Of a stretch of DNA of 64,000 nucleotides, positions 1-64,000 are shown piece by piece; within the stretch, counting starts at the first letter, position 1, and the number at the start of each line of letters is the position of its first letter. This DNA is from a virus. The translations under genes were made by a program, and so were the position numbers. The notes below the pieces were generated by a model. It was not told where the DNA came from. It did no database searches and saw only the letters and a list, made by a program, of their open reading frames with translations. Location: positions 26,896 to 90,895 of IMG/VR virus record IMGVR_UViG_3300013126_001527, one strand, 5' to 3'.

Positions 1-267
1 ACTGCTAGTGCTAATGTTAATGTTACTAACAACATTGTATCCGGAAACGTATATGCACAGGGATTTTTCTTATCAGATGGTAGTTTACCTCTTGACAGCT
101 ACACCGAAGATGCCAATTTTACAGGCAATGTGACTGTAGCTAACGTATATGTTCCAACTTCAAATAGCAGTGCAGGCAGCGCAGGTCAAATTGTGTGGGA
201 CACAGATTACCTTTATGTGTGTATTGCAACAGATACATGGAAACGTGCCAATTTGGCAACATGGTAA
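1..267 (+). CDS. 3' end of a tail/fibre structural protein (partial)
   Basis: Frame 1 is open from base 1 to TAA at 265-267. It has N/V/T-rich beta repeats and a C-terminus (GQIVWDTDYLYVCIATDTWKR) typical of phage fibre proteins. Confidence 0.7.
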   Translation, partial: TASANVNVTNNIVSGNVYAQGFFLSDGSLPLDSYTEDANFTGNVTVANVYVPTSNSSAGSAGQIVWDTDYLYVCIATDTWKRANLATW

Positions 268-278
268 TAGGATAAATT

Positions 279-3200
279 ATGGCTTTACCTAAGTGGTTAA
301 CTCCAGCTGGCGTTCTTGGGATTATACCTGAAACTGAGTATTACGAATTTCCGCTAGATGCCTACGATGCTAGTGGTGGTACACTAACCTATCGTTTAGT
401 GTCTGGCAGACTCCCTCCAGGGATACAATTAATTTCAACAGGCCGACTACAGGGCATCCCTATTAGTGAGTTAGGCACAGACATTAACATTGAGTATCGA
501 TTTACTATACGAGTACAAAATAGCTCAACCGGTGGGTTGTCTGACAGAACATTTAGTATTACAATCACTAATGTATTTCCTCCGACTATTATACCAAGAA
601 ATGTTGATTTAGGTCTTTATCTTGATGGTACTGTAGTAGATCTGACCTTAGAGGCCATTGAGTTTACACCAGGCGCTGCACTAACATGGCGATTAGTTGA
701 AGGAGAATTGCCTCCAGGGTTGTCTATTACTACCAGTGGCGTTATACAGGGGTACATAGAACCTATCCCAGAAACAGCAATTAGAACAATATCAGGCAAC
801 GACGAAGGTGGAAATGTCCTATCTTTAACAGGCTGGGGGGTTCACTACTGGAACGAGACAGTTTATTATCCAGATGATTCTAGTGTTGCAATCGGTTGGG
901 CGCCAACTACTCGCGCAGTAAGTAAAAGATTTACCTTTTCAATTGAAGTGTCCGATGGGGTTAACTACGATCGCACAGACTATACATTAGATGTGTTTCC
1001 TCGCAGTAGTTTAACCGCTGACAATGATACACTAACCGTAGATACTACAACAATACAGTCTACATACGCACTGCAAATTGATAGCGGCGCCAAACACGAC
1101 CCAATTATTCTTACCACACAAGACGATCTTGTACCAGTTCGGCAAGGTAGTTTCTTCAGTTTTAACGTAGATGCGCTTGACTTGGATGGTGATAATTTAG
1201 AATATACATTACCAATTGTAGCTAGCGGTGCGTTTGATGAGCAAGATTTTACCAGCACATCTTCGTTAAATTATGTGCCAACTAGTCCTTTGTCTGGTGT
1301 TATATCAGCAGGGGTGTTTCCTAAAACTAGTATATCAAACACACTAGCAACTATTAATTTATATACTGGATATTCTATATCTGCTAACGTAGGAGATTAT
1401 ATTACACAGGCAATCACTGGTGCAAACGCACAAGTTCGTGCCAATGTGATAAACAGTAATCAAGTCACTGTGACTATTTTAAATAGCGGTTTTGCTGAAA
1501 CTAAAGGCAATCTAGCGGTCAATGGGACCGAACTAGTGGTCTCAAGCTACACTAGTGCAACTGCAACGTGGGCAAATGTAGGGGTGATTCCTGAAACTGT
1601 TACCACAGGAGAACCGGAAATTATCGTTGATCGCACTAGCCCGGGATTGTCTCCGGGAGATGCTATTAAAATCCTTGGTTCTAGCGATTTTTGGTACTCT
1701 GCAACTGTAACATCCGACACATCTGTAAAATTATTAGGGAATACTAAAGTAGCAGGCAATGTAGGCGACACATTAACGCAGGCAATCAGTGGCGTAGATG
1801 CTAGTATAAACAGTATCAGTGATACCACTGGGACGCTAACCATCGGTGGCGCCATTTTAGTAGGTACTATTCAAATATTAGGAAATTTAGTTACAGCCAA
1901 TGTGGGAGATTTTGTAACGCAAAATGGATCTTTGGCAAACGCACAGGTTACTAGTAATGTAGTCGACGGCAATAATATTTCCGTAAGATATCTAGTAGGA
2001 TCATTTACTACTGGGTCTGGTAATTTAAAAATTAACGGTGCAAATGTAGCATCGTATCCTGCTTCAATAGTTAGATACTCAAGTACAGTTGGGCTAACTG
2101 CTAACGTAGGTGATTTTATTACCCAACCATCTACAGGAGCAAATGCTCAGATTACTGCCAACATAATTTCAGGGTTAACTGCTCAAGTAGAACTAGTTAG
2201 TGGTGCATTTACCCTAGGATCAGGAAATATCCAACTCAATGGAGCAAACATTAATGCGTATCCAAGTAATGTTACGGCAACCACTGACATTGAGGTTACC
2301 TACAACACCAGTGACGTATTTTACTTAAATTCCACCGAAAGCACTGCAAAAATATTCATAGCAAATACTTCTACAAACAGTACCCCTATTAGTATTAACA
2401 GCGTTGGAATAACTGTTGGAAGTTTAGCAATAGAAGGCACTACGGGATTTGATGAAGGCAAATTTGATCAAGGTACCCTAGCGTTGCCACCCGGGTTGAG
2501 CATCAACCCCGATACTGGGTGGATGACTGGACAACTACCGGCTCAAACAATTAATCAGATTGATTACGATTTTGAAATCTTAGTTAGAAAATCAGATGAT
2601 CCGACATATGAATCAAGTAAACTGTACACACTAACTGTACTTGGTGATTTAAATAATCGAATTAATTGGATCACCCCGAGCAATCTTGGGACTATACAAA
2701 ATGGCAAGGTTAGCGACCTATTTGTAAAAGCATTGTCGACTAAAGGAAAGCCTTTAGTATATTCATTAAAGACCGCTGGAAGTCACAGACTTCCGCAAGG
2801 TCTATCGGTAACGACTAGTGGGTTAATTTCAGGGCGTGTAAGTTTTCAATTATTTGGATTAGATCAAGGGTCAACATCTATCGACGGCGGTGACACTACG
2901 TTTGACAATACTTATACCTTTACCGTGGTTGCAAGTGACATTGATCGCACAGTGTCTGCTGAAAGAACATTTACTATACAAGTAATTAATAGAAACATCA
3001 AACCATACGAGAATCTGTACCTTAAAGCTCTAACCTCTTACGATCAACGACAATATTTTGATAGTATTGTGCAGAATCGTACAGTATTCCCACAAGAACT
3101 TATATACAGAGGTGAAGATCCGTGGTTTGGTATTGCTAGAGATATCAAAACATTATTTTTGGCGGGCTTAGAACCAAGTACATTAGAAGAATATATACAG

Positions 3201-4409
3201 GCCGCAGATACTAACCACTTCACAAAACGATTAACATTTGGTGATGTAAAAACTGCGCAAGCACTTGATGAGAATTTTAATGTAAAGTATGAGGTTGTAT
3301 ACCTAGAGATTTTTGACGAGAATACAAATGCAGAGGGAAGTGGCCCTGCAGATGTTATAGATTTAACAGGTCGACTTGAAACTCCATATTACGATGAACA
3401 AGGCAACGATTATACTATTGCTTACCCTAATTCATTTACTAACATGAGTTCTGTTATAGTGGCTGGTTTGGGCTATGCTAACAAAGGCGCCTTGCCAGAC
3501 TGGATGACTAGTCGGCAACCCAATGGTCGACAACTTGGATTTGTAAGATCAGTTGTTCTAGCATATACAGTGCCAGGGGCTAGCGATCTGATTGCATACC
3601 GTTTTAGAGAACAAAATTATCAACTAAACTCCATTGATTTTTCAGTAGATCGTTATCAAGTTGATAATAGTTATAGTGAAAATTTTGACATTAGTGCTGG
3701 CGCATTTTTGACTAGTACAGAGACAACATTTGATCGATATCCAGCACTTTCTAATGTTTTTGCTGACAAAGGTGTTGTCGATTATGCAAGCCCTCTATCT
3801 TTTGAAGACATCAATAATCGTAGCTTAACAAGTATCAGAAGTCTTGGTGGAATCGACGGTATTAACAACATTAAAACCGGTGATCGATTAGTGTTTGGAT
3901 CACAAGAATTTCGCAAGGGGCAAAATGATATTGGGGATTATAACCAGGGATGGAGTAGAGTAGAAACCCTCTGGGATGGTGAAATTTGGGATAACAGTCA
4001 AGGAACCAGTACTACTAGTGACGATTTAGGTTGGGATGCGGCTAGCTATGTCTCTGGTTACAACGAACACAATCTTGATCTAACAGTTAATAATGAACGT
4101 ATTGGCATTTGGGAAGTTTTGATAACTGATCAGATTGTCACATTATCGTTTGTTGAAACTATGGAATTTTATGATAAAGTCTATGTCAGAAACGGTCTGA
4201 CCTATGGGGGTACTAATATATACTACGATCCTGTTATCAAACAAGGTAATCTGATTCCGAATTATAGTATTATACCTCAACAAATTAAAACAACGTACAC
4301 TAGCTTTGATGGTAACGGTACTCGATTCTTTGACTATCGAGATGAATACACCGAACCTGAAAGCGGTGATAAATACATTAAATTTCCCAAACTCGGAGTG
4401 TTTAATTAA
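279..4409 (+). CDS. Large baseplate wedge-like structural protein with Ig-like repeats
   Basis: 1376 aa. Repeated G.LPPGL...G.I.G Ig-like units, internal ANVGD.ITQ repeats, TTFD motifs; structural-gene context. Confidence 0.7.
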   Translation: MALPKWLTPAGVLGIIPETEYYEFPLDAYDASGGTLTYRLVSGRLPPGIQLISTGRLQGIPISELGTDINIEYRFTIRVQNSSTGGLSDRTFSITITNVFPPTIIPRNVDLGLYLDGTVVDLTLEAIEFTPGAALTWRLVEGELPPGLSITTSGVIQGYIEPIPETAIRTISGNDEGGNVLSLTGWGVHYWNETVYYPDDSSVAIGWAPTTRAVSKRFTFSIEVSDGVNYDRTDYTLDVFPRSSLTADNDTLTVDTTTIQSTYALQIDSGAKHDPIILTTQDDLVPVRQGSFFSFNVDALDLDGDNLEYTLPIVASGAFDEQDFTSTSSLNYVPTSPLSGVISAGVFPKTSISNTLATINLYTGYSISANVGDYITQAITGANAQVRANVINSNQVTVTILNSGFAETKGNLAVNGTELVVSSYTSATATWANVGVIPETVTTGEPEIIVDRTSPGLSPGDAIKILGSSDFWYSATVTSDTSVKLLGNTKVAGNVGDTLTQAISGVDASINSISDTTGTLTIGGAILVGTIQILGNLVTANVGDFVTQNGSLANAQVTSNVVDGNNISVRYLVGSFTTGSGNLKINGANVASYPASIVRYSSTVGLTANVGDFITQPSTGANAQITANIISGLTAQVELVSGAFTLGSGNIQLNGANINAYPSNVTATTDIEVTYNTSDVFYLNSTESTAKIFIANTSTNSTPISINSVGITVGSLAIEGTTGFDEGKFDQGTLALPPGLSINPDTGWMTGQLPAQTINQIDYDFEILVRKSDDPTYESSKLYTLTVLGDLNNRINWITPSNLGTIQNGKVSDLFVKALSTKGKPLVYSLKTAGSHRLPQGLSVTTSGLISGRVSFQLFGLDQGSTSIDGGDTTFDNTYTFTVVASDIDRTVSAERTFTIQVINRNIKPYENLYLKALTSYDQRQYFDSIVQNRTVFPQELIYRGEDPWFGIARDIKTLFLAGLEPSTLEEYIQAADTNHFTKRLTFGDVKTAQALDENFNVKYEVVYLEIFDENTNAEGSGPADVIDLTGRLETPYYDEQGNDYTIAYPNSFTNMSSVIVAGLGYANKGALPDWMTSRQPNGRQLGFVRSVVLAYTVPGASDLIAYRFREQNYQLNSIDFSVDRYQVDNSYSENFDISAGAFLTSTETTFDRYPALSNVFADKGVVDYASPLSFEDINNRSLTSIRSLGGIDGINNIKTGDRLVFGSQEFRKGQNDIGDYNQGWSRVETLWDGEIWDNSQGTSTTSDDLGWDAASYVSGYNEHNLDLTVNNERIGIWEVLITDQIVTLSFVETMEFYDKVYVRNGLTYGGTNIYYDPVIKQGNLIPNYSIIPQQIKTTYTSFDGNGTRFFDYRDEYTEPESGDKYIKFPKLGVFN

Positions 4410-4411
4410 TT

Positions 4412-5299
4412 ATGTCATCAATTAACCCAAATAACATCAACGGCGGCTACCCTATTGCCGGTCAAGACAACGACAGCCAAGGCTTCCGTGATAATTTTAC
4501 GAATATTAAAAACAACTTAACATTCGCTAAAACAGAGATCGAAGATCTACAAAATAATGCTATATTAAAGAGTGCATTAGCTGGTACTGTCTTAGATAAC
4601 AATTTAAATAACAGCATTCTTAAAGGTGCCCAGCTTCTTAAAACAACTGAAACTATCAACGATCTAGGTTCACTAAGCGGAACAGTTGAAGTTAGTTGGA
4701 ACGATGCACATTTCCAACTAGTAACGTTAACCGGCAGTATCACTGCATTAACGCTTGCAGATTGGCCTACTAGTGGTTTTTGGACCAAATTAAGATTAGC
4801 GGTTGTAATCAACAATACCGCACACACACTAACACTAGATTCAAGCTCAACTACCTATTTAGGACTTAGTGACATCCAAGGAGCGAGTGGGTATACTATC
4901 ACTTTCCCAAAGACTGGTACATACGTTTTTGAGTTTAGTACTTACAACAATGGTACTGATGTCTTAGTACAAGAACTTACTCGCAATCGTAGCGTTCGAG
5001 TAACTGACTATCAGTATTTGACGCCAGCAAATGCAAGTATCGCAAATGTAAGTCCAACTGTATCTACAGTTATTATCGAACCTGCCACTGTTATTGATGA
5101 AGCAAATATTCGCATGCCAGGGAATACTCAAGTTATCGATGGACAAACTATTAGTTTTGCTTTTGGTAATACAATCACCGCAGTTACACACTACGGAAAT
5201 GGTGCAACTATACTTGGTGGACTGACTAGTGCTAGCACTTCCACTGAAGCAAAATATGTATTCAAATCATCAACAAATTCTTGGTACCGAATGGGTTAA
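4412..5299 (+). CDS. Virion structural (baseplate/tail) protein
   Basis: 295 aa. N-terminal YPIAGQDNDSQGFRDNF...EIEDLQ motif typical of large myophage tail proteins; beta-rich body. Confidence 0.6.
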   Translation: MSSINPNNINGGYPIAGQDNDSQGFRDNFTNIKNNLTFAKTEIEDLQNNAILKSALAGTVLDNNLNNSILKGAQLLKTTETINDLGSLSGTVEVSWNDAHFQLVTLTGSITALTLADWPTSGFWTKLRLAVVINNTAHTLTLDSSSTTYLGLSDIQGASGYTITFPKTGTYVFEFSTYNNGTDVLVQELTRNRSVRVTDYQYLTPANASIANVSPTVSTVIIEPATVIDEANIRMPGNTQVIDGQTISFAFGNTITAVTHYGNGATILGGLTSASTSTEAKYVFKSSTNSWYRMG

Positions 5300-5320
5300 T
5301 GATTAATTAAACCAAAACGA

Positions 5321-5349
5321 TTGACTCCTTATTTGTATTGTTTTATTAT
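5321..5349 (+). promoter_or_regulatory. Sigma70-type promoter overlapping an RBS-sequestering inverted repeat
   Basis: TTGACT-17 nt-TATTAT. ACTCCTTAT (5324-5332) is complementary to ATAAGGAGT (5356-5364). Confidence 0.6.
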
Positions 5350-5372
5350 AATACTATAAGGAGTTTTCTTTT

Positions 5373-5780
5373 ATGCAAATCGATTTAAACAAATATCAAG
5401 AATTCGTAGAAGCAGTTACATCCGGCGAATCCAATCATCCGGGACAATTTATCAACCAAATTCAACATATTCGCTCTAGTACAAATGTTAATCCAAGCCT
5501 ATTACTCACAGCCGCAATTGGACTAGCTGCAGAAACAGGCGAATTTGCCGAAATACCTAAAAAAATCTTGTTTCAAGGCAAACCAGTAAACGAAGAAAGC
5601 CTATTCCACATGAAGCGCGAACTAGGCGACATTATGTGGTACTGGGTTAATGCTTGTCGTGCGCTCAATCTAGATCCAAATGATGTTATTGCTGAAAATG
5701 TGCGTAAGTTAGAAGCTCGGTATCCGGGCGGTGCATTTGACCCATACTACAGCGAGAATAGGAAACAAGGAGATTTGTAA
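5373..5780 (+). CDS. mazG: MazG-like NTP pyrophosphohydrolase
   Basis: GLAAETGEFAE and KRELGDIMWY motifs, plus NVRKLEARYP. Confidence 0.85.
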   Translation: MQIDLNKYQEFVEAVTSGESNHPGQFINQIQHIRSSTNVNPSLLLTAAIGLAAETGEFAEIPKKILFQGKPVNEESLFHMKRELGDIMWYWVNACRALNLDPNDVIAENVRKLEARYPGGAFDPYYSENRKQGDL

Positions 5781-6019
5781 TGCATCCACTGGCTCCAGAT
5801 TTATCTAAATTAACTGAAGACGAATTGCACCAGAAACGTGCCGAGTTAAACAATAGACTAATGTTTGCATATCGAATGGGGCAAGGAGACATGATTGGTC
5901 AAATACAAATGCTGGTAAATGATTACGACATGGAAATACAAAAGCGTAATCAAAAGATTCTCGACGATTTGAGCAAAAACAACAAAAATTTTAACGACAA
6001 GATCAATATTGGGCGATGA
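5780..6019 (+). CDS. Hypothetical helical protein
   Basis: 79 aa ORF coupled to both neighbours by overlapping stop/start codons. Confidence 0.7.
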   Translation: MHPLAPDLSKLTEDELHQKRAELNNRLMFAYRMGQGDMIGQIQMLVNDYDMEIQKRNQKILDDLSKNNKNFNDKINIGR

Positions 6020-6528
6020 AATACGATCAATACGGCCGTGCCTATACGGAAAGTAGCGAACTGTGTAACTTACTGTATAGAAACCCTGACTTAGATTTAA
6101 GTCTATTTCAGGTTGAAGATCCGCAAGAATATAACAAAAGCCGCAGTGAGTTACATGCAGAAATGCCATATTTACGAGGGTATGTTGAGTTAGGTGAAAC
6201 AGTTAGTTTTTTTGATAACCGTTGGCAAAGTAAGTGGCACATGCCTGAAGAATATAAGCAATTAGATATTGCTGAATATGTCTTAGGCTTGTGTAAAGAA
6301 GATTATGAACTACAGCGTGTAGGTGAAGAATTGTTGCTATTTCAAGAACGTGATTTATTCAATCTACTACGATACTTAAAATATCTAGTAGACACTCTAC
6401 GCAAACATAATGTTGTTTGGGGTGTAGGTCGTGGTAGTAGTGTAGCAAGCTATGTGTTATTCCTAATAGGAGTACATAAAATTGATTCACTGTTCTATAA
6501 TCTTGATATCAGAGAATTTCTCAAATAA
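6016..6528 (+). CDS. DNA polymerase III alpha (DnaE)-like fragment
   Basis: 170 aa containing the DnaE palm-proximal motif WGVGRGSSVASYVLFLIGVHKID. Confidence 0.75.
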   Translation: MKYDQYGRAYTESSELCNLLYRNPDLDLSLFQVEDPQEYNKSRSELHAEMPYLRGYVELGETVSFFDNRWQSKWHMPEEYKQLDIAEYVLGLCKEDYELQRVGEELLLFQERDLFNLLRYLKYLVDTLRKHNVVWGVGRGSSVASYVLFLIGVHKIDSLFYNLDIREFLK

Positions 6529-6554
6529 ATATACGCATATAATAGGAGATTATT

Positions 6555-6968
6555 ATGTCTAAAATGTACAGATCGGCAATGGGCAAACCCATTGATCTTG
6601 ATATGATTCGTCTAGCAAACGAAGATGTTATTGCAGTAGGCAATATGCGAGTTAATGCTCGCGGTGACGAATTAGGTCCAGGTGGCAAGGTTGTAAAAAC
6701 TCGATCTCAAGCTATGAGAGAATTTCACAAACTAAACACACCTGTTGCAGCAGATGATGAAATCTTAACCAGCGCACCAAAAATACAAAAACCTGCTGGG
6801 AAAATGGTTGCTCCTGTAGCAGAAGATACTCCGGTAGTAACGTCGTCAAATAAACCTCGAGGCAGCTTTGCTGAGTCTATTGCTACTGAGACTGAGGTAA
6901 CTACAGAGCTACTAGATCCAGCCCCGTTACTAGGCAGCAACAAAGACCAAGGTGTTCAACGTATTTAA
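6555..6968 (+). CDS. Hypothetical protein
   Basis: 137 aa; AGGAG RBS; TAAATA upstream; AVGNMRVNARGDELGPGG segment. Confidence 0.7.
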   Translation: MSKMYRSAMGKPIDLDMIRLANEDVIAVGNMRVNARGDELGPGGKVVKTRSQAMREFHKLNTPVAADDEILTSAPKIQKPAGKMVAPVAEDTPVVTSSNKPRGSFAESIATETEVTTELLDPAPLLGSNKDQGVQRI

Positions 6969-6976
6969 AGGTATAT

Positions 6977-7327
6977 ATGAGTTTCGATCCAGTAAAAATC
7001 AAATCAATTCGTGCTATAAAAGATCATATTATTGTAACAGATATGAACTTTGATCAAAAAATCAGTCACGGTGGCATTATTATTCCTACGGGTGACGGTA
7101 AACTAGAAGGGGTGCATCCTCGTTGGGCCCAAGTGTACGCCATTGGCCCAACCCAAAAAGATATACGTGTAGGACAATACGTTTGTGTTAAACATGGGCG
7201 TTGGACTCGAGGTCTTGACATTGAAGACCCGTCTGGCAGTTATACTATCAGACGAGTTGATCCAAAAGATATTCTATTGGTTAGTAATGATCCAATGTCT
7301 GATGAAACTATCGGTCGAGGATTATAA
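6977..7327 (+). CDS. groES: GroES-like co-chaperonin
   Basis: Pattern of cpn10: IRAIKDHIIV, GGIIIP mobile loop, VYAIGP, IRVGQ, DILLV. Confidence 0.75.
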   Translation: MSFDPVKIKSIRAIKDHIIVTDMNFDQKISHGGIIIPTGDGKLEGVHPRWAQVYAIGPTQKDIRVGQYVCVKHGRWTRGLDIEDPSGSYTIRRVDPKDILLVSNDPMSDETIGRGL

Positions 7328-7579
7328 TTGAACGATAGTGATAATATCACTGATTTAACCAATCTTAGTTCCGATGGTGCACAAGTAGCAAGGTTTATTC
7401 ATGATCTTGCTAATATGTGTCGTAGCCCTTATACTGATGCATTTACCCAATGCCATTGTAAACATCAACTTTATCTGTTAAAATGTTTTATAGAAGATCA
7501 GTTCAAAGATCTGCCCGAATTTCCACAACAGGAAAAAGAGTGGGAACAAGAACGTTTAATTGAGGTATTAAAGAAATGA
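7328..7579 (+). CDS. Hypothetical protein
   Basis: 83 aa ORF (TTG start) in a co-oriented run. Confidence 0.55.
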   Translation: MNDSDNITDLTNLSSDGAQVARFIHDLANMCRSPYTDAFTQCHCKHQLYLLKCFIEDQFKDLPEFPQQEKEWEQERLIEVLKK

Positions 7580-7734
7580 ATCATCCAGATCCAATTTGGC
7601 ATCGTAATATTAGTTTTATAAAAAGTGCCTTGCGCATTTTAGCAGGGTTTGTGTTATGTTTTAATGCGTATATTAGCGCAGGTGTATTATTAATTTTAGC
7701 AGAAATTTTAGGAATTGTAGAGGAGTTAGTGTGA
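7576..7734 (+). CDS. Small membrane protein (52 aa, not in ORF track)
   Basis: Hand translation MNHPDPIWHRNISFIKSALRILAG...AEILGIVEELV; overlaps both neighbours by 4 nt. Confidence 0.65.
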   Translation: MNHPDPIWHRNISFIKSALRILAGFVLCFNAYISAGVLLILAEILGIVEELV

Positions 7735-8657
7735 AACAACTTTGGGTAGAACAGTATAGACCAAAAACTGTAGACGGGTATGTGTTCCAAGACGATAGTA
7801 TGAAGGAGCAGGTACAAAGTTGGATTAAAGCAGGCATGATTCCGCACCTATTACTACATGGCGGCCCAGGTACCGGTAAAACAACATTAGCACGTATGCT
7901 GATTAACGAACTGGGGGTTGATGAATATGATGTTATGTTTGCTAATGGTAGTAAAGAGGCACGTAAAGTAGAATGGGTAGACAAATTAATTAGTTTCTGT
8001 CAGACTATGCCATTTGGCACCTTCAAGGTTGTGTTAATTGACGAAGCTGATTATATGAATCCGGTAAGTGTTCAACCAGCATTACGTAACCTAATGGAAG
8101 AGTACAGCGACAGTGTTCGATTCATTCTTACCTGCAACTATCCAAATAAAATCTTGCCACCAATACATAGTCGTTGTCAAAGTATCCATGTAAACAAAGC
8201 TGACCACACAGAGTTCACAGCACGTGTAGCCACTGTATTAGTTGAGGAAGGCATAGAGTTTGACCTAGACACACTAGACAACTATGTTCGTGCTACCTAT
8301 CCAGATCTGCGTAAGTGTTTAAATCTTGTACAGCAAAACTCTACAGACAATAAATTACGCAGTCCTAAAGAAGGTGACAAAGCTGTAGGTGACTGGAAAC
8401 TTGACTGCGTATCATTATTTAAAGCAGGTAAAATTCGTGAGGCACGTAAACTCTTATGTGAGCAAGCAGAAGCAGAAGAGATGGATGGTGTTTTTCGTTG
8501 GATGTACGATAACTTAGATCTATGGAGTAAAACCGAAGAAGGTCAAGATGAAGCAATTACTATCATTCGCAAAGGCCTAGTGAATCATAGTATGGTAGCA
8601 GATGCTGAGATCAATTTAAGTGCTACACTTGTTGAACTAAGTCAAATAGGATCCTAA
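7731..8657 (+). CDS. Clamp loader AAA+ subunit (T4 gp44/RFC-like)
   Basis: WVEQYRP, Walker A GGPGTGKT, Walker B IDEAD, SRC motif. Confidence 0.92.
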   Translation: MKQLWVEQYRPKTVDGYVFQDDSMKEQVQSWIKAGMIPHLLLHGGPGTGKTTLARMLINELGVDEYDVMFANGSKEARKVEWVDKLISFCQTMPFGTFKVVLIDEADYMNPVSVQPALRNLMEEYSDSVRFILTCNYPNKILPPIHSRCQSIHVNKADHTEFTARVATVLVEEGIEFDLDTLDNYVRATYPDLRKCLNLVQQNSTDNKLRSPKEGDKAVGDWKLDCVSLFKAGKIREARKLLCEQAEAEEMDGVFRWMYDNLDLWSKTEEGQDEAITIIRKGLVNHSMVADAEINLSATLVELSQIGS

Positions 8658-8658
8658 T

Positions 8659-8973
8659 ATGGCAGATTTAAACATTTATCTATTAGCAAAATACTCAGGT
8701 CAACCTAAAGACCCTAAACGCACTGCACAGCCAGGTTACATGAGCAATCCAGACAATATTCACTATGAAGAGCAAGTATATTTGGCTCGTGGGTTGAAGC
8801 AAAAAGACCTCCAAAATCAGGTTGTTTTGAACCTAACTGAGCAAAAAATAGTCAAAAATAACTTCAATCCTGGCAAAAACTTTGAGGAAATTTTTACTCA
8901 CTACTATGAAGCTTATCCAACATATATCGATGACTGTGTAAATCAATTAAATGAAGCGTACCAAATTAAGTGA
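8659..8973 (+). CDS. Hypothetical protein
   Basis: 104 aa ORF in operon. Confidence 0.65.
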   Translation: MADLNIYLLAKYSGQPKDPKRTAQPGYMSNPDNIHYEEQVYLARGLKQKDLQNQVVLNLTEQKIVKNNFNPGKNFEEIFTHYYEAYPTYIDDCVNQLNEAYQIK

Positions 8974-9271
8974 TTGCGGCAGTCGCGGGTGGTTTATAGG
9001 TGATTTTGCAGGAAGTGTATGGCCTACTAAAGATTTTGAAATATGCTATCAAAAGAATTCCCGTAGTCAAACAGCTAGCCATATTCATAAAATTGCCCAC
9101 GAAATTACCCTAGTAATCAGTGGGCGACAGATCTGCAATGGCGAAATGTTTACCGCCGGGGATATTTGTATATTAGAGCCCGGCGATATTAGTCAAATTG
9201 AATATCTAGAGGAAACTGAAGTGGTTACTATTAAAGTACCGAGTGTTCCCTCTGACAAGCATTATCTATAA
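8951..9271 (+). CDS. Cupin-fold protein
   Basis: HIHKIAHEITLVISG and GDICILEPG cupin motifs. Confidence 0.7.
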   Translation: MKRTKLSDCGSRGWFIGDFAGSVWPTKDFEICYQKNSRSQTASHIHKIAHEITLVISGRQICNGEMFTAGDICILEPGDISQIEYLEETEVVTIKVPSVPSDKHYL

Positions 9272-10015
9272 TTAAACTTCTCCGTAAATATGTAACACCT
9301 CCTTTACTGCGGGATGACGCATAATATCTCTATTTGCAAATTCAACACCGGCTACATACTTACTATGTTGGTATGCGGCAACAAGACCTTTAAAGTCCAG
9401 TAACCCGTTGTCGTCTTCTCTACGGTCTGCCTGACGTGTATCGCCTGTAACAACTATCTTGGAGTTTTCACCGAGTCGCGTTAGGAGCATCTTCATCTGT
9501 CCAGGAGTGGCGTTTTGCATTTCATCTGCTACTATCCAACTATCCTTAAAAGTGCGACCTCTCATGAATGCTAGTGGAGCTATCTCTATTATTTGTTCGT
9601 CTATCATTCTGGCTACTTCTTTTGGGCTATAATACTCTGCAAATACATCAAACAGAGGTCTAGTCCAAGGTTCCATTTTAGCGTTAATATCACCTGGTAG
9701 GAAACCATGCTTCTCATCATCCACTCCTACCGCCGGACGAGTCATTACAATTTTCTTCACCTCCCCTTCTTTATATGCTTTAATGCCGGCTAATACGGCT
9801 AACATGGTTTTACCCGTACCGGCAGGACCTGTAGCAAAAACAATACTCTTGCTATCGTCCGATAATAATTCAATGTATGCTTCTTGATTTAGACTTTTTG
9901 GGATTAATGTTACTGATTTGCGTTGTTGTACATAATTGTTAAAACTTATCACGGTATTATCTACTACAAATGCTTGGGTGTTATTACTACGACTACTTCT
10001 GCGATGTCTTGGCAT
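9272..10015 (-). CDS. phoH: PhoH-like ATPase
   Basis: GPAGTGKT, GFLPG, PLAFMRGRTF, DEMQN, LTRLGENSK, GDTRQ. Likely start is MPRH at 10015 (track gives 10054). Confidence 0.93.
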   Translation of the reverse strand: MPRHRRSSRSNNTQAFVVDNTVISFNNYVQQRKSVTLIPKSLNQEAYIELLSDDSKSIVFATGPAGTGKTMLAVLAGIKAYKEGEVKKIVMTRPAVGVDDEKHGFLPGDINAKMEPWTRPLFDVFAEYYSPKEVARMIDEQIIEIAPLAFMRGRTFKDSWIVADEMQNATPGQMKMLLTRLGENSKIVVTGDTRQADRREDDNGLLDFKGLVAAYQHSKYVAGVEFANRDIMRHPAVKEVLHIYGEV

Positions 10016-10174
10016 ACTGCTCCTCTTTCTCGTTGAAATGTAGATTAAAGGCATCTACACAGATATTTAAGAATCCATAGCAAGAAGTAAAGTTAACAGT
10101 TAAATCTAAATTCTCATGGCTAAATATTAAGCTCTTGTAAGAATCCTTTCTGCAATACTCATTTACTATTCTGA

Positions 10175-10182
10175 TATAAATA
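10175..10182 (+). promoter_or_regulatory. T4-type late promoter TATAAATA
   Basis: Perfect match in the divergent intergenic region upstream of 10204. Confidence 0.7.
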
Positions 10183-10203
10183 CTTAAAACGAGTTGAATA
10201 ACC

Positions 10204-10734
10204 ATGGCTAGAGCAATTAAAGACGTTATCGAAAACACCAAAGAAATATTCATGACCGACAGCAGTCTGACTACTTTGTTAGACTTTGAACGTGTGCTTG
10301 ACGAGCTTGATCTTTATGTTTTTAAAAATTGGAAACAAGGCGAATTGGTAGAAGGCCCAATATATGAAAAATATTTTGTGTCTTGTACATTTATGTGGCC
10401 TAGAGCAATGATGCCAGATCCTCGGGGTGGCGAGCGACTATTGGATTACGATTGCGAAGTTTATTACAGTAAAGATTATGTAGAGTTTCCTGTAGATATT
10501 AAGAGCCCAAACGATTTTGAACCAGGTACCAAAATGCCAAAAATGGCTAAAAATCCAGTTTGGCTAGTCACAATAGTGATGCCAAAAAGATTGATGCAAG
10601 AAATACAGCAAGGCAGCTTAGAGCTTGAGAGTGCCACGTTAGATCTTGAAGATATTGAACAAGCATACGAAGAAGGCAACGATCAAACTGTTGACCAAAC
10701 TACTCAATCGGATCTAGACAATGCTACATTCTAA
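10204..10734 (+). CDS. Hypothetical late protein
   Basis: 176 aa downstream of a late promoter. Confidence 0.75.
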   Translation: MARAIKDVIENTKEIFMTDSSLTTLLDFERVLDELDLYVFKNWKQGELVEGPIYEKYFVSCTFMWPRAMMPDPRGGERLLDYDCEVYYSKDYVEFPVDIKSPNDFEPGTKMPKMAKNPVWLVTIVMPKRLMQEIQQGSLELESATLDLEDIEQAYEEGNDQTVDQTTQSDLDNATF

Positions 10735-11281
10735 CCAGTTAAACGAAAATTTAGAAATAGGCGATTTGAAACGCTTAATTCACAATGAACTACACATTGA
10801 TGAATACAAGAGTAAAATGGGCGATGATAGCGATATCTGTGTGTTGAGTTTTAAAGTTTCTGGTAAAGAGCCTAGCACAGATTTAGTTAACTTCATTGAA
10901 AAAGGGTACAATTATGTACTCGATGCCGATGTTAGTTCGGGCGAAAAAGAGGGCGGAGACTACTTAGTATTTGTTGAGCTTGATCGTACCTCCAAACTGC
11001 CAGAGCAGATAACGGCAATAATTAATGATATTTTAAATTTAACTGAGCAATCAATAAATGAGTGGCGATTTAAATATCGAAAAAGTACAAAAGAACACCC
11101 GTTAACAGTCGACACACTAGCTAACACTATACCGCTGTCTCCAGAAGACTATCAAAAACGTTTTAAACAAGAGCAGGATGAAATTGATGCTCTTAAGGCG
11201 GCCGCCGGAGTTGAAGTGGATACAGTGGCTCCTACAAATGAATACACAGAAAGTTTGAGGATTGCCGCCGGCATTAGATAA
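10721..11281 (+). CDS. Hypothetical late protein, possible head component
   Basis: 186 aa; N-terminal LNE site; C-terminal LKAAAGV and LRIAAGIR motifs. Confidence 0.7.
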   Translation: MLHSNQLNENLEIGDLKRLIHNELHIDEYKSKMGDDSDICVLSFKVSGKEPSTDLVNFIEKGYNYVLDADVSSGEKEGGDYLVFVELDRTSKLPEQITAIINDILNLTEQSINEWRFKYRKSTKEHPLTVDTLANTIPLSPEDYQKRFKQEQDEIDALKAAAGVEVDTVAPTNEYTESLRIAAGIR

Positions 11282-11305
11282 GCATTTCAATAAAGGACAT
11301 CAACG

Positions 11306-12142
11306 ATGCAAATTACAGCAGAACATATTCAATCATTATTTCCAAAATACAAATACCCAGCAGACCTAGCAGAAGCACTAACAGAATCATTTGACAAGTA
11401 TGATATTAATACTGTTAATCGTGCCGCTGGTTTCTTGGCACAGTGCGGACATGAAAGTGCAGGGTTTACAGTATTGCAAGAAAACCTAAACTATTCAGCC
11501 GACGGGTTGAACAAAATCTTTAAGAAGTATTTTCCAACAGTGGCAGATGCACAACCATATGCTCGTAATCCAGAAAAGATTGCTAACAAGGTATATGGTG
11601 GGCGTATGGGCAATGGTCCAGAATCTAGCGGTGATGGTTACAAATTCCGTGGCCGTGGCGCTATCCAATTAACTGGTCGTGACAACTATACACAGTTTGC
11701 CAAGGCAGTAGGCCTAACCGTTGACGAAGCAGTAGCAGACTTAGAAACACTTGACGGTGCTATTGAATCGGCATGTTGGTTCTGGCAGAAAAACGGACTT
11801 AACGCTATCTGTGATGCAGACGACGTTGTTAAAATGACCAAACGTATCAATGGTGGAACCATCGGCTTAGAAGATCGCAAGAAACACTACGAACATGCTA
11901 AACATGTATTAGGTGGCAGTCATGTAGAAGAATCACACGGTGTTAGTGTAACCACATACGAAACAGTACGTGTTGGCTCTAAAGGTGAAACAGTCAAAGC
12001 TGTGCAGGCTGCACTGGGGCTAACAGCAGATGGCGCATTTGGGCATGGCACAGAAAAAGCAGTTAAAGCATGGCAAACTAAAAATGGCCTTACAGCAGAC
12101 GGCGTAATGGGTCCTAAGAGCCTACAAAAACTATTAGGATAA
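11306..12142 (+). CDS. Endolysin: GH19 domain plus C-terminal peptidoglycan-binding domain
   Basis: FLAQCGHES, ENLNYS, FRGRGAIQLTG, TKRINGG; PG_binding_1 repeats ADGAFG and ADGVMG. Confidence 0.92.
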   Translation: MQITAEHIQSLFPKYKYPADLAEALTESFDKYDINTVNRAAGFLAQCGHESAGFTVLQENLNYSADGLNKIFKKYFPTVADAQPYARNPEKIANKVYGGRMGNGPESSGDGYKFRGRGAIQLTGRDNYTQFAKAVGLTVDEAVADLETLDGAIESACWFWQKNGLNAICDADDVVKMTKRINGGTIGLEDRKKHYEHAKHVLGGSHVEESHGVSVTTYETVRVGSKGETVKAVQAALGLTADGAFGHGTEKAVKAWQTKNGLTADGVMGPKSLQKLLG

Positions 12143-12145
12143 TCT

Positions 12146-12601
12146 ATGTTCTTACTACATTTTTTACCGGATAGTTTCTTACAAACAGTAATCAACATTG
12201 TACTTTTCTCAGGGTTAGGGTTAACTGTAGTGGGTTTTTTCCTAGCAGGATGGATTCCAGGTGCACGCAATTATAAGTCACTTATTCAAATCTTAGGTGT
12301 TACACTATTAGCCGCTGGTATCTACTGGAAGGGTGGCTACGGTGTTGAAATGGAATGGCGTGGCCGAGTAGCTGAACTTGAGGCTAAACTAAAAACAGCA
12401 GAAGAAAAATCACAACAGGTCAATACCGTGATTGAAACCAAAGTAGTTACACAGGTTAAACATATCAAAGATACACAGGTTAAGATACAAAAACAAATTG
12501 TCGAACGAGAAAAGATTATCAACGGTGAATGTGAAGTTCCAGCAGAGGCTATTGAGTTGCTAAACAAAGCTGCTGAACGTCCAACAGGAGAAAACAAATG
12601 A
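12146..12601 (+). CDS. Inner-membrane spanin-like protein
   Basis: N-terminal TM helices, coiled coil and late Cys; directly follows the endolysin. Confidence 0.6.
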   Translation: MFLLHFLPDSFLQTVINIVLFSGLGLTVVGFFLAGWIPGARNYKSLIQILGVTLLAAGIYWKGGYGVEMEWRGRVAELEAKLKTAEEKSQQVNTVIETKVVTQVKHIKDTQVKIQKQIVEREKIINGECEVPAEAIELLNKAAERPTGENK

Positions 12602-12993
12602 GTAATTCAATTAACAAATATATCAAACTATTCGAAGAAGAATTAGCAGGACTGCGTGCTGTTGGCGTATCAGAGCCAGAGGATTCAGAAGAGTCTTCAT
12701 TGCCCGAAGTCAACATTTCATTCCAGCATGATACGGATAATAGCCCTAAAAAATCCGTAATGGTCAACGCAGGTGGAATATACACCGGTGATGCCAACGA
12801 TCTGCGTGATATACTACACGACATGAACGTTCCAATCCCCGACGAAGATGCTCAACCAAACGATTCGGGTGTTTGGGTCAGCGTAGATGAAAACGGTAAG
12901 AGAATCACAGCAATGGCAGATAATGAAAAAGGTGACGAACTGTTAGCTATGTTAAAGAACGCCGGCTTATATAAAGGTGGGCCAGATGCGTAG
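12598..12993 (+). CDS. Hypothetical acidic protein inserted in the lysis cassette
   Basis: 131 aa; N-terminal KYIKLFEE and C-terminal LLAMLKNAGL. Confidence 0.65.
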   Translation: MSNSINKYIKLFEEELAGLRAVGVSEPEDSEESSLPEVNISFQHDTDNSPKKSVMVNAGGIYTGDANDLRDILHDMNVPIPDEDAQPNDSGVWVSVDENGKRITAMADNEKGDELLAMLKNAGLYKGGPDA

Positions 12994-13243
12994 TTTATTA
13001 CTGGTCTTGCTACTTTCAGGTTGTTCAACGCTAGTTCCTGTTAAGGCTAAGTTTCCGGAACTACCCAAAGAGTTGGCTATTGAATGTCCAGACCTAAAAC
13101 AACTACCACCAGATACTAAAAAGCTAAGTGATGTAGTCAGCAACGTAAGTGAAAACTACGGTACCTACTATGAATGCCAAGCACGTAAAGAAGCATGGGT
13201 AGAGTGGTACAAGGCACAGAAACAAATCTACGAGAGCAACTAA
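12986..13243 (+). CDS. Outer-membrane spanin (Rz1-like lipoprotein)
   Basis: Lipobox LLLSGC, Pro-rich mature region, Cys pair. Confidence 0.7.
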   Translation: MRSLLLVLLLSGCSTLVPVKAKFPELPKELAIECPDLKQLPPDTKKLSDVVSNVSENYGTYYECQARKEAWVEWYKAQKQIYESN

Positions 13244-13650
13244 TGAAAAAATTTATTCTTATAGCAGTAGCGACGTTGGCATTAAATGGCTGTGCCATTG
13301 TTGATATCTACAAGCAAGCACGGTGGGATAACAATGAATACAGTCTAGTAAATGAAGTACAAACATCAGCTGCATTAGGTATTGATGTTTGTGCTTATCC
13401 TAAAGATGTTGTTTACTACGTAGATCATATCTATAGTAAAAGTTTAGAGTTTAGAAACTATACTGCAGAAATTGATCGTAACCAAGAAGCAAACAAAATG
13501 GCTGAAAGTTTATTAGCCATTACTAAAGGTTTAAAAGAACGCTACCACAGCGGCGATGAGCCTACACAAAAATACTGTGAACTAAAAATGACAACTATAC
13601 AAACCAGTTCCAGTACTATCAAGCGAGCACTAGGAGCTAAACCAAGATGA
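13243..13650 (+). CDS. Lipoprotein of unknown function
   Basis: MKKFILIAVATLALNGC lipobox. Start at 13243 overlaps the previous stop. Confidence 0.7.
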   Translation: MKKFILIAVATLALNGCAIVDIYKQARWDNNEYSLVNEVQTSAALGIDVCAYPKDVVYYVDHIYSKSLEFRNYTAEIDRNQEANKMAESLLAITKGLKERYHSGDEPTQKYCELKMTTIQTSSSTIKRALGAKPR

Positions 13651-13853
13651 CAACCAGAAACGATGTAGTAGCAGAAGCACAAACATTAGAAAACGAATTT
13701 AAAGCCGGGCGTCTCTCGGCAAGTGAATTAAAAGAATTATTAGAAGATTTAAAGCACAGCAAAGCTATTGTAGCTGCCGCAGGCGACTTAGAAGTTAAAG
13801 CTCAGCTGTTTGAGTTAATTGACGGCATCATCTGTGCTGCTGGCGCTATCTAA
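13647..13853 (+). CDS. Small hypothetical protein
   Basis: 68 aa, coupled by ATGA overlap. Confidence 0.65.
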   Translation: MTTRNDVVAEAQTLENEFKAGRLSASELKELLEDLKHSKAIVAAAGDLEVKAQLFELIDGIICAAGAI

Positions 13854-13889
13854 TAAATATTATTATAATAATCAACAAGGAGTAAGACA

Positions 13890-14180
13890 ATGGCAAAAAC
13901 AGCAGAAGAACGCACATCAGATTGGATGACCACCAAGTGGCGTCCGTTAATGGCAATCACATACATGGCAACAATTTGGTTTGATTTTATTCTTGGACCA
14001 GTTGTTTTTAACGTATTACAATATTGGAATCCGGGTCAGGCGATTACTAGTTGGACAGCACTAACACTACAAGGTGGTGGTTTATATCACATCTCTATGG
14101 GTGCTATTCTAGGTATTGCGGCTTGGACACGTGGCAAGGAAAAAGTAGCTGAATTAGAAAACGGTGGCGCGGGAAAATAG
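13890..14180 (+). CDS. Holin (GTA 3TM-holin-like family)
   Basis: 96 aa; KWRPLMA; two hydrophobic helices; GAILGIAAWTRGKEK; AAGGAG RBS; at the end of the lysis cassette. Confidence 0.7.
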   Translation: MAKTAEERTSDWMTTKWRPLMAITYMATIWFDFILGPVVFNVLQYWNPGQAITSWTALTLQGGGLYHISMGAILGIAAWTRGKEKVAELENGGAGK

Positions 14181-14422
14181 CAGGGTACGAAACAGCCCCT
14201 GAGCAAAATGTTTCAACAGAACCGCAATGGATTGTTACAGATAGCAGCCCAGCGGACAATGTGTCAGTGACTGCACCTGTTGAAGCTGCTGAATCAGAGG
14301 TTGAAGTTCCTGAGGTAGCTGAAACACAAGAATTGTATGACGCACCTGAGGTAGCTGAAACTCCTCAACAGCCCAAAATAGCAGAAGATCCAAATCGTCC
14401 AAAAAGACGTAAAAAATCTTAA
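14171..14422 (+). other. Programmed -1 frameshift site (G GGA AAA) and 81-codon holin extension
   Basis: Heptamer 14171-14177 lies directly before TAG. The -1 frame is open 14153-14422 with no ATG and fills an otherwise empty 240 nt gap. Confidence 0.7.
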
Positions 14423-14445
14423 TCTGGTAGAAAAACAGTAGTAAA

Positions 14446-14478
14446 TAAAAGGGTAAGCATTGACGCTTACCCTTTTTT
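14446..14478 (+). terminator. Intrinsic terminator
   Basis: AAAAGGGTAAGC-attgac-GCTTACCCTTTTTT hairpin with T tract. Confidence 0.8.
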
Positions 14479-14488
14479 ATTATATAAT
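14460..14488 (+). promoter_or_regulatory. Sigma70 promoter for dnaJ
   Basis: TTGACG-17-TATAAT; the -35 box lies in the terminator loop. Confidence 0.75.
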
Positions 14489-14497
14489 ATACTTACT

Positions 14498-15340
14498 ATG
14501 GCAAATGCGTATGAAACATTGGGTGTGCCTAAAGGGGCATCCGAAGAAGAAATTAAAAAGGCTTACCGCAGACTAGCGGCTAAGCATCATCCCGATCGCG
14601 GTGGAGATACTGCTAAGTTCCAAGAGATACAGGGTGCTTATGAAACTCTTACAGATCCACAAAAACGTGCGGCTCATGACAATCCGGGTTTTAATCATGG
14701 CTCTGGCGGATTTGAGTTTCACTTTGGTTCTGGTATGGATCCTAATGATATCTTTGGTCAATTTTTTAATCAACAACAAGGATTTAATCCGTTTCACCAA
14801 CAACGCCAGCAACAACAGCGTAGAAATAAAGATCTACGCATAAACATCAACATCTCTTTAAAAAGCACATTAAATTCTCAAACTAAAACAGTTAGTGTAC
14901 AAACCACCAAAGGTGACAGATTTACTGTAGATGTTCAGATTCCTCGAGGTGTAACTAACGGAACTACTATTAAGTATTCTCGTATGGGGGACAACTTTTT
15001 TGAATCATTGACACGCGGCGACTTATATGTTATAATCAACATACAAACTGATGGTCGATTTGAAATCTATGGGCACAATGTTGTTACTAACTTAACTATT
15101 AACAGTGTTGAGGCAATGTTAGGCACAGAAAAAGAAATACAAGGCGTAGAAGATAATACATTTTTAGTTAAAATACCGCCAGGAACACAGTCGGGTTCAA
15201 AATTTGGTCTTCAAGGTCAAGGATTGTATGACCCTAGGGGCGTAATGCGTGGGGATTTAATTGTTACACTTACAATTAATACTCTTATTCCAACCGAGGA
15301 ACAAATTATCAAATTGAGAGAAATTTGGCCCAATCTATAA
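14498..15340 (+). CDS. dnaJ: DnaJ/CbpA-type co-chaperone without zinc finger
   Basis: J domain with HPD, G/F-rich linker, C-terminal domain with RGDL. Confidence 0.9.
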
Positions 15341-15343
15341 ATA
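15336..15343 (+). promoter_or_regulatory. Late promoter TATAAATA
   Basis: Perfect match just upstream of clpA. Confidence 0.65.
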
Positions 15344-15367
15344 TTTTTAATAACATAAGGTACCTAT

Positions 15368-17665
15368 ATGATTAACAATCCAATAATTGATGCTATTATT
15401 GACCATGCTACTAATTTTGCTAAGGAAAACAAACATAGTTATGTTACACTTGAGCATCTTTTGTATGCTCTAGTCAACAGCGAAGATTTTGGAACTTTAT
15501 TGGACGATTTTGGAGTTGATGTATCAGGGTTAGAAGAAGATATTCATGAATATGTTATTAAACAAACTCATTTAGTTGATGGGTTTAACCAAGAAGTAGC
15601 CCCAAAACGTACACACAGTTTAGAACGTGTATTCAATCGTGCGTTTACTCAGGTGCTGTTCACAGCACGAGAACGAATGGAACCAATTGATTTATTCTTA
15701 AGTATTACACAAGAAACTAACAGTCATGCTGCATATTTCTTAATCAAATGGGGAGCGACTCGTAAACAGATAGTTGAGTTCTATACAAAACTTGTAGGAC
15801 AAACAGCAAACTCAGAGCGTAAAGAAAAGTCTAAAAAACCAGATGCTATTGATCGCATTTTAGATGAACATTGTACTAATTTAAACAAACAGGTGGCAGA
15901 AGGTAAGATTGATCCTGTAATTGGTCGTGAATATGAGTTAGAAGAAATAGCACAGGTACTAGCACGTAGACACAAATCAAATGTGTTAATGATAGGTGAT
16001 CCTGGTGTAGGTAAAACTGCAATCGCCGAAGGATTAGCATATAAGATTGTTAACAATCAAGTTCCTGCGTACCTAAACGATTATATCGTATATAATTTGG
16101 AAATTGGTAGTTTATTGGCCGGTAGCAAATACCGCGGTGAGTTTGAAGAAAAACTCAAAGACGTATTATATGCCCTCAATCAAAAGGGCAAAACAATTTT
16201 GTTTATCGACGAAGCACACCAAATGCATGGTGCTGGTGCAGGAAGTTCTAGTTCTGTTGATTTTGCTAACATGATCAAACCAGCACTGAGTCGAGGTAAT
16301 ATCAAAGTTATTGCCAGCACAACCTTTGAAGAATATACTAAATCTTTTGAAAAAGATCGTGCATTGATGCGTAGATTCTATAAATTATCAATCGATGAAC
16401 CTAGTCCGGCTGTGGCAAAAGAAATCTTGTTTGGGCTGCGTGGGCATTTTGAAGAGTTTCATGGTGGTGTAATAAGCGACGATGCCATTGAATCTGCTGT
16501 TGATTTAAGTGTTCGATATCAGACTGATCGTAGACTTCCGGACAAAGCCATCGATCTTATTGACATGAGTTGTGCTCGTTTGAAGATCAAGTTTGACGAG
16601 TGGGTTGTGGATAAGGAAGAAATTGTTGAGACTATTAGCAAAGCTACTAAGATCCCAATGGAGAATCTTGACAACAAAGAGTCTACCAAAACACTAACTT
16701 CATTGGATGCTAGCGTTAAAGATCGTCTATTCGGGCAAGACTCGGCAGTAGATCAAGTTTTAGAAAAAATCTATATTGCTAAAGCGGGATTAAAATCTCC
16801 AACTAAACCTGTAGGTAGTTTCTTATTTTTAGGTCCAACAGGTACTGGTAAAACAGAACTATGTAAGTTACTAAGTGAAAACCTAAGTATGAAACTAATT
16901 CGCTTTGATATGAGTGAATACCAAGAGAAACACAGTGTAGCTAAACTTATTGGTGCACCTCCGGGATATGTGGGTTACGAAGACGGTAATCTAGGTGGCG
17001 GTTTATTAATCAGCGAAGTTGAACGCAACCCACACTCAATTATCTTGTTAGATGAGATTGAGAAGGCCCACCCAGATGTAAGTAATATTCTATTGAGTAT
17101 CATGGACGAAGGCATGGTTACCAGTTCAAATGGTAAGAAAGCAGATTGCCGGCATGCTATTGTTATTATGACATCAAATTTGGGTGCTGCCGATAATGAA
17201 CGTAATAATATTGGATTTGGACGAAGCTTATCTAAAGACGGGCAAGATGATGATGCTGTTAAGAAATTCTTTAAACCAGAGTTCCGCAATCGGTTAGATG
17301 CAGTGATTAAATTTAATAAACTTGATCAGATGTCAATGAAGAAAATTGTTGTTAAATTTATCAACGAACTTAACGATCTATTGGGAGAACGTCATGTTAA
17401 AATTAATGCAACTGAATCTTTAGTAGATTATCTAGTAGAGGTTGGATTTGATTCTGCAATGGGTGCGAGACCGTTGAATCGAAAGATCAATGAATTAATT
17501 AAAGTCCCCTTAAGTAAAAAGATTCTTTTTGAAAATGTAGAACCGGGTAGCACTGTAACTGTAGATTATTTAGATAGTAATATTGTGTTTACAGTTAGCT
17601 CTCCAACTGTTAATCTATTAGAAAATAAAACAGTTGACGAACATGGTTACATTGTAGTAGAATAA
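15368..17665 (+). CDS. clpA: ClpA ATP-dependent unfoldase
   Basis: Clp N domain; two AAA modules (GDPGVGKT, GPTGTGKT); IGF ClpP-docking loop; no ClpB middle domain; 765 aa. Confidence 0.9.
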   Translation: MINNPIIDAIIDHATNFAKENKHSYVTLEHLLYALVNSEDFGTLLDDFGVDVSGLEEDIHEYVIKQTHLVDGFNQEVAPKRTHSLERVFNRAFTQVLFTARERMEPIDLFLSITQETNSHAAYFLIKWGATRKQIVEFYTKLVGQTANSERKEKSKKPDAIDRILDEHCTNLNKQVAEGKIDPVIGREYELEEIAQVLARRHKSNVLMIGDPGVGKTAIAEGLAYKIVNNQVPAYLNDYIVYNLEIGSLLAGSKYRGEFEEKLKDVLYALNQKGKTILFIDEAHQMHGAGAGSSSSVDFANMIKPALSRGNIKVIASTTFEEYTKSFEKDRALMRRFYKLSIDEPSPAVAKEILFGLRGHFEEFHGGVISDDAIESAVDLSVRYQTDRRLPDKAIDLIDMSCARLKIKFDEWVVDKEEIVETISKATKIPMENLDNKESTKTLTSLDASVKDRLFGQDSAVDQVLEKIYIAKAGLKSPTKPVGSFLFLGPTGTGKTELCKLLSENLSMKLIRFDMSEYQEKHSVAKLIGAPPGYVGYEDGNLGGGLLISEVERNPHSIILLDEIEKAHPDVSNILLSIMDEGMVTSSNGKKADCRHAIVIMTSNLGAADNERNNIGFGRSLSKDGQDDDAVKKFFKPEFRNRLDAVIKFNKLDQMSMKKIVVKFINELNDLLGERHVKINATESLVDYLVEVGFDSAMGARPLNRKINELIKVPLSKKILFENVEPGSTVTVDYLDSNIVFTVSSPTVNLLENKTVDEHGYIVVE

Positions 17666-17680
17666 TTTTATTAGATGTCA

Positions 17681-17719
17681 GGGCTCCGATAAATAAACAT
17701 AGTATATTATTAGGAGCCC
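17681..17719 (+). promoter_or_regulatory. RBS-sequestering inverted repeat enclosing a late promoter
   Basis: GGGCTCC (17681-87) pairs with GGAGCCC (17713-19, part of the AGGAG SD). TAAATA at 17690-95 lies between the arms. Confidence 0.6.
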
Positions 17720-17722
17720 GAA

Positions 17723-17887
17723 ATGGCAAAGTTACAAGAAGAAGTTTTAGTTATCAAAGTTAGCAAAATGTTAAAAGACAATGATGCTGAAAAAGTAATT
17801 CTAACCGCAGAAACTGTAGCAAGTTTAGAAGCAGTGGTACAAGAACTAGCAGGTGCTCACACCCTAGTTGAAATTCAAGTAGCATAA
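17723..17887 (+). CDS. Small hypothetical protein (54 aa, not in ORF track)
   Basis: MAKLQEEVLVIKVSKML...VVQELAGAHTLVEIQVA with an AGGAG RBS. Confidence 0.7.
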   Translation: MAKLQEEVLVIKVSKMLKDNDAEKVILTAETVASLEAVVQELAGAHTLVEIQVA

Positions 17888-17913
17888 TTTAATTCAATAA
17901 AGAGAGATTTTCA

Positions 17914-18702
17914 ATGGCAAAGCGTATTAAACCCAACGCACCTCAGATGGTGCAAAATCAAACTGCTCCTGCACAACAGCAACAATTTGACTTTAGTAAA
18001 GTACATATTCACTTTGGTATCCCATGCTACGGTGGACAAATTACAGAACCTTGTTTTACCAGTTTCTTACGTTTTATCTTACTAGCAAGCCGTGTAGGAT
18101 TACAATGGTCGTTAGACACTATGGTTAACGAGTCACTGGTAACACGTGCTCGTAATAACTTAATGGCTAAAATGATGACCAATGACAAGGCCACACATTT
18201 TATGTTTATTGACGCAGATATTCGTTTTCAACCAGAAAGTATCCTGCAGATGATTGCCACAGACAAAGATGTAATTGGCGGATTGTATCCTAAGAAAGCC
18301 TTGCCAATTAGCTATGTAATTAACGTACAGCCCGGTACACAAATTATCAACGATCTGTTTAAGGTTGACACTATGGGCACTGGTTTTATGATGTTTAAAC
18401 GTCACGTCTACGAAAAACTAATTGCTGCGCACCCAGAATGTAAATATGTTGATGATGTGGGATTAGGCAAGCAGTTTGAACCAATGATGTATTCAATCTT
18501 TGACACGGCAATTGACGAAAAGGGACATTACCTGTCAGAAGATTGGTTGTTCTGTAGACGTTGGGCTGCACTAGGCGGCGAAATCTATGCCCACAGTAAG
18601 GTACTGTTAAATCACAGTGGTCATTATGAATTTGCTGGCGACCTAGACGTGTTAATTGGCAAGAAAAAAGCAGAGCATCCGAATCCAAATCAACCTAAGT
18701 AA
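17914..18702 (+). CDS. GT-A fold glycosyltransferase
   Basis: ESLVTRARN, FIDADI (DxD), GTGFMM, LSEDWLFC motifs. Confidence 0.8.
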   Translation: MAKRIKPNAPQMVQNQTAPAQQQQFDFSKVHIHFGIPCYGGQITEPCFTSFLRFILLASRVGLQWSLDTMVNESLVTRARNNLMAKMMTNDKATHFMFIDADIRFQPESILQMIATDKDVIGGLYPKKALPISYVINVQPGTQIINDLFKVDTMGTGFMMFKRHVYEKLIAAHPECKYVDDVGLGKQFEPMMYSIFDTAIDEKGHYLSEDWLFCRRWAALGGEIYAHSKVLLNHSGHYEFAGDLDVLIGKKKAEHPNPNQPK

Positions 18703-19148
18703 TGCCTTCCGAACTATTAAGTTTTCAAATTAAACTAAGCGGAACTTACTGGGATAAACTTCCAGAATTTTCCGTTTGGTTAGATGACCAAAAGATTGAT
18801 CAAAATATTCTTTCTTCCAAGGACTGCGTTGTTAATTTTGAGCAAGAACTCTGCCAAGGTGATCACTTTCTCAAAATTCGATTAGAAAATAAAGACCAAC
18901 GTACAGATACCATAGTTGAAGATGGTGCAATAATCAAAGATCTTTTACTTAATATTGAAGATATCATTATAGATGACATTAGCATAGGCGGCCTATTGTG
19001 GACTGCTGAATATCTATTAGACGAACCGCAAGAATATCAAGGAAAAACAATTTCTCAGCTCAATCATTGCGTAAATTTAGGGTGGAATGGTACTTATATT
19101 TTAAAATTTAGTAGTCCATTTTATCGATGGCTATTAGAAAAACTCTAA
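18702..19148 (+). CDS. Hypothetical beta-rich protein
   Basis: 148 aa, coupled to the glycosyltransferase. Confidence 0.65.
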   Translation: MPSELLSFQIKLSGTYWDKLPEFSVWLDDQKIDQNILSSKDCVVNFEQELCQGDHFLKIRLENKDQRTDTIVEDGAIIKDLLLNIEDIIIDDISIGGLLWTAEYLLDEPQEYQGKTISQLNHCVNLGWNGTYILKFSSPFYRWLLEKL

Positions 19149-19178
19149 ACTAAATATAGTATAAACTAAAGGTTTACT

Positions 19179-20201
19179 ATGTTTTTACAGCAATTATTTG
19201 AAGCAATAGATAAAAGGCATGCGGCATTCTGTTTTGGTCGTATGAATCCACCTACTATAGGCCATGCACAATTAATCAACACCGTAGCTAAAAGTGCTGC
19301 AGGTGGCGATTACTTTATCTTTACTAGCCAAAGTCATGATGCTAAGAAAAATCCCTTAGACTACAGTACAAAAGTTAAATTCCTTAAAGCCCTATTCCCA
19401 GAATCAGCAGGTCATATTGTACAAGATGCCGGTTTAAAAACTATCATACAAGTAGCGCATTGGTTGTATGCTAAAGGTTATCGTAGTGTTACCTTTGTAG
19501 CTGGTAGCGATCGCCTAGCAGACTTTAAAGAGTTGCTAGAGAAATACAACGGAGTACAAGGTCCAAATGGTTTTTATCAATTTGACGCTATTAATTTTGT
19601 TAGTAGTGGGGATCGCGATCCTGACGGAGAAGGATTGGCCGGAGTAAGTGCTAGTGCTGCACGTGCCGCTGCTAAAGCGGGTGATGAACAGGCATTTGCA
19701 CAAGCAACTGGCGCAGGCGAATTAACTAATCAACTATATCATGCTGTACGTAAAGGTATGAACGTAACTAAAGACTTAAATGAATTTGCCACGGATGGTT
19801 TCAACGGTGGTGATGACGAGGGTTTTAGTCCAGCTATAGCAAAAATGGCAGAAGAAGATGGATTTACCAAAGGTGTTGGGCTAGCTGATGTTGCTACACT
19901 AGCACGAGCGATGGCTATAAACGCTTGGGATACGCAACACGGTGGATTGTACAAACAATATTTCGCTAAAGGGTTTAAGGAAGGTCGCTCAAATAAAGTA
20001 CAGCACGACAATAAACGTTATAATCTCAACTTAACAGTAAACAAGGATGGCTCTATCAGTCAAAGCGTAGCAGAAGATGCCAGCGGCTACATTCCAAAGA
20101 ATAAACGAGAAGCCAAAGACCCACGTTGGTCAAATGCGCTCACTGTAGACGTACACCCAGATACACCTCGTAAGAACATGAAGGCACTTGGTTTGATCTA
20201 A
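19179..20201 (+). CDS. HxGH nucleotidyltransferase (cytidylyltransferase/NMNAT-like) with extra C-terminal modules
   Basis: FGRMNPPTIGH, KNPL, VAGSDR, GVSASAAR; leader MFLQQLFE; internal LNE and VAE junctions. Confidence 0.75.
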   Translation: MFLQQLFEAIDKRHAAFCFGRMNPPTIGHAQLINTVAKSAAGGDYFIFTSQSHDAKKNPLDYSTKVKFLKALFPESAGHIVQDAGLKTIIQVAHWLYAKGYRSVTFVAGSDRLADFKELLEKYNGVQGPNGFYQFDAINFVSSGDRDPDGEGLAGVSASAARAAAKAGDEQAFAQATGAGELTNQLYHAVRKGMNVTKDLNEFATDGFNGGDDEGFSPAIAKMAEEDGFTKGVGLADVATLARAMAINAWDTQHGGLYKQYFAKGFKEGRSNKVQHDNKRYNLNLTVNKDGSISQSVAEDASGYIPKNKREAKDPRWSNALTVDVHPDTPRKNMKALGLI

Positions 20202-20539
20202 TGCCGTTTGTAAATTTACAAGTAGAAGTACATTGCCAACAGCCTAACTGGGTTTCTCGTCCCCATAATTTAAAATATCAAAATCCTATATATAGAATTT
20301 ATCTAAATGGTGACTTATTTACTGAACGCACATGGATATGGGATAGTAAAAGGATCTTTATTAGCGAAGATATATGGGCTCAGTTAGGAAAAAATATATC
20401 TTATACAATCAAATTGGTTCCAGTTTTAAAGAATTCCGCTCAGGCTAAATTTAAACTAACCAATTTAGAGGTCAACGACGTTGAAGAGGTAGTATTTGAT
20501 TCTGTCAATGACTGCCAGTTAACATTTAAAATACGATAA
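20201..20539 (+). CDS. Hypothetical protein
   Basis: 112 aa, coupled. Confidence 0.6.
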   Translation: MPFVNLQVEVHCQQPNWVSRPHNLKYQNPIYRIYLNGDLFTERTWIWDSKRIFISEDIWAQLGKNISYTIKLVPVLKNSAQAKFKLTNLEVNDVEEVVFDSVNDCQLTFKIR

Positions 20540-20548
20540 ATAGATTAT

Positions 20549-20707
20549 ATGAAAATCTTTGAAGTAATTACTATTAAAGAAAATGCTAGCATAGGCTCAA
20601 CTGCTTCGGGCGGTGTTGCTACAAGCATGGGCGGCGGTGCTGGTTTTGGTACTAGTATTTTTATGCGCAGAATTCCAAAGAAAACTAAAAAGAGTAAACA
20701 AAAATGA
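20549..20707 (+). CDS. Small probable head-internal peptide (52 aa, not in ORF track)
   Basis: MKIFEVITIKE-NASIGSTASGGVATSMGGG...RRIPKKTKKSKQK; TAAATA 6 nt upstream. Confidence 0.65.
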   Translation: MKIFEVITIKENASIGSTASGGVATSMGGGAGFGTSIFMRRIPKKTKKSKQK

Positions 20708-23619
20708 ATATGAAATCCCTATTAGAAAAGATGATGAAGTTTGCCGGAGAACCTGATCAAACAGCTGGTGATCAAGTGCGCAGTTCCGAAAAGGTCAAAA
20801 AAAGTGGCAAAGACCATCCATTCAAAGGTCGATTAGTTGGCGACAGCATAGAACCGCAGACTAATATGTTAGAAGAACTTAGCCAAGAATCTAAAGACAA
20901 AAACATCGAATGGGCCTTATCAGAGGCATGGGCAGAATTTAAAGAAGCTGCATTTAAAGATACCGCAGAAAAGCGCACTACACGTAAAGGCAGTCGTCCT
21001 AGTCGAGGTCATGAGCCTGTAGCTCGTTATAAAAAAGTAGAAGAAGCCACCCAAGAAGAAATTTGGCAAGGTTGGAAAATTCGCTACGAAACCACGCCTC
21101 AAATTAAAGGACAACCACTACGTTGGATGGTATGGCACACTAAACGAGGCACAGAAAGTGCGCACGAAGGACAGGCAAATACCCCGCAAGAAGCTATCGA
21201 AGCTGCAAAAGCATGGATTCAAAGTGGTGGTAATGCTAAGGAAATCACTACTAGTACAGTAACCATCGACTTTAATGTGAAATTTGCCAACGAAATTGTC
21301 AACGGCAATGATTTTTATGCTAAAATCGTACAAGGACCAACTCTACTAGTTTCAGGTGACGCAAAACCGGGATTCAAACGTAGTCATATTCGTACACAAA
21401 AGAGTAAAGCCACACAAGACACTACGCTATTGCCAATGATTAGCCTGTCAAATTCTGAAGCAACATCTGCAGGATTAAAGGCCCACGGTCGTTATATCTT
21501 AGGCGACACACAACAAATGGAAGATGGTACACTAGCATATCCGTTAATTTATCAAAGCACAGTACAGGCCAAAGGCGATATAATGCGGTTGGGTAAACCT
21601 GGATTGACTGTAGCGATGAACCGAGAAGTTAGTGGCTTAGAAGAAACAGACCAGGGCATCAGTAAAGCTAAGGAAACTGAGTTTCATACTAAATTAGATA
21701 CCCTAGTACACGATACATTTGGTCGCCGTAAAGAAGAAATGAAAGAAGGTTGGGGTCGTGGTCATGACCGCGTTAGCCTACCAGATGAGCCAAGCACATA
21801 TTGGTCAGGTAAAGGCCAACTACAAAAAGAATACGAAGCACTGTACGATCAACTAGTCCCAGCATCAGGTGCGGCAGATACTATTGAAGGTGAAGTACTA
21901 CGTGCGGCCAGTAAGATTGTTTATCGTCACTACAACGATGGTGATGAATTTAATGCTCCAAGTTTTGGCCAACTTGAAGAATTTATTGGCAAGGTTACTA
22001 GTTACGATGACCTAGCACACAAGGCCACAGAATTCGCTCTAAAAGCCAACGGCAACTATCATCCTAACCACGGTTGGGACAGCCTAGACGTTATGGAATA
22101 CGGTCCTGAAGACAACAGTGATGACTATGATGAAGATGACGGCTGGGATGAAGAGGAAGAAGATACTAGCTGGGACCAAGATGACAATGACGAAGATTTA
22201 GATGAAAGCGATAAAGAAGAGTTCAAATCAACTTATAAAAAGTTCAACGACAAAGTTAAACAACAAAAAGAAAAAGGTGTAGCAGAAAGCTACTACAAAT
22301 ATTCTGTAAAAAATCCAGATGGTAAGGGTGGAGTATACCACAAAGCAGAACCTGGTTACACAGACCAAATTATTGCTAAAGATATTGCTAAAGCTAAAAG
22401 AGATAACCCTCGGGCTACTATTCAAGCAACTAAAGATGGTAAACCATTTGACTGGGAAGCTGTATTAGGTGAAGGTATTGTTGATAAAGTTCGTGGTGCT
22501 AATTATAAACGTCTAGCAAAACGTTCATTTGATAAAGCATACGATGCGCATCAAGACTCTATAGACGCACCAAAAACACCAGCAGAAAGAAGATCAGCAC
22601 GTGCTGAATTTAACAAACAATATGACAAAGGTGTTGCTCGTGAAAAACTTGCTAAAGAATTAGGTGAAGGTTGGGAAAGTGGTCCTGAAGAACGTGCCCC
22701 GCGTGAACGTGATCCAGATTGGGAATACGATCAACGTCGCCAAGAGAAGATGGACATTGAAGCTGAGAAAGCTCAAGCACAACGCCCACAAGAACAATAC
22801 TATACTTTAGTAGGTCGTGGTCCTAACTATGAAGCAAACTATGCGTTCCCTGGTGAATATGCTACGCAAGATGAAGCTGTGGCAGCACGTGCTCGTCTAA
22901 TGGCTGATCCTAGTACACCAAACCCACGTGACATAGGTATTAGTAAACGTACACGTTACTTAGACATTAAAGAAGGTCGTGAAACTCCTCTACGTGATAA
23001 AGAAGATTACGCTGCTAAGAAGAAAGCCTTGCAAGACATCCAGTCTGATCCAAGCACAGCGCAAGATTTAGAACTATCAGTAGAAGTTATGCGTAGACTA
23101 GCTGGCTTAAAACAACAGGCTAAAGCTATGGGCCTAGACGAAAGCCGTGCTCACAAGATTTTGGCTCGTAAATTAGCTGACATTGAACGTAAACCTACTG
23201 CTGCCGATACAGACGATGATGCAGCCCGTGCAGAGAAAGCTAAAGCTGATTATGCAAAATATGTAGCTAAGATGAAAAAAGAAAATCCTAATTTTATTCC
23301 TATGTTCAAAATAGATGAATATGGTGCAGATGCTACTACCTCTGCAACTTCGTCAACTATTGATAAAACCAAGGTAAAAGATATAGCGCAGGCAAGCCAA
23401 GCACTAAAGGCCGCAACTGGCAGTACTGCACCTGCACAAAATATTGTAAAAGCAATCGATGCTGCTAGCCAAGGAAAACCAGTTGGACAGCAGGATATGA
23501 AGGCTATAGAACCCCTAATGAAAGACATTGCTACTGTAGCTAGTGCACCTAAATTAGCAGGTCAATTTAGATCTTTAATGCAACAGGTAGATAGAGAACA
23601 AAAACTTCAAGGAAAATAA
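20704..23619 (+). CDS. Modular polyprotein-like probable head-internal protein
   Basis: 971 aa of unrelated short modules separated by VEE, LEE, MKE, LDE, VAE, LGE (x2), IKE, LDE and IDE junctions. Confidence 0.7.
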   Translation: MNMKSLLEKMMKFAGEPDQTAGDQVRSSEKVKKSGKDHPFKGRLVGDSIEPQTNMLEELSQESKDKNIEWALSEAWAEFKEAAFKDTAEKRTTRKGSRPSRGHEPVARYKKVEEATQEEIWQGWKIRYETTPQIKGQPLRWMVWHTKRGTESAHEGQANTPQEAIEAAKAWIQSGGNAKEITTSTVTIDFNVKFANEIVNGNDFYAKIVQGPTLLVSGDAKPGFKRSHIRTQKSKATQDTTLLPMISLSNSEATSAGLKAHGRYILGDTQQMEDGTLAYPLIYQSTVQAKGDIMRLGKPGLTVAMNREVSGLEETDQGISKAKETEFHTKLDTLVHDTFGRRKEEMKEGWGRGHDRVSLPDEPSTYWSGKGQLQKEYEALYDQLVPASGAADTIEGEVLRAASKIVYRHYNDGDEFNAPSFGQLEEFIGKVTSYDDLAHKATEFALKANGNYHPNHGWDSLDVMEYGPEDNSDDYDEDDGWDEEEEDTSWDQDDNDEDLDESDKEEFKSTYKKFNDKVKQQKEKGVAESYYKYSVKNPDGKGGVYHKAEPGYTDQIIAKDIAKAKRDNPRATIQATKDGKPFDWEAVLGEGIVDKVRGANYKRLAKRSFDKAYDAHQDSIDAPKTPAERRSARAEFNKQYDKGVAREKLAKELGEGWESGPEERAPRERDPDWEYDQRRQEKMDIEAEKAQAQRPQEQYYTLVGRGPNYEANYAFPGEYATQDEAVAARARLMADPSTPNPRDIGISKRTRYLDIKEGRETPLRDKEDYAAKKKALQDIQSDPSTAQDLELSVEVMRRLAGLKQQAKAMGLDESRAHKILARKLADIERKPTAADTDDDAARAEKAKADYAKYVAKMKKENPNFIPMFKIDEYGADATTSATSSTIDKTKVKDIAQASQALKAATGSTAPAQNIVKAIDAASQGKPVGQQDMKAIEPLMKDIATVASAPKLAGQFRSLMQQVDREQKLQGK

Positions 23620-23635
23620 CAATAATACGTCAATT

Positions 23636-23668
23636 AAAAAGGGCCCAATTTGGGCCCTTTTGTTTTTT
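23636..23668. terminator. Bidirectional intrinsic terminator
   Basis: AAAAAGGGCCCAA-T-TTGGGCCCTTTTGTTTTTT between convergent genes. Confidence 0.85.
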
Positions 23669-24105
23669 TAATCATCAAAATTTTCTGGTTCTATGGCTTC
23701 TTGTTGTAACTCTCTATCCAATCGTTTGAGATAGGTCTTAGCTGATGTGAGCTTTTTAAACATGCGTGTTGCCCGTTTTTTATTCAAATATAAACAGAAC
23801 ATACCACTTTCATCTTTTTTAACTTCTGCCAGAGTATCACGTTTAAATCCAATATGTACATTATACACCGGATCAGATTGTAATAGTGTGTCAAATCCAA
23901 GAAGTATGCTATCGCCTTTTTGCCCCACTTTAACTAATTTATCATCAAATACCGCACTGATGTTGGCTTTTCGCATGATTAATGCCGCAGTTCGTGGGTC
24001 TTGAACTTGTATATAACCTTGTTCATCGACCCAAAAATCTACACCTTCTTCAAATCCATTAAATGGATCTGATATAAGATCTAATAATTCGTCAATTTGT
24101 GTCAT
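23668..24105 (-). CDS. Hypothetical early protein
   Basis: ORF from ATG at 24105 (MTQIDELL) downstream of a consensus sigma70 promoter. Confidence 0.7.
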   Translation of the reverse strand: MTQIDELLDLISDPFNGFEEGVDFWVDEQGYIQVQDPRTAALIMRKANISAVFDDKLVKVGQKGDSILLGFDTLLQSDPVYNVHIGFKRDTLAEVKKDESGMFCLYLNKKRATRMFKKLTSAKTYLKRLDRELQQEAIEPENFDD

Positions 24106-24143
24106 GATGTAAAATACCCATTGAGTTGTTGATAATAGCAAAC

Positions 24144-24172
24144 ATTATACATTCAAATCTAGAGTTTGTCAA
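24144..24172 (-). promoter_or_regulatory. Consensus sigma70 promoter
   Basis: Reverse strand reads TTGACA-17-TATAAT exactly. Confidence 0.8.
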
Positions 24173-24221
24173 GTCTTTTTGTTTTGATAAATATCATATA
24201 AGCACAAGTATGGACAATATT

Positions 24222-24614
24222 ATGTTATTAACGGAATTCTTTGAAACCTCGGAGGGCAACTCGTATGCAAAGCCTACGACAGCGTCGAGCGTTAAAGAAA
24301 CTAAACGCAAAATTACAGCAAAAAATGATCCCTGCTGGAAGGGTTACCACATGGTGGGCACAAAGTCTAAAGATAGCAAAGAAGTGCCTAACTGCGTTTC
24401 GGGAGAAAAAGGGTCAATGAATGAAACAGCCGATTTGAGTCATATAATTCAAGCACGCCAATTAGCACATCAAGCCATGACAGATACTAGTAAGCGTCAT
24501 GAATATTTTGATTTTATGAAACATTTACGTGACAAACACGGTAAAGAATACAGTATAAAAATCCATCAAAATGCTACTAAATTAGACAGCATCAAAGAAA
24601 GTATCAAGGAATAA
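24222..24614 (+). CDS. Probable head-internal modular protein with CWKGY...PNCV module
   Basis: Likely start MLLTEFFE at 24222 after TAAATA; MNE and IKE junctions. Confidence 0.65.
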   Translation: MLLTEFFETSEGNSYAKPTTASSVKETKRKITAKNDPCWKGYHMVGTKSKDSKEVPNCVSGEKGSMNETADLSHIIQARQLAHQAMTDTSKRHEYFDFMKHLRDKHGKEYSIKIHQNATKLDSIKESIKE

Positions 24615-24617
24615 TAA

Positions 24618-26897
24618 ATGGCAGATTTACAATATATCTACACCGTTGACCGTCCGGGACCAAGAGCATTTACTATGCCTGATGGTTTTGAAGAAACAGT
24701 TGAAGTTCATTTATGGGGTGCAGGTGGTGGTACCGGATATGGGGGTGCACCAGGGGGTGGTGGCGGTTATGTTAAATCTACTTTAACCATACAATCTGGT
24801 GATATCATTGAAATTGGTATCGGATTACAAGGAAGCCCTGCACAAAGTGCAACCGCTGGAGGTGGTGGCGGTAATAGCGGCATTGGTTCTAGATATAGTG
24901 GCGGTATTGGCGGAGGTAGAGGTTACTGGTGCGGTAACTCAGGCGGACCGTTCCCAAGCGGTGGTGGTGGTGGGGCAACTGCCGTATTAGTCAATGGTGT
25001 TGCTCAGGCAGTGGCTGCTGGCGGTGGTGGTGGCGGTGGCTACGGCCACAGAGGTGCCAAATATGCTGGGTTACCGGGTGGTTCATATAGATCGCTCACT
25101 GGAAATACCCAAGGTGGTGCTGCAAGTTATGGTGGCGGTGGTGGTGGTGGATATCTTGGGGGTGCTGCTGGATATAGTTCAGGACATGCTGTAGTTGGTG
25201 GTAGCGGCGGACAAAATTATGGCACTACAGCAGAAGCAGGCAATGGAGCCACGGCTGGCGGTAGAAATACCATATATGCACCGGTTGCATCTTATGGTAA
25301 CTCTGGTTATCACGGATATGCTGTATTGGTGTTTACTAGAAGATTCCAAATTTTTAATAAAGATAGCAGTGAATGGAAACGTGTTTTAAATGCTTGGGTT
25401 AAGACACCGCAAGTGTTTATCCCCGTAACAGTTCCGCACACACCTCAAACAGTTACATTTTCTTCTGAAGGCACACATACATTTACAGTCCCTACTGGAA
25501 TTACGTCAATTAACGTAACTGCCATTGGTGGTGGTGGTGGTGGCGGTGGCGCTGATGGCGCCGCATCGGGCGGATATCCGGGCGGCGGATACCCTGGAAG
25601 TAAAATAGTCACAACATTATCTGTTACCCCCGGACAAACATTAACTATCGTTCCGGGCGGTGGTGGTGGCGCTGGTGTAGGTAGAGCTAGCAGTGCAAGA
25701 CCTGGTAGTGGTGGGGTTGGATATTACCCTGGTGGCCGCGGTGGGTATGCAGGACCTTCTGGTAGCTCTGGAGCAGGTGGTGGTGGCGGTGGCGCAACTG
25801 TAATCCTGTCAGGAGCTTCTCCTGTGTTGGTAGCAGGTGGTGGTGCTGGTGCAGGTGGTTCCGGTAACGGTAACTATGGAGTAGAATCCATTGGGACTTT
25901 TAATTCTAGTACCTCGGGTGCTGCAGGCCAAGACAAGTCCGGTGACGGGGGCGGTGGTGGTGGTGGCGGTGGTGGCTACCCATATGGTGGTGCTGGTGGC
26001 CCAACTCGCAGTGGGGATGCAGGAGCATATTCTGGTACAACTGGACAAAGTTTAGTGCCCGCGGGAGGACAACTAGGCACTGGATCAAACGGCGGCAGTT
26101 ATGCAAGTGGCACGGGCGGACGAGGCAGCGTAGAAATAACATATACACAACCCGATGAAACTATTTTAGTTGAAGAGGGCGGATGGAAAGGAATACAACA
26201 AATATATACAAAACACAACGGTGAGTGGAAACAACTAATTAGTACCGATACAGTAAATGATGGACGTACAGAGAAATTTCTTGTACAAGGATCGTATATA
26301 TGGACAGCACCGGATGATATTATACGTGTTAAAGTATTAGTATACGGTGCTGGCGGTAGTGGTACTGGCGGTGGTGGTGGTGCAGGCGGATATGCTGAAA
26401 AATATCTAACAGTAACTCCTGGAAGTTCGTATAGTGTCGTTGTAGGAGCAGGCGGTATAGGTAGCCAAGATGGGCAATCAAGTAGTTTTAATGCAAATAT
26501 CATAGCCTATGGAGGTTCTGCTGGTACTGCAGCAACTACAGGTACAGATGCAGGTGGTGCTGGTGGCACAGCAACAGGTGGGGACACTAACTTAACTGGT
26601 GCTGCAGGATCTGCCGGTAAGGCGATTTACCACTACTACTATTGGTGGTGGGGTTGGGGTGGTTACTGGGGTTGGGGTGGGTATAATACCTATTCCTATG
26701 GATTTGGTTCATATAACTACGGGTATAATTACAACTACTGGGGCGGTTACTGGGGTTGGGGTTGGCCTCGATCACATTATGCAGGGTATGAATACGGTGT
26801 TCCTGGTGTAGGGTATGACAGTATTGGTAGCGGAGCAGTTGGTCGTGCTGCAGATTCTCCTACTGGAGCAACTGGGGCAGTGTTTGTAATTTATTAA
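24618..26897 (+). CDS. Glycine-rich (polyglycine II) adhesin / receptor-binding protein
   Basis: Three Gly-rich domains each starting with F/W-T-x-P-x-G...V...G(A/G)GG; WK..I..K...W linkers; resembles gp38-type adhesins. Confidence 0.7.
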   Translation: MADLQYIYTVDRPGPRAFTMPDGFEETVEVHLWGAGGGTGYGGAPGGGGGYVKSTLTIQSGDIIEIGIGLQGSPAQSATAGGGGGNSGIGSRYSGGIGGGRGYWCGNSGGPFPSGGGGGATAVLVNGVAQAVAAGGGGGGGYGHRGAKYAGLPGGSYRSLTGNTQGGAASYGGGGGGGYLGGAAGYSSGHAVVGGSGGQNYGTTAEAGNGATAGGRNTIYAPVASYGNSGYHGYAVLVFTRRFQIFNKDSSEWKRVLNAWVKTPQVFIPVTVPHTPQTVTFSSEGTHTFTVPTGITSINVTAIGGGGGGGGADGAASGGYPGGGYPGSKIVTTLSVTPGQTLTIVPGGGGGAGVGRASSARPGSGGVGYYPGGRGGYAGPSGSSGAGGGGGGATVILSGASPVLVAGGGAGAGGSGNGNYGVESIGTFNSSTSGAAGQDKSGDGGGGGGGGGGYPYGGAGGPTRSGDAGAYSGTTGQSLVPAGGQLGTGSNGGSYASGTGGRGSVEITYTQPDETILVEEGGWKGIQQIYTKHNGEWKQLISTDTVNDGRTEKFLVQGSYIWTAPDDIIRVKVLVYGAGGSGTGGGGGAGGYAEKYLTVTPGSSYSVVVGAGGIGSQDGQSSSFNANIIAYGGSAGTAATTGTDAGGAGGTATGGDTNLTGAAGSAGKAIYHYYYWWWGWGGYWGWGGYNTYSYGFGSYNYGYNYNYWGGYWGWGWPRSHYAGYEYGVPGVGYDSIGSGAVGRAADSPTGATGAVFVIY

Positions 26898-26919
26898 AAT
26901 TTTTTAAAAGGTGATTTCA

Positions 26920-27723
26920 ATGAAACGTGTATTATCAATCTTATTACTATTAGTATCGGCGCAGGCCTGGGCATGGACACAGACACCTCCCAAACCTCTA
27001 GCAAGTTGTTCAGCAGAAGCTCCATATGGTTTTCCTATTGCAAGCAAAGCAGGATTGGCACAATGTCGATTGGCATTTGCCACAGTATATGACCCAGCAA
27101 GTAAGTTGCCCATGTGGACAACATGGACTATTACACCAACTGAGGCAATAGGATGTATTCCTCGTACTAACGCATTTGTAGCAGATGAAAGTTTACCAAA
27201 AGATCAACGGGCCACTCCAGACGATTATGCAGGAACAGGGTACGACAAGGGGCATGTAGCCCCCGATGGTGATTTGAGTTTTGACCAGCAGGTAGAATAC
27301 GAAAGTTTCTTAATGACCAATATGATGCCACAAAGCGGTGGATTAAATCGAGGAATTTGGAAACTGTTAGAAACCTATACCAGAGGTTATGCTGTGCAAC
27401 GTAATACTACTGTTACAATTTATGCAGGTCCAATTTACAGTATGAGTAACCCAACCATCGGTAAAAACAAAGTAGTTGTTCCGCACGCTTTTTACAAAAT
27501 ATTAATTGACAACAAAACTAAAGAAGTTCTAGCATTTATATTCCCGCACAAAGGCGGTCAAGGTAATAATCTAGATGTAGCATTGAGCACAGTTACAGAA
27601 ATTGAAAGACAAACTGGTATAAAATTTCCTCTACCCCAAGGTGCAGTATTAAATAAAAAGACTAAGGATTTTCCGGTAGACTTTGGTGCGTTAACCAACG
27701 CCAAACGAGCTAAATGTAAATAA
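26920..27723 (+). CDS. Secreted sugar-non-specific (NucA/EndoG-type) nuclease
   Basis: Signal peptide ending AQAWA; DKGH active-site motif; TNMMPQ, LNRGIW. Confidence 0.88.
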   Translation: MKRVLSILLLLVSAQAWAWTQTPPKPLASCSAEAPYGFPIASKAGLAQCRLAFATVYDPASKLPMWTTWTITPTEAIGCIPRTNAFVADESLPKDQRATPDDYAGTGYDKGHVAPDGDLSFDQQVEYESFLMTNMMPQSGGLNRGIWKLLETYTRGYAVQRNTTVTIYAGPIYSMSNPTIGKNKVVVPHAFYKILIDNKTKEVLAFIFPHKGGQGNNLDVALSTVTEIERQTGIKFPLPQGAVLNKKTKDFPVDFGALTNAKRAKCK

Positions 27724-27738
27724 TCAAGGACAACTAAA

Positions 27739-28188
27739 ATGGTAGACGAAGTATTTGACGACGAAGTGACCACAGTTCCGCAAGAAACTGTACAAATTGA
27801 AGTTCCAGCACCTATAACTACAGCCCCATGGGGATTTCATGCTATAATGGACTGTAATAATGTTGAATTAGACAAAATTCAAAGCGAATCAAATATTAAA
27901 AATTGGCTTAGTGATTTGTTAATTAAAATTGATATGACCCCAATTGGTGATCCAATTGTTACCAAAACTGGTGTAGGTATGCCCGATAAAGAGGGATTTA
28001 CCGCAGTGCAGATTATTGTTACTAGTAACATTATAGCACATTTTATCGACCAAGATCGACACATTTACATTGATGTGTTTAGTTGTAAAGAGTTTAATCC
28101 AACTCTTGTCGAAGAATCAATTAAACAGTTTTTTGGTGCCAACACAGCAATTAAAAAAATATTATTGCCCAGAAACGCGGCTATTTGA
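27739..28188 (+). CDS. S-adenosylmethionine decarboxylase-like proenzyme
   Basis: GFTAVQIIVTSNIIAHF and YIDVFSCKEF match the class I AdoMetDC pattern. Confidence 0.7.
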   Translation: MVDEVFDDEVTTVPQETVQIEVPAPITTAPWGFHAIMDCNNVELDKIQSESNIKNWLSDLLIKIDMTPIGDPIVTKTGVGMPDKEGFTAVQIIVTSNIIAHFIDQDRHIYIDVFSCKEFNPTLVEESIKQFFGANTAIKKILLPRNAAI

Positions 28189-29292
28189 TTTAAAAAATAT
28201 TATTGCAAAATAATATTGAGGATTGACAAACTTAACCCAACTTGGGCCCATAAAAAGGTCTCCCACAGAGTTGGGTATTTTTTTGAATCGTTTGTGATGC
28301 TCATAATGCCAGCTTTGATTAAGAGCTATTGGAAACAACCAAGGGTAATTCCTTTCACCAAATCTAGACAAATACCAATCATGCTGAAAATTTAACACAT
28401 TAACCAAGGTATAAGGTAATAAGAATAAAAATACGACTCCCGATATACCAATGGTCCAGGCTAGTATTATCAAACACAGTATTTTTATCTCTACTAGATA
28501 ATTGGTGGTTTTAGGTTTTCTTATTAGGCTAATATCGTAGTCTTTTAGTCCTGGCACCAATTCTTGCTCAACACGTTTAGTAAATAAGTCTTGTTCAGTT
28601 TTCCAAAGTCGATGATGTGTTTGATGATAACTAACCACCCCATCTTGGTCATGGTGTGTACTAGGCACTAATATCTGAATATATGTTTCTATTAAGAATC
28701 TAACTATTTTATTTTTAGGTATAATGTAACCATGTTCAACGTATTCGTGTCTGATTACATCTGCAGGCATCCACAACAAAAATCCCAAACACAATCCATA
28801 GATAAACAACTGAAGATCAAAAAATGCACAGACTAACAAAAAATAGAATATTAGAGTCTTGTACTCTAGTAAAAAATAAAAATTTTTTAGATTAATTGTA
28901 CTCAGTAACTGATCAACCACACTGTAGTTAAACCGTTTTGCTATAGAAATTTTATGAGTAATTTTTATAAAATCAATATTATTAGTTGGCCATTGGTCAG
29001 CCCCTTGTACCTCAATGCCTGCAGATCGTAAGTTATATTGCAATTTTGCCTCATCTACCAATGTTAGCGATTCCCATGAAAATTTATCAACAGGATTGGA
29101 AATAGATTTAGTTATACTAGTGAGCAGGCTTGTTGGGGTTACTTTGTGAAAAAAATAACTTAATGCTTCACGCAACTCCCATAGTTGACATTCTTCTAAA
29201 GATTTGTTAGTATACGTGTGTTGATTGAACCAGTCTACAAATCGTTCATAGTCCGGTAAATTTTTTTGAATTTCTTGAGTGAATATAGTCAT
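28162..29292 (-). CDS. Membrane fatty-acid desaturase/hydroxylase-like protein with extra N-terminal domain
   Basis: His boxes HEYVEH, HQTHH, HYEHH plus TM helices; TATAAATA on the minus strand at 29300-29307. Confidence 0.6.
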   Translation of the reverse strand: MTIFTQEIQKNLPDYERFVDWFNQHTYTNKSLEECQLWELREALSYFFHKVTPTSLLTSITKSISNPVDKFSWESLTLVDEAKLQYNLRSAGIEVQGADQWPTNNIDFIKITHKISIAKRFNYSVVDQLLSTINLKNFYFLLEYKTLIFYFLLVCAFFDLQLFIYGLCLGFLLWMPADVIRHEYVEHGYIIPKNKIVRFLIETYIQILVPSTHHDQDGVVSYHQTHHRLWKTEQDLFTKRVEQELVPGLKDYDISLIRKPKTTNYLVEIKILCLIILAWTIGISGVVFLFLLPYTLVNVLNFQHDWYLSRFGERNYPWLFPIALNQSWHYEHHKRFKKIPNSVGDLFMGPSWVKFVNPQYYFAIIFFKSNSRVSGQ

Positions 29293-29333
29293 TTCCAATT
29301 ATTTATAACATACATTTTACGCTAAATACATAA

Positions 29334-29873
29334 ATGAAAGCACAAGAATTAATTAGAGCAACAGCAAACACCAAAATCTACTTGGACATGGATGGCGTTC
29401 TTGCTGACTTCTTTGCAGAATACGCAAAACTGGCCGGAGTTAAGTCTGGCAAATACCGAGATATTCCACCTGCTAGTCAAGACCCAACATTAAACAAGAT
29501 GGTTGGCACAGACTTTTTCTATAGATTACCAAAGTTCAGCACTGCTGACAATTTAATTCAGCTGGTCTTAAGTTATGCACCAACATACAACATTTGCAGT
29601 AGTCCCCTGCGTGGCGATCATGCTAACAGTGAGCAGTGGAAACGCGAGTGGATTAAAAAGCACTTAAGTCCGCAACCTAAAGAAATAATTATTACAGGTA
29701 TGAAAGAACGCCATGCTGTTAACGCTGGTGGCAGCCCTAATATCTTAATCGATGATCGAGGCAGTAATATTCTTAAATGGCAAGCTCGCGGAGGTATTGG
29801 TATCAAATATCAAGCAGACGAAGATAGTCTAGACAAAGTAGCAAAAGGATTAATGTTAGCATATGGTTACTAA
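29334..29873 (+). CDS. HAD-family 5'(3')-deoxyribonucleotidase-like protein
   Basis: YLDMDGVLADF, SSP, LIDDR motifs; leader MKAQELI. Confidence 0.85.
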   Translation: MKAQELIRATANTKIYLDMDGVLADFFAEYAKLAGVKSGKYRDIPPASQDPTLNKMVGTDFFYRLPKFSTADNLIQLVLSYAPTYNICSSPLRGDHANSEQWKREWIKKHLSPQPKEIIITGMKERHAVNAGGSPNILIDDRGSNILKWQARGGIGIKYQADEDSLDKVAKGLMLAYGY

Positions 29874-30597
29874 ACTATTAGAAGGTGGTAATATTTTTAA
29901 AACAGCAGATGGTCAACCTGCCACTACACGTATTGCTCGAGATAATGTTGTACCCACAGTGCAATGGTTAGAACAACTCACTGGATTAAATCTTGTAGAC
30001 AATATGCTAGGATCAACTAGTCGCAAAGAAACAAGTGGTGACTTAGACCTAGGTGTAGATAGTACTAAAATTTCTAAAGAAGTATTAATACAGCAACTAC
30101 TTCGTCAAGGTATTCCGCAGACAGATATACGTAAAACAGGTGACAGCGTGCATCTAAAAACTCCTATCTTAGGTGATCCAAGTAACGGATATGTACAAAC
30201 TGACTTTATGTTCAGCGACAACCCACAGTTCCAAAGTTTTAGCTATGCTGGCACTGGCGCAGGCGAGTTCAAAGGTGTGCATCGTAACATCTTGCTGGCC
30301 AGCATTGCCAAAGCACTAGACATGAAATGGAGCCCAAAATTTGGTTTGGTCAACCGAGAAACTAACGAAGTAATTAGCAACAATCCTCAAGAAATAGCTA
30401 AAACTTTAGTCAACGGTACTGTGCAGGATTTGGCATCAGTTGAAACTATAGTAAATAAGATAAAGAACCAAGCAAACTACGAACAACTTGTAGCAGACGC
30501 AAGGGAATATTTTGCTCGTGATAATTTAGTATTGCCAGAGTCGGCACCATTACCAGGCACCGGTGCCTGGTTTAGATTGTGGAAGGATCAACTATGA
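29863..30597 (+). CDS. Pol-beta-fold nucleotidyltransferase-like protein
   Basis: LGS...SGDLDL...VQTDFM triad; leader ending LLE-GGNIF. Confidence 0.55.
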   Translation: MVTKLLEGGNIFKTADGQPATTRIARDNVVPTVQWLEQLTGLNLVDNMLGSTSRKETSGDLDLGVDSTKISKEVLIQQLLRQGIPQTDIRKTGDSVHLKTPILGDPSNGYVQTDFMFSDNPQFQSFSYAGTGAGEFKGVHRNILLASIAKALDMKWSPKFGLVNRETNEVISNNPQEIAKTLVNGTVQDLASVETIVNKIKNQANYEQLVADAREYFARDNLVLPESAPLPGTGAWFRLWKDQL

Positions 30598-31934
30598 GAG
30601 CACGTCAGTTTATATTAGAATACAGCAGAGAAAAGACTGCCACGGTCTTTGGTAATAAACTCGTCGCTGCTGTAAGCAAAGATAAAAGTCATGATACCGC
30701 TATAGGTAAAATACGTGCTTTTATTGATCAAAAGACCAAAGTTGGCAGCGGTATTGAGCCAGAACAGCGTCAACAGATCTTAGATCAGGTCATGGCCATG
30801 TTAGAGTCAGCTGATCCTACCGCTAATAAAGAATATGTACAATGGTTAGCCAAAGTCTACGCCAACGAAGGCGTTATGATGGAAGACCTTGTGAGTAAGA
30901 CTACAGAATGGTTACAAAAGTACGACCTGTACAAAAAGAAAAAGTTCTTTAAAGACAGCGATGCTAAATTGGCCAACATCATGAACTTGTCGTGGCGGGA
31001 CCTATGGGACATCAGTATACGTGCTGACTTTCAAATGCGTGTCCAACAAGCAGAAGAAAAAGCCATGCCCAAGGGCAACGCTGAGCAGGTCTACGAAAAC
31101 GATAAGGTTCGCATTATTATTCCTAAAGATAAAGAAGCTGCCTGCTACTATGGACAGGGTACCACATGGTGTACAGCCAGTACACAAAGTACTAACTATT
31201 TTAACAGCTACAGCAAAGACGGTCCCTTGTATATTCTACTGCCTAAACAGCCCCAGTATGAAGGTGAGAAGTATCAACTACACTTCCCTAGTGGCCAGTT
31301 CATGGATGAGCAGGATCGCAACGTAGATGATATTATAGAACTATTAGACATGCGTTTTGGCAATCTAGTAGACTTCTTCCGTGAGCGTGAACCGCAGATC
31401 AACGATTGGCTGGTGTTTACTCCAGATGAAATACTAGAACCTTTGATCGCTAAGATTAAAACCGCAGTCAACGATCATGTACATGAAAAGGTCAACGAAT
31501 GGGAAGTAGAAGACGACTACTGGTGGGAGTATTTACGTAAACAAGGTTACGTATACCCAGAAGGGCATGAAGAAGAAGGTGGCATTGATTGGGATGCCGT
31601 AGCAGATGCTGACGAAAGTTATACCAGTTGGAACTACGAAGCCAGTGACTACATTAGTAGAATAGTTGGTGCTGTGGATCTATCTCCACAGGAAGTACGC
31701 AATCTAGCAGAGGAAGTAGGTCGTGAATGGGGTGCTGATACCCAGGGCATTGATGACCTAGATAAAATTATGGCCTATGCTATTGAACAGACTAACAACC
31801 GCAACGAGGGTGATGGTGGCGTAGCAGAGTGGATCAATGATCACATCTACATTAAGAAACGTGACGGCCAATGGGATGTCAGCTTGTTGTACACAAACAA
31901 AGACGGCAAGCGTACAGAGTACCCAATACATTAA
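30594..31934 (+). CDS. Probable head-internal protein with acidic C-terminal domain
   Basis: Start MRARQFILE at 30594; ACYYGQGTTWCTA, GPLYIL, KYQLHF core. Confidence 0.7.
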   Translation: MRARQFILEYSREKTATVFGNKLVAAVSKDKSHDTAIGKIRAFIDQKTKVGSGIEPEQRQQILDQVMAMLESADPTANKEYVQWLAKVYANEGVMMEDLVSKTTEWLQKYDLYKKKKFFKDSDAKLANIMNLSWRDLWDISIRADFQMRVQQAEEKAMPKGNAEQVYENDKVRIIIPKDKEAACYYGQGTTWCTASTQSTNYFNSYSKDGPLYILLPKQPQYEGEKYQLHFPSGQFMDEQDRNVDDIIELLDMRFGNLVDFFREREPQINDWLVFTPDEILEPLIAKIKTAVNDHVHEKVNEWEVEDDYWWEYLRKQGYVYPEGHEEEGGIDWDAVADADESYTSWNYEASDYISRIVGAVDLSPQEVRNLAEEVGREWGADTQGIDDLDKIMAYAIEQTNNRNEGDGGVAEWINDHIYIKKRDGQWDVSLLYTNKDGKRTEYPIH

Positions 31935-31935
31935 T

Positions 31936-32385
31936 ATGAGAGCTGAAGAGTTTAATACAAGCAAATTTAATTGGGCAGACTACGCTGATATGCCTACTAA
32001 AGATAAACTTGAACTAATCGAAAGTCTGTACTCGGGATCGAAAAATTTATTTGAGTCCAACGACGCTGAACAAGTTGATTATTTTTTTAATTTACGGGCC
32101 ATGTCTGATCCTGTTGAATTAGACCAAACCTATATTGTAAACTTTCTAGGTTTAATAAACAATCGTGTTTTAACATTACAAGATCCGTTTGTAGGCAAAG
32201 TATTACAACAAGTTGAAGATCAGTTTGAGATTGAATTACCTGACGGTAGAACTGCTATGTTCCCAGACAAATCACTCAGCGATAAGATGGCTACTTCTAT
32301 GTTTTTCTTTGCTGGAAATGTATCGTACGACAAATTTAGAACAACAGTTAAATTAAAATTTAGCAAGGATTTACCAAAGATTTAA
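31936..32385 (+). CDS. Hypothetical protein with capsid-targeting-like leader
   Basis: Start MRAEEF at 31936, immediately after the previous stop. Confidence 0.65.
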   Translation: MRAEEFNTSKFNWADYADMPTKDKLELIESLYSGSKNLFESNDAEQVDYFFNLRAMSDPVELDQTYIVNFLGLINNRVLTLQDPFVGKVLQQVEDQFEIELPDGRTAMFPDKSLSDKMATSMFFFAGNVSYDKFRTTVKLKFSKDLPKI

Positions 32386-32387
32386 AG

Positions 32388-32465
32388 AACACCACCTTAG
32401 GACCTGTTATTCGTAACGGTACGGTGTTGGCGGCTGCTGCCATGGAGGGATGCCAAAAGTGAGCA
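32388..32465 (+). ncRNA. Candidate structured RNA, family unknown
   Basis: GC-rich intergenic segment: AACACC/GGTGTT outer stem, ACC-GTTA-TTCG-TAAC-GGT inner hairpin, TGGCGG/CTGCCA hairpin. Confidence 0.45.
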
Positions 32466-32474
32466 CAGGATATT

Positions 32475-33641
32475 ATGAGAGCACGTGATTTTATTAAAGA
32501 ACTAAGACGAAATCCAGAACAAAATGTTCGCGTGTCTGGTTGGGATCAATTTGTTCAAATATACAATCAACACAAACAACAAGGCAACCCCAGCAACTTA
32601 TATATCAGCCTAACTGAATTAGAAAAGTTGGGCATTAATCCATTAAGTGAACACGAAACACCAAATGGTGTTTATGCTTATCCTGCAGACTATGTAATCA
32701 AAACTAAAAGTTTTGAGGACTTGCCCTATGCTGGTGATCAAAAATGGGTAAATGTGTTTACAGTTACTCCAGAAGCTAATATTCTTAAAGTTGATACCGT
32801 GGGTTCAGATGAAGTTAAAGAATACTTAAAACGATTAGTCACTGCATACCCAGAACGAGCAGATGAAATTAAACAATTTGCTAAATCAGCTCCTAAGGAA
32901 GCATTTGCCAACGATGGATGGGATGATATTCCTAATCGCAAAAAACTCAAAAAACTGCCTGGTGCTCAACTATGGTATATAACCTTTGAGTTGAGCGAAT
33001 ATGACTCCAATCTTTGGAACAAACTGTTTAGAGTTATGGGCATTGATGGCGTAGCGGATTCTGGCATGGGCATTATCCATCATATGGAACCTGTTCAAGC
33101 CGTGTTCTTTAATCCTAAGGCAATTAAGATGATTGGCAGATTCCCAAACTCTGCCGCTCCAACAGAAAAGTCTATAACTAACCGTCGCAAAGAAGGGCAA
33201 CAGCAAACTCAGACTAAACGAAATCTTAACTCAATGAGCGAACGAGATCAAATTGAGTGGATGAATAGAAACCACTACCACGAACACTTTAGATATATCA
33301 GAAACCCATCACCTAAAGTCCAAAAAGCAGCTATTAAATTAGACCCAAGAAATATTTTATGGATTAAAAATCCAAGCCCAGAGTTATTAATGTATGCTGT
33401 TAAGAAGGAACCGCATCTATTAGATCATTTCAAAAATCAAACATTTGAATTACAGATGGCTGCTATAGGTAAAGATTGGTCTAACATTGAATACTTAGAT
33501 CATCCTTTGCCGCAGACAGTTCAACAGGTTATGAGCATGATACCTCGCAAAGAGTTAGAACAACTATATCAAGATCAAATTGAATATATTGAAAACGGGT
33601 GGGGAAATCCTCCTTATTCTTGGTTACCTCCTCTTAGATAA
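32475..33641 (+). CDS. Probable head-internal protein: ADP-ribosyltransferase-like core plus helical repeats
   Basis: Leader MRARDFIKE; TPNGVYAYP; GIDGVAD.G.GIIH..EPVQAVFFNP; C-terminal I.NPSP..Q..A repeats. Confidence 0.5.
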   Translation: MRARDFIKELRRNPEQNVRVSGWDQFVQIYNQHKQQGNPSNLYISLTELEKLGINPLSEHETPNGVYAYPADYVIKTKSFEDLPYAGDQKWVNVFTVTPEANILKVDTVGSDEVKEYLKRLVTAYPERADEIKQFAKSAPKEAFANDGWDDIPNRKKLKKLPGAQLWYITFELSEYDSNLWNKLFRVMGIDGVADSGMGIIHHMEPVQAVFFNPKAIKMIGRFPNSAAPTEKSITNRRKEGQQQTQTKRNLNSMSERDQIEWMNRNHYHEHFRYIRNPSPKVQKAAIKLDPRNILWIKNPSPELLMYAVKKEPHLLDHFKNQTFELQMAAIGKDWSNIEYLDHPLPQTVQQVMSMIPRKELEQLYQDQIEYIENGWGNPPYSWLPPLR

Positions 33642-33650
33642 ATACTAATT

Positions 33651-36581
33651 ATGCGATACGAACAAATCAAACCCCTATTAGACGAAGCTGTACTTGACGA
33701 AGTCAAGATGAGCCCTAGTGCTCTACAAAAATTTGCCAACAGTCCAGAAGCAGAAGGTATGCTTATGGGTATAGAATTTGAAATGTGCGTGCCAAATGTT
33801 GCTGTAGATGACGACAGTGGCGACGGCGAATATGACTATGACATGGACGAACGTTGTTACAGCATAGATGATATTATAGAATTCTTCCGTAACGGTGAAA
33901 TGTCAAACTTAGGTTCCAGCAGTGCTCAACGCCTACGCGAAAAGATGTGGGACGAATACCTAGACTGGACTAGTGATAAAATTGCAGACAATCTAGACAC
34001 AGACGAATTGAATGAACGTGTTCGTAATCGTTTACGTGATGACATAGACTGGGAAGATTACGTTGATGATGCTCGTGAAGAACTAGGCGACGAAGTTCCT
34101 GACGATAAAGTAGAAGAACGGGCTAAAGAACTAGCAGAAGAAGCATTAGATAATGAAATGAGTGATGCTAGTAGTCGCAACTACCAATATTACTACGACG
34201 AAATACGCCAAGAGATGGAAGATGAAATGCGTGAAGATGCGGACTACGATCAAGAAGCGTGGTTGCGTGACATTGGCGTAGATTACATGAGCGACGCAGA
34301 ACGTGAATGGAGCTTAGATTGGCCACACTGGAGTTACTATGGTAGCGACGGTGAAATGGATGTAGAAAGTGTAGGTGACGAGTTTGGTCGTAGTATGGGC
34401 TTAGAATACGTAAACACATCAAACAACTACCACGGTGCTCGTCGTGATGGTAAAAACTGGATTGTAGAGCCAGATAGTTCAATTGACGCAGATTCAGGCG
34501 ATGGTGGTTTAGAGTTTGTTAGTCCTCCTATGCCAATCAAAGACGGTTTAGAAATGCTACAAAAAATGTACAAGTGGGCCAAGGATAACGGTTGTTATAC
34601 TAACAAGTCAACTGGCCTACACATGAACATTAGCGTTCCAGATATGACCATTGAAAAACTGGACTATGTTAAACTAGCCCTGTTCATGGGCGACGAACAT
34701 GTGCTTAAACAGTTTGGTCGTCAATATAACAGCTATGCTAAGAGTGCTATGAGTAAGATTAAGGACCGTATTCGTCCAGAAGATGTTCCGCACGTACTAG
34801 CACAAATGAAGCAACACCTAAACAGTCTAGCCAGTAAAACCATACACAGTGGTATTACAGACAAATACACTAGTATCAACACCAAAGACAACTATGTAGA
34901 ATTCCGCGGCCCAGGTGGCGACTACTTGGATATGAATCCATTTGAGGTTACTAACACAGTCCTACGTCTGGCTATGAGCCTGCGTATTGCTACCAATCCA
35001 GAAGCATACAAACAAGAGTATGCTAAGAAACTATACAAATTAGTAGAACAAGACGGTGACTGGACTGACCCCAATAACTCAGTGGCTCTATTCAGTCGTT
35101 ATGCTCTAGGCGAAATTAACAAAGACGAATTAGTCAGTAATGTACGTCAGGCACAGGTAGCACGTAAAGAGAAGAAAGGCGAAGAACTACAGTTCTGGGT
35201 CATGAACAAAGACGGCACGGGCGGCAAGCAGTTAGTGTTTGCTCAAAGTGAAACAGAAGCCATTATCAAAGGTGGCAAGCAGATGGGCATGAACCGTGAG
35301 AAGAGTATTAGCACGCTCAAAGCTGAGGTAAAATCTGCGCCTATTGATTTAGAAGGCATGAGCAAGGAAGAGTACTATCGTCAGGTCAACGATTTACCTA
35401 CATACACATTAGAACAATTTGTCAATGAGATTAAAAAACGAGAACTCAGTACATTAGAAAAAGCTCTAGACACTGTTAAGAATCGTAGCATGAGTGGCGA
35501 CTTAAGTGCTACTAACTACGAGTTCCTACAGGCAGTTATTGAGCGTGAAATTGCTCGTCGCAGTCTACCAGTTGATGACGGTGAGATGACACAGTGGAGA
35601 GTACATATTACTCAAGGACCACACGCAGGTGTATCTACAATTATCAACGCACCAACACCACGTAATGCCAAGGTAGCGGCACAGGCTATATTCCGTAGTC
35701 AATTAAATGACGCATTTATAGATTACGACTATTTAGAAGCAAGAGAATATACTTTAGCAAGTAGATTACAAGTAGGTACACCAGAACCAGCAAATGCTCA
35801 AGAAATATACGACAGTTTACCTAACACTTATAAAGCATGGTTAGATGGGTTAGAAGCAGGCGAATCCAGTGTAATACAAACTGTAATAGACAGTGTTGCC
35901 AACGATACAGGGGCAAATGCTCAGGCATTAAACATAGAACAACGTGATTTAATTATCAGTAGAGCGCAGGCAGAACTACGTCGTCGTGGGCAAGCAACTC
36001 AAAGTAGCGAAGAAGAAATGACCCGCCCATGGCACGTATGGTTAGCAAATATACAGGATCATACAGATGATCAACTGCGTAATGCTCGACATGTCATGGC
36101 AGTTGGCCGAAATGAACCAGGTGCTCGTGGTGCTAGACTAACTGATCGTCAACGTCAGGCTATTGTAGATGAGATTGATGATGAGTTCCGCCGCAGATTA
36201 GCTAGAAGTATTGAACGCGGTGAACAAGCTCGTGCGGCACAGCAAGGTGATATTATAGCACCAGGACTAGGCGAGGTGGACCCGTTGGCGGCACAACAAG
36301 CAGAATTAATCAACCGTGATGATCCTGTTACATCAAACGATCCTGAAGCTGATAGTCCATTAGAGGTGCCAGGACAAGGTACGCAAGAGTTTCAGATTGT
36401 AAATCCACACACAGGATCTATTGTAGCAGTAATACGTCAGGCTACCCTAGATCACGCTGTAAGTAAAGCACGTCAATGGGAACAAGACCTAGGCTTATCA
36501 GCAGGTGACTTAGAAGTTCGTCAAATTGGCGAAACTAACGAAAGTATTAATCAATTACGCAAATTAGCAGGCATTAAATAA
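33651..36581 (+). CDS. Amidoligase (COOH-NH2 ligase superfamily) with acidic insert and C-terminal repeats
   Basis: GIEFE, DSSI, GLEFVSPP, TGLHMNIS, KYTSIN, VEFRGPGG; C-terminal LRKLAGIK. Confidence 0.75.
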   Translation: MRYEQIKPLLDEAVLDEVKMSPSALQKFANSPEAEGMLMGIEFEMCVPNVAVDDDSGDGEYDYDMDERCYSIDDIIEFFRNGEMSNLGSSSAQRLREKMWDEYLDWTSDKIADNLDTDELNERVRNRLRDDIDWEDYVDDAREELGDEVPDDKVEERAKELAEEALDNEMSDASSRNYQYYYDEIRQEMEDEMREDADYDQEAWLRDIGVDYMSDAEREWSLDWPHWSYYGSDGEMDVESVGDEFGRSMGLEYVNTSNNYHGARRDGKNWIVEPDSSIDADSGDGGLEFVSPPMPIKDGLEMLQKMYKWAKDNGCYTNKSTGLHMNISVPDMTIEKLDYVKLALFMGDEHVLKQFGRQYNSYAKSAMSKIKDRIRPEDVPHVLAQMKQHLNSLASKTIHSGITDKYTSINTKDNYVEFRGPGGDYLDMNPFEVTNTVLRLAMSLRIATNPEAYKQEYAKKLYKLVEQDGDWTDPNNSVALFSRYALGEINKDELVSNVRQAQVARKEKKGEELQFWVMNKDGTGGKQLVFAQSETEAIIKGGKQMGMNREKSISTLKAEVKSAPIDLEGMSKEEYYRQVNDLPTYTLEQFVNEIKKRELSTLEKALDTVKNRSMSGDLSATNYEFLQAVIEREIARRSLPVDDGEMTQWRVHITQGPHAGVSTIINAPTPRNAKVAAQAIFRSQLNDAFIDYDYLEAREYTLASRLQVGTPEPANAQEIYDSLPNTYKAWLDGLEAGESSVIQTVIDSVANDTGANAQALNIEQRDLIISRAQAELRRRGQATQSSEEEMTRPWHVWLANIQDHTDDQLRNARHVMAVGRNEPGARGARLTDRQRQAIVDEIDDEFRRRLARSIERGEQARAAQQGDIIAPGLGEVDPLAAQQAELINRDDPVTSNDPEADSPLEVPGQGTQEFQIVNPHTGSIVAVIRQATLDHAVSKARQWEQDLGLSAGDLEVRQIGETNESINQLRKLAGIK

Positions 36582-38329
36582 TGGCAAATACATTTTTAAG
36601 AAAAGTAAGCAGTAACGTTAGCACTGTAGAAACAGCCATTGGTAACTATACCGTTGGATCTAATGTTGGTGCGGTAGTAGTTGGTTTAAGTATTTCTAAT
36701 ACCAATTTATCCCAAGTTTATGCAAATGTTCTTATTAGTAATGGTATTACCGGACATCACATCATTAAAAATGGTACTATACCTGCACAGGGTGCGTTAA
36801 TAGTAGTTGGTGGAAGCCAAAAAATTATCCTACAAGAAGGGGATAGTATACAAGTATCTGCAACTGCAAATGTTGATGCAATTATGAATATCATGGAGAC
36901 TGATTCCATTGGAGTGAGTACTGATCCCGTTAGTTACTCCGTGACTGCAAACGTAAATGGAGTCAATGAAAATCAAGCCATTGGATATACTATCTCTACA
37001 CAAAATATAGCCAACAGCACAACATTATATTGGCAGTTAATTGGAAACGTAGTAGCTGCAGATTTCAGTGACAGTGTGACGTCTGGGATCGTTACTATTA
37101 GTAATAGTAGTGCAACTGTAGTGCGTCCGCTATACGAAGATTTGACCACAGAAGGCCCAGAGTGGGTACAACTGAAAGTGTACACTGATGCATCTTATGT
37201 AAATTTAGTTGCTAGTTCAGGTAACGTAACAGTTACAGATTCATCAACCAACCCACCACCATTGACTGAAGCTTATTATGCTGGTGCTTATTTCCCAGGA
37301 ATAACATCTAGCACTCCGGCCAATTCACAGAAAAATTCTTTTACACTATTGTCAAACATAGCTACAATATCTGCTAACGTAGGTGCATCAAGTGCTAGCT
37401 CTTATCATTTCACTTATATTAAAGACGATGATCAGTCATGGCGATACTATGCTCCAAACGGGCTAACCATCGGTACCACTGGCAATTATACTGTAGTGCA
37501 AGTTGGTTCCGGAACCTGGGACTATGTACATGTAGCATTTGATAGCGGACATATGTTTGGCATTAACACATCGGGAGAGTTGTATGCCTGCGGAGACAAC
37601 AATAACGGTCAATTGGGGCTTGGTGATACTACTAATAGAAATTACTCATCTGTCGCTAAAGTAGGTTCAGCAACTAACTGGACCAAAGTATGTGGAGCAA
37701 AATACGCTTCAATAGGGCTACGCAGCGATGGCACAATCTGGACGTGGGGTTTAAATTCAGGAGACCAAGCTGGACAATTAGGTGTTGGGGGTTCAACTGA
37801 CGTGACATCTCCAACTCAGGTAGGATCAGCGACCCATTGGGTTGATATCGCAGCTGCACCTAGTTACGGTACAGTATTCTATGCTCTTAAAAACGATGGT
37901 ACGTTATGGTATTGGGGAGATGCTAGTTATGGTGGCGGCCTAGGTCAAGGTGATATATTAGTTACTACACCTACACAAATTGGTAGTGCATCTAACTGGG
38001 CAAAAATTTATGGATCATACAGAAGTCTACGTGCTATTAAAACCAATGGTACATTATGGGGCGGATACAATGCAAGTAGCCCTTATGGCGGTTCATTCCA
38101 GCAAGTAGGTTCGGATACAGATTGGTCTATCACTGCTGGAGCAACATTCAATTGGCACGCTATTAAAACCAACGGAACCTTGTGGGCAATAAGCGTTTAT
38201 AACTTCTACGGGGCAGCAGGTACAGGCAATACCACTGATGTTCTAACTCCAACACAAATAGGCAGCGACACCAATTGGCGCAATCTTGCTCCAACTAGTC
38301 AATACTATGGCACTGTAGCTATTAAATAA
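36581..38329 (+). CDS. RCC1-repeat beta-propeller protein with virion-type N-terminal and Calx-like domains
   Basis: Repeats G.LW.WG.N..GQLG.G....P.Q(V/I)GS..W. Confidence 0.85.
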   Translation: MANTFLRKVSSNVSTVETAIGNYTVGSNVGAVVVGLSISNTNLSQVYANVLISNGITGHHIIKNGTIPAQGALIVVGGSQKIILQEGDSIQVSATANVDAIMNIMETDSIGVSTDPVSYSVTANVNGVNENQAIGYTISTQNIANSTTLYWQLIGNVVAADFSDSVTSGIVTISNSSATVVRPLYEDLTTEGPEWVQLKVYTDASYVNLVASSGNVTVTDSSTNPPPLTEAYYAGAYFPGITSSTPANSQKNSFTLLSNIATISANVGASSASSYHFTYIKDDDQSWRYYAPNGLTIGTTGNYTVVQVGSGTWDYVHVAFDSGHMFGINTSGELYACGDNNNGQLGLGDTTNRNYSSVAKVGSATNWTKVCGAKYASIGLRSDGTIWTWGLNSGDQAGQLGVGGSTDVTSPTQVGSATHWVDIAAAPSYGTVFYALKNDGTLWYWGDASYGGGLGQGDILVTTPTQIGSASNWAKIYGSYRSLRAIKTNGTLWGGYNASSPYGGSFQQVGSDTDWSITAGATFNWHAIKTNGTLWAISVYNFYGAAGTGNTTDVLTPTQIGSDTNWRNLAPTSQYYGTVAIK

Positions 38330-38337
38330 ATACTATC

Positions 38338-39540
38338 ATGAACTTATACGAAATGTTTGAACCTCAGAAAGAATTGACCTTAGTAGATGCGCTACGTGAC
38401 TTCTTGCCATTAGCTATGTTAGAACTAAATATCACTACATTGCCAAAAATAACATTTCAAAAAGATATACAATCTATAGAGCATCCAACCTTTGGACGTT
38501 TTACCAATGAAGGCAATTTAATCTATGTAGATATTGAAAATCGCCATCCCAACGATATATTACGCACGTTGGCGCATGAACTAACACACTTTGCACAGAA
38601 TGAACGTGGCGAATTAGATCAGCATAGTGGGGACACTGGTAGTAATGCTGAAAATGAAGCTAATGCAGTAGCTGGTGTAATCATGCGCAATTTTAATGCA
38701 GAATATCCGCAATATTTAAAATTAGCTCCAGTAACATTTAATAATCAAATAAACGAAAAACGTAAGCGCAAACAAAAACGTCAAACTGGTTACTACGGAT
38801 ACTATTGGGGCGGAGTTAACTACGCCGACCAATCAGGTGATGGCGGTAGCGATGGTGGCGAGAGTGTACAAGAAGGCATAGGTAATTCTGCCCTAGTGGG
38901 CGCATTAGCTGCTGCATTATCAATGTCACCAAATGCTGCCAATGCAGAGTCATCCGACGCAGCAAATGCCTTGCGTATCTATAGAACTATCCATCAGTAT
39001 AAGAATTACGATGATGCAGCATTTAAAGCAGAAGCACAACAAGAACTAATGAATATTCTACGCACGTTACAAGGGCACCCAAACCAAAGTCAAATTTTGT
39101 CCATTGTTAAAAAAATGGCTGACTCAGAAGAAACAACTACCGAGTTACCCCCATTAACTAACGAGCCTGTTAACGAAAAGTGGAGTGAAAAATACAAACG
39201 CAGTATTGACTGCTCCAATCCCAAAGGATTTAGTCAACGTGCGCACTGTCAAGGTCGTAAAAAGTCCAACGAAGGTACTTGTGAAACTCATAAGAGTCCT
39301 AGCGGACGCATGACTAATATGTGCCCAGACGATGACGACTATGAGATAAACTATGGCAAGCAAGCCAATGAAAATTTTGCCGACGGTAAAAAGCCAGGAC
39401 GTAAAGGACTTGCTAAACGCAGTGGTGTGAATTGTACACAGTCAGTGACGAAATTGAGAAGCATCGCTAAGAATTCCAGCGGTGAAAAGCAACGTATGGC
39501 ACACTGGTGTGCAAATATGAAATCAGGAAAAGCAAAATGA
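38338..39540 (+). CDS. Zincin metallopeptidase-like domain fused to a string of small modules
   Basis: LRTLAHELTH...ENEANA; modules separated by INE, VQE, VNE, SNE and ANE. Confidence 0.7.
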   Translation: MNLYEMFEPQKELTLVDALRDFLPLAMLELNITTLPKITFQKDIQSIEHPTFGRFTNEGNLIYVDIENRHPNDILRTLAHELTHFAQNERGELDQHSGDTGSNAENEANAVAGVIMRNFNAEYPQYLKLAPVTFNNQINEKRKRKQKRQTGYYGYYWGGVNYADQSGDGGSDGGESVQEGIGNSALVGALAAALSMSPNAANAESSDAANALRIYRTIHQYKNYDDAAFKAEAQQELMNILRTLQGHPNQSQILSIVKKMADSEETTTELPPLTNEPVNEKWSEKYKRSIDCSNPKGFSQRAHCQGRKKSNEGTCETHKSPSGRMTNMCPDDDDYEINYGKQANENFADGKKPGRKGLAKRSGVNCTQSVTKLRSIAKNSSGEKQRMAHWCANMKSGKAK

Positions 39541-40184
39541 AAGCTAGTGATTTTTTAAATGAAGCAAAACAACGATTAGATGCCAAGTGTTGGAAGGGCT
39601 ATCGCAAACAAGGCACCAAGATGAAAGGTGACACTCGCGTCAACAACTGTGTTAAAGTCAACGAAGAAATTGATCCAGCAGACGTAGGTGAATACGACCG
39701 CGAAGGTGAAATGGCTATCGATCAGTTGGAAACTGCTGCAGAAGCTGCTAACGAACTACGCAGTATCTTAGATGCTGATGAAAACTTACCCGAATGGGTA
39801 CAAAGTAAAATTACCAAAGCACTTGATTACTTAGACACTAGCCGTGACTACATGAAATCCAAAGGCAATAACACAGATGAAGAAACTTATGAAGGTGACG
39901 AGTTCTACGAAGCTTACGGTATTATGTGCGAAAGCCTAGAAGAAGCAGAATACCGTGGACGCAAAGTACCCTTAGGTAAACCTATGCGCGGCGATGTTAA
40001 AAAATTCAAAGTCTATGTTAAAGATCCTAAGACTGGAAATATCAAAAAAGTAAACTTTGGCGACCCTAACATGCGTATTAAGAAATCAAATCCTAAACGC
40101 AGAAAATCATTCCGTGCTCGTCATAACTGCGCTAACCCTGGTCCACGCACTAAAGCACGTTATTGGTCATGCCGTAAGTGGTAA
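39537..40184 (+). CDS. Modular probable head-internal protein
   Basis: Leader MKASDFLNE; CWKGY...NNCV module; LPEWVQSKIT module; basic KVNFGDP...RKSFRARHNC...ARYWSC module after LEE. Confidence 0.7.
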   Translation: MKASDFLNEAKQRLDAKCWKGYRKQGTKMKGDTRVNNCVKVNEEIDPADVGEYDREGEMAIDQLETAAEAANELRSILDADENLPEWVQSKITKALDYLDTSRDYMKSKGNNTDEETYEGDEFYEAYGIMCESLEEAEYRGRKVPLGKPMRGDVKKFKVYVKDPKTGNIKKVNFGDPNMRIKKSNPKRRKSFRARHNCANPGPRTKARYWSCRKW

Positions 40185-40187
40185 GTC

Positions 40188-40721
40188 ATGCGAGCCCAAG
40201 ACTTTTTAACAGAATCTAAAGAAAAACTTAAGCTAATAGATTTGCCTTATAGCCGAGCAGCTCTTGCGCCTGTAATGAGCAAAAGTACTCTAGACAATCA
40301 CTATGGTAAATTAGCTAAAGGTTATGTAGATCGATACAACAAAGGTGAAGGTGACAAGACTTTCAATGCTGCTGGTGCATACCTACACAACTTATTCTTT
40401 CCACAACTACGTGCGCCGCGTTCCAATAATAAACCAACCGGAGCAATTAAGAATTTAATAGATCGTAAGTTTGGTTCTTACGATGAATTCAAAGAAGAGA
40501 TGGTCAAAAAAGCTATGAAACTGCAAGGCAGTCATTGGATCTATCTAAGTAAAACTGGCGCTATCAAAACTATACCCAATCACCAAAAGCGTACAGATAT
40601 AGTGCTGTTGATTGACTGGTGGGAACACGCTTGGACCATTGACTATGGTGCAGATAAAGCCAAATACTTAAAAAATATCTGGCGCATAATTAATTGGGAT
40701 ATCGTAAATCAAAGGCTATGA
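40188..40721 (+). CDS. Fe/Mn superoxide dismutase with capsid-targeting-like leader
   Basis: LPY..L.P, NHYGK, HNLFF, DWWEHAW; leader MRAQDFLTE. Confidence 0.85.
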   Translation: MRAQDFLTESKEKLKLIDLPYSRAALAPVMSKSTLDNHYGKLAKGYVDRYNKGEGDKTFNAAGAYLHNLFFPQLRAPRSNNKPTGAIKNLIDRKFGSYDEFKEEMVKKAMKLQGSHWIYLSKTGAIKTIPNHQKRTDIVLLIDWWEHAWTIDYGADKAKYLKNIWRIINWDIVNQRL

Positions 40722-41137
40722 GCAACTGGGAAGTTTATGTTCGCGAAAGCTACGAGCTCATTAAAGAAGCCGAGCATAAACTTACTGTCAATCTTGATCA
40801 CAACGTTGAAGCCTACATAGTACACCTGTTTGCACACTTCATCGACAAACCTAAAATAAACACCGAGCCTTTAGGTATTAAACTACTGTCTAGTAATCAA
40901 TTACCCGTAAAACAACGTAAAACTGTGTTAAAAGAAGTAGGCGACGAGTGTCTATTAATCAATGCTATGGAATGGGGTAAAAGTCGTTGGCCTAGCAGTA
41001 GCTATTACCAACAACTCGGACAAACCGCATATCAGAGTAGGGCATGGATAACACAGCCTGTAGAAGAAGTATTTGATGATCTTGCAGTCGATTTTGATAC
41101 TGCTACAAAGATATTACGAACCTGCAGAATTTCTTAA
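40718..41137 (+). CDS. Hypothetical protein
   Basis: Start MSNWEV at 40718 overlaps the SOD stop; LKEVGDECL segment. Confidence 0.65.
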   Translation: MSNWEVYVRESYELIKEAEHKLTVNLDHNVEAYIVHLFAHFIDKPKINTEPLGIKLLSSNQLPVKQRKTVLKEVGDECLLINAMEWGKSRWPSSSYYQQLGQTAYQSRAWITQPVEEVFDDLAVDFDTATKILRTCRIS

Positions 41138-41860
41138 TCGCATCAGTCCTAATTTTATTAAAATCTTACTGTAAACCCATCCTAGATCGATTTCAAACCA
41201 TCTACGTCTGAAATTAGGATTGCTAGTATCGTTATGATGATTCGCATGTAACTCTTCCCCTGCACTAAACAACCCCCACGGAAATAAAATTCTACTGCGA
41301 TCGCTTCCTAGATTACCAGCGTATTTAAATCCAACTTTGTGAAAAGAATAGTTGCCTATTAGTAGAAACATGTAAGCTAGTAAAAAACAATTGAATGCAC
41401 CAATAACAAATCCCCAACCACCAAACAGATATGTTAGCAACACCCAAAAAAGCACTTGGCCTAACCAAGGATATCGATTATATACTTTCCTTTGTATCGT
41501 ATCGGTGGAACTAACAATATCTGGAGCATACTGTTCAATTTCTTTCATCGAAATGTAATTTGCACGTCCAGGACTATTATGTTTAAAATCAAATAATTTA
41601 GCTAAGGAATAGTAATGCGGGCTATGAGGATCTTGATAGGTATCACTGTGCTTGTGATGTTTTCGGTGCTTTGCAGCATAGTGTTTTTGCCAATTTGGCC
41701 AGCTTAATCCAACAATAAACCATAGTATAAATCTAAATATATGTTCCAAAGGTTTAGAAAATTCAAAATAGTGATGCCCTATGCCTCTATGTACATATAT
41801 GCTAAATGCTGCGCTGGCTATATGTACTAATAAAAGATAAAAAATTATTGCAGATGTCAT
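41114..41860 (-). CDS. Fatty-acid (delta-9-type) desaturase
   Basis: HRGIGH, HRKHH...DPHSP, GEELHANHH, EIDLGW; likely start at 41860, 5 nt after a minus-strand TAAATA. Confidence 0.85.
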   Translation of the reverse strand: MTSAIIFYLLLVHIASAAFSIYVHRGIGHHYFEFSKPLEHIFRFILWFIVGLSWPNWQKHYAAKHRKHHKHSDTYQDPHSPHYYSLAKLFDFKHNSPGRANYISMKEIEQYAPDIVSSTDTIQRKVYNRYPWLGQVLFWVLLTYLFGGWGFVIGAFNCFLLAYMFLLIGNYSFHKVGFKYAGNLGSDRSRILFPWGLFSAGEELHANHHNDTSNPNFRRRWFEIDLGWVYSKILIKLGLMRLRNSAGS

Positions 41861-41878
41861 CAAAATATTTATTAGATG

Positions 41879-41907
41879 TTGACTCTGCCGAGTAAATATC
41901 ATATACT
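41879..41907 (+). promoter_or_regulatory. Sigma70 promoter with nested TAAATA
   Basis: TTGACT-17-TATACT with TAAATA at 41893-98. Confidence 0.65.
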
Positions 41908-41932
41908 ATATTTTTACCAACAAGGAGTGACT

Positions 41933-42193
41933 ATGTCATCACGTATGTTCTCAGCAGAACAAAAAGCTAAACTAACACAAATGGTTAACGAAGGTATTCA
42001 AGTTCTACAAGAAGTAGAGGACTTGAACGCTGGACTTAGCGATACTATTAAAGCAGTAGCAGAAGAATTAGAAATTAAACCTGCTATCCTTAAAAAAGCT
42101 ATTAAAATTGCACAGAAAGCTAAATTTGGTGAAACTAACCAAGACCACGAAACACTTCAAGATATTTTGGAAACTGTTGGTCGCACACTATAA
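41933..42193 (+). CDS. Small helical protein, possibly a dsDNA-binding protein (T4 DsbA-like)
   Basis: 86 aa; AAGGAG RBS; DTIKAVAEELEIKPAILKKAIKIA. Confidence 0.5.
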   Translation: MSSRMFSAEQKAKLTQMVNEGIQVLQEVEDLNAGLSDTIKAVAEELEIKPAILKKAIKIAQKAKFGETNQDHETLQDILETVGRTL

Positions 42194-42268
42194 ATACTGT
42201 CACAACGGATTCGCACCCCTAAGGTGCATGTATCATAGCAGGCCTGCTAAAAGAGGCGAAGGGAAAAG
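42189..42268 (+). promoter_or_regulatory. Late promoter and structured 5' leader of DNA polymerase
   Basis: TATAAATA at 42189-96; GCACC-CCTAA-GGTGC hairpin; 14 bp palindrome TAGCAGGCCTGCTA at 42236-49. Confidence 0.55.
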
Positions 42269-44932
42269 ATGAGTTATGTAGACGCACTTTACGATCGTGC
42301 TAAAGATCGTATACACGTTGTTGAGCGTGTTAATGCTCGCAGAGAATATAGAGAATATCCAGCAAATTATGTATTCTATTACGATGACCCTAAGGGCAAA
42401 TTTCGCACCATATACGATACGCCTGTTAGTAGATTTAGCAGTCGTATAGGCAAAGAATATCATAAAGAACTTAAAATGCACTCAGGTAAACGTCTGTGGG
42501 AAAGTGATATTAACCCTGTGTTTCGTTGTCTTGCCGACAACTACCTAGGCGCTGAGTCTCCCAAACTACAAACAGCGTTTTTTGATATTGAGGTTGACTT
42601 TGACCCTACACGCGGTTATAGTCGACCCGAAGATCCATTCAATCCAATTACCGCAATATCGGTTTATCTAGACTGGCTAGACAAATTAGTCACACTAGTA
42701 TTACCGCCTAAAAGCTATTCATGGGAAACTGCTCAGGAAATTTGTGACAAATACGATAACTGCTTTTTATTTGATCGCGAAGAGGATCTATTAGATACAT
42801 TTCTTAATCTAATAGATGACGCAGACATTTTAAGCGGATGGAACAGTGAAGGCTTTGATATTCCGTATACTGTTATGCGAGTCAATCGTGTACTAAGCAA
42901 AGACGACACTAGACGTTTTTGTTTGTGGGGTCAATATCCTAAACAACGTGACTTTGAACGTTTTGGCGCCACTAACATGACGTTTGACCTAATAGGTCGT
43001 GTGCACCTAGACTATATGCAATTATATCGCAAGTACACATATGAAGAACGTCACAGTTACAGTTTAGATGCTATTGGTGAATATGAGCTAGATGAACGTA
43101 AAGTTGCTTACGAAGGCACATTGGATCAGTTATATAACAAAGACTTTCCTAAGTTTATTGATTATAATCGTCAAGATACTATGTTGTTGGCTAAACTAGA
43201 CAAGAAACTACGCTTTTTAGACTTGGCTAACGAATTAGCGCACGACAACACTGTACTGTTACAAACAACTATGGGTGCAGTGGCAGTTACTGAACAGGCC
43301 ATTATTAATCAAGCACACGATCAGGGTTTAGTGGTACCTAATCGAAAAGGACGTGAAGATCAAGGTGATACCCAAGCAGCAGGTGCGTATGTGGCGCATC
43401 CTAAACGAGGAATGCATGATTACATTGGGGCTGTTGATATTAACAGTCTGTATCCAAGTGCTATTCGCGCACTTAACATGGGGCCAGAAACTATTATAGG
43501 GCAACTGCGTCCTATTATGACTGATCACTATATCAATCAAAAAATGGCAGGAGGCTCGTCATTTGCTGACGCATGGGAAGGATTGTTTGGTACCTTAGAG
43601 TACGCAGCAGTTATGGAAATGCAACCTGGCACAGAAATTACTATCGACTGGGAAGCATCAGGTGAAAGCACCGTACACAGTGCCCAAGAAGTTTGGCAGT
43701 TGGTGTTTAACAGTAATCAACCTTGGATACTAAGTGCCAATGGCACTATCTTTAGTTTTGCTAAAGAAGCTATTGTGCCTAGCTTGTTAAAACGTTGGTA
43801 TGCTGAACGTAAAGAACTACAGGCCAAAAAGAAAGAAGCCTCAACTCCAGAAGATATTGCGTTCTGGGACAAACGTCAGTTGGTTAAGAAGATTAACTTG
43901 AACAGTTTATATGGTGCGTTACTTAATCCAGGTTGTCGGTTTTTTGACAAACGCATTGGGCAGTCAACTACCCTCACTGGTCGTACTATTGCTAAACATA
44001 TGGATGCATTTATTAACGAATGCATCACCGGCGAGTATGATCACGTAGGTGAAGCAATTATCTATGGAGATACAGATAGTTGCTATTTTACTGCGTGGCC
44101 TGCTGTTAAGGATGATGTAGCTGCTGGTCGTATGGAATGGTCTAAAGATATTGCCGTGGCTTTATATGACAATATCGCAGATCAAGTTAACGAAAGTTTT
44201 CCAGCCATGATGGAACGTGCATTCCACTGTCCACGTGACATGGGTGCTACAATCAAAGGCGGGCGTGAGCTAGTAGCAGAAAAAGGACTATTCATTAAGA
44301 AGAAACGTTATGCTGTGTTGATCTATGATCTAGAAGGCAAGCGTTTAGACACCCATGACAAACCAGGTAAAGTTAAGGCCATGGGCTTAGATTTGAAGCG
44401 TAGTGATACTCCAAAAGTCGTACAAGATTTCCTCAGCGATATTCTATTAGATGTACTAACCGGCAAGGGGCGAGAACATATCTATGATAAAGTTCGTGAT
44501 TTTAAGATTGCGTTTCAAGAACGTCCAGCATGGGAGAAAGGTACTCCTAAACGTGTTAATAATTTAACTAAGTTTACCAAAGCAGAAGAACGCGAAGGTA
44601 AAACTAATATGCCAGGACATGTGCGTGCGGCTATGAATTGGAATAACCTCAAACGTATGCATGGTGATAACTATTCAAGTAGCATTGTCGACGGTATGAA
44701 AACTATTGTGTGTAAACTAAAGGACAACCCGCTTGGACTTAAGAGTGTAGGATATCCAACAGATGAAGCACACTTACCTGACTGGTTTAAAGAACTACCT
44801 TTTGATGATGGCGAAATGGAGTCAACTATTGTAGATCAAAAAGTAGATAACTTACTTGGTGTGTTAGACTGGGATATTGCAGCACACACTGATATTAAAA
44901 CAACATTTGATACCTTATTCAGTTTTGAATGA
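42269..44932 (+). CDS. Family B DNA polymerase (gp43-like)
   Basis: Exonuclease FDIEV and GWNSEGFD; polymerase DINSLYPS, KINLNSLYG, YGDTDS, KKRY. Confidence 0.97.
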   Translation: MSYVDALYDRAKDRIHVVERVNARREYREYPANYVFYYDDPKGKFRTIYDTPVSRFSSRIGKEYHKELKMHSGKRLWESDINPVFRCLADNYLGAESPKLQTAFFDIEVDFDPTRGYSRPEDPFNPITAISVYLDWLDKLVTLVLPPKSYSWETAQEICDKYDNCFLFDREEDLLDTFLNLIDDADILSGWNSEGFDIPYTVMRVNRVLSKDDTRRFCLWGQYPKQRDFERFGATNMTFDLIGRVHLDYMQLYRKYTYEERHSYSLDAIGEYELDERKVAYEGTLDQLYNKDFPKFIDYNRQDTMLLAKLDKKLRFLDLANELAHDNTVLLQTTMGAVAVTEQAIINQAHDQGLVVPNRKGREDQGDTQAAGAYVAHPKRGMHDYIGAVDINSLYPSAIRALNMGPETIIGQLRPIMTDHYINQKMAGGSSFADAWEGLFGTLEYAAVMEMQPGTEITIDWEASGESTVHSAQEVWQLVFNSNQPWILSANGTIFSFAKEAIVPSLLKRWYAERKELQAKKKEASTPEDIAFWDKRQLVKKINLNSLYGALLNPGCRFFDKRIGQSTTLTGRTIAKHMDAFINECITGEYDHVGEAIIYGDTDSCYFTAWPAVKDDVAAGRMEWSKDIAVALYDNIADQVNESFPAMMERAFHCPRDMGATIKGGRELVAEKGLFIKKKRYAVLIYDLEGKRLDTHDKPGKVKAMGLDLKRSDTPKVVQDFLSDILLDVLTGKGREHIYDKVRDFKIAFQERPAWEKGTPKRVNNLTKFTKAEEREGKTNMPGHVRAAMNWNNLKRMHGDNYSSSIVDGMKTIVCKLKDNPLGLKSVGYPTDEAHLPDWFKELPFDDGEMESTIVDQKVDNLLGVLDWDIAAHTDIKTTFDTLFSFE

Positions 44933-45858
44933 TGCTGCGCAATCTAGTCAAATTTCGTAATGATCTTAGAGAATTTGCTGACCAACTATCAGTTACTGCC
45001 GAGACCTTGAATAAAATAGATACGTTGACTCATATTAAAAGTAATAATCCCAATGTGCAGTATACCTTTGAAGATACCATTGGGCATTATCAAAACATAT
45101 TAACTCTTAGCAATTCTGTTGCTATTAGTATCAAAGAACAGCTGGACCAAGTTGAGAAGGATATAGAGTTAGCTGGTGGAAATTTAACCAATCATACGTT
45201 CGATTTAAATTGTATCAATCCTGCGCACAGGATTCCTATAGAAAGTTACACTGAGAAGTTATTTGAACGGGTAACAACAAGGATCAAAACGTATTGTGAT
45301 TGGCATTATCCAGCTCTGCAACTTGAATGTCGAGAAAAAATTTGGGCCGATTGTATGGTCACTGCTGATCCTTTTTACCTAGCATCGGTGACTGAAGATT
45401 TTGTAGAATCAATAGTTCAATCGTATCCACCTGAATATCAAAGACGGCTTCGGGTATACAATATTACTAAAGATTCATTGTCGACTTTTCTTCCAATAAA
45501 CCAATATAATTTTATACTAAGTTGGAATGTGCTCGAATATGCTAGTGCCAACGATATTGAATTGGTAATAAAACAAGCATGGGAATTATTACGTCCGGGT
45601 GGCACTTTTATGTTTAGTTACAATAACTGTGACTTAGAGCAATCAGCACGATTGGCTGAAGTATATGCTATGAGTTTTACTCATCAGCGCAGAATAAAAG
45701 CCTTTGCTGAATCTATAGGTTTTACAGTTTCCGCAGTAGAAAATCACACACTTGAACACGAACTCTATCAAAATATTAGTTGGATTGAAATTAAAAAACC
45801 TGGCAAATTGATCACCAGTAAAGGACATCAGGTTTTGGGGAAAATTCTGCACAAATAA
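44929..45858 (+). CDS. SAM-dependent methyltransferase-like protein with N-terminal coiled coil
   Basis: YNFILSWNVLEY...LLRPGGTFMFSY class I MTase motifs; motif I is degenerate. Confidence 0.6.
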   Translation: MMLRNLVKFRNDLREFADQLSVTAETLNKIDTLTHIKSNNPNVQYTFEDTIGHYQNILTLSNSVAISIKEQLDQVEKDIELAGGNLTNHTFDLNCINPAHRIPIESYTEKLFERVTTRIKTYCDWHYPALQLECREKIWADCMVTADPFYLASVTEDFVESIVQSYPPEYQRRLRVYNITKDSLSTFLPINQYNFILSWNVLEYASANDIELVIKQAWELLRPGGTFMFSYNNCDLEQSARLAEVYAMSFTHQRRIKAFAESIGFTVSAVENHTLEHELYQNISWIEIKKPGKLITSKGHQVLGKILHK

Positions 45859-45873
45859 ATTTTACCAATACTA

Positions 45874-45902
45874 TTGAATTTTCTAAATACATCATATACA
45901 CT
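45874..45902 (+). promoter_or_regulatory. Sigma70-like promoter with nested TAAATA
   Basis: TTGAAT-17-TACACT enclosing TAAATA. Confidence 0.5.
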
Positions 45903-45925
45903 AACTTATCAACAAGGAGAAACAC

Positions 45926-46657
45926 ATGAGAGACCATCTATTAGACATCGTTAAAAACACTTATGGCTTAGGAAATATTGACTTAGTTAAGATTGTAGGC
46001 ACAGCAGAAGAAACAGGCATTGAAGCATTAGCCGAAGATCGTAGTGTTATTGTACAAGGTAAATTAAACGGCCCTGTAGCAGAGTTTGTAGGCACATTTG
46101 GTATGCCAAATTTAGGTAAACTGAACACTATCTTAGGTATTCCAGAATACAAAGAAAATGCTAAGATTACATTAAACACACAAGATCGTAACGGTGAAAC
46201 AGTCCCAACAGGATTGCATTTTGAAAATGCCGCTGGTGACTTTAAAAACGACTATCGTTTTATGAGCCAAGAAATTATTTCAGACAAACTTAAATCAGTT
46301 AAAATGCGAGCTGTTAATTGGGGTGTAGAGTTTGAACCAAGTGTAGCCAGCATTCAAAGACTTAAATTTATGGCTAGTGCTAACTCAGAAGAAACTGTGT
46401 TTACAGTTAAAAAGGAAGGTGATGACCTAAAATTCTTCTTTGGTGATCATTCAACACACGCAGGTAACTTTGTGTTCCAAGCAGGTGCTAGCGGTAACTT
46501 AACTAAAGCATTGAGTTTTCCAGTGGCCGCTGTGATTAGTATCTTAAACCTAGCAGGCGACAAAAAGTTCAGTTTAAGTGACGACGGTGTTGCACAGATT
46601 ACTGTGAACACTGGTATTGCTACCTACAACTTCTTACTTCCAGCACAAACTAAGTAA
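45926..46657 (+). CDS. DNA sliding clamp (gp45-like)
   Basis: 243 aa with a two-domain clamp-like alpha/beta pattern; near PolB; clamp loader present in the window. Confidence 0.6.
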   Translation: MRDHLLDIVKNTYGLGNIDLVKIVGTAEETGIEALAEDRSVIVQGKLNGPVAEFVGTFGMPNLGKLNTILGIPEYKENAKITLNTQDRNGETVPTGLHFENAAGDFKNDYRFMSQEIISDKLKSVKMRAVNWGVEFEPSVASIQRLKFMASANSEETVFTVKKEGDDLKFFFGDHSTHAGNFVFQAGASGNLTKALSFPVAAVISILNLAGDKKFSLSDDGVAQITVNTGIATYNFLLPAQTK

Positions 46658-46995
46658 TGATTAAAAACATAATTAGCAGTAGCACCTACGTGACTATTTC
46701 CAATCCCCCAACACCGGCCATATACAATAATGGTCAGTTAAATGTTGGGCAGACCCGTTACAATCCAACCACACAAAACATGGAAGTGTTTGACGGTAAT
46801 ATGTGGCAGATTATGAGCAGTGGTGCTACTATCGGGTTGAGTTGGGACGCCGACAATGCTATTCGGTGGGCCATACAAAAGCAAAAAGACGAAGCCGATC
46901 TTAAACAGCGCATGGAACAGCATCCTGGACTTAAAGACGCATACGAGAAGTTCCAAATGATGGACATCCTCACCAAGGAAACCGATGAGTCTTAG
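46657..46995 (+). CDS. Hypothetical protein
   Basis: 112 aa; GQTRYN...MEVFDGNMW; C-terminal HPGLKDAYEKF. Confidence 0.65.
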   Translation: MIKNIISSSTYVTISNPPTPAIYNNGQLNVGQTRYNPTTQNMEVFDGNMWQIMSSGATIGLSWDADNAIRWAIQKQKDEADLKQRMEQHPGLKDAYEKFQMMDILTKETDES

Positions 46996-47161
46996 TGGTC
47001 TCGACAACCTTAAACCAGAATTTGATCAGTACAAGCTAGTAGCGCAAAAGTTACAAGAGTGGGAGTGGTTTAACCGCTTCATAAAAATGAACCCAGACAT
47101 TAAACTACGCTGGGAACAACACAAAACATACGAGATATTAAAAGATGAGCAGTTAAAATAA
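46985..47161 (+). CDS. Small hypothetical protein (58 aa, not in ORF track)
   Basis: MSLSGLDNLKPEF...NPDIKLRWEQHKTYEILK; resembles the C-terminus of the upstream ORF. Confidence 0.55.
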   Translation: MSLSGLDNLKPEFDQYKLVAQKLQEWEWFNRFIKMNPDIKLRWEQHKTYEILKDEQLK

Positions 47162-47182
47162 AAGGCTAATAGAGCAAGTAAG

Positions 47183-47190
47183 TATAAATA
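47183..47190 (+). promoter_or_regulatory. Late promoter TATAAATA of the homing endonuclease
   Basis: Perfect match followed by an AGGAG RBS. Confidence 0.7.
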
Positions 47191-47209
47191 AACATATAGG
47201 AGAACTGTT

Positions 47210-47911
47210 ATGTTTTATGTATATGCTTACTTGAGAACTAAAGACTTAACCCCGTACTACATTGGAAAGGGTAAAGATGACAGAGCGTGGCAAAAATCAC
47301 ATTCTGTTATTGTTCCTAAGGACCTTAGTAGAATTGTTATGTTAGAATGTAATTTATCAGAGGTGGGGGCCTTTGCTATTGAACGTAGAATGATTCGTTG
47401 GTATGGGCGCAAAGATTTAGGTACAGGTATATTACATAATAGAACAGATGGCGGCGATGGTGTAGCAGGTATTATTCCGTGGAACAAGGATATACAGATT
47501 GGATCATTTTTAACTGACGCAGGACGAAAGAAAATTAGTAAAGCAAACAAAGGCATTAAAAAAGATCACGGTGCTAAAATTTCTGCCGCGTTAAAGGGTA
47601 AAACTAAATCCGAAGAACATAAACAGAAGTTAAGTGATGCTGGTAAAGGAAAGGCTCCGTGGAATAAAGGTCTTACTAAAGATGATAATGAACAAATACA
47701 AAAATATTCAGAGTCACTCAAAGGTCGTTGCTTTACTGCCGAGCATCGTGCTAAACTAAGTGAAGCTCACAAAGGCAGAGCAAATACAGACGAACAGAAG
47801 GCAAAAATAAGTGCGAAGTTAAAAGGAAGAGTTATGTCCAAGGAGACTAAACGAAAAATGTCAGAAGCAAGAAAAAAATTATGGGAAGAAAAGAAAAATG
47901 GAAAGAGATAA
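47210..47911 (+). mobile_element. Free-standing GIY-YIG homing endonuclease with NUMOD3 repeats
   Basis: YVYAY...YYIGKG; conserved E and N (LHNRTDGG); repeats [34 protein letters not shown]. Confidence 0.85.
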
Positions 47912-49472
47912 TTTAACAGCCAAGCAGTTAGGGTCTGATGGGCAAAGCCAATACGCCGTTTTTCTTCCAGCACTTAGTGGCTTCTATGCTACCTATGTAG
48001 GTAAGCAACGTTTTCCAGATGCTAACGGCAACACCTATGTTGAAAGCTCACGTGTACCTACATTGTTTGAACATGGTATAGAAGGTCTCAACTGGCTCAA
48101 TCCAGATGCTGGCTACTTTCAATATCACTGGAGTTTGTACTCAGCAGGTCACGCAGAACTAGACGTAAACAAACACAGTCCAAAAGAAGATATGGTACGT
48201 AATCGCAATCGTAGTACTAGTTTTATCCTAGGCGATTCGGGTGGTTTCCAAATTGGTAAAGGTGTTTGGGAAGGAGATTGGAAAAATCCTAACTGTCCTA
48301 AAGCACAAAAGAAGCGCGAACTAGTTCTTACTTGGATGGACGCATATATGGACTATGGTATGTGTTTAGATATCCCTGCTTGGGTAGCTCGTAGTCCAGC
48401 AGGTCGTGCAGCTACAGGTATTAACACCTATGATGAAGCTGTACAGGGCACTTACATTAACAATGATTGGTTCGTTAACAACCGCACAGGTGCTTGCAAA
48501 TTCTTAAATGTTCTACAAGGTGAGAATCATGCGGATGCTGAAGATTGGTATCAACGCATGAAGAAATACTGTGATCCTAAGCAGTACCCAGGTCGTCATT
48601 TTAATGGTTGGGCCATGGGCGGACAGAATATGTGTGATGTACACTTGGTACTTAAACGTCTGGTGGCTATTCGCTTTGATGGATTACTACAAGAAGGTAT
48701 ACATGATTGGATGCACTTTTTGGGTACTAGTAAACTAGAGTGGGCTGTGTTATTAACAGACATTCAACGTGCTGTTAGAAAATATGTCAACCCAGCATTT
48801 ACCATATCGTTTGACTGTGCAAGTCCATTTCTAGCCTCAGCTAACGGACAGATATACATTCAAACAGAAATTGAAGATCGTAGCAAATGGGTATATCGTA
48901 TGGTTCCTAGCGTCGATGATAAGAAGTATGCACTAGACACACGTAAGTTTAGTGACGCTGTCTTACAAGACAAGGTGTTTGAAAACTTCACAGATAGTCC
49001 TATCAGCAATCGTATCAACATCAATGATGTCTGCTATTATGCCCCAGGTGACCTAAATAAGATTGGCAAAGAGGGTAAGACTAGTTGGGATTCATTTAGT
49101 TATGCTATCCAAATGGGCCATAATGTTTGGAGTCATATTAACTCTGTGCAGGAAGCTAATCGTCAGTATGATCAAGGTGTTGTACCTAAAATGTTAGTAC
49201 AAGAAACATTTGATCGTGTGTACTTTAAAGATGTAGTTGATCAAATCTTTGCTGCAACAACACGTGCGGCTGCAGAACAAATCATCGAAGATAACAGTAA
49301 GTTTTGGATGACGATTATCGGTACACGTGGTGCGACAGGTAAGAAAACTGTTAATGCTAGCACTATGTTTAACAGTTTATTTGAAACAGAAGAACCAGAA
49401 GAGCACCACATCGACGATAGTGGCTTTGACGAAACTAACTTAGATAACTTAGAAGAAGGACTAGGAGAGTAA
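47898..49472 (+). CDS. dpdA: DpdA-like DNA-guanine transglycosylase (TGT fold)
   Basis: [27 protein letters not shown]; clustered with folE, queD and queE. Confidence 0.8.
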
Positions 49473-49473
49473 T

Positions 49474-49656
49474 ATGGATCGTATAGCACTAGAAGATGAA
49501 CTATCAGAATTGGAACAACATCATCAAAGACTTGACGAAAACATCAAAAGAGGTTATACTAATTACTTAGATGATGCTAATTTAGGCAAGATGAAGCAAG
49601 AGAAACTACAAATTAAACGATCAATTGAATCCATTAGACGACAACTAGGCTTATGA
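49474..49656 (+). CDS. Small coiled-coil protein (DUF465/YdcH-like)
   Basis: LEQHHQRLD...MKQEKLQIK. Confidence 0.55.
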   Translation: MDRIALEDELSELEQHHQRLDENIKRGYTNYLDDANLGKMKQEKLQIKRSIESIRRQLGL

Positions 49657-50183
49657 AGCGCGAATATACAATAGGTATAACTGAACAACCTGTAAGATTC
49701 TTTACAGGCATTGAAATTGAACGCACACCGGCGCATGGTATGCGTACACTATTTGTAACAGGTGTACAACCTGTTGATGAGATTTTAAAGTTAGCTGCAG
49801 ATAACGATTGTACGCATATCTACTTTGGTGCTAATCAGAGTTTCCCTAATCTTCAAACAGATGATGCTGATGCGTGGCGTCCGTGGGAACGCATGATAGA
49901 TCAATGTTTAGATGCTGGTTATTGGTGTACCTTAGACTTTGATGTTAGCGTAGTGCAAGGTGTACTTGAAATGCCTGTTATTGGGCATAATAGATTTATT
50001 CCGCAGATTTCGGTTAAATTACCATATTTACAACAGCTAGGTTACAATGCTACAATTAAGTTAGACGATTTAGATTTTAATTATTCCAACCCGGGCGTTT
50101 GGTGTCATACCTTACATTCATTAACCACTAGAGAATCTTTTACCAATTGGGATCAATATGGTAAAGATGAAATTATTAAATGA
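49653..50183 (+). CDS. Hypothetical protein in the dpd cluster
   Basis: 176 aa; RTLFV, HIYFGANQSF, NPGVWCH. Confidence 0.7.
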   Translation: MKREYTIGITEQPVRFFTGIEIERTPAHGMRTLFVTGVQPVDEILKLAADNDCTHIYFGANQSFPNLQTDDADAWRPWERMIDQCLDAGYWCTLDFDVSVVQGVLEMPVIGHNRFIPQISVKLPYLQQLGYNATIKLDDLDFNYSNPGVWCHTLHSLTTRESFTNWDQYGKDEIIK

Positions 50184-50620
50184 TACAAGCAGAACGTGAA
50201 CAAATAGAACGCATCAAAGATGCCGCACGCAGACAAATCTGGGTGACTTTCCGTCGTGAAGGTGTTCACTGTTATCCAGATGCTGCTGTTAACCCACAAC
50301 TTAAAACTGGAGATCAGTATGATGTATCGTTTCTTGCTAGCCCTCATCGCCACATTTTTCATTTCCGGGTGTCAATCGACGTGTTCCACAACAACAGAGA
50401 CATCGAGTTCATCCAATTCAAACGATGGCTTGAGGCCCTGTATGTGGGCACTTTAGAACTAAACTATAAGTCATGCGAGATGATTGCAGACGATTTATAT
50501 GAGCAAATAGCAGGTCGCTACCCAGGTAGAGATGTTGCTATTGAAGTTTCAGAGGATGGTGAAAACGGGTGCACCATTGTCTATAATCAAACCCGTCCTT
50601 ATCAATCAGTCACTGTTTAG
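50180..50620 (+). CDS. QueD paralogue, DpdL-like putative CDG decarboxylase
   Basis: LASPHRHIF matches the LxxxHRHxF signature; RDIEFI, SCE, VSEDGENG T-fold motifs. Confidence 0.65.
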   Translation: MIQAEREQIERIKDAARRQIWVTFRREGVHCYPDAAVNPQLKTGDQYDVSFLASPHRHIFHFRVSIDVFHNNRDIEFIQFKRWLEALYVGTLELNYKSCEMIADDLYEQIAGRYPGRDVAIEVSEDGENGCTIVYNQTRPYQSVTV

Positions 50621-50630
50621 GAGATATATT

Positions 50631-50819
50631 GTGGCAAAGCTAGCTAAATTAGCAAAAGTAAATGACTCGTTCACTATTAATCGTTATGATAACGGTTGGA
50701 TGGTGGAAGTTGGTGGTCGTGATAAAAAAGAAGATTGGAAAACTACTAAGTTTTTATGTAACACAGAAGCAGAGTTGTTTGAACTAATCAAAGAATACAA
50801 CACAATGGAAATTGAATAA
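50631..50819 (+). CDS. Small hypothetical protein
   Basis: GTG start after AGGAG; FTINRYDNGWMVEVGG. Confidence 0.65.
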   Translation: MAKLAKLAKVNDSFTINRYDNGWMVEVGGRDKKEDWKTTKFLCNTEAELFELIKEYNTMEIE

Positions 50820-50829
50820 GGAGAGAGTA

Positions 50830-51063
50830 ATGGCTTCACAACCAAAATGGCTTCCAAAATACCTACGTATGAGCCCAGAAGTAACCAAGATCTACAATGA
50901 CTTGGACGCATGGTTGAACTACTGTCGTTTCCGCATGATCAAATTTGACGAAGCGGATTTGTACCGTAGTCCAGAGTATAAAGAGTGGCAAGAACGCCGC
51001 AAGAAACGCCAGCAATGGCAACAACGTAATGGCCAGACTGGTGGCTATCAGGGGCGTCGCTAA
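50830..51063 (+). CDS. Small hypothetical protein
   Basis: MASQPKW...FDEADLY; RBS upstream. Confidence 0.65.
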   Translation: MASQPKWLPKYLRMSPEVTKIYNDLDAWLNYCRFRMIKFDEADLYRSPEYKEWQERRKKRQQWQQRNGQTGGYQGRR

Positions 51064-52148
51064 TGGCCAAGGTCTTTTTAGTAGACCTTGAATCGGTCGA
51101 GACAAGGTACACAGCTCAATGGAAGAGTCATGTGCCCAATCTCTTAGAGGAACACGGACATGAAGTGTACGTTATTTCAGGGCCGCACGATATTCCAGCG
51201 GCTACAACTCCTGGCGCTTTTCTTAACTTTGGCGGCACGAACATTTATAAAGCGGCACAAGTCGAACGAATGGCTAGACTCTTTACACAAGGAGGGGTTA
51301 AAGCCGGAGATCATTTCATTTTTACAGATGCTTGGCACCCTGGAATTATCAATCTTAAGTATATGTCTGAGTTGCTTGGTATTCCTGTTGTGATTCACGC
51401 ACTCTGGCATGCTGGTAGTTATGACCCGCAGGACTTTTTAGGTCGCTTAATCGGTGATGCTCCTTGGGTGCGCTACAGTGAAAAAGCATTCTTTAGTGCT
51501 ATAGACCATAACTATTTTGCCACAGACTTTCACATTAATATGTTTGTTAAAAACCTATTAGAAGTACCAGATGGTAGAATTACTAATGTGGCAGGTAGTC
51601 TAATGCGCGAAGATAAAATTTTGCGCACAGGTTGGCCTATGGAGTATATGCCTAGTGTATTATCTCATTATAAGAATCAACCTAAACGAGACTTAATCTT
51701 ATTTCCGCACCGCATCGCGCCAGAAAAGCAATTAGAAATATTTAAAGATCTCGCTGAAAAATTACCGCAGTATGAATGGGTAGTGTGCCAGGAACAAAAC
51801 CTAACTAAAGAAGAATACCACAGTTTATTGAGTAAAGCTAAAATTGTTTTTAGTGCAAATCTACAAGAAACACTAGGTATTAGCATGTATGAAGGTGCAT
51901 TAGTTGATGCAATTCCTTTGGTTCCAAGTAGGCTAAGTTATATGGAAATGTACGATTATCAATTCCAATATCCTGGAGAATGGACAGAAAGCTGGGCAAA
52001 TTATCAACAGCACACTGATAAAATGATTGAAAAGATAGTTGACTCTGTCGAATCATATGATACTATCAGACCATCAATAGAACGTCAAGCGCAACGATTG
52101 ACTGAACAGTTTTTTTCAGCACAGGCCCTCTTAGAAAATATTCAATGA
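51063..52148 (+). CDS. GT-B (GT4-like) glycosyltransferase
   Basis: FPHRIAPEK and ETLGISMYEG (E-x7-E); WHAGSYDP. Confidence 0.8.
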   Translation: MAKVFLVDLESVETRYTAQWKSHVPNLLEEHGHEVYVISGPHDIPAATTPGAFLNFGGTNIYKAAQVERMARLFTQGGVKAGDHFIFTDAWHPGIINLKYMSELLGIPVVIHALWHAGSYDPQDFLGRLIGDAPWVRYSEKAFFSAIDHNYFATDFHINMFVKNLLEVPDGRITNVAGSLMREDKILRTGWPMEYMPSVLSHYKNQPKRDLILFPHRIAPEKQLEIFKDLAEKLPQYEWVVCQEQNLTKEEYHSLLSKAKIVFSANLQETLGISMYEGALVDAIPLVPSRLSYMEMYDYQFQYPGEWTESWANYQQHTDKMIEKIVDSVESYDTIRPSIERQAQRLTEQFFSAQALLENIQ

Positions 52149-52723
52149 CCTTTGATAAAATTCTAAAGTTTGAACAGGCATTGGGCGCATTTACAGGTGC
52201 GCCTTTTGTCGTCATGACTGATTGCTGCACACATGCCTTAGAGTTATGTTTACGTTACGAAAAGCCTATTAACTGTGCATTTACAGCATACACGTATCTG
52301 AGTGTGCCTATGACCATGCGCAAGTTAGATATTGAATACAGACTAATTCCAGAAGAATGGACTGGTGAATATCAACTACACGGTACCCGTATCTGGGATA
52401 GCGCACGTAAGCTACAGTTAGGTATGTATCGCAAAGGTCAGATGCAGTGCTTAAGTTTTGGGCACGACAAACCGTTGAGCATTGGTCACGGCGGTGCTAT
52501 TTTATTAGATGATGAGCGGGCATACCGTACACTAATACGTCAGCGGTATGACGGGCGTGACTTGTCTATAAGCCCATGGCAAAATCAACAGGTGTTTGAA
52601 GTGGGCTATCACTATCGTCCGACCATTGAAGATGCAGAACGTGGATTAGAATTATTAGCTACCGTAGACCAAAAACCTAAATACAAACAATATCCCGACT
52701 TGCGTGAAATTATTTTCAAATAG
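52145..52723 (+). CDS. Shortened DegT/DnrJ-family PLP aminotransferase
   Basis: CCTHALEL, IWDSA, CLSFGHDKPL (PLP Lys), GHGGAIL; only 192 aa. Confidence 0.75.
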   Translation: MTFDKILKFEQALGAFTGAPFVVMTDCCTHALELCLRYEKPINCAFTAYTYLSVPMTMRKLDIEYRLIPEEWTGEYQLHGTRIWDSARKLQLGMYRKGQMQCLSFGHDKPLSIGHGGAILLDDERAYRTLIRQRYDGRDLSISPWQNQQVFEVGYHYRPTIEDAERGLELLATVDQKPKYKQYPDLREIIFK

Positions 52724-52724
52724 T

Positions 52725-52754
52725 TTGACAACGGTCTAAATAAACCTATATACT
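52725..52754 (+). promoter_or_regulatory. Sigma70 promoter with nested TAAATA upstream of folE
   Basis: TTGACA-18-TATACT enclosing TAAATA. Confidence 0.6.
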
Positions 52755-52797
52755 ATTATTAACTATCCCAATCCACTGGGTAAACATCGGAGTAGAA

Positions 52798-53493
52798 ATG
52801 ACAAAATATACAGTAAGTGAATCAATTCGTAATAATCTACGAGCAAATAACAAACGTTTCTGGGCAGGCGACAACATCTCAGAATACATTACAGAAGAGC
52901 AGAAACAACTATTAATCGACGAAGCAACACTAGCGTTTGAAGGTGTGCTGGATACACTATTAATTGATCGCGAAACAGATCCTAACAGTTACGGCACGGC
53001 TAGACGTTTAGCTAAGATGTACTTTAACGAAATTATGGCAGGTAGATATGATCCAGCACCTGATGCTACAGCTTTCCCAAATGATAGTGAAGATAGATAC
53101 GAAGGTATGCTTGTGGTTCGTAGCGAGTTACGTAGTATGTGCTCACACCACCATCAACCTGTCAGCGGAGTCGCTTATATTGGAATTATTGCCGCTAACA
53201 AACTTATTGGCCTATCTAAATACACTCGGATTGCTCAGTGGTGTGCTCGCCGTGGTACACTACAAGAAGAGCTTGCGAATGATATCACGCGAGAGATTAG
53301 TCGAGCGACTGGCAGCAATAACGTAGCAGTATATATTCAAGCAACGCACGGTTGCTGTGAGAATCGTGGCATTATGGCACATTCAAGTTTAACTCAAACT
53401 ACAGTATTAACAGGTGCATTTAAAACTGACCCCAATACTAAGAAAGAGTTCTTTGACAACATTAAACTACAACAGGAGTTTGCTCCAAGATGA
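52798..53493 (+). CDS. folE: GTP cyclohydrolase I
   Basis: SMCSHHHQP, IGLSK, LQEEL, HGCCENRG. Confidence 0.93.
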   Translation: MTKYTVSESIRNNLRANNKRFWAGDNISEYITEEQKQLLIDEATLAFEGVLDTLLIDRETDPNSYGTARRLAKMYFNEIMAGRYDPAPDATAFPNDSEDRYEGMLVVRSELRSMCSHHHQPVSGVAYIGIIAANKLIGLSKYTRIAQWCARRGTLQEELANDITREISRATGSNNVAVYIQATHGCCENRGIMAHSSLTQTTVLTGAFKTDPNTKKEFFDNIKLQQEFAPR

Positions 53494-53819
53494 AATGGTT
53501 AGATAGTTGGATTCAACGTTGTTACAATCGCGCACGCAGCCGTGACGAAGCTCAAAGTATTATGTTAGATGAGAATCCTAGACGTGGTCGTGGAAGAATT
53601 AGCCCTGTATCTAGTAGCACAAGTAGAGTTGAACATAACTACGATGACCGTAGTGTAATTACTTTTAAGGTATTTGGTGCCAACGGCGGTATGATTGTAG
53701 AGACCAATCGTTATGATGAAAAGCGTGATACTGAAGCCATTGGCAGATATGTTATCAGTGACGATGCTGACCTAGTAGAAAGCCTAGGCAAGATTGTTAG
53801 CATGGAATACCTACGCTAA
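53490..53819 (+). CDS. Hypothetical protein
   Basis: 109 aa, coupled. Confidence 0.65.
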   Translation: MKWLDSWIQRCYNRARSRDEAQSIMLDENPRRGRGRISPVSSSTSRVEHNYDDRSVITFKVFGANGGMIVETNRYDEKRDTEAIGRYVISDDADLVESLGKIVSMEYLR

Positions 53820-54145
53820 TGATACATTTGCCGCCAGGGGTTACCATCAACCGTAATGCTAGAATTGTCGTTTGGGCAGTTACTCCAGAAATGATCGATT
53901 GGTGGCAACATGTTGGTGGAAATATCAGTGTAGAATCTTGGTATGATGCTAAAGGTAGAGAACAGCAGACTACAGTATTACAATTTGGGCGAGCTAAACC
54001 AAGTTACAAAATGCAAACAGGCACCGGTGAAGTTATTATTAATTTCAATCAAGAAGATTCAAATACAGCCTTAATGTTTATTATGAAGTTCAGTGATGAA
54101 ATCAACACACACAATTTAAGAGAGTACACAGACTATGTCTATTGA
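53819..54145 (+). CDS. Hypothetical protein
   Basis: 108 aa, coupled. Confidence 0.6.
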   Translation: MIHLPPGVTINRNARIVVWAVTPEMIDWWQHVGGNISVESWYDAKGREQQTTVLQFGRAKPSYKMQTGTGEVIINFNQEDSNTALMFIMKFSDEINTHNLREYTDYVY

Positions 54146-54671
54146 AAAAGTATATTACGATTATATCAAAATCCAAGAATGGGTAAACAAAATCTCATTC
54201 CAAATGTTTAAAGATAAGTGGCGCCCAGATTACATTGTGGGCTTAACACGCGGTGGTCTAATTCCTGCGGTTATGATGAGTCACGCATTAGATGTTCCTA
54301 TGCACACGTTAGAAGTTAAACTACGTGATCATGAGAATACAGAAAGCAACTTATGGATGGCAGAGGATGCTTATGGGTACGGTGGTAGTTTTGATGGCAG
54401 ACCTATTCACGATGAATACAAGCAAAAGAACATTCTTATCTTAGATGATATCAATGACACAGGTGCTACATTAGATTGGATTATTCAAGACTGGCAAGCA
54501 AGTTGCTTACCAAACAGCGAACGGTGGGCAGATGTTTGGGGTAACAATGTTCGATTCGCTGTTTTAATTGATAACCTGAGTAGCAAATTTAGTAGAAAGG
54601 TTGATTATTGTGCAAAAGAAATTAACAAAGCAGAACGAGACGTTTGGATCGTCTACCCTTGGGAACGTTAA
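54135..54671 (+). CDS. Type I phosphoribosyltransferase (xanthine-guanine PRT-like)
   Basis: VGLTRGGLIPA, ILILDDINDTGAT PRPP loop, WIVYPWE. Confidence 0.85.
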   Translation: MSIEKVYYDYIKIQEWVNKISFQMFKDKWRPDYIVGLTRGGLIPAVMMSHALDVPMHTLEVKLRDHENTESNLWMAEDAYGYGGSFDGRPIHDEYKQKNILILDDINDTGATLDWIIQDWQASCLPNSERWADVWGNNVRFAVLIDNLSSKFSRKVDYCAKEINKAERDVWIVYPWER

Positions 54672-54673
54672 GA

Positions 54674-54703
54674 TTGACACAAAGACTACTAGTGTGTTAC
54701 AAT
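54674..54703 (+). promoter_or_regulatory. Sigma70 promoter
   Basis: TTGACA-18-TACAAT upstream of queE. Confidence 0.55.
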
Positions 54704-54761
54704 ACTTAGATGGGTATGAAACTACAGACTATCTTGAAAATCAATATAACAGGGCTTATCA

Positions 54762-55631
54762 ATGAAATTAAAAGTTAGTGAAATATTTTATTCAGCACAA
54801 GGTGAGGGTCGTTTTGTTGGCGTACCGAGTGTATTCTTGCGTACATTTGGCTGCAATTTTACGTGCAGCGGTTTTGGTATGCCTAGAGGTACAATTAGCA
54901 CTGAAGCAGACGAAGTTGCTAAAACTGTTACACTATACAAAACATACGAAGACCTACCATTAGTCAACACAGGGTGCGATAGCTATGCGTCATGGCATCC
55001 TAAGTTTAAAAGTTTAAGCCCAACCTATGACACATCTGAAGTTATTAGTAAGATGTTGGCCTTGACCCCAAATAATCGTTGGGCGCAGGACAATGGCAAT
55101 GATGTACACTTGGTTATCACAGGTGGCGAGCCATTGTTAGGTTGGCAAAAAGTATACCCTGAGATGTTAGAAGCAATTGAAATGCGTGACCTAAAGAACA
55201 TTACATTTGAAACTAACGGTACTCAAGAACTTAGCGAGGACTTTAGACAATACTTAGATCAGTGGCAGTATGGTGACTCAAGTGGTGGCGAACGTGAAAT
55301 TACATTTAGTGTAAGTGCCAAACTAAGTCCAAGTGGAGAGAAGTGGGAAGATGCTATCAAACCAGAGATTGTAACAAGCTATCAAGAGTTTGGTACTACA
55401 TATCTTAAGTTTGTAGTTGAGCGTCCAGAAGACTTTGAAGAAGTTGAAGCGGCGGTATTTCAATATCGCATAGCTGGGTTTACTGGAGCAGTGTACATCA
55501 TGCCAGTGGGTGGGGTTGTTAGCGTTTACGATGGCAATAAATTTAATGTAGCTGATGAAGCTATGCGTCGTGGCTATTATTACAGTCCACGTCTACATGT
55601 AGACTTATGGGGTAATTCGTGGGGCAAATGA
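54762..55631 (+). CDS. queE: 7-carboxy-7-deazaguanine synthase (radical SAM)
   Basis: EIFYSAQGEG, FLRTFGCNFTC...GCDS, ITGGEPL, ETNGT, PRLH. Confidence 0.88.
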   Translation: MKLKVSEIFYSAQGEGRFVGVPSVFLRTFGCNFTCSGFGMPRGTISTEADEVAKTVTLYKTYEDLPLVNTGCDSYASWHPKFKSLSPTYDTSEVISKMLALTPNNRWAQDNGNDVHLVITGGEPLLGWQKVYPEMLEAIEMRDLKNITFETNGTQELSEDFRQYLDQWQYGDSSGGEREITFSVSAKLSPSGEKWEDAIKPEIVTSYQEFGTTYLKFVVERPEDFEEVEAAVFQYRIAGFTGAVYIMPVGGVVSVYDGNKFNVADEAMRRGYYYSPRLHVDLWGNSWGK

Positions 55632-55978
55632 CCTTAGAGCAAGTAGTATACGCAACACTAATATGGTCATTGCTGATTTCCGTCTCTTATAGTCATAGCG
55701 GACTTAAAAAAATCAAAAATTGCTATGGCATGTGGTTCCGCCAAAGCTATTGGACAAACTATAACATTGTTGAGTTTGCTAGTTGGCTAGCCAAGGCAGT
55801 GATTATTGTCCCTGGGCTAATTTTTAGCGTACAAATTTGGTGGCTGTATTTCGTTACATTAGTTACTAGCTTGTCACTTATTTGGGCTAGTAATAAAAAA
55901 CTACTTCCTACCTTAGTTGGATTTAACACTGTTTGGGTTTGGATCAGTTGTATGGTATTGTCGCAGCACATTTTTTAA
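55628..55978 (+). CDS. Integral membrane protein
   Basis: Several hydrophobic helices; KKLLPTL loop. Confidence 0.65.
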   Translation: MTLEQVVYATLIWSLLISVSYSHSGLKKIKNCYGMWFRQSYWTNYNIVEFASWLAKAVIIVPGLIFSVQIWWLYFVTLVTSLSLIWASNKKLLPTLVGFNTVWVWISCMVLSQHIF

Positions 55979-55987
55979 AAGGAACAT

Positions 55988-57103
55988 ATGGGTTATTATT
56001 TTACAAGCGAGAGTGTCAGTGAAGGGCATCCAGATAAAGTAGCAGACGCTATTAGCGATGCTGTTTTAGATCTAATAATGCGTGACGGTGATCGTGCAAA
56101 ACGTTGTGCCTGTGAAACACTTGTAACTACCAACCGTGTTGTGTTGGCGGGTGAGTATAAAGGTATTTTACATGCAGAAGAAGTTGAAAGTGCTACACGT
56201 AAAGTTATCAAAGACATTGGGTATGAGCAGACTGGATTTGATTGGCGCACTGTTGATATTACTAATCTATTACATGGACAAAGTGCTGATATTGCTCTTG
56301 GTACTGACCATTTTGGCGCAGGTGACCAAGGCCTAATGTTTGGCTACGCTATTAACGAAACGCCAGACCTAATGCCAAGTGCTATCTATTATAGTCACTT
56401 AATTGTTAAAGAACTAACACGCCAACGTAAAGGTGGGCAAGCATGGCTAGGTCCAGATGCTAAATCACAGGTAACTATGGAATACAATGATGACGGCACA
56501 GTAAAGCGTATTGCTAAAATTGTTTGCTCAACACAACATGCCGATGATGTTGACATTGAAAATGTTCGCAGAATGGTTAAAGAATACATTACTGCAATTT
56601 TACCTGGAGAACTACTTGATGATAGCACAGAGTATCTTATTAATCCTACTGGTAGGTTTGTTATTGGCGGTCCTGATGGAGATACTGGACTTACCGGGCG
56701 TAAAATTATTGTCGACACTTACGGCGGTTATAGCCCTCACGGTGGCGGTGCTTTTAGCGGCAAAGATCCCACTAAAGTAGATAGATCATCTGCCTACATG
56801 GCTCGATACCTTGCGAAAAATATTGTAGCTAGTGGACATGCAAAGAAAGCAACTGTACAGATTAGTTATGCTATTGGCGTTAAAGAACCAACTAGCCTAT
56901 ATATTAATACTCACGGACATGGTGATGACGGTTGGTTAACCAATTGGGTTCGTAAAAATATTGATCTAACACCGTTAGGCATTATAAATAGATTTGCTAT
57001 GTTCCGTCCTATCTATAGCGAAACTACTAACTACGGGCACTTTGGTAAAGCTAATTTACCGTGGGAACAAACAGATTTAGTTGACTCACTTAACAAGGAA
57101 TAA
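55988..57103 (+). CDS. metK: S-adenosylmethionine synthetase
   Basis: FTSESVSEGHPDK, GAGDQG, GGGAFSGKDPTKVDRS, YGHFG. Confidence 0.97.
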   Translation: MGYYFTSESVSEGHPDKVADAISDAVLDLIMRDGDRAKRCACETLVTTNRVVLAGEYKGILHAEEVESATRKVIKDIGYEQTGFDWRTVDITNLLHGQSADIALGTDHFGAGDQGLMFGYAINETPDLMPSAIYYSHLIVKELTRQRKGGQAWLGPDAKSQVTMEYNDDGTVKRIAKIVCSTQHADDVDIENVRRMVKEYITAILPGELLDDSTEYLINPTGRFVIGGPDGDTGLTGRKIIVDTYGGYSPHGGGAFSGKDPTKVDRSSAYMARYLAKNIVASGHAKKATVQISYAIGVKEPTSLYINTHGHGDDGWLTNWVRKNIDLTPLGIINRFAMFRPIYSETTNYGHFGKANLPWEQTDLVDSLNKE

Positions 57104-57104
57104 T

Positions 57105-57566
57105 ATGGGATTATTTGATAAAATCACAGGAAAAGCACGTCGAACTGAAGAAGCACGATTAAAGGCTGTAGCAGAAGCAGAAGCTATTGCTAAAAAAGAA
57201 CTACAGGCCAAAAAACGTGCCGAAGCAAAAGCTAAAAAGGATGCCATTAAAGCGGCCGAAGCCGATAGCCCCAAGGCACAGGCAACTGCTAAAGGTGAAC
57301 CGTGGGTGTCAATTTTGAACATGGAATTAAATCCTGAAGACCCAGGACAAGGTGCCTTTGAGTTGGATTGGAACGATAAATTTGTAGCTAATTTAGTTCG
57401 CGCAGGCTATCAAGGTAAAACTGATGCTGATATTGTAGACAACTGGTTTCAAACCATCTGTCGAAATGTAGCATTGGAAACTTACGAGCAATACCAAGCA
57501 GATCCTGAACAGCGTAGAAATAACAATCGTCGAGATTTGGGCGACGGAAGAACGGAGATAAGTTAA
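57105..57566 (+). CDS. Hypothetical protein
   Basis: Start MGLFDK; K/A-rich helix; GAFELDWN. Confidence 0.7.
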   Translation: MGLFDKITGKARRTEEARLKAVAEAEAIAKKELQAKKRAEAKAKKDAIKAAEADSPKAQATAKGEPWVSILNMELNPEDPGQGAFELDWNDKFVANLVRAGYQGKTDADIVDNWFQTICRNVALETYEQYQADPEQRRNNNRRDLGDGRTEIS

Positions 57567-57793
57567 TGTCTAAGGAACAAAAAATTAAAGAAATAATTGC
57601 TGCCAGCATTGATAATATTACTTCTGGTGACATTAAAAACGAACAAAGATTGAGCGAACTGGGTGCAGATAGTTTAACTGCTATTGAAATTATTGTAGGG
57701 CTCGAACATGAATATGATGTTGAAGTCCCAGATGATTTTGACCCTAATAGTACTGTTCAAACACTAATAGATTTTATTAATAATAATTCTTGA
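57566..57793 (+). CDS. acpP: Acyl carrier protein
   Basis: 75 aa, acidic; LGADSL phosphopantetheine site; TV..LIDFI. Confidence 0.85.
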   Translation: MSKEQKIKEIIAASIDNITSGDIKNEQRLSELGADSLTAIEIIVGLEHEYDVEVPDDFDPNSTVQTLIDFINNNS

Positions 57794-57818
57794 CACTTAT
57801 TAGAAAAGAAAGTATAAT
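57790..57818 (+). promoter_or_regulatory. Consensus sigma70 promoter
   Basis: TTGACA-17-TATAAT; ATG 6 nt downstream. Confidence 0.8.
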
Positions 57819-57824
57819 GTTTAC

Positions 57825-58847
57825 ATGAGATACTTACTTGTAGACACAGCAAATACATTTTTTCGTGCAAGACATTCGGCCCATCGCCAAGCAGACACTT
57901 GGGATAAGTTGGGTTTTGCCATTCATGTAACTCTAGCCAGCATCAATAAAGCATGGCGCGAACACAAGGCAGATCATGTGGTATTCTGTCTAGAGGGTCG
58001 TAGCTGGCGCAAAGATTATTACGAGCCTTATAAGAAAAATCGTGCAGTAGCACGTGCTGCACTCACTGAAAAAGAAGCAGAAGAGGATCAGCTATTTTGG
58101 GAAACATTTGATGCCCTCAAAGCATTTATCACTGAAAAAACTAATTGCACAGTACTTCAACACTCTAATCTGGAAGCCGACGATCTTATTGCTGGATTTA
58201 TTCAGTGCCATCCTACTGATCATCATGTTATTATATCTAGCGATACAGATTTTCATCAACTACTAGCTGAGAATGTAACCCAATATAATGGTGTAGCAGA
58301 TGAGTTACATACATTACAAGGTATTTTAGACAAAAAAGGCAATTTAGTAATTGACAAAAAAACCAAGGAACCTAAAAAGATTCCTGATCCAAAGTTTATA
58401 CTTTTTGAAAAGTGTATGCGTGGTGATCCTACTGATAATATTTTTAGTGCTTACCCAGGTGTTCGCACTAAAGGATCAAAAAATAAGGTCGGACTTGAGG
58501 AAGCATTTGCTGACAAAGATAAAAAGGGTTATAACTGGAATAATCTAATGCTACAGCGTTGGGTTGATCATAACGGTGTTGAACATCGTGTTATGGATGA
58601 CTATGAACGCAATCGTACTTTAGTTGACCTGTCAGCACAGCCAGCAGATGTAAAAGATCAAATACACGAAACTATCCGTGCTAACGCTAATGTTAAGAAT
58701 CGCCCGATGGTGGGTGCGCAATTCTTAAAATTTTGTGGTAAGTATGAGCTTAACAAACTCAGTGACAATGCCAGCAACGTAAGTGAATGGCTAGGTGCTA
58801 GCTACCCAGAACAAAGTGTAACTATGTTCCACTTGCAAAATGGTTGA
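57825..58847 (+). CDS. rnh: T4 RNase H-like 5'-3' exonuclease (FEN family)
   Basis: LLVD, SWRKDYY..YK.NR, EADD, SSDTDF.QL, GDPTDNI. Confidence 0.88.
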   Translation: MRYLLVDTANTFFRARHSAHRQADTWDKLGFAIHVTLASINKAWREHKADHVVFCLEGRSWRKDYYEPYKKNRAVARAALTEKEAEEDQLFWETFDALKAFITEKTNCTVLQHSNLEADDLIAGFIQCHPTDHHVIISSDTDFHQLLAENVTQYNGVADELHTLQGILDKKGNLVIDKKTKEPKKIPDPKFILFEKCMRGDPTDNIFSAYPGVRTKGSKNKVGLEEAFADKDKKGYNWNNLMLQRWVDHNGVEHRVMDDYERNRTLVDLSAQPADVKDQIHETIRANANVKNRPMVGAQFLKFCGKYELNKLSDNASNVSEWLGASYPEQSVTMFHLQNG

Positions 58848-58872
58848 CATTTTGGTTAATTCCATGTATAAT
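58844..58872 (+). promoter_or_regulatory. Consensus sigma70 promoter
   Basis: TTGACA-17-TATAAT. Confidence 0.8.
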
Positions 58873-58902
58873 GCAACTATTAAATGTAAGAAAGGCAGTT
58901 AA

Positions 58903-59238
58903 ATGACATACATTCGCAGATGTATTAAATGCTTCCAACCATGGGACGGTGGTGGTAGCGTAACCTGTGCGCATTGCCGTCAAATTGAAGCAATAAACGA
59001 GCAGACAGAAGCACTTAAACGCAGTCAAGATACTGCCAGATACTCTGCTCCTACGTATGATTATTATACTGGGCGCGAGTATACTGAAGAAGAAAGTGCA
59101 GAGTTACGTAGACAAGTTGCCGCATTGAGTGCATCAAACGTGCAAAAAAGTAAAATTGAAATACTTATTTTGATTCTTATATTCATAGCATTACCGTGGG
59201 TACTTGGTTTTGTTTGGAGATTTATTTGGGGATTATAG
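58903..59238 (+). CDS. Zn-ribbon protein with C-terminal TM anchor
   Basis: CIKC...CAHC plus hydrophobic C-terminus. Confidence 0.65.
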   Translation: MTYIRRCIKCFQPWDGGGSVTCAHCRQIEAINEQTEALKRSQDTARYSAPTYDYYTGREYTEEESAELRRQVAALSASNVQKSKIEILILILIFIALPWVLGFVWRFIWGL

Positions 59239-59823
59239 TTGATAGAACGTAGTCAGAAGTTCCTAGCGTTAGATTTAGAATTAAACCAACCAAGTGGTAA
59301 GATCATTCAGGTTGGCGTTGCTGTGGGCAGTGCTGGGGATCGTCGCGATCAATACATAACTAAGAAATGGTATATCAATCCAAACGAACCGTTGGACCAA
59401 TTCATTATTGACCTAACTGGTATTACCCAATCAGATATAAGTTCATACTGTGTTAGTCACGAAACTGTAGCTAGAGAGCTGAGTGAGTTAATTAAAGAAC
59501 ACAAGTGTTTTGTTAACCCGGTTACATGGGGTGGCGGTGATAGTACAGAACTGCTGGCCGAATTCTGCAAAAATCACGCAGACTTTCCACACTTTGGGCG
59601 ACGCTGGATAGACGTTAAGACTTGGTATACTTTACACATGTTATGCAAGGGTAAAAATCCCTCAGGCGGTCTTGCTAGTGCTATGGGCCAATACAAACTA
59701 CAGTTCAAAGGTCGAGCACATCAAGCAGATATTGATGCCGAAAATACCCTAGCGTTGTTCTTCAAAATCTTAGAACGTCAGCGTAGCATGGAGTTGTTAG
59801 TTGATTCAGCAAAGTCAATCTAG
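59239..59823 (+). CDS. DEDDh 3'-5' exonuclease (DnaQ-like)
   Basis: LDLE, LTGI, WGGGD, H.ADIDA. Confidence 0.85.
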   Translation: MIERSQKFLALDLELNQPSGKIIQVGVAVGSAGDRRDQYITKKWYINPNEPLDQFIIDLTGITQSDISSYCVSHETVARELSELIKEHKCFVNPVTWGGGDSTELLAEFCKNHADFPHFGRRWIDVKTWYTLHMLCKGKNPSGGLASAMGQYKLQFKGRAHQADIDAENTLALFFKILERQRSMELLVDSAKSI

Positions 59824-60028
59824 ATGCGTACAGTTTGTACCATATGAAGTAGTACATCGTGCCGCATTTGAAATGGTTGAAGAATTTCGTAGATACGAAG
59901 TTTGGCAAGATGAGTTCGAACATGAATACAATGTTAAGTTTGGCACATTAAAAGTAGATGTAGATAGGTACTGTATGATCTTTCCAAGTGATGAAGCATA
60001 CACAATGTTTATGCTAAGATGGGCTTGA
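59801..60028 (+). CDS. Small hypothetical protein
   Basis: Ends F.SDEAYTMFMLRW; start uncertain. Confidence 0.5.
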   Translation: MIQQSQSRCVQFVPYEVVHRAAFEMVEEFRRYEVWQDEFEHEYNVKFGTLKVDVDRYCMIFPSDEAYTMFMLRWA

Positions 60029-60054
60029 CATTGCCTAAATAATACACATATAAT
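60025..60054 (+). promoter_or_regulatory. Sigma70 promoter with nested TAAATA upstream of queD
   Basis: TTGACA-18-TATAAT enclosing TAAATA. Confidence 0.65.
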
Positions 60055-60078
60055 AGTAATATAAGGAAAGGAATAGAT

Positions 60079-60642
60079 ATGAGTTGGATTATTGATAAAA
60101 CATTTGAATTTTGTTATGGACATCGTGTTTGGACACAGATGCTACATGGCGAATACGCAGACGACCTAAAGTGTGCTTGCCGTCACCTACATGGACATGA
60201 AGGCAAAGTACAGGTTTACTTAACTAACAGCACGGACTCAAACAAACTAGATACTACAGGTATGGTAACTGACTTCCGTCATTTAGAATGGTTAAAGAAA
60301 TGGATTAACAAATATATTGACCATCAGTTTGTCATTGATCGCAACGATCCACTATACGATCGATTAGTGGGAAATGACACCCCGTTAGTACCAGTACCAG
60401 TTCCGGGTACAGACTACATCGCAGGGTGGCATATTGATCCAACTTACTATGCGACATTAGATGGCCACGAGTATGAAATGTTTGAAGGGTTCATGGTTGT
60501 GGACTTTGTTCCTACTAGTGAGAATCTAAGTGCTTGGTTGGCTAAATTAGTTGATGTGAAGATGGAGCCATTGGGTGTTAAGGTACATCATCTTGATTGG
60601 TGGGAAACTCCTAAATCACGTAGCGTGTACTACAATGATTAA
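60079..60642 (+). CDS. queD: 6-carboxy-5,6,7,8-tetrahydropterin synthase
   Basis: FCYGHR, CRHLHGH, GMVTDF, DH, PTSENL, WETPKS. Confidence 0.9.
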   Translation: MSWIIDKTFEFCYGHRVWTQMLHGEYADDLKCACRHLHGHEGKVQVYLTNSTDSNKLDTTGMVTDFRHLEWLKKWINKYIDHQFVIDRNDPLYDRLVGNDTPLVPVPVPGTDYIAGWHIDPTYYATLDGHEYEMFEGFMVVDFVPTSENLSAWLAKLVDVKMEPLGVKVHHLDWWETPKSRSVYYND

Positions 60643-60790
60643 GCGTCTTAAAAAATGTATTGGTCCCAGTAAAGAGGACCTTGAACTAGCTGATAAAATT
60701 AGAAAACTTTATGAAACACACGATGTAACTATTATTCGTAGTGGGCTTAAGGGATGGCGCATCAGCGTTAGGCGAAAGGAAATCAAATGA
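60635..60790 (+). CDS. Small basic hypothetical protein
   Basis: MIKRLKKCIG..., overlapping both neighbours. Confidence 0.5.
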   Translation: MIKRLKKCIGPSKEDLELADKIRKLYETHDVTIIRSGLKGWRISVRRKEIK

Positions 60791-61152
60791 CCTGGGAAGT
60801 ATTTTTACTATTAAGCCTATTCGGTATTAAACACTTTATTGCAGACTTTCCCCTACAGTATCAATACATGATACAAGAAAAAGGAATCTATGGTGCAGGG
60901 GGTGGTGTTCAACATGCAGGTATACATGCTGTAGGCACCTTTATTGTATTAATGCTAGTGGTAACTGTAAGCCCGTGGATATTATTTTTAAGTTTTGTAG
61001 ACGGCATCGTACATTATCACATTGACTGGGCTAAACAGCAATTAAATCGTAATTTAACCATTAAAGATGATCATTGGTGGACTTTAATGGGTTTGGACCA
61101 ATGTCTGCATTACCTAACCTATGTAGGAATTATCTATGTCGTTACTAGCTAA
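60787..61152 (+). CDS. DUF3307-like membrane protein
   Basis: KHFIADFPLQ, HAGIH, HYHIDWAK, GLDQCLH. Confidence 0.75.
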   Translation: MTWEVFLLLSLFGIKHFIADFPLQYQYMIQEKGIYGAGGGVQHAGIHAVGTFIVLMLVVTVSPWILFLSFVDGIVHYHIDWAKQQLNRNLTIKDDHWWTLMGLDQCLHYLTYVGIIYVVTS

Positions 61153-61630
61153 AAGCGTTTATAAAAACAAATATTGGATTGTGGAAGAAGAAGGGCGTAG
61201 GGTAGCTAGTATTTTACCCAACCCTACCGGCGTTACTTTGATACACGAAGGCAAACGTTTAAACTTCTCAAATCTTAAAAATCTAAGTGAACGTTATAAT
61301 ATTTTAGTTGATAAAACCAAACCTACAAAAATCAAAACAGAAGCAAACGAAGTCTACGGGTATCCTTGCGAGCACAGAGCGCATAATATACTCTGGGATG
61401 TTAAACATCGTTTACCAATTTTCACAAAAGGTAATAAAAGTAAAAGTTTCTTTTGTGCAGGATACTATATTGTTAAATTTAACAATGGGTGGGTTAAAAG
61501 TTATTGCCCTAAACTAATTACCTTAAACAGATATCCATTTCAAGGACCGTTTAAGACTCAAGAAGAAATGTTATCAAATTTAAGGATCGCCAATGGAAAC
61601 ACAATTAAGTTTACATCTCAAGAAGTTTAA
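61136..61630 (+). CDS. Hypothetical protein
   Basis: 164 aa; SKSFFCAGYY, SYCPKLITL.RY. Confidence 0.7.
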   Translation: MSLLAKSVYKNKYWIVEEEGRRVASILPNPTGVTLIHEGKRLNFSNLKNLSERYNILVDKTKPTKIKTEANEVYGYPCEHRAHNILWDVKHRLPIFTKGNKSKSFFCAGYYIVKFNNGWVKSYCPKLITLNRYPFQGPFKTQEEMLSNLRIANGNTIKFTSQEV

Positions 61631-61811
61631 TGATAGAGTTAAAGTAATGAATCAAACTAATGCCAAGGAAATGACCCTTTCTGCGTTAGAGGCGAGAAAT
61701 TTACATAATGACATTTTTGAACTACTTACACAAATTCAAGCACTTACAGAAATAAAACAGAATCAAGTTGAAGAAGTAATTGAAGTTGGCATGGATGGTG
61801 GTGGTTTTTAA
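61593..61811 (+). CDS. Small hypothetical protein
   Basis: 72 aa ending MDGGGF. Confidence 0.65.
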   Translation: METQLSLHLKKFNDRVKVMNQTNAKEMTLSALEARNLHNDIFELLTQIQALTEIKQNQVEEVIEVGMDGGGF

Positions 61812-61847
61812 TTATATGCTCAGATAATTGGCATAAATAATAGTATT

Positions 61848-62135
61848 ATGAGCAGACCTAAACCTACAGTGCTTTTAGAGCACGTTAATAAAACAAATTA
61901 TAAAAGTGATCAGATTCTGAATTCAGAAGGTATTTGGGCGGTGTTTTATGATAATCAACCTATCAATTTAAAAACACAAAATGTCTTAGTGGCCTATCCG
62001 GGCCCTAAGTATAAAAAAGTCAGCTTTAGTAACCCTGGCCATGCTATTAATCTAGCTAAAAAGCTCAACACACTGTTTAAAACAGACAAATTTTCAGTTG
62101 TTCTGCTTAAAGCCGGAGATCAAATATATCCTTAA
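61848..62135 (+). CDS. Hypothetical late protein
   Basis: MSRPKP...KYKKVSFSNPGHA; TAAATA 8 nt upstream. Confidence 0.7.
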   Translation: MSRPKPTVLLEHVNKTNYKSDQILNSEGIWAVFYDNQPINLKTQNVLVAYPGPKYKKVSFSNPGHAINLAKKLNTLFKTDKFSVVLLKAGDQIYP

Positions 62136-62137
62136 CT

Positions 62138-62497
62138 ATGTCCCGTAGTACTGACAGTCTGCAGGCAATTTGGCAGGAAAAACTACAACAAGGCCCAGTC
62201 AAACCACATTATCTAGCAAATCCTGCCAATTTTTGGTGGCATAATCCCACAAACCACAATAGCCTGCGATTAACTAACAGCGCCTACTTAGCTATTAAAA
62301 ATACTATTAAATTCTATAAATTTCAGCTTAGTCATGACATTCGCCCCAAATGCTTTGTGCAGTTAGAAAGATATTTTAAAGAACCATACTATGTACAGAA
62401 TCGCAAAACTATCCATATTATGAGCGATCGCGATGCTATGATGCTGAGTTTACACGCCAACAACCTTCAACAATATTTAGACAATCAAAGTTTATAA
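62138..62497 (+). CDS. Hypothetical protein
   Basis: 119 aa in operon. Confidence 0.65.
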   Translation: MSRSTDSLQAIWQEKLQQGPVKPHYLANPANFWWHNPTNHNSLRLTNSAYLAIKNTIKFYKFQLSHDIRPKCFVQLERYFKEPYYVQNRKTIHIMSDRDAMMLSLHANNLQQYLDNQSL

Positions 62498-62509
62498 TTA
62501 AATACGTAC

Positions 62510-63292
62510 ATGATTAACTCAATACAAAACTACCTTCGGCCATCTCGTGGTTTTACCAGCTTACTGCAACTAACAACCCCATTAGCAATATGGTACGCTG
62601 TTACATTAAATTTAACCATGATATGGTGGGGCGGAGCTATGCTTATCATGTCATTTGTTTATATACTAGTAGGCAACAACATTGGATTACATAGATATTT
62701 TACCCACAAGCACTTTGAAGTTAGTCGACCAATCGAATGGTTCTTTTTATGGTCGGGAGCAATGAGTGGATTAGGAAGCCCGTTGAGTTATGCAATGGTT
62801 CATATTGTGCATCACCGCTACCCTGACAGTAAATTGGATCCCCACGGCCCTATTAGAGGAATTAAAAGTTGGTTGGTTTGGTTTCAAAAACCAGTTGATG
62901 TAACAGAAACTCCGGTGTTTAGCCGACGATTAATAGAGCTTGACCAAAAGTATTGGTGGTTACATCGTTATTATGTACTATTTGTTTTAATTAATGCACT
63001 GATATTCTATGTCATCGATTTTCGTTTATTTCTAATGGGGTGGCTAATTCCAGCAGGACTCACTTGCTGGATAGTTGCCTGGAGTGTTTGGCGACAACAC
63101 ATAGGACTAAAACCAAACAATACCCCAATACATCGGTGGGACATTTTTGCCGAAGGGTTGCATAAAAATCACCATGATTGGCCAATGGCTCCAAACACCG
63201 CAGTGCGCGATAGAGAAATTGATTGGACCTATCAAGCCAGTCGGGTGTTTAAGCCAAGATATAATTGGAAGGGACAACCAAAAAAGATGTAA
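62510..63292 (+). CDS. Fatty-acid (delta-9-type) desaturase
   Basis: GLHRYFTH, HIVHH...DPHGP, EGLHKNHH, EIDW; TM helices. Confidence 0.88.
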   Translation: MINSIQNYLRPSRGFTSLLQLTTPLAIWYAVTLNLTMIWWGGAMLIMSFVYILVGNNIGLHRYFTHKHFEVSRPIEWFFLWSGAMSGLGSPLSYAMVHIVHHRYPDSKLDPHGPIRGIKSWLVWFQKPVDVTETPVFSRRLIELDQKYWWLHRYYVLFVLINALIFYVIDFRLFLMGWLIPAGLTCWIVAWSVWRQHIGLKPNNTPIHRWDIFAEGLHKNHHDWPMAPNTAVRDREIDWTYQASRVFKPRYNWKGQPKKM

Positions 63293-63299
63293 ATTTTGG

Positions 63300-63328
63300 T
63301 TGACAAATTGGTAAAATGAGCGTATAAT
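63300..63328 (+). promoter_or_regulatory. Consensus sigma70 (early) promoter
   Basis: TTGACA-17-TATAAT. Confidence 0.8.
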
Positions 63329-63360
63329 TGTCTTTGTTAACTTAATAAGGAGCAAGACAA

Positions 63361-63774
63361 ATGGCTTATATGAACCAAGAAATGAAAGCTTCAATTGCAG
63401 ACCAAGTTAAACCTATTTTCAAAAAATATGGCGTAAAAGGCTCATTAGCGGTACGTCATCATTCAACAATCGTAGTTAATATTAAATCAGGTCCATTAAA
63501 CTTTATTGGCAACTACAACGCAGGGCAAATGCTACGTCAACGTAGAGGCCAAGATGCTCACATCGTAACTCAAAACTATTTAGACGTTAATCCATACTGG
63601 TATCAAGAACATTTTGTAGGCGAGTGTAAAGAATTCTTCGACGAATTGTTTGCTGCTGTAAAATCAGCGGGTTGGTACAACAATTCAGACGCGATGATTG
63701 ATTATTTTGACACAGCTTACTACTTCGATGTTAATGTTGGTCGTTGGAACAAACCATACGAGTGGAAAAAATAA
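63361..63774 (+). CDS. Hypothetical early protein
   Basis: 137 aa; AAGGAG RBS; SDAMIDYFD...VGRWNKPY. Confidence 0.75.
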   Translation: MAYMNQEMKASIADQVKPIFKKYGVKGSLAVRHHSTIVVNIKSGPLNFIGNYNAGQMLRQRRGQDAHIVTQNYLDVNPYWYQEHFVGECKEFFDELFAAVKSAGWYNNSDAMIDYFDTAYYFDVNVGRWNKPYEWKK

Positions 63775-64000
63775 TGGAAGCTCTTAAAGAAGTTACAGTT
63801 TGGGATGTTGATTTCCGTCAGCCCAACCATACCTACTTGTTTGATGGTGAAAAGGCCTTGGCCTACATTCAGTGGCACGAGGGTGAGCCTATTTACTTCA
63901 ATCGACCAACAAAGATTAACCGTCGTGGCCGTAAGTTTGTTAAGGCAGATATTGGTCTGTTCGGACCGGTTCAAACGGAGAGTAACCTAATAGAATTTAC
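63774..64000 (+). CDS. Hypothetical protein (partial, runs off the window)
   Basis: MEALKEVTVWDVDFRQPNHTYL... is open to the window end and coupled to the previous stop. Confidence 0.6.
   Translation, partial: MEALKEVTVWDVDFRQPNHTYLFDGEKALAYIQWHEGEPIYFNRPTKINRRGRKFVKADIGLFGPVQTESNLIEF

Follow-up and report, generated by a model that had tools for sequence, protein, structure and literature searches.

The timing of lysis is a central fitness trait of phages, and its classical control is by holin and antiholin pairs such as S105/S107 of phage lambda and S68/S71 of phage 21, which are made from dual starts. To our knowledge, phages obtain a holin together with its regulator either by dual start codons or from separate genes. 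Timing is also tuned by the charged cytoplasmic C-terminus of lambda S. Two proteins can likewise be obtained from one gene by programmed −1 ribosomal frameshifting (PRF): in Escherichia coli dnaX (tau/gamma) a −1 slip on A_AAA_AAG leads to a nearby stop, the long form being the default, and in gene 10 of T7 (10A/10B) a fraction of the self-assembling capsid protein gains a C-terminal extension through a −1 slip close to the 3′ end of the ORF. The tail assembly chaperone G/GT of lambda depends on a −1 frameshift on G_GGA_AAG (Xu, Hendrix and Duda, 2004, as cited in PMC3091744), and downstream structures such as pseudoknots are reported to be rare at the sites of tail chaperones (PMC3091744). 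In Streptomyces phages of cluster BI2, predicted frameshifts lie in genes near holins (PMC9671017). A full-text literature search returned frameshifts only in tail-assembly genes or near holins and no account of PRF within a holin gene, and in the literature searched none was described for the PF11351 holin family. PRF and holin isoforms are each known, and their combination is not described in the literature found.

Here, we describe a holin-family gene (13890–14422) in the lysis cassette of a giant phage that, on comparative sequence evidence, we are confident is decoded in two ways by −1 PRF; one gene very probably makes both a 96-residue and a 177-residue form. The 64 kb of DNA analyzed, hereafter the window, form the right-hand part of a contig of 90.9 kb from an uncultured virus, and no tRNA genes were found in the window. 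Comparison with relatives shows the slippery heptamer, the spacer, a pseudoknot and the −1 ORF to be conserved and under selection. The features of the locus are as follows:

11306–12142, GH19/PG_binding_1 endolysin, with no signal or transmembrane (TM) segment
12146–12601, 151-aa i-spanin-like protein with N-terminal hydrophobic segments and a coiled coil, matching Rz-like spanin families from residue 46 on
12977–13243, LysC/Rz1-like lipoprotein, o-spanin
within the lysis cassette, upstream of the holin-family gene, a second lipoprotein and a 68-aa ORF
13877–13882, + strand, Shine-Dalgarno (SD)-like AAGGAG, 7 nt 5′ of the holin-family ATG, read from the sequence
13890–14180, + strand, zero-frame ORF of the holin family, predicted short form of 96 aa (sequence, and family matches to phrog_3427 and PF11351)
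14171–14177, + strand, candidate slippery heptamer G_GGA_AAA in X_XXY_YYZ phase (sequence and relatives)
14178–14180, + strand, zero-frame stop TAG, a "shifty stop" abutting the heptamer (sequence and relatives)
14181–14201, + strand, predicted pseudoknot stem 1, core GGG 14183–14185 with CCC 14196–14198
14189–14194, + strand, predicted pseudoknot stem 2, 5′ arm GAAACA, within the loop of stem 1 (double-sided changes)
14209–14214, + strand, predicted pseudoknot stem 2, 3′ arm UGUUUC (pairing test against shuffles and slid controls)
14177–14422, + strand, −1 frame extension of 81 codons plus TAA, which joined to 13890–14177 gives the predicted long form of 177 aa
14302–14325 and 14338–14361, + strand, direct repeat of 24 nt, both copies of which encode PEVAET in the −1 frame and are identical over a core of 17 nt
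14447–14486, + strand, intrinsic terminator made up of a 12-bp stem with a T-run behind it, 25 nt 3′ of the −1 ORF stop

The short-form ORF closes with GCG GGA AAA TAG. The −1 frame is closed by a TGA at 14150–14152, 8 codons upstream, and then stays open to the TAA at 14420–14422; it holds no ATG, and its first start-like codon is a GTG at tail codon 29. These frame bounds and the in-phase heptamer had been pointed out in the first-pass annotation and were reproduced here by reading the sequence or by computation, as were the frame-keeping repeat, whose spacing of 36 nt preserves the −1 frame, and the terminator shortly past the −1 stop, a strong one at 14447–14476. No terminator-like site lies between 14180 and 14420, and the terminator comes after the −1 ORF rather than after the zero-frame stop. 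The short form has a pI of 8.1 and two hydrophobic segments (about residues 19–45 and 58–79), and the tail of the long form is acidic (net charge about −10) and Pro-rich, with a conserved EPQW motif and the basic end DPNRPKRRKKS. The 10-mer GGGAAARTAR is itself not above chance in the window (0.5 expected, at least one in 42% of shuffles), and as the motif alone is within chance in 64 kb, its significance rests on the comparison with relatives.

Gene order and remote homology make the product likely to be a holin. Matches were found in 20 of 21 family members to phrog_3427 "holin" (best E 3.6e-9) and to PF11351 GTA_holin_3TM (best E 1.2e-8), and to no other family; many database clusters of the holin-like family already carry PF11351. 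The window protein scores 21.6 bits against PF11351 (cut-off 24.8) over profile positions 57–96 of 123, and its two hydrophobic segments correspond to the last two of the profile's three TM segments, so that it is a relative rather than a full member of that family. As is usual for holins, the protein is small, with TM segments and a charged C-terminus (the long form ends RPKRRKKS), and it stands in a cassette with an endolysin and spanins. The endolysin carries no export signal, and hence a holin is needed for its exit from the cytoplasm. The order endolysin, i-spanin-like gene, o-spanin and holin-family gene is conserved, while the neighbors are only 40–90% identical (L047 and L044 included). 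A dual start of the lambda S type is not apparent, as the candidate starts M1 and M13 lie 12 codons apart and no SD-like sequence precedes M13. With a loop free of charged residues between the hydrophobic segments and a K/R-rich stretch past the second, the topology is suggested to be N-in/C-in; D32 and H67, which lie in the first and second segment, respectively, are invariant. For the single-ORF relative L012, a low-confidence AF2 model (mean pLDDT 51) has a pair of long helices and a tail for which no secondary structure is predicted, in weak support of two helices and an unstructured tail; the tail is probably disordered.

The strongest competing explanation accepts the frameshift and gives the protein another role at the inner membrane, for instance a virion-associated, superinfection-exclusion or lysis-accessory one. 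Such a role would agree with the sub-threshold Pfam score of the window protein, with the homolog in PA5oct, for which the annotation reads "structural protein" on the grounds of mass spectrometry of virions (ESI-MS/MS), and with the homologs in Phosso and Atu_ph07, which sit near tail-fiber and ligase genes and away from lysis genes; the 151-aa protein at 12146–12601, with its N-terminal hydrophobic segments, could then be the holin instead. However, the 151-aa protein has spanin matches, the profile matches of the family are exclusively to holins, and the linkage to endolysin and spanins persists where neighbors have fallen to 40% identity, next to an endolysin that requires a holin. A role other than that of a holin is therefore considered unlikely, though it deserves to be kept in mind.

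Related loci were collected in a scan of IMG/VR (44 loci) and a scan of metagenome contigs from JGI/ENA (78 loci); they come from dozens of independent assemblies, and the record titles that carry a name refer to marine metagenomes. Loci were considered as split where the membrane-protein ORF is short (75–97 codons as matched). In all 69 split loci (18 from IMG/VR and 51 from JGI/ENA), which comprise 47 distinct 60-nt junctions, G_GGA_AAA or G_GGA_AAG is present in phase, and of the roughly 59 distinct tails all but one (L101) are open in the −1 frame, so the check that the first-pass annotation had proposed on homologous loci came out in favor of its frameshift. The zero-frame stop adjoins the heptamer in 36 of the 47 junctions and lies 3 or 9 nt further on in the remainder; the heptamer is retained despite this displacement (L022, L014, L052, L061), and it is absent at the homologous site from single-ORF relatives. 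A search of a set of 5.8 billion proteins gave 317 clusters of the family; those that a source names are all "hypothetical protein", save for one with an unrelated name. Among the top 120 matches, 80 clusters are short (100 aa or less), and the C-terminus of these is GK in 61 and QG in 10, the endings that are dictated by the slip site.

No match to the region was obtained by blastn against 50,697 phage records, and tblastn returned only distant single-ORF homologs of 34% identity or less in jumbo phages, namely Sinorhizobium phage Phosso, Agrobacterium phage Atu_ph07 and the Pseudomonas PA5oct group, and no cultured phage with the split form. By these distant homologs, the virus of the window resembles jumbo phages. 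No known frameshift element was recognized in a search of Rfam, where the only matches, on the terminator, were sub-threshold and attributable to chance. An SD-like stimulator upstream of the site (GGTGG or AGGTGA) is not conserved across junction types.

The sequence of the tail strongly supports maintenance of the −1 ORF by purifying selection. The 15 distinct IMG/VR tails contain no stop in the −1 frame, compared with 3–12 in each other frame, and they range from 62 to 93 codons through many indels, all of which are in-frame. The metagenomes add 44 distinct tails (about 59 in total), and the complete ones end in DPxRPxRR, more fully DP(N/S/D/T)RPxRR(K/V)K, in all but L101, where an in-frame TAA stands at tail codon 5 of an otherwise intact tail. 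In the tail, dN/dS is 0.48 in the −1 frame, as against 0.79 and 1.30 in the control frames, and falls to 0.27 over the last 12 columns; it is 0.12 in the membrane core.

The tail is also found joined to the core. In single-ORF relatives of 150–191 aa, the tail motifs are in frame with the membrane core, G(Y/F/W)GTAPEV..QPQW(I/V/L) just past the core and DPNRPKRRKK at the end; carriers are L012, L025–L027, L059, L073, L080, L104 and L108, and the clusters P0062, P0070, P0073, P0082 and P0083. The junction of L012 is 10 nt longer than that of L011, which is 1 modulo 3, and hence the frames are fused in L012. A further group of single-ORF relatives (L030) has a different tail and lacks the GGG..CCCC element. 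By sequence homology, the tail is the family's genuine C-terminus, being encoded in frame at that position in single-ORF relatives; this makes it very unlikely that the split reflects an assembly error, that the tail is decaying or that it is an independently initiated gene. In the tree of the N-terminal domain, which is poorly resolved, split and single-ORF forms are intermixed (at least 4 changes, of which starred branches force only 1); no ancestral arrangement is therefore claimed, beyond the observation that the outgroups are single ORFs.

These data bear directly on gene fission, by which the tail would form a small gene of its own and be expressed, through re-initiation or a non-canonical start close to the stop of the holin ORF, as a free acidic peptide of 80 aa. 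In some relatives, the junction is preceded within a few nt by an SD-like GGTGG or AGGTGA, which would suit such a gene, as would the AUA that is the first −1 codon past the site in the window. However, the SD-like element is missing from junctions of the GAAGC type, and the codon past the site is not conserved as a near-cognate start (AUA, GUA, ACC, ACA and AUC occur). ATG, GTG and TTG are absent from the first 23 codons of all 15 distinct IMG/VR tails, and from the full length of those of L011 and L022. Nor would re-initiation have a use for the phase of the heptamer or for a covarying pseudoknot at the spacing of PRF sites, and it leaves aside the fusion of tail and core in single-ORF relatives. 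Gene fission is thus regarded as very improbable, and −1 PRF as the reading that is carried forward.

A further line of evidence for PRF is a predicted H-type pseudoknot, which begins 3–5 nt 3′ of the heptamer; the G-run of its stem 1 starts at a constant position, 4–5 nt past the heptamer. In an explicit search, a loop stretch of 5–7 nt was complementary to a stretch 9–11 nt past the C-run in all 45 distinct junctions. In an alignment of 44 distinct sequences, 96.5% of cells pair in stem 2 compared with 86.6% in shuffles, none of 500 reaching this value, and only 37–62% pair when the partner columns are slid. Double-sided changes occur in five of the six pairs (GC 33/AU 10; AU 31/GC 13; CG 33/AU 7/GC 2), and the covariation score is 0.316 versus 0.133 in shuffles (again 0 of 500). 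The haplotypes of stem 2 include GGAACA/UGUUCC, GAAACA/UGUUUC (the variant of the window), GGAGA/UCUCC, GAAGA/UCUUC and GGUGCUU/AAGCAUC. Both arms change non-synonymously in the −1 frame (Glu/Gly on one side with Ser/Pro on the other, for example), hence protein constraint cannot explain the pairing of stem 2. The pairs of stem 1 are invariant G-C, so that it gives no covariation signal for or against itself, and it also encodes conserved Gly and Ala/Thr-Pro codons.

The first-pass annotation had seen a small CAGGG/CCCTG stem 3′ of the site. This is indeed the MFE hairpin of the window, although its single-sequence fold z-score is weak (−1.3), and it represents an alternative register of stem 1 (CAGGG 14181–14185 with CCCUG 14197–14201); the predicted stimulator is, however, the H-type pseudoknot of stem 1 and stem 2 rather than the small stem alone. 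RNAalifold (15 sequences) found only the invariant GGG/CCC hairpin and no covariation, and missed the second stem because it cannot predict pseudoknots. The pseudoknot is also kept in single-ORF relatives without a canonical heptamer (L025 and L059 types). Stimulatory structures typically lie 5–9 nt downstream of a −1 heptamer, and the spacing of the G-run corresponds to standard geometry for −1 frameshifting.

The same features speak to slippage of the polymerase, which by adding one A in GGGAAAA would produce a subset of frame-fused mRNA. The window does have a run of four A, and an extra A would yield an identical protein. However, many relatives have GGGAAAG, with three A, and the forms of reversed polarity described below have GGGTTTT, while the runs known to support polymerase slippage are far longer than those of the GGGAAAG or GGGTTTT type. 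A covarying pseudoknot 4–5 nt downstream is a hallmark of ribosomal slippage, and the spacing of the G-run, together with a homopolymer of only 3–4 nt at the site, favors slippage of the ribosome over that of the polymerase; transcriptional slippage is accordingly held to be highly unlikely. That the split stems from an indel introduced by assembly or sequencing, or from an old frameshift mutation behind which an untranslated remnant persists, could be entertained from the position of the junction within a short homopolymer and the stop in the L101 tail, but it is next to negligible and already refuted as far as comparative data can do so, given the recurrence of the split across dozens of independent assemblies (69 loci, 47 distinct junctions), tails that stay open through many in-frame indels with their end motifs kept, and a dN/dS that is lowest in the −1 frame. 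Taken with the heptamer, the maintained −1 ORF, the homology of the tail and the covarying pseudoknot, the −1 frameshift to a 177-aa form that the first-pass annotation had put forward is strongly supported.

A further group of relatives carries the same element with the opposite outcome. In L012, L017 and L021 (= L089), a single long ORF contains G_GGU_UUU in phase, 5 nt ahead of the shared pseudoknot, and their −1 frame reads GGG UUU UAA, so that a slip would meet TAA immediately; their stem 2 covaries too (GGUGCUU/AAGCAUC). The single ORFs that keep the pseudoknot without such a heptamer read CCU UUU AGU (L025/L104) or UCU UUU AGC (L059, L073, L080, L108), that is, U_UUU and then a −1-frame UAG, 6 nt before the G-run. 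P-site re-pairing would be poor in these types, and a truncating slip is suggestive only. The occurrence of split and reversed arrangements around a common pseudoknot suggests that the making of both short and long forms is what selection preserves. If both polarities are selected, the efficiency of frameshifting may be substantial, as they would otherwise give opposite ratios. Relatives with the long form only also exist, as do relatives with the short form only (L042, L044–L046, PA5oct).

From these elements, the following sequence of events can be proposed for the window. The majority of ribosomes would read GGA AAA and terminate at the TAG, and the protein released would be 96 aa long, with two TM segments. 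A minority would slip by −1 on G_GGA_AAA, either by tandem re-pairing to GGG AAA or by a slip of the P-site tRNA-Lys with the stop codon in the A-site, and would add 81 codons to give the 177-aa protein, the downstream H-type pseudoknot promoting the slip. The long form is predicted to consist of the same membrane core with a cytoplasmic, acidic, Pro-rich tail and a basic RRKK cluster at its end, and as the membrane core is common to both, the short and long forms may co-assemble. The efficiency of the slip would then set the ratio of short to long form and thereby tune the timing of the lesion and the release of the GH19 endolysin. By analogy with lambda S, the tail may modulate the moment of lesion formation. 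Since relatives with only the long form, only the short form and the reversed arrangement exist, neither form can be assumed to be the inhibitor (antiholin). As a tentative generalization, to which we give somewhat less than even chances, the selected trait would be the ratio of short to long holin, set by a portable recoding module (pseudoknot and heptamer) that can be wired either for extension (G_GGA_AAR and a stop) or for truncation (G_GGU_UUU and TAA, perhaps also U_UUU_AG), the two forms acting as holin and timing partner and the module being widespread in uncultured freshwater giant phages.

If a frameshift in a holin gene is confirmed, recoding would be added to the known routes of lysis timing, and the programmed frameshifting of tailed phages would extend beyond tail chaperones and capsid proteins. 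If the two forms do act as holin and timing partner, the system would also be a new, C-terminal counterpart of the dual-start holin/antiholin system, operating at the level of elongation. The signal is compact (a heptamer, a 5-nt spacer and a small H-type pseudoknot), and the natural variants of both polarities offer ready-made controls for relating the ratio of isoforms to the time of lysis. Gene callers annotate the 96-aa ORF only and leave about 240 nt apparently non-coding; such calls of the short ORF alone, together with the "hypothetical protein" names, imply that the annotation of this abundant group of freshwater phages is systematically incomplete.

Compared with the known systems, the site is closest in type to that of lambda G/GT, with which it shares the kind of heptamer (G_GGA_AAG in many relatives, G_GGA_AAA in the window), a slip near the end of the upstream ORF, a C-terminally extended product predicted at a fixed ratio and its retention despite divergence of the protein. 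It differs from G/GT in that the protein is a membrane protein of a lysis cassette, in that the stop usually abuts the heptamer and in the lack of any sequence relationship, and in contrast to the sites of tail chaperones, the holin-family site has a covarying H-type pseudoknot. The reversed relatives L012, L017 and L021 recall dnaX, as the long form would be the default and a slip before an RNA structure would lead to truncation; however, the slip in the window extends the protein, the heptamers are G_GGU_UUU or G_GGA_AAR, there is no conserved upstream SD and the structure is a pseudoknot and not a long hairpin. The fraction of extended protein recalls T7 10A/10B, but there the slip site is another one, and the protein belongs to the capsid and plays no part in lysis. 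To the Rhodobacter gene transfer agent holin family (PF11351/phrog_3427), the likeness is a profile similarity over two TM segments in 20 of 21 members, while the difference lies in the number of hydrophobic segments, two here, and in a match that covers the C-terminal two thirds of the profile. With the dual-start holins, finally, the locus would share the principle of one lysis gene for two membrane proteins with a common TM core and a ratio set by translation, which is predicted here, yet the two forms would differ by 81 C-terminal residues and would arise through recoding during elongation rather than through the choice of a start.

The pseudoknot is also retained in six related loci in which core and tail are encoded by a single ORF and the canonical heptamer is absent (L025:3001-3573, L104, L059, L073, L080 and L108). 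These six loci carry CCU/UCU UUU AG(U/C) 6 nt upstream of the pseudoknot, so that a tRNA-Phe slipping by -1 would immediately reach UAG, and the arrangement may represent a third, non-canonical wiring of the recoding module. Among the split relatives, a broken tail was found solely in L101:973-1100 (Ga0172372_10001476), where an in-frame TAA forms tail codon 5 (GGGGTATAAACAG). The L101 tail is otherwise intact, with the remaining ~72 codons and the terminal DPNRPARRKKK in place, and the stem 2 pairing of the pseudoknot is retained (AAACA/UGUUU); either a sequencing error or a nonsense change of very recent date could account for the TAA. The database protein cluster P0063 (150 aa), a member of the family, has a post-core region rich in Ser, Thr, Cys and Arg that resembles no other tail and looks as if tail DNA had been translated in the wrong frame, perhaps because of misassembly or because the variant carries an indel.

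Near the start of the 96-aa ORF of the window, Met13 (13926-13928) is near-invariant across the protein's family, in the context EDWMTxKWRP, and no Shine-Dalgarno sequence was seen upstream of it in the window sequence. Further upstream, an acidic ORF of 131 aa (12598-12993) lies between the i-spanin-like and o-spanin genes. Searches of Pfam and PHROG returned no match to it, and none of the 44 IMG/VR relatives, in which the two spanin genes adjoin each other, has a counterpart; it looks like an insertion peculiar to the window's phage. In the neighboring 151-aa spanin-like protein (12146-12601), the match to Rz-like families starts only at residue 46 and is preceded by an additional N-terminal hydrophobic segment. 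The protein could be an extended i-spanin or a second membrane-lesion protein.

Downstream of the holin-family gene, a near-consensus promoter overlaps the terminator and lies immediately upstream of a DnaJ-like gene:

14460-14488, sigma-70-like promoter (TTGACG, 17 nt, TATAAT; 11 of 12 consensus matches)
14498-15340, DnaJ-like gene

Nearly every close relative carries DnaJ and ClpA-like genes directly after its lysis cassette.

A distant homologue of the family, of 108 aa, is gp306 of phage PA5oct (EST35_0306; L003:3001-3327). ESI-MS/MS of virions underlies its annotation as a 'structural protein', which agrees poorly with a role as a holin and nothing more.

Follow-up and report, generated by a model that had tools for sequence, protein, structure and literature searches.

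A candidate T4-type capsid-targeting leader on unrelated enzymes and peptides encoded in a gene island of an uncultured jumbo phage

Results

Gene content of the island

The window analysed in this study is the whole stretch of 64,000 nt at positions 26,896 to 90,895 of the IMG/VR record IMGVR_UViG_3300013126_001527. The contig represents ca. 26% of the genome of an uncultured, Atu_ph07/Phosso/Rak2-like jumbo phage of the T4 superfamily (CheckV, 26% complete), and its DNA polymerase showed 51% and 47% identity with the counterparts of such phages. The DNA polymerase gene and a ClpA-like gene enclose an island of genes, many of whose products share a short N-terminal leader (Table 1). No head genes or prohead protease gene were found on the contig because it is a genome fragment, and the co-occurrence of the leader with the protease is therefore visible in relatives only. 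Genes without the leader also occur within the island, namely those encoding a Gly-rich protein (24618), a secreted nuclease (26920), an RCC1 protein (36581), and, on the opposite strand, a desaturase-like protein.

Table 1 Genes of the island and the ClpA-like gene beside it. Genes are referred to in the text by their first coordinate; a slash follows the Glu that ends the leader.
Product	Coordinates	Strand	N-terminus and domains
ClpA-like two-AAA ATPase	15368..17665	+	phrog_4871, E 3.5e-244; upstream of island (context)
HxGH nucleotidyltransferase, 340 aa	19179..20201	+	leader MFLQQLFE/A (type B); Pfam CTP_transf_like
Basic peptide, 52 aa, pI 10.8	20549..20707	+	leader MKIFEVITIKE/N
Highly charged protein, 971 aa	20704..23619	+	starts MNMKSLLE/K
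Basic protein, 130 aa	24222..24614	+	leader MLLTEFFE/T; Cys-pair module (CWKGY..GTK)
AdoMet decarboxylase	27739..28188	+	25-aa N-extension MVDEVFDDE...; Pfam AdoMet_dc from residue 34
NT5C/HAD 5'-nucleotidase	29334..29873	+	starts MKAQELIRA, weak leader; Pfam NT5C
Pol-beta-type NTase-like protein, 244 aa	29863..30597	+	leader MVTKLLE/GGNIF
Protein of unknown fold, 446 aa	30594..31934	+	leader MRARQFILE/Y (type A)
Acidic protein, 149 aa	31936..32385	+	starts MRAEEFNTS, weak leader
ART-like N-domain + DUF4116-like helical repeats, 388 aa	32475..33641	+	leader MRARDFIKE/LRRNPE
Amidoligase, 976 aa	33651..36581	+	leader MRYEQIKPLLDE/A; Pfam Amidoligase_2
Mosaic, 400 aa	38338..39540	+	leader MNLYEMFE/P; HExxH metallopeptidase module, then basic Cys-pair modules
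Basic two-module protein, 215 aa	39537..40184	+	leader MKASDFLNE/A (type A)
Fe/Mn superoxide dismutase	40188..40721	+	leader MRAQDFLTE/S (type A); both Pfam SOD domains

Among the cargo enzymes named in the original prediction, the HxGH nucleotidyltransferase (NTase), the amidoligase, and the superoxide dismutase (SOD) were confirmed by Pfam, with SOD scores of 43.3 bits (Sod_Fe_N) and 85.8 bits (Sod_Fe_C) against cut-offs of 27 and 20.9. The nucleotidase encoded by 29334 also matched its Pfam family, but its leader is weak and its Atu_ph07 homologue fell outside the proteins mapped to the virion list described below. For 29863, the pol-beta NTase assignment is based on a language-model lead to NTP_transf_2 together with a G-S...D-L-D-L motif, and the metallopeptidase call for 38338 agrees with its HExxH motif, while the Pfam matches of this protein to DUF6782 and M78 fall under the cut-off. 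The ART-like protein was taken to be the product of 32475, which had no Pfam match. In an AF2 model of this protein (pLDDT 91), the top PDB match of the N-domain was a chain of the cyanophage A4 pre-ejectosome (Z 8.1), followed by the ART-fold proteins MbcT, ParT, RES, and diphtheria toxin with moderate scores (Z 4.4-5.3 over about 115-125 residues); its C-terminal repeats matched the Atu_ph07 virion protein gp394. The model of the 30594 protein (pLDDT 85.7) had no fold match in the PDB, and the 20549 and 31936 products had no family match. The 24222 protein matched phrog_4359/9737 (unknown function), and the central part of the 20704 protein showed 46% identity with a 685-aa protein of the related contig G002 that starts with MIVTDLFTE.

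Most leader genes had been expected to follow a TAAATA late box or to be coupled to a gene that does. A box was located within 30 nt upstream of six genes, with an ATAAATA-type box at -28 of 19179 and TAAATA 6 nt upstream of the ATG of 20549. The remaining genes adjoin or overlap their upstream neighbour, with the exception of 32475, which lies behind an 89-nt spacer and does not fit the expectation.

Occurrence and conservation of the leader

The leaders are 7-12 residues long and follow the consensus M-[RK]-x-x-[DEQ]-[FL]-[ILF]-x-E or its variant M-x-L-x-[EQ]-[FLM]-F-E. The 12 start codons on which the original prediction was built, with their N-terminal peptides, were all present at the expected positions (12/12), and ten of these leaders were graded strong (30594, 32475, 39537, 40188, 19179, 24222, and 38338) or moderate (29863, 20549, and 33651), whereas those of 29334 and 31936 lack the hydrophobic-x-E end and were graded weak. 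The description of the ORFs as otherwise unrelated applies to most of them, except that a Cys-pair module is common to 24222 and 39537, and phrog_17056 was matched by both 30594 and 32475. A leader outside the initial list was noticed on 20704 (MNMKSLLE) and perhaps on 27739 (MVDEVFDDE), where the N-extension is a possible extra leader; the orthologue of the latter protein in the related contig G001 begins at its residue 26. Among the 14 candidate leaders, P3 was I or L in nine and F or M in two, and three had none of these; in 38338, Pro follows the Glu.

Four of the 127 ORFs (30594, 32475, 39537, and 40188), all inside 10 kb, begin with a strict version of the leader, M[RK]A..[FL][ILFV].E, which was found in zero internal windows of the proteins of the contig. 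Its codons vary synonymously (AGA/CGA, GCA/GCC/GCT, and GAT/GAC), which indicates conservation at the protein level. Enrichment of the leader in the island had been set beforehand as a test, and with patterns written post hoc, after inspection of the data, R3 (^M.{1,6}[FLIMV][FLIMV].?E) matched 10 of the 21 island genes as compared to 3 of the 106 genes of the contig that lie outside it (Fisher, 3.7e-7) and R4 (^M.{1,5}[DEQ][FLIM][FLIV].?E) matched 7 of 21 as compared to 0 of 106 (Fisher, 1.3e-6). The R4 result was replicated on G001 (9/125, p 4e-6) and G002 (7/96, p 3e-6). When R4 was applied to T4, 11 ORFs were retrieved, six of which are known prohead-core proteins or gp21 substrates (IPII, IPIII, gp21, gp22, gp24, and Alt).

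Pfam alignments placed the start of the known enzyme folds 5-10 residues past the leader Glu, and the domains of leader proteins start at residues 15-18. Residue 18 of the 19179 protein corresponds to position 2 of the CTP_transf_like profile, leaving ca. 12 extra N-terminal residues, and residue 15 corresponds to position 4 of the NT5C profile in the 29334 protein and to position 3 of the SOD profile in the 40188 protein. In the model of the 30594 protein, residues 1-8 had pLDDT values below 50 and the first helix begins at residue 12, the leader being the sole low-confidence stretch at the N-terminus.

The leader is also kept in homologues. MRA[RK][QED]F[IL]x(x)EY was retained by 110 homologues of the 30594 protein, and MRAxEFLTESKE or MR[ED][LI]IxLxE was present in most of the best 120 homologues of the 40188 protein. 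In the 32475 family, Glu directly precedes the conserved xRRNPE box in 69 of 71 homologues. The leaders are 5-14 aa long and of 60 different sequences, in which P1 was always Glu (60/60), P3 was I, L, or V in 85%, and P1' was Ala in 74%. With I/L/V at P3 and Ala at P1', this Glu boundary is a predicted site of the T4 gp21 type.

Leaders in related contigs and in Atu_ph07 virions

Syntenic islands filled with the same leaders were found in related IMG/VR contigs, although their content varies among G000, G001, and G002, with modules fused or split between ORFs. The mature start GGN[IV]F of the 29863 protein is kept behind differing leaders (MILLE/ in G001 and MRFAEILKE/ in G003). The modules of 38338 are separate ORFs in G001, with the leader at the start of two of the three, and the C-module of 39537 corresponds to a 141-aa G001 protein with its own leader MKINEILNE. 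The G001 orthologue of 29334 starts with MRASELVKIK. In G001, a head module in T4 order shares the contig with the island; leaders begin its gp67-slot (MNILEFFE) and gp68-slot (MNKYEQLIE) proteins, encoded beside a gp21-type prohead protease, and its major capsid protein (MTTQLLEG), and IKPLLD of 33651 reappears at the N-terminus of its gp22-slot protein. The G001 tail genes have no leader and start with MA.. instead. The gp21-like protease that was to be sought elsewhere in the genome was located in relatives: Peptidase_S77 prohead proteases are encoded by Phosso and Atu_ph07 and by G001, where the gene and the island are on one contig. The prohead protease of RaK2 is gp092 (PMC3622015), and capsids of the related phage 121Q show bubblegrams typical of DNA-embedded internal proteins (PMC7247149).

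In Atu_ph07, 18 of the 21 ORFs matching ^M[RK]..[DEQ][LFIM].{1,2}E are in the virion ESI-MS/MS list (Fisher, p 8e-13), which covers whole virions, head and tail together, and gives coverage only. When the paralogue array gp53-64 was collapsed to one, 8 of 11 remained in the list (p 2e-5 to 1e-4). The list was the published Table S5 of PMC6102473, whose mapping was verified against accession order; cleavage is absent from the discussion of that paper. The leaders described here and that of Atu_ph07 (MRWxQLxE) are not alike in every detail. The amidoligase has a homologue in the virion protein gp196 (E 3e-30), whose gene lies two genes away from that of the portal, and the homologue of 29863 is gp65 (E 8e-16), a virion protein that is nevertheless annotated without a leader.

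Discussion

The island probably encodes proteins packaged inside the head of a T4-superfamily jumbo myovirus, with the leader as the putative counterpart of the T4 capsid targeting sequence (CTS). The idea of a T4-CTS-like leader in the original prediction is well supported by the comparative evidence and by the virion proteomics of Atu_ph07, but its list of cargo enzymes has to be pared down. Since those data came from whole virions and Rak2-like phages bear elaborate tail appendages (PMC5259590), the leader might instead be an uncleaved virion-association peptide, e.g., a retained docking helix for fibres, whiskers, or the baseplate. This appears unlikely, as no leader was found on genes for the tail, baseplate, or fibres in G000 and G001, whereas the gp67- and gp68-slot genes adjoining the G001 protease carry it. 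Besides, the invariant Glu, with I/L at P3 and Ala at P1', stands before a conserved mature N-terminus as in a gp21 site, and the T4 control with R4 retrieved head-core proteins.

A role other than packaging is less probable still. The presence of leader proteins in mature Atu_ph07 virions would not be predicted for a degron or a tag for the ClpA-like unfoldase, even though the gene of the ClpA-like ATPase lies just upstream of the island and this ATPase is a conserved feature of the clade (PMC6102473). The leader might also be a translation-initiation feature of late, near-leaderless mRNAs, since in several island genes the ATAAATAC box is merely 5-6 nt upstream of the ATG and leaves no room for a Shine-Dalgarno sequence. 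However, the box is missing from many of the leader genes, which are translationally coupled, and the synonymous codon variation indicates selection on the peptide rather than the RNA. That the likeness has no function and was left behind when neighbouring genes were duplicated, or recombined at a common 5' linker, is very improbable: although the genes are clustered, modules are shuffled between ORFs, and Atu_ph07 gp53-64 form a paralogue array, the leader occurs on unrelated folds (SOD, HxGH NTase, amidoligase, and ART-like), persists, with a fixed Glu boundary and a varying length, in hundreds of diverged homologues, and remains enriched among virion proteins with the Atu_ph07 paralogues collapsed.

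For the leader as a packaging signal, we infer core binding, cleavage, a location in the head rather than the tail, ejection into the host, and early enzyme function, including activity ahead of phage transcription. Late in infection, the leader would dock the protein onto the prohead scaffolding core, and the gp21-type prohead protease would cut past the Glu of (I/L)-x-E. The mature protein would then remain in the capsid with the DNA and probably enter the host alongside it. We suggest tentatively that a capsid 'zip code' may have been kept from T4 to the Atu_ph07/Rak2-like jumbo phages, that an enzymatic starter kit may be delivered with the DNA, and that some cargo proteins may be fused multi-module precursors cut by the prohead protease. 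If so, the packaged and injected proteome could be read straight from sequence, and the kit would consist of SOD, two nucleotidyltransferases, an ART-like protein, an amidoligase, a metallopeptidase, and small basic Cys-pair peptides.

To learn which proteins are packed in the heads of jumbo T4-superfamily phages, proteomics has so far been required for each phage. If the leader works as a capsid-targeting signal, a simple sequence rule would predict these proteins; in Atu_ph07, 18 of the 21 candidates singled out by the rule are virion proteins. Beyond small DNA-binding inhibitors and a single ADP-ribosyltransferase, the known cargo would then include whole enzymes, a packaged SOD or amidoligase would represent new first-minute host manipulation or defence evasion, and short tags would be ready for the loading of foreign proteins into large-capacity capsids.

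Comparison with known systems

No paper describing the leader system in the Atu_ph07/Phosso/Rak2-like clade was found. The T4 CTS of the internal proteins IPI, IPII, IPIII, and Alt was reportedly described by Mullaney and Black in 1996. It has been covered in reviews (PMC9026906, PMC3012670), and the corresponding T4 N-termini (NC_000866) are MKTYQEFIAE/A (IPII/IPIII), MELITELFDE (Alt), MAKINELLRE/S (gp24), and MNEPQLLIE/T (gp21). Like the T4-type propeptides of about 7-20 residues, the leaders are putative short propeptides at the very N-terminus, ahead of the folded domain, that at the sequence level end in (I/L)-x-E and are carried by otherwise unrelated proteins. They resemble the T4 peptides themselves, MRARDFIKE/L being comparable with MKTYQEFIAE/A and MLLTEFFE/T with the N-terminus of Alt, and relatives within the lineage encode a gp21-family protease along with head genes in T4 order. 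In contrast to T4, this is a distant jumbo-phage clade in which targeting and cleavage are predictions from sequence. At least 10 putative cargo genes are gathered in one 21-kb island as compared to four scattered loci, and the predicted cargo consists mostly of enzymes of up to 976 aa (SOD, NTases, amidoligase, and metallopeptidase) instead of small basic proteins. The hypervariable internal-protein loci of T-even phages hold diverse ORFs with only the CTS in common (PMC3012670; PMC9026906, section 3.1). The island is similar in that its cargo genes change fast and share the leader alone, but it differs in its position between the ClpA-like and DNA polymerase genes and in the additional fusion and splitting of modules between ORFs.

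The ejection or inner-body proteins of phiKZ, 201phi2-1, and SPN3US are processed by a gp21-like protease (PMC5694885). Those jumbo phages also pack tens of proteins and cut C-terminal to Glu in a three-residue motif. However, the phiKZ-type propeptides, which are thought to target the prohead, are mostly longer than 100 residues and have the motif A/S/G-x-E (PMC5694885), and the proteins of the island do not belong to this class, having leaders of 7-12 residues with a T4-like I/L, or F, at P3. The N-domain of the 32475 protein resembles the pre-ejectosome protein gp27 of cyanophage A4 (PDB 9k3a; PMC12002296; Z 8.1, 153 residues aligned, rmsd 4.2) at the level of the fold only, with 12% identity, and the capsid-internal A4 ejection proteins are giant, multidomain, channel-forming, and without a CTS. 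By prediction, the leader system is another case of the T4 capsid targeting sequence, with an unusually large enzymatic cargo.

The island is enriched in leader peptides

The window is the final 64 kb of one 90,895-bp contig, which begins within a tail-fibre gene and carries genes including those for DNA ligase, a clamp loader, a ClpA-like ATPase, family-B DNA polymerase, MetK and queuosine-type functions. Its DNA polymerase shares 51% identity with that of Sinorhizobium phage Phosso (469 kb), 47% with that of Agrobacterium phage Atu_ph07 (490 kb) and 43-45% with those of Vibrio 2.275.O and the Rak2/GAP32/CBB group. Since this kinship is accompanied by a CheckV completeness of 26%, the contig is a piece of an uncultured T4-superfamily jumbo phage. 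A megablast search of the island (window 19179-40721) against 50,697 phage records returned zero matches. An Rfam scan of 18000-42000, GC-rich spacer included, found nothing.

All twelve leaders listed in the original prediction were found at the genes named, designated here by start coordinate. The hydrophobic-x-Glu ending ascribed to them held for most, the exceptions being 29334 and 31936, both weak. M[RK]A..[FL][ILFV].E was matched by four starts (30594, 32475, 39537 and 40188); neither the remaining ORF starts nor any internal window of the encoded proteins contained it. Since the codons of these four leaders vary synonymously, it is the peptide and not the DNA that is conserved. A second type, M-x-L-x-[EQ]-[FLM]-F-E, heads 19179, 24222 and 38338, and the leader of 20704, and perhaps that of 27739, had been overlooked. 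Rather than being no commoner here than elsewhere, the leader was enriched: ^M.{1,6}[FLIMV][FLIMV].?E (R3) matched 10 of the 21 island genes versus 3 of the 106 other contig genes (Fisher 3.7e-7), and ^M.{1,5}[DEQ][FLIM][FLIV].?E (R4) matched 7/21 versus 0/106 (Fisher 1.3e-6). In the island enzymes of known fold the Pfam domain starts at residues 15-18, and the leader with a short linker is therefore additional sequence. The original observation thus holds and is very far from random.

Features of the island and of other phage sequences (window coordinates unless stated; slash, putative cut after Glu)
Position	N-terminus	Assignment and evidence	ATAAATAC box near ATG
19179		HxGH nucleotidyltransferase, confirmed by Pfam	
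20549			20537-20551
20704	MNMKSLLE		
24222-24614		Two-Cys basic module	
24618		Gly-rich, leaderless	
26920-27723	MKRVLSILLLLVSAQAWA	DNA/RNA non-specific endonuclease, classical signal peptide, leaderless	
27739-28188	MVDEVFDDE	AdoMet decarboxylase, 25-residue acidic N-extension (MVDEVFDDEVTTV...)	
29334	MKAQELIRA	HAD nucleotidase, NT5C by Pfam; leader weak	29321-29336
29863	MVTKLLE/GGNIF	244 aa; putative pol-beta-fold NTase, G-S...D-L-D-L signature and language-model search to NTP_transf_2	
31936	MRAEEFNTS		
32388-32465		89-nt spacer preceding 32475, sole long non-coding gap among leader genes	
33651		Amidoligase, Pfam Amidoligase_2	33639-33653
36581		RCC1, leaderless	
38338 (with 39537, 38338-40184)		400 aa; metallopeptidase, HExxH motif, Pfam matches under cut-off	38327-38340
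39537-40184		215 aa; two-Cys basic module	
40188		Fe/Mn SOD by Pfam	
Contig G001, 10227			upstream of 10227
Atu_ph07 MF403008.1, 39484-50592	M[RK]W.QL.E	Array of 11 paralogues, gp53-gp63	
T4 NC_000866, 18966-19130, minus strand	MKTFKEFIKE	54-aa ORF	

Leaders recur in relatives and end at a conserved Glu

A search of IMG/VR for related loci yielded three contigs, among them G001 (115 kb) and G002 (66 kb). In both, the island adjoining the DNA polymerase is likewise full of leader starts (MRATEFIIE, MRAKQFILE, MRARHFIIE, MRAKEFIVKE, MKAEEIIVNE, MKINEILNE, MIAIELFE, MLALDLFE and MILLEGGNVF), with R4 counts of 9/125 (p 4e-6) and 7/96 (p 3e-6), respectively. In a protein search, 110 homologues of 30594 kept MRA[RK][QED]F[IL]x(x)EY, and most of the best 120 SOD homologues have MRAxEFLTESKE or MR[ED][LI]IxLxE. 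Homologues were located on contigs of 206-356 kb. The site syntenic to the island in Phosso contained no leaders.

The boundary of the leader was examined in 71 homologues of 32475 that have the mature N-terminal box xRRNPE in common. The residue directly before this box was Glu in 69 and Asp in the other two. When the 60 distinct leaders, 5-14 residues long, were aligned at Glu, P1 was E in all 60, P2 varied, 85% had I, L or V at P3 and 74% had Ala at P1'; one of them, MKQTFLEFLAE/A, is nearly identical to the T4 sequence. As judged from these alignments, the putative cleavage site matches the gp21 consensus and coincides exactly with the junction of leader and domain. The pattern is repeated by 29863, whose counterparts start MILLE/GGNVF in G001 and MRFAEILKE/GGNVF in the third contig.

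That T4 internal proteins carry MKTYQEFIAE and are cut after Glu by the prohead protease gp21, as stated in the original prediction, agrees with the IPII/IPIII N-termini in NC_000866 and with reviews (PMC9026906, PMC3012670), according to which residues 1-10 of IPIII suffice for encapsidation, gp21 cleaves after Glu and the tag is the sole common feature of T-even internal proteins. The T4 N-termini taken from NC_000866 were MKTYQEFIAE/A (IPII/IPIII), MKTFKEFTST...ITE/A (IPI), MELITELFDE (Alt), MAKINELLRE/S (gp24), MNEPQLLIE/T (gp21) and MLKEQLIAE (gp22). As a positive control, R4 was applied to all T4 ORFs and gave 11 matches, among them six established core proteins or substrates of gp21 (IPII, IPIII, gp21, gp22, gp24 and Alt) and, as a seventh, the DNA end protector gp2. 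The start of the 54-aa T4 ORF is close to the IPI leader MKTFKEFTST, and this ORF may encode an unrecognised protein bearing a capsid-targeting sequence.

Head genes and virion proteins of related phages

No capsid, portal, terminase or protease genes were present on the 90,895-bp contig, and a search across it for Peptidase_S77 gave no match, as expected of a fragment. The gp21-like protease that was to be looked for elsewhere in the genome is thus missing from the window's contig, but a Peptidase_S77 accompanies the island in G001, where island and head module, in T4 gene order, share one contig. Atu_ph07 likewise encodes a Peptidase_S77 protease, gp204. The module comprises the portal, a 74-aa protein in the gp67 slot (start MNILEFFE), a 283-aa protein in the gp68 slot (MNKYEQLIE), the prohead protease (Peptidase_S77/phrog_207), a 363-aa protein in the gp22 slot (MLDAIKPLLD) and the major capsid protein (MTTQLLEG). 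On both contigs, tail and baseplate genes are leaderless and begin MA....

The published virion proteome of Atu_ph07 contains 140 proteins (Table S5, PMC6102473). Molecular weight together with gene order served to assign its entries to ORFs, key cases being verified by accession order. Of the 21 ORFs starting ^M[RK]..[DEQ][LFIM].{1,2}E, 18 encode virion proteins, compared with a baseline of 132/852 ORFs (Fisher 8e-13); with the gp53-64 paralogue array counted as one, the figure is 8/11 (p 2e-5 to 1e-4). Examples are gp43 (MRLIDLLES), gp53-63 (M[RK]W.QL.E or MRLFQLLE), gp381, gp408, gp482 (MRWNDLLEN), gp548 (MRLSEILEE), gp561 (MRLIDLLED) and gp672 (MRLIDLLEH). The small protein following the portal, gp199 (MKLTELFNPLTE), is also a virion protein. 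Island proteins resemble virion proteins of this phage as well: the amidoligase 33651 matches gp196 (E 3e-30), encoded two genes from the portal, 29863 matches gp65 (E 8e-16) and 32475 matches gp394 through its C-terminal repeats. PMC6102473 makes no mention of cleavage, internal proteins or a leader-virion association in Atu_ph07. For the related phage 121Q, a capsid bubblegram of a DNA-embedded internal protein has been described (PMC7247149); no paper joining 'capsid targeting' with Rak2, GAP32 or 121Q was found in the literature searched.

Proposed cargo and other island proteins

The enzymes proposed as cargo were identified to varying degrees (table). No function could be assigned through Pfam or PHROGs to 20201, 20549, 20704, 23668, 31936, 30594 and 29863; the signature of the last and the language-model search point to an NTase. 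For 32475, the predicted model (pLDDT 91) has a C-terminal half of helical repeats, and its N-domain best matched, in the PDB, a cyanophage A4 pre-ejectosome chain (Z 8.1, 153 residues). This chain appears to be gp27, because its residue numbering reaches about 1605 and the A4 paper cites gp27 Cys1715 (PMC12002296). The next matches were MbcT (Z 5.3), ParT (4.9), RES (4.6) and diphtheria toxin (4.4); given this consistent run of ART-fold toxins, the earlier label 'ART-like' is reasonable but unproven. No convincing fold for the 30594 model (pLDDT 85.7) emerged from comparison with PDB structures, in which Foldseek gave a best E of 1.1 and the VIA-wide search a best Z of 5.5.

Proteins 38338 and 39537 are mosaics of metallopeptidase and basic Cys-pair modules. 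G001 encodes the modules of 38338 as three individual ORFs, two of them with a leader at the start, and the C-module of 39537 is there an ORF with its own leader, MKINEILNE; this separation suggests that the two are fused precursors here. Such fusion and splitting among relatives fits the idea of a polyprotein cleaved at multiple points. Island proteins did not stand out in how densely they carry internal [ILV]-x-E-[ASGT] sites, and that statistic therefore lends the idea no support. The two-Cys basic module (CWKGY..GTK....V.NCV) matches PHROGs 4359 and 9737, which carry no functional annotation.

The island is not cargo alone, since leaderless genes are interspersed in it, among them one on the opposite strand that resembles a desaturase. 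Judging by its signal peptide, endonuclease 26920 is predicted to be exported and not packaged by the leader route. At the corresponding place in G001 lies an ORF of 244 aa whose start resembles a signal peptide (MKLLLIALMLFTSQVFAY), but BLAST between the two gave no match. The N-extension of the AdoMet decarboxylase is absent from its G001 orthologue and may be a recently gained leader.

Promoter-like boxes

The T4 late promoter is TATAAATA. A similar box, ATAAATAC, lies 27-35 nt ahead of structural genes on both contigs, with a Shine-Dalgarno sequence between box and ATG. A late box had been proposed before most leader genes or before a gene to which they are coupled; it precedes several island genes but not all, and often stands only 5-6 nt from the ATG, its TAA then being the stop codon of the preceding gene. 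This placement is compatible with late expression of island genes. If the box is a late promoter, the mRNAs of close-box genes would be nearly leaderless.

Discussion

The leaders are probably a T4-type capsid targeting propeptide carried by a large set of packaged proteins. Such a propeptide would mark many proteins for packaging, and in the window's phage these would be cleaved, located in the head and ejected. It is unlikely that the leader is instead a peptide retained for docking to the virion, and more doubtful still that it is a Clp tag or a feature of translation. That the leaders are a relic of duplication is highly improbable. All three alternatives are less well supported than the targeting propeptide.

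The power of a leader rule to predict virion proteins in Atu_ph07 is apparently unreported. The mechanism proposed here is the same as that of T4 and hence already known; what is notable is the clade in which it would operate, the number of cargo proteins and their enzymatic nature.

Follow-up and report, generated by a model that had tools for sequence, protein, structure and literature searches.

Does a phage reading frame of 971 amino acids, in which short segments of unrelated composition follow one another, encode one protein or a string of small proteins separated by proteolysis? The frame lies in a window of 64,000 nucleotides, the whole stretch of DNA analysed here. Its source is an uncultured jumbo phage, with a genome of about 350 kb, distantly related to T4. 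Its kin are Phosso, Atu_ph07 and CBB-type jumbo phages, and not phiKZ. A megablast search of the 16-kb neighbourhood against cultured phages gave no match. The initial annotation viewed the product as a polyprotein cut by the head protease at recurring Glu-ending junctions.

Modules and joints of the reading frame

The gene (P0001) is a real open frame, free of stops on translation. It starts at Met1 or Met3, and an identical database entry of 969 aa begins at Met3. P0001 is made of about eleven small, unrelated modules, denoted A to K (Table 1). The ten junctions listed in the initial annotation were all found, each in one copy, with the P1 Glu at residues 114, 314, 348, 501, 528, 590, 655, 757, 813 and 872. 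Invariance of residues at the joints and in module A was scored in family alignment A1. Module A has internal sites that are also conserved (LLE 6–8 and LSE 72–74; L6, L7, E8, L72 and E74 are invariant), and is probably a targeting and propeptide region. The abrupt changes of composition noticed at first reading are evident in the net charge, which is −10 in module D, −22 in its tail (469–501), +3 to +5 in modules G, J and K, and near neutral in the others.

Table 1. Coordinates of genes, modules and joints in the window (joints are given as the P3–P1 codons; the slash marks the predicted cut)
Feature	Coordinates	Strand	Basis or context
Neighbour gene of the same design: leader MFLQQLFE/A, cytidylyltransferase domain, extra cassettes	19179..20201	+	domain searches
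52-aa ORF, stop overlapping the polyprotein start (ATGA)	20549..20707	+	sequence
Putative cassette polyprotein gene P0001, 971 aa	20704..23619	+	open frame, stop-free translation
Module A, residues 1–114, constant N-terminal module	20704..21045	+	N-terminus of 120 family proteins; mostly low pLDDT
Joint 1, V-E-E / A	21037..21045	+	in coil (AlphaFold)
Module B, residues 115–314, globular alpha/beta domain	21046..21645	+	pLDDT 90.4 folded alone
Joint 2, L-E-E / T	21637..21645	+	within pLDDT<50 segment 309–319
Module C, residues 315–348, single helix (321–348)	21646..21747	+	20 instances, varied contexts
Joint 3, M-K-E / G	21739..21747	+	within pLDDT<50 segment 341–353; E348 invariant
Module D, residues 349–468, plus acidic tail 469–501	21748..22206	+	90 instances, about 75% identical
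Joint 4, L-D-E / S	22198..22206	+	after disordered acidic tail 458–499
Module E, residues 502–528, short helix	22207..22287	+	family comparison and AlphaFold
Joint 5 (E/F), V-A-E / S, DNA GTAGCAGAA	22279..22287	+	within pLDDT<50 segment 524–528
Module F, residues 529–590, small alpha/beta domain	22288..22473	+	family comparison and AlphaFold
Joint 6, L-G-E / G	22465..22473	+	break between helices 584–589 and 592–621
Module G, residues 591–655, helical hairpin	22474..22668	+	13-nt repeat ATTAGGTGAAGGT on both flanks
Joint 7, L-G-E / G	22660..22668	+	within pLDDT<50 segment 654–669; E655 invariant
Module H, residues 656–757, alpha/beta domain, begins GWESGP	22669..22974	+	117 instances; pLDDT about 95
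Joint 8, I-K-E / G	22966..22974	+	within pLDDT<50 segment 755–759; E757 invariant
Modules I (758–813), J (814–872), K (873–971), constant C-terminal frame, all helical	22975..23616	+	C-terminus of most family members
Joint 9, L-D-E / S	23134..23142	+	in loop 809–814; E813 invariant
Joint 10, I-D-E / Y	23311..23319	+	within pLDDT<50 segment 870–887; E872 invariant

The AlphaFold2 model of P0001 (pLDDT 72, pTM 0.34) resembles beads on a string, and the independent domains that had been anticipated are predicted in it, modules B and H among them. Six of the ten joints fall in segments of pLDDT below 50, although such segments cover no more than 19.5% of the residues, and all ten lie in coil or at the end of a helix.

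None of the modules has a recognisable function in Pfam, PHROG, PDB, Foldseek or VIA-align searches. No Pfam or PHROGs family was found, at E up to 5, for the whole of P0001 or eight separate pieces. PDB sequence searches with P0001 and with a 38-sequence profile of module B gave nothing significant, the sole match having E = 0.33. In the PDB, Foldseek matched the full model only to PCNA-like structures, and weakly (E ≥ 2.6e-3, probability ≤ 0.41, rmsd about 16). The best VIA-align match of module B among 48,161 chains (Z 6.9) covers a sub-domain of 62 residues, and is within the range of common arrangements. The module B fold is similar to that of uncharacterised rhizobiophage proteins. For module D the ESM Atlas gave no usable match (all TM below 0.5). 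In the phage collection D is the only P0001 module matched; stand-alone homologues, complete with acidic tail, reside in Ralstonia phage RP13 and in Maribacter phages.

Placement of the motif and exchange of cassettes

The motif [LIVM]xE is present at each module boundary of P0001. Its total is ordinary (16 copies, 13.9 ± 3.4 expected); its placement, unlike its total, is not due to chance. Inside modules B to K the motif is found twice, against 9.2 expected, and control motifs are not depleted. Across the family, observed and expected interior values are 0.37 and 1.79 in B, 0.46 and 1.32 in D, 0.09 and 1.08 in H, 0.03 and 0.62 in I, with no consistent depletion of D, K or Q control motifs, and [LIVM]xE is enriched in module A (3.05, 1.69 expected). 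Its avoidance inside modules argues for selection keeping the modules whole.

At least 1,253 cluster representatives carry one or more P0001 modules. Family members share a frame in which module A comes first, variable cassettes follow, and I-J-K close the protein, as in the orders A-x-H-D-x-F..., A-x-F-D-x-H-I-J-K and A-H-x-I-J-K. Cassettes are reordered, lost, or present as stand-alone genes. Module F precedes D in P0007 and follows it in P0014; module G stands alone in P0209 and P0223, and is joined to a cytidylyltransferase in P0226; module B is found in stand-alone genes, as well as at the C-terminus of other proteins. Modules in different orders and with different neighbours, bounded by Glu sites, are what the initial annotation had proposed to look for. 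The homologues are not colinear, and their breakpoints coincide with the Glu sites.

The coincidence was measured by an all-against-all BLAST of 228 family proteins, in which homology breakpoints coincide with [LIVM]xE at about ten times the frequency seen for control motifs; family members share ancestry, so that counts made over them are not counts of independent events. HSPs end exactly at the P1 Glu of the motif in 10.9% of cases and start at P3 in 14.3%, while same-offset values for [LIVM]xD/K/Q/A, [KR]xE, [DE]xE and [FYW]xE are mostly about 1% and reach 2.8% at most. No peak was observed for [AG]xE. The eight residues before module starts make up 253 distinct sequences. P1 is Glu in 227 of them (90%), and in 199 (79%) this goes together with V, L, I, M or F at P3. 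Over all 253 contexts P3 is V in 71, L in 63, I in 34, M in 19 and F in 15, and P2 is free; the contexts that lack the P1 Glu, about 10%, or the full motif, about 21%, count against the rule. Upstream of module H, Glu occupies P1 in all of the 76 distinct contexts.

Gains and losses of sequence follow the same pattern. The genes of two sibling genomes, G001 and G002, are 92% identical and differ solely by cassettes of 53 and 85 aa, each of which begins directly after xE and finishes in [V/I]xE. Among 190 distinct large indels, at least 65 are bounded by the motif on both sides, against 0–2 when the P1 Glu is swapped for D, K or Q. The range of positions allowed in this test is strict, and rows scored 'NO' frequently show a nearby Glu site, offset by a few residues; many true cases are thus missed, and 65/190 is a lower bound. 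These comparisons show that cassettes are gained, lost and rearranged in evolution at the joints.

The same joints may be read at the DNA level. P0001 could be an uncut multidomain protein of the polyvalent type, in which the x-E/G and x-E/S joints are recombination scars, or preferred sites, offering microhomology at GAA-GGT or GAA-AGC. The exact 13-nt repeat ATTAGGTGAAGGT around module G is in keeping with this, and had been correctly noticed: the window contains just two copies of it, at 22464 and 22659, where 0.01 are expected. Junction codons are more uniform than the codon usage of the gene predicts (61 identical pairs, 43.0 ± 7.6 expected, P = 0.001), and the P1 codon is GAA at all ten joints. 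What is conserved at the joints is a class of residues, however, and not DNA, P3 being V, L, I, M or F and P2 free. The ends of the two recent sibling indels have GAA alone in common. Scars also leave unexplained the depletion of the motif inside modules, its enrichment in module A, and the occurrence of the same motif at the end of the leaders of single cassettes (see below). An uncut protein is improbable. The related suggestion, that junction DNA acts as microhomology for cassette swapping, may hold: codon uniformity and the repeat around module G weakly favour it, the fresh indels do not. The sequence GTAGCAGAA was also said to mark a junction in the gene at 19179; it is found at 20067 in that gene, a true cassette joint by orthologue comparison. 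As a special DNA signal it was rejected, since it is made of preferred codons and, its seven in-frame copies notwithstanding, 28 nine-mers are at least as frequent.

Genomic setting, leaders and protease

P0001 resides in an island of accessory genes (DnaJ, ClpB, a nuclease), not in a head module. At this fixed locus the cassette content changes, and neighbouring genes keep 50–80% identity. Other genes of the island share the design. The 52-aa ORF features a leader, MKIFEVITIKE/N, followed by a Gly/Ser-rich peptide and a basic tail, and has positional counterparts of the same design in two sibling genomes. In the gene at 19179, an LxE joint has received further cassettes, about 100 aa in all, that terminate in VAE; Glu sites delimit this insert, and the orthologues measure 238 and 244 aa. 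The cassettes of the P0001 family occur as single genes with their own leader, similar to the T4 capsid-targeting sequence (CTS), or attached to other leader-bearing genes of the island. Leaders of stand-alone cassettes are MKTFKSFVNE/G (G), MRAKEFLNKLRE/GWESGP (H), MRAKHFITE/Y (B) and MKTLKDYLKE/S (D). The N-terminus of P0001, M(NM)KSLLE/K, has none of the aromatic residues found in the T4 CTS. In T4, the ip and alt genes likewise sit outside the head cluster. No exact copy of the T4 late promoter TATAAATA was found upstream of P0001, and its count in the window is at chance level (6, 7.7 expected).

Neither a head module nor a prohead protease was matched in the contig itself, which is 26% complete. 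Sibling G001, which holds a P0001 orthologue in conserved synteny, has a head module ordered as in T4: portal, a 74-aa protein (MNLLE...), a 260-aa acidic protein (MNKYEQLIE...) and a Peptidase_S77. This protease, beside the portal, belongs to the gp21 family (PF03420, E = 1.3e-20; phrog_207, 1.6e-40). A major capsid protein was looked for with PF07068, which was not matched in five sibling records, all of which are fragments. The T4 CTS is MKTYQEFIAE (PMC8442874). Proteases of the T4 type cut after Glu, LIE-9 fits the gp21 cleavage logo, and positions 8 and 10 of the CTS determine processing (PMC9026906, PMC5694885).

Together, the gp21-family protease of the sibling, the avoidance of the motif inside modules, the CTS-like leaders and the position of the joints in predicted linkers support the initial proposal of a head protease. 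As the joints fit the rule of T4-type head proteases, and relatives gain, drop and reorder modules at them, P0001 is probably packaged and cut: a capsid-targeted cargo polyprotein, from which the prohead protease would release separate small proteins. The precursor would enter the assembling prohead through module A, whose M(NM)KSLLE terminus resembles the leaders of the head-core proteins of the phage; no homology was found between module A and the head-core proteins of the sibling. Once activated, the T4 gp21-type protease would cut after Glu at exposed [V/L/I/M/F]-x-E joints, a step suggested by the placement of the motif, its avoidance elsewhere, and the family of the sibling protease. Module A, which has several sites, would be chopped like a propeptide, and B to K, devoid of internal sites, freed as about ten proteins of 27–200 residues. 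By analogy with T4 internal proteins, these would stay inside the head alongside the DNA, and probably accompany it into the host.

Another enzyme might cut the joints, either a host protease or the M78/DUF6782-like metallopeptidase encoded at 38338–39540, in which case processing would be cytoplasmic and packaging not required. A putative metallopeptidase domain is indeed present in the same island, and embedded zincin-like peptidases have been proposed to free polyvalent proteins (PMC5512222). The matches to this peptidase are weak, with E about 6e-4, below the Pfam cut-off, and the gene has a leader of the same kind, MNLYEMFE, so that it looks like cargo rather than processor. Moreover, proteases of the T4 gp21 family are documented to cut after Glu in a hydrophobic-x-Glu context, and this family is represented in the sibling genome. 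Cleavage by an enzyme other than the prohead protease is the least probable of the readings considered.

Cutting by the head protease may serve a different end. P0001 could be a disposable component of the scaffold or core, like T4 gp22, gp67 and gp68, cut so that its pieces exit and make room for DNA, the modules being idle afterwards. Charged residues, helices and Glu sites abound in P0001, as in the 260-aa acidic protein adjoining the protease of the sibling. The T4 core proteins, however, have their genes in the head module, between those for portal and major capsid protein, and are broken down throughout into small peptides, whereas the P0001 orthologue in G001 is about 120 kb away from the head module, and the motif is avoided inside modules. 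Modules B and H are predicted as well-folded domains (pLDDT 90 and about 95), and conserved modules survive as genes of their own and in phages of unrelated type. The turnover of cassettes next to neighbours 50–80% identical is also unlike a structural scaffold, a role which is unlikely for P0001.

Comparison with known systems

Injection of proteins alongside phage DNA is classically illustrated by the internal proteins of T4. These resemble the proposed cargo in several traits: a short leader, clear in the stand-alone cassettes, that ends in aliphatic-x-Glu and is followed by a small residue, cargo otherwise unrelated in sequence, genes located outside the head cluster, a gp21-family protease in the lineage, as in sibling G001, and a fast-evolving repertoire, IP genes being variable among T-even phages. 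IPI–III have no sequence similarity to P0001. T4 internal proteins are single proteins which undergo one cut; P0001 family members have up to eleven cassettes in a frame with a site after each, cassettes move between genes, and a conserved N-terminal module of 114 residues takes the place of the 10-residue CTS. P0001 departs from T4 CTS cargo in having ten conserved inter-module sites, in addition to those inside module A, in place of the single cut that removes a leader. Recent work established that T4 Ip1-3 inhibit Type IV restriction enzymes specifically (PMC12373910), and by analogy counter-defence would be the most likely role of the modules.

Polyvalent proteins, described in phages and conjugative elements by Iyer, Burroughs, Anand, de Souza and Aravind in 2017 (PMC5512222), similarly combine many unrelated domains in one polypeptide, show extensive domain mosaicism, and have been proposed to be delivered with DNA and released by proteolysis. 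They feature recognisable conflict domains (zincin-like peptidase, DdrB-type ParB, lysozyme, ArdA, DarA-N), the zincin-like peptidase, often embedded, being the proposed cutter. P0001 has neither a Pfam domain nor an embedded peptidase, and its joints carry instead an explicit short site, predicted to be cut by a protease whose gene lies elsewhere. The inner-body and ejection proteins of phiKZ, 201phi2-1 and SPN3US also reside inside the head and are processed by a T4-related protease C-terminal to Glu, some having long propeptides with multiple sites. Their motif has a small P3 residue (A/S/G-x-E), in contrast to V, L, I, M or F in the P0001 family, and they are colinear paralogues rather than shuffled cassette arrays. 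Eukaryotic RNA viruses also encode several proteins in one frame, cleaved at a short conserved motif; here the virus is a DNA phage, the enzyme would be that of capsid maturation acting within the prohead, and the modules are accessory and interchangeable, not a core replication set.

The literature search retrieved no paper describing this polyprotein. If the preferred reading of P0001 as packaged and cut cargo is correct, a large group of uncultured jumbo phages would have multiplied the principle of T4 internal proteins, obtaining about ten small proteins from one gene. The protease site would at the same time be a standard connector for the exchange of cassettes between genes and phages. 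A family of over a thousand protein clusters devoid of annotation would find its explanation, and a rule based on a leader, [VLIMF]-x-E joints and interior motif avoidance would predict capsid cargo from the sequence by itself. The modules would make up a catalogue of candidate counter-defence proteins, and the gene a naturally occurring model for loading phage heads with foreign proteins. More tentatively, and with somewhat less than even likelihood, giant T4-related phages may draw plug-in capsid cargo from a shared pool of cassettes with a standard protease-site joint, deployed as single genes, appendages to enzymes, or polyproteins. Exchange at the joints would quickly re-equip the set of injected proteins, as for instance inhibitors of defences against modified DNA. 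DNA phages would then have a polyprotein strategy of their own, a combinatorial repertoire for the arms race with their hosts, and a design rule, supplied by nature, by which any chosen protein could be brought into capsids.

The polyprotein gene and its modular family

The gene for P0001, the cassette polyprotein, is an open frame of 971 codons without interruption; the protein collection holds an identical entry of 969 aa, which starts at Met3. The source is a single IMG/VR virus record of 90.9 kb, 26% complete according to CheckV, and the phage genome should therefore measure roughly 350 kb. Nearly all genes of the record lie on the plus strand. For the family-B DNA polymerase, the nearest matches come from jumbo myoviruses, namely Sinorhizobium phage Phosso (51%), Agrobacterium phage Atu_ph07 (47%), Vibrio phage 2.275.O, Pectobacterium CBB and Serratia BF, all distant relatives of T4. 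The polyprotein gene is located outside any head module. Its neighbours encode DnaJ, a ClpB-like ATPase, a glycosyltransferase-like product, a cytidylyltransferase, a 759-aa glycine-rich protein and a non-specific endonuclease; an NT5C nucleotidase, an amidoligase, a weak M78-like peptidase and an Fe/Mn superoxide dismutase are encoded farther away. DnaJ (J domain plus C-terminal domain) adjoins a 765-aa ClpB/ClpA-type double AAA+ protein directly upstream of the cargo island, in a synteny kept in two sibling genomes; the pair might conceivably assist packaged or ejected proteins that are unfolded. Upstream of the window, about a dozen tightly packed genes of 150–200 aa come after two large fibre or structural genes; searches with two of them yielded weak hits, to families of tail fibres and of tail-fibre assembly.

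P0001 is divided into modules A to K by ten joints, with the P1 glutamate (the residue preceding the putative cut, denoted by a slash below) at positions 114, 314, 348, 501, 528, 590, 655, 757, 813 and 872. A word-indexed search retrieved 99 relatives, 537–1,624 aa long and encoded by contigs that measure up to 361 kb, and an exhaustive HMMER search (E <= 0.001) 1,253 cluster representatives. Matches to P0001 are piecewise, and their ends recur at residues 112–115, 312–316, 346–349, 468, 524–528, 588–591, 648–656, 754–761, 805–814 and 869. According to module HMMs, the family frame is made by an N-terminal A, a variable middle hosting many cassettes not represented in P0001, and a C-terminal I-J-K, in orders such as A-x-H-D-x-F-x-I-x-K, A-x-F-D-x-H-I-J-K and A-H-x-I-J-K. 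Every module of P0001 is also found alone or within other proteins: stand-alone genes encode A (118–149 aa), B (207 aa), G (76 and 99 aa), H (159 aa) and J-K (174 aa). Module D, with a strongly acidic C-terminal tail, stands alone in Ralstonia phage RP13 and Maribacter phages, cultured phages of quite different types, where it is annotated as hypothetical. A second class of at least 20 polyproteins, including P0006, P0016, P0022, P0023 and P0028, lacks module A, starts with MRAKQF..[VI]xE/A.GDGD and shares its cassette pool (D, H, I and others) with the first.

The initial annotation had suggested looking for independent domains by structure prediction. Folded units match modules in the AlphaFold2 model of P0001 (82-sequence alignment; mean pLDDT 72, pTM 0.34), a pattern which, for a predicted structure, means confident domains in a mutual arrangement that is not fixed. 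Units coincide with B (116–305), D (helices 364–447), F (531–589), G (a hairpin, 592–652) and H (673–752); I, J and K are helical. Six joints (314, 348, 528, 655, 757, 872) fall within segments of pLDDT < 50; these segments account for 19.5% of the chain (binomial estimate for the overlap ~0.006). Joint 501 lies two residues past a disordered acidic tail, and joints 114, 590 and 813 in loops between elements. Folded alone, module B reaches a pLDDT of 90.4 and resembles uncharacterised proteins of rhizobiophages phiM12, RHph_Y68 and AF3 (Foldseek E 1e-5 to 6e-4, TM 0.37–0.50); among solved structures, no convincing match to module B or to the full model was found.

Joints and cassette turnover

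The ten joints named in the initial annotation are all present, each once. The total of [LIVM]-x-E triplets in P0001 is ordinary (16 versus 13.9 +/- 3.4 in composition-preserving shuffles), and the bare count is therefore no proof. Their distribution is uneven: ten are joints, four lie in module A, and two in the interior of modules B–K, where 9.2 are expected. Control triplets ([LIVM]xD, xK, xQ, E-x-[LIVM], [AGS]xE) are not depleted inside B–K. Glutamates 348, 655, 757, 813 and 872 are invariant in a 16-sequence alignment. Family-wide, the motif is depleted in modules B (0.37 seen, 1.79 expected), D (0.46, 1.32), H (0.09, 1.08) and I (0.03, 0.62) and enriched in A (3.05, 1.69), while control triplets behave normally. 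Such depletion in the cargo and enrichment in A would follow from cleavage at exposed sites, if the cargo has to survive and the leader to be destroyed.

Breakpoints were analyzed by all-against-all BLAST of 228 family proteins, each given a weight of one, considering internal HSP ends. For [LIVM]xE, 10.9% of the HSP ends coincide with the P1 Glu and 7.1% with the next residue, and 14.3% of the HSP starts coincide with P3; at the same offset, seven control motifs ([LIVM]xD/K/Q/A, [KR]xE, [DE]xE, [FYW]xE) mostly score ~1%, 2.8% at most. Among 253 distinct 8-residue contexts directly preceding module starts, P1 is Glu in 227 (90%), accompanied by V, L, I, M or F at P3 in 199 (79%). P3 is V in 71, L in 63, I in 34, M in 19 and F in 15; P2 is free, and P1' is mainly Gly or Ser. 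Module H alone has 76 different upstream contexts, all with P1 Glu.

Two sibling virus records keep the gene order around the polyprotein (DnaJ, ClpB, glycosyltransferase-like gene, 148-aa gene, cytidylyltransferase, 106-aa gene, polyprotein, and a 148-aa gene on the minus strand), and shared genes are 50–80% identical. Over 961 aligned residues, the sibling polyproteins (1,102 and 961 aa) share 92% identity, the sole differences being insertions of 53 and 85 residues, which start right after x-E and finish in [V/I]-x-E (...SKEVNE/HGDQ...PKVKE/GWES versus ...SKDVEE/GWES; ...RNRLGE/TKAI...DGISE/GSET versus ...RNRLGE/GSET). Of 190 distinct large indels in the family, 65 are bounded on both sides by [LIVMF]xE when a tight tolerance is applied, versus 0–2 when P1 Glu is replaced by D, K or Q; the count is 100 for x-x-E, where x-x-D reaches 13 and x-x-K 10. 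Reordered modules, breakpoints and indels, all read from sequence comparisons, thus support the main line of the initial annotation, in which P0001 is a polyprotein made of modules, its joints are of the protease type, and cassettes turn over at them.

Cassettes are found also in other genes. The cytidylyltransferase, NMN-adenylyltransferase-like and led by MFLQQLFE/A, measures 340 aa in the window, and its sibling copies 238 and 244 aa. An LxE joint is where the ~100 extra residues are inserted; they are preceded by ...KGM..LxE/, followed by the conserved tail SGYIPKNK, and split internally by LNE/, MAE/, FKE/ and VAE/; the claim that a VAE junction marks this gene was therefore correct. P0226, from another phage, is the same enzyme with module G at the C-terminus (joint GIQE/G), and window genes 24126 and 39507 have short cassettes in common with family members. 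Cassettes therefore move between genes.

It had been further proposed that junction DNA may act as microhomology for swapping, and on this the evidence is mixed. In favour, the 13-nt repeat ATTAGGTGAAGGT occurs in exactly two copies, as described, and encodes L-G-E-G on either side of module G (residues 591–655). Junction codons are also more uniform than expected: identical-codon pairs number 61 versus 43.0 +/- 7.6 from the gene's own codon usage (P = 0.001), and 16 versus 7.3 for P3 and P1' codons alone (P = 0.004). Against the proposal, GAA is the sole DNA common to the ends of the two recent sibling indels. Boundaries at joints could also arise from selection alone, as the cargo stays fully intact only if insertions are in frame and at cleavable linkers. 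GTAGCAGAA marks the E/F joint and also encodes residues 297–299 of the cytidylyltransferase. It occurs at seven sites in the window, all on the plus strand and in frame as Val-Ala-Glu, versus ~1.6 expected from 13 VAE tripeptides and codon usage. It was discarded as a remarkable 9-mer, being built from preferred codons; since 28 nine-mers equal or exceed its frequency, codon bias probably explains the seven occurrences.

Location of the features described in the text
Feature	Location	Strand	Remarks
Packed genes of 150–200 aa	L001:9210-15423 (genome bases 9210-15423)		upstream of window
DnaJ and ClpB/ClpA-type genes	window 14498-17665	+	
Cytidylyltransferase	window 19179-20201	+	
52-aa ORF	window 20549-20707	+	
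P0001 polyprotein	window 20704-23619	+	
ATTAGGTGAAGGT	window 22464-22476, 22659-22671		
GTAGCAGAA	window 6816, 13668, 20067, 22279, 42056, 44273, 57168	+	
Leader-bearing stretch	window 29334-40721	+	
Gene 29334			looser leader MKAQELI; NT5C nucleotidase
Gene 29863			looser leader MVTKLLE
Gene 30594			clear leader MRARQFILE
Gene 32475			clear leader MRARDFIKE
Gene 33651			begins MRYEQIKPLLDE; amidoligase
Gene 38338			looser leader MNLYEMFE; weak M78-like peptidase
Gene 39537			clear leader MKASDFLNE
Gene 40188			clear leader MRAQDFLTE; Fe/Mn superoxide dismutase
Head module, sibling G001	L021:16622-19902		
Module D, RP13 ORF246	L025:1492-1953		acidic tail
Module D, Maribacter phage Colly_1 gene 8	L026:1498-2109		acidic tail

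Leaders, putative cargo and the T4 system

Single-cassette genes feature leaders similar to the T4 capsid-targeting sequence (CTS), MKTYQEFIAE (PMC8442874), which stop exactly at the module start: MKTFKSFVNE/G (module G), MRAKEFLNKLRE/GWESGP (H), MRAKHFITE/Y (B) and MKTLKDYLKE/S (D). MRAKQF-type leaders are found also at the N-terminus of window genes 30594, 32475, 39537 and 40188. Several otherwise unrelated genes of the stretch at 29334-40721 start with T4-CTS-like leaders, and together they are candidates for a set of enzymes packaged in the capsid. A 52-aa ORF, the stop of which overlaps the polyprotein start (ATGA), consists of a leader (MKIFEVITIKE/N), a Gly/Ser-rich peptide and a basic tail; ORFs of 55 aa with the same position and design (MKITDIIKRPDLTE/DAT...KKRKTK) are present in two sibling genomes, and the 52-aa ORF is probably a real small gene for a leader-tagged peptide.

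A protease site explains the joints better than a recombination scar. What is conserved is the type of residue (hydrophobic at P3, any at P2, Glu at P1) and not the DNA; the avoidance of the motif inside cargo modules, the leaders of single-cassette genes and of the second polyprotein class, and the gp21-type protease of a sibling point the same way. The joint rule, as a sequence motif, matches the family of gp21, the T4 prohead protease. According to a review of the T4 head, LIE-9 fits the gp21 cleavage logo, and in the 10-residue T4 CTS processing is determined by positions 8 and 10, Asp at position 10 blocking it (PMC9026906). In giant phages, related proteases likewise cleave behind Glu, yet their P3 is a small residue (PMC5694885), and the phiKZ-type motif is not followed by the joints. 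At the end of the 218.9-kb contig of sibling G001, the genes of a head module follow the T4 order: portal (phrog_213), a protein of 74 aa starting with MNLLE, a very acidic one of 260 aa starting with MNKYEQLIE, and a protease of the Peptidase_S77/gp21 family (PF03420, E = 1.3e-20; phrog_207, 1.6e-40), partial at the contig end. The 74-aa and 260-aa proteins look like gp67/gp68 counterparts with the same kind of leader.

The T4 CTS and gp21 cargo system is the nearest known, and has the logic, and probably the enzyme family, in common with the P0001 family. The latter differs in stringing numerous cassettes, each with a site of its own, into one reading frame, in the long conserved N-terminal module and in the exchange of cassettes between genes. 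A full-text literature search found no description of such arrays. P0001 was ruled out as a polyvalent protein sensu Iyer et al., as it features none of their domains and no embedded peptidase. We infer that the modules are cleaved apart, packaged, injected and functional. T4 Ip1-3 have only the leader in common and act as inhibitors of Type IV restriction enzymes, a different one for each (PMC12373910); because of this analogy, a counter-defence role is the most plausible guess for the modules of P0001.
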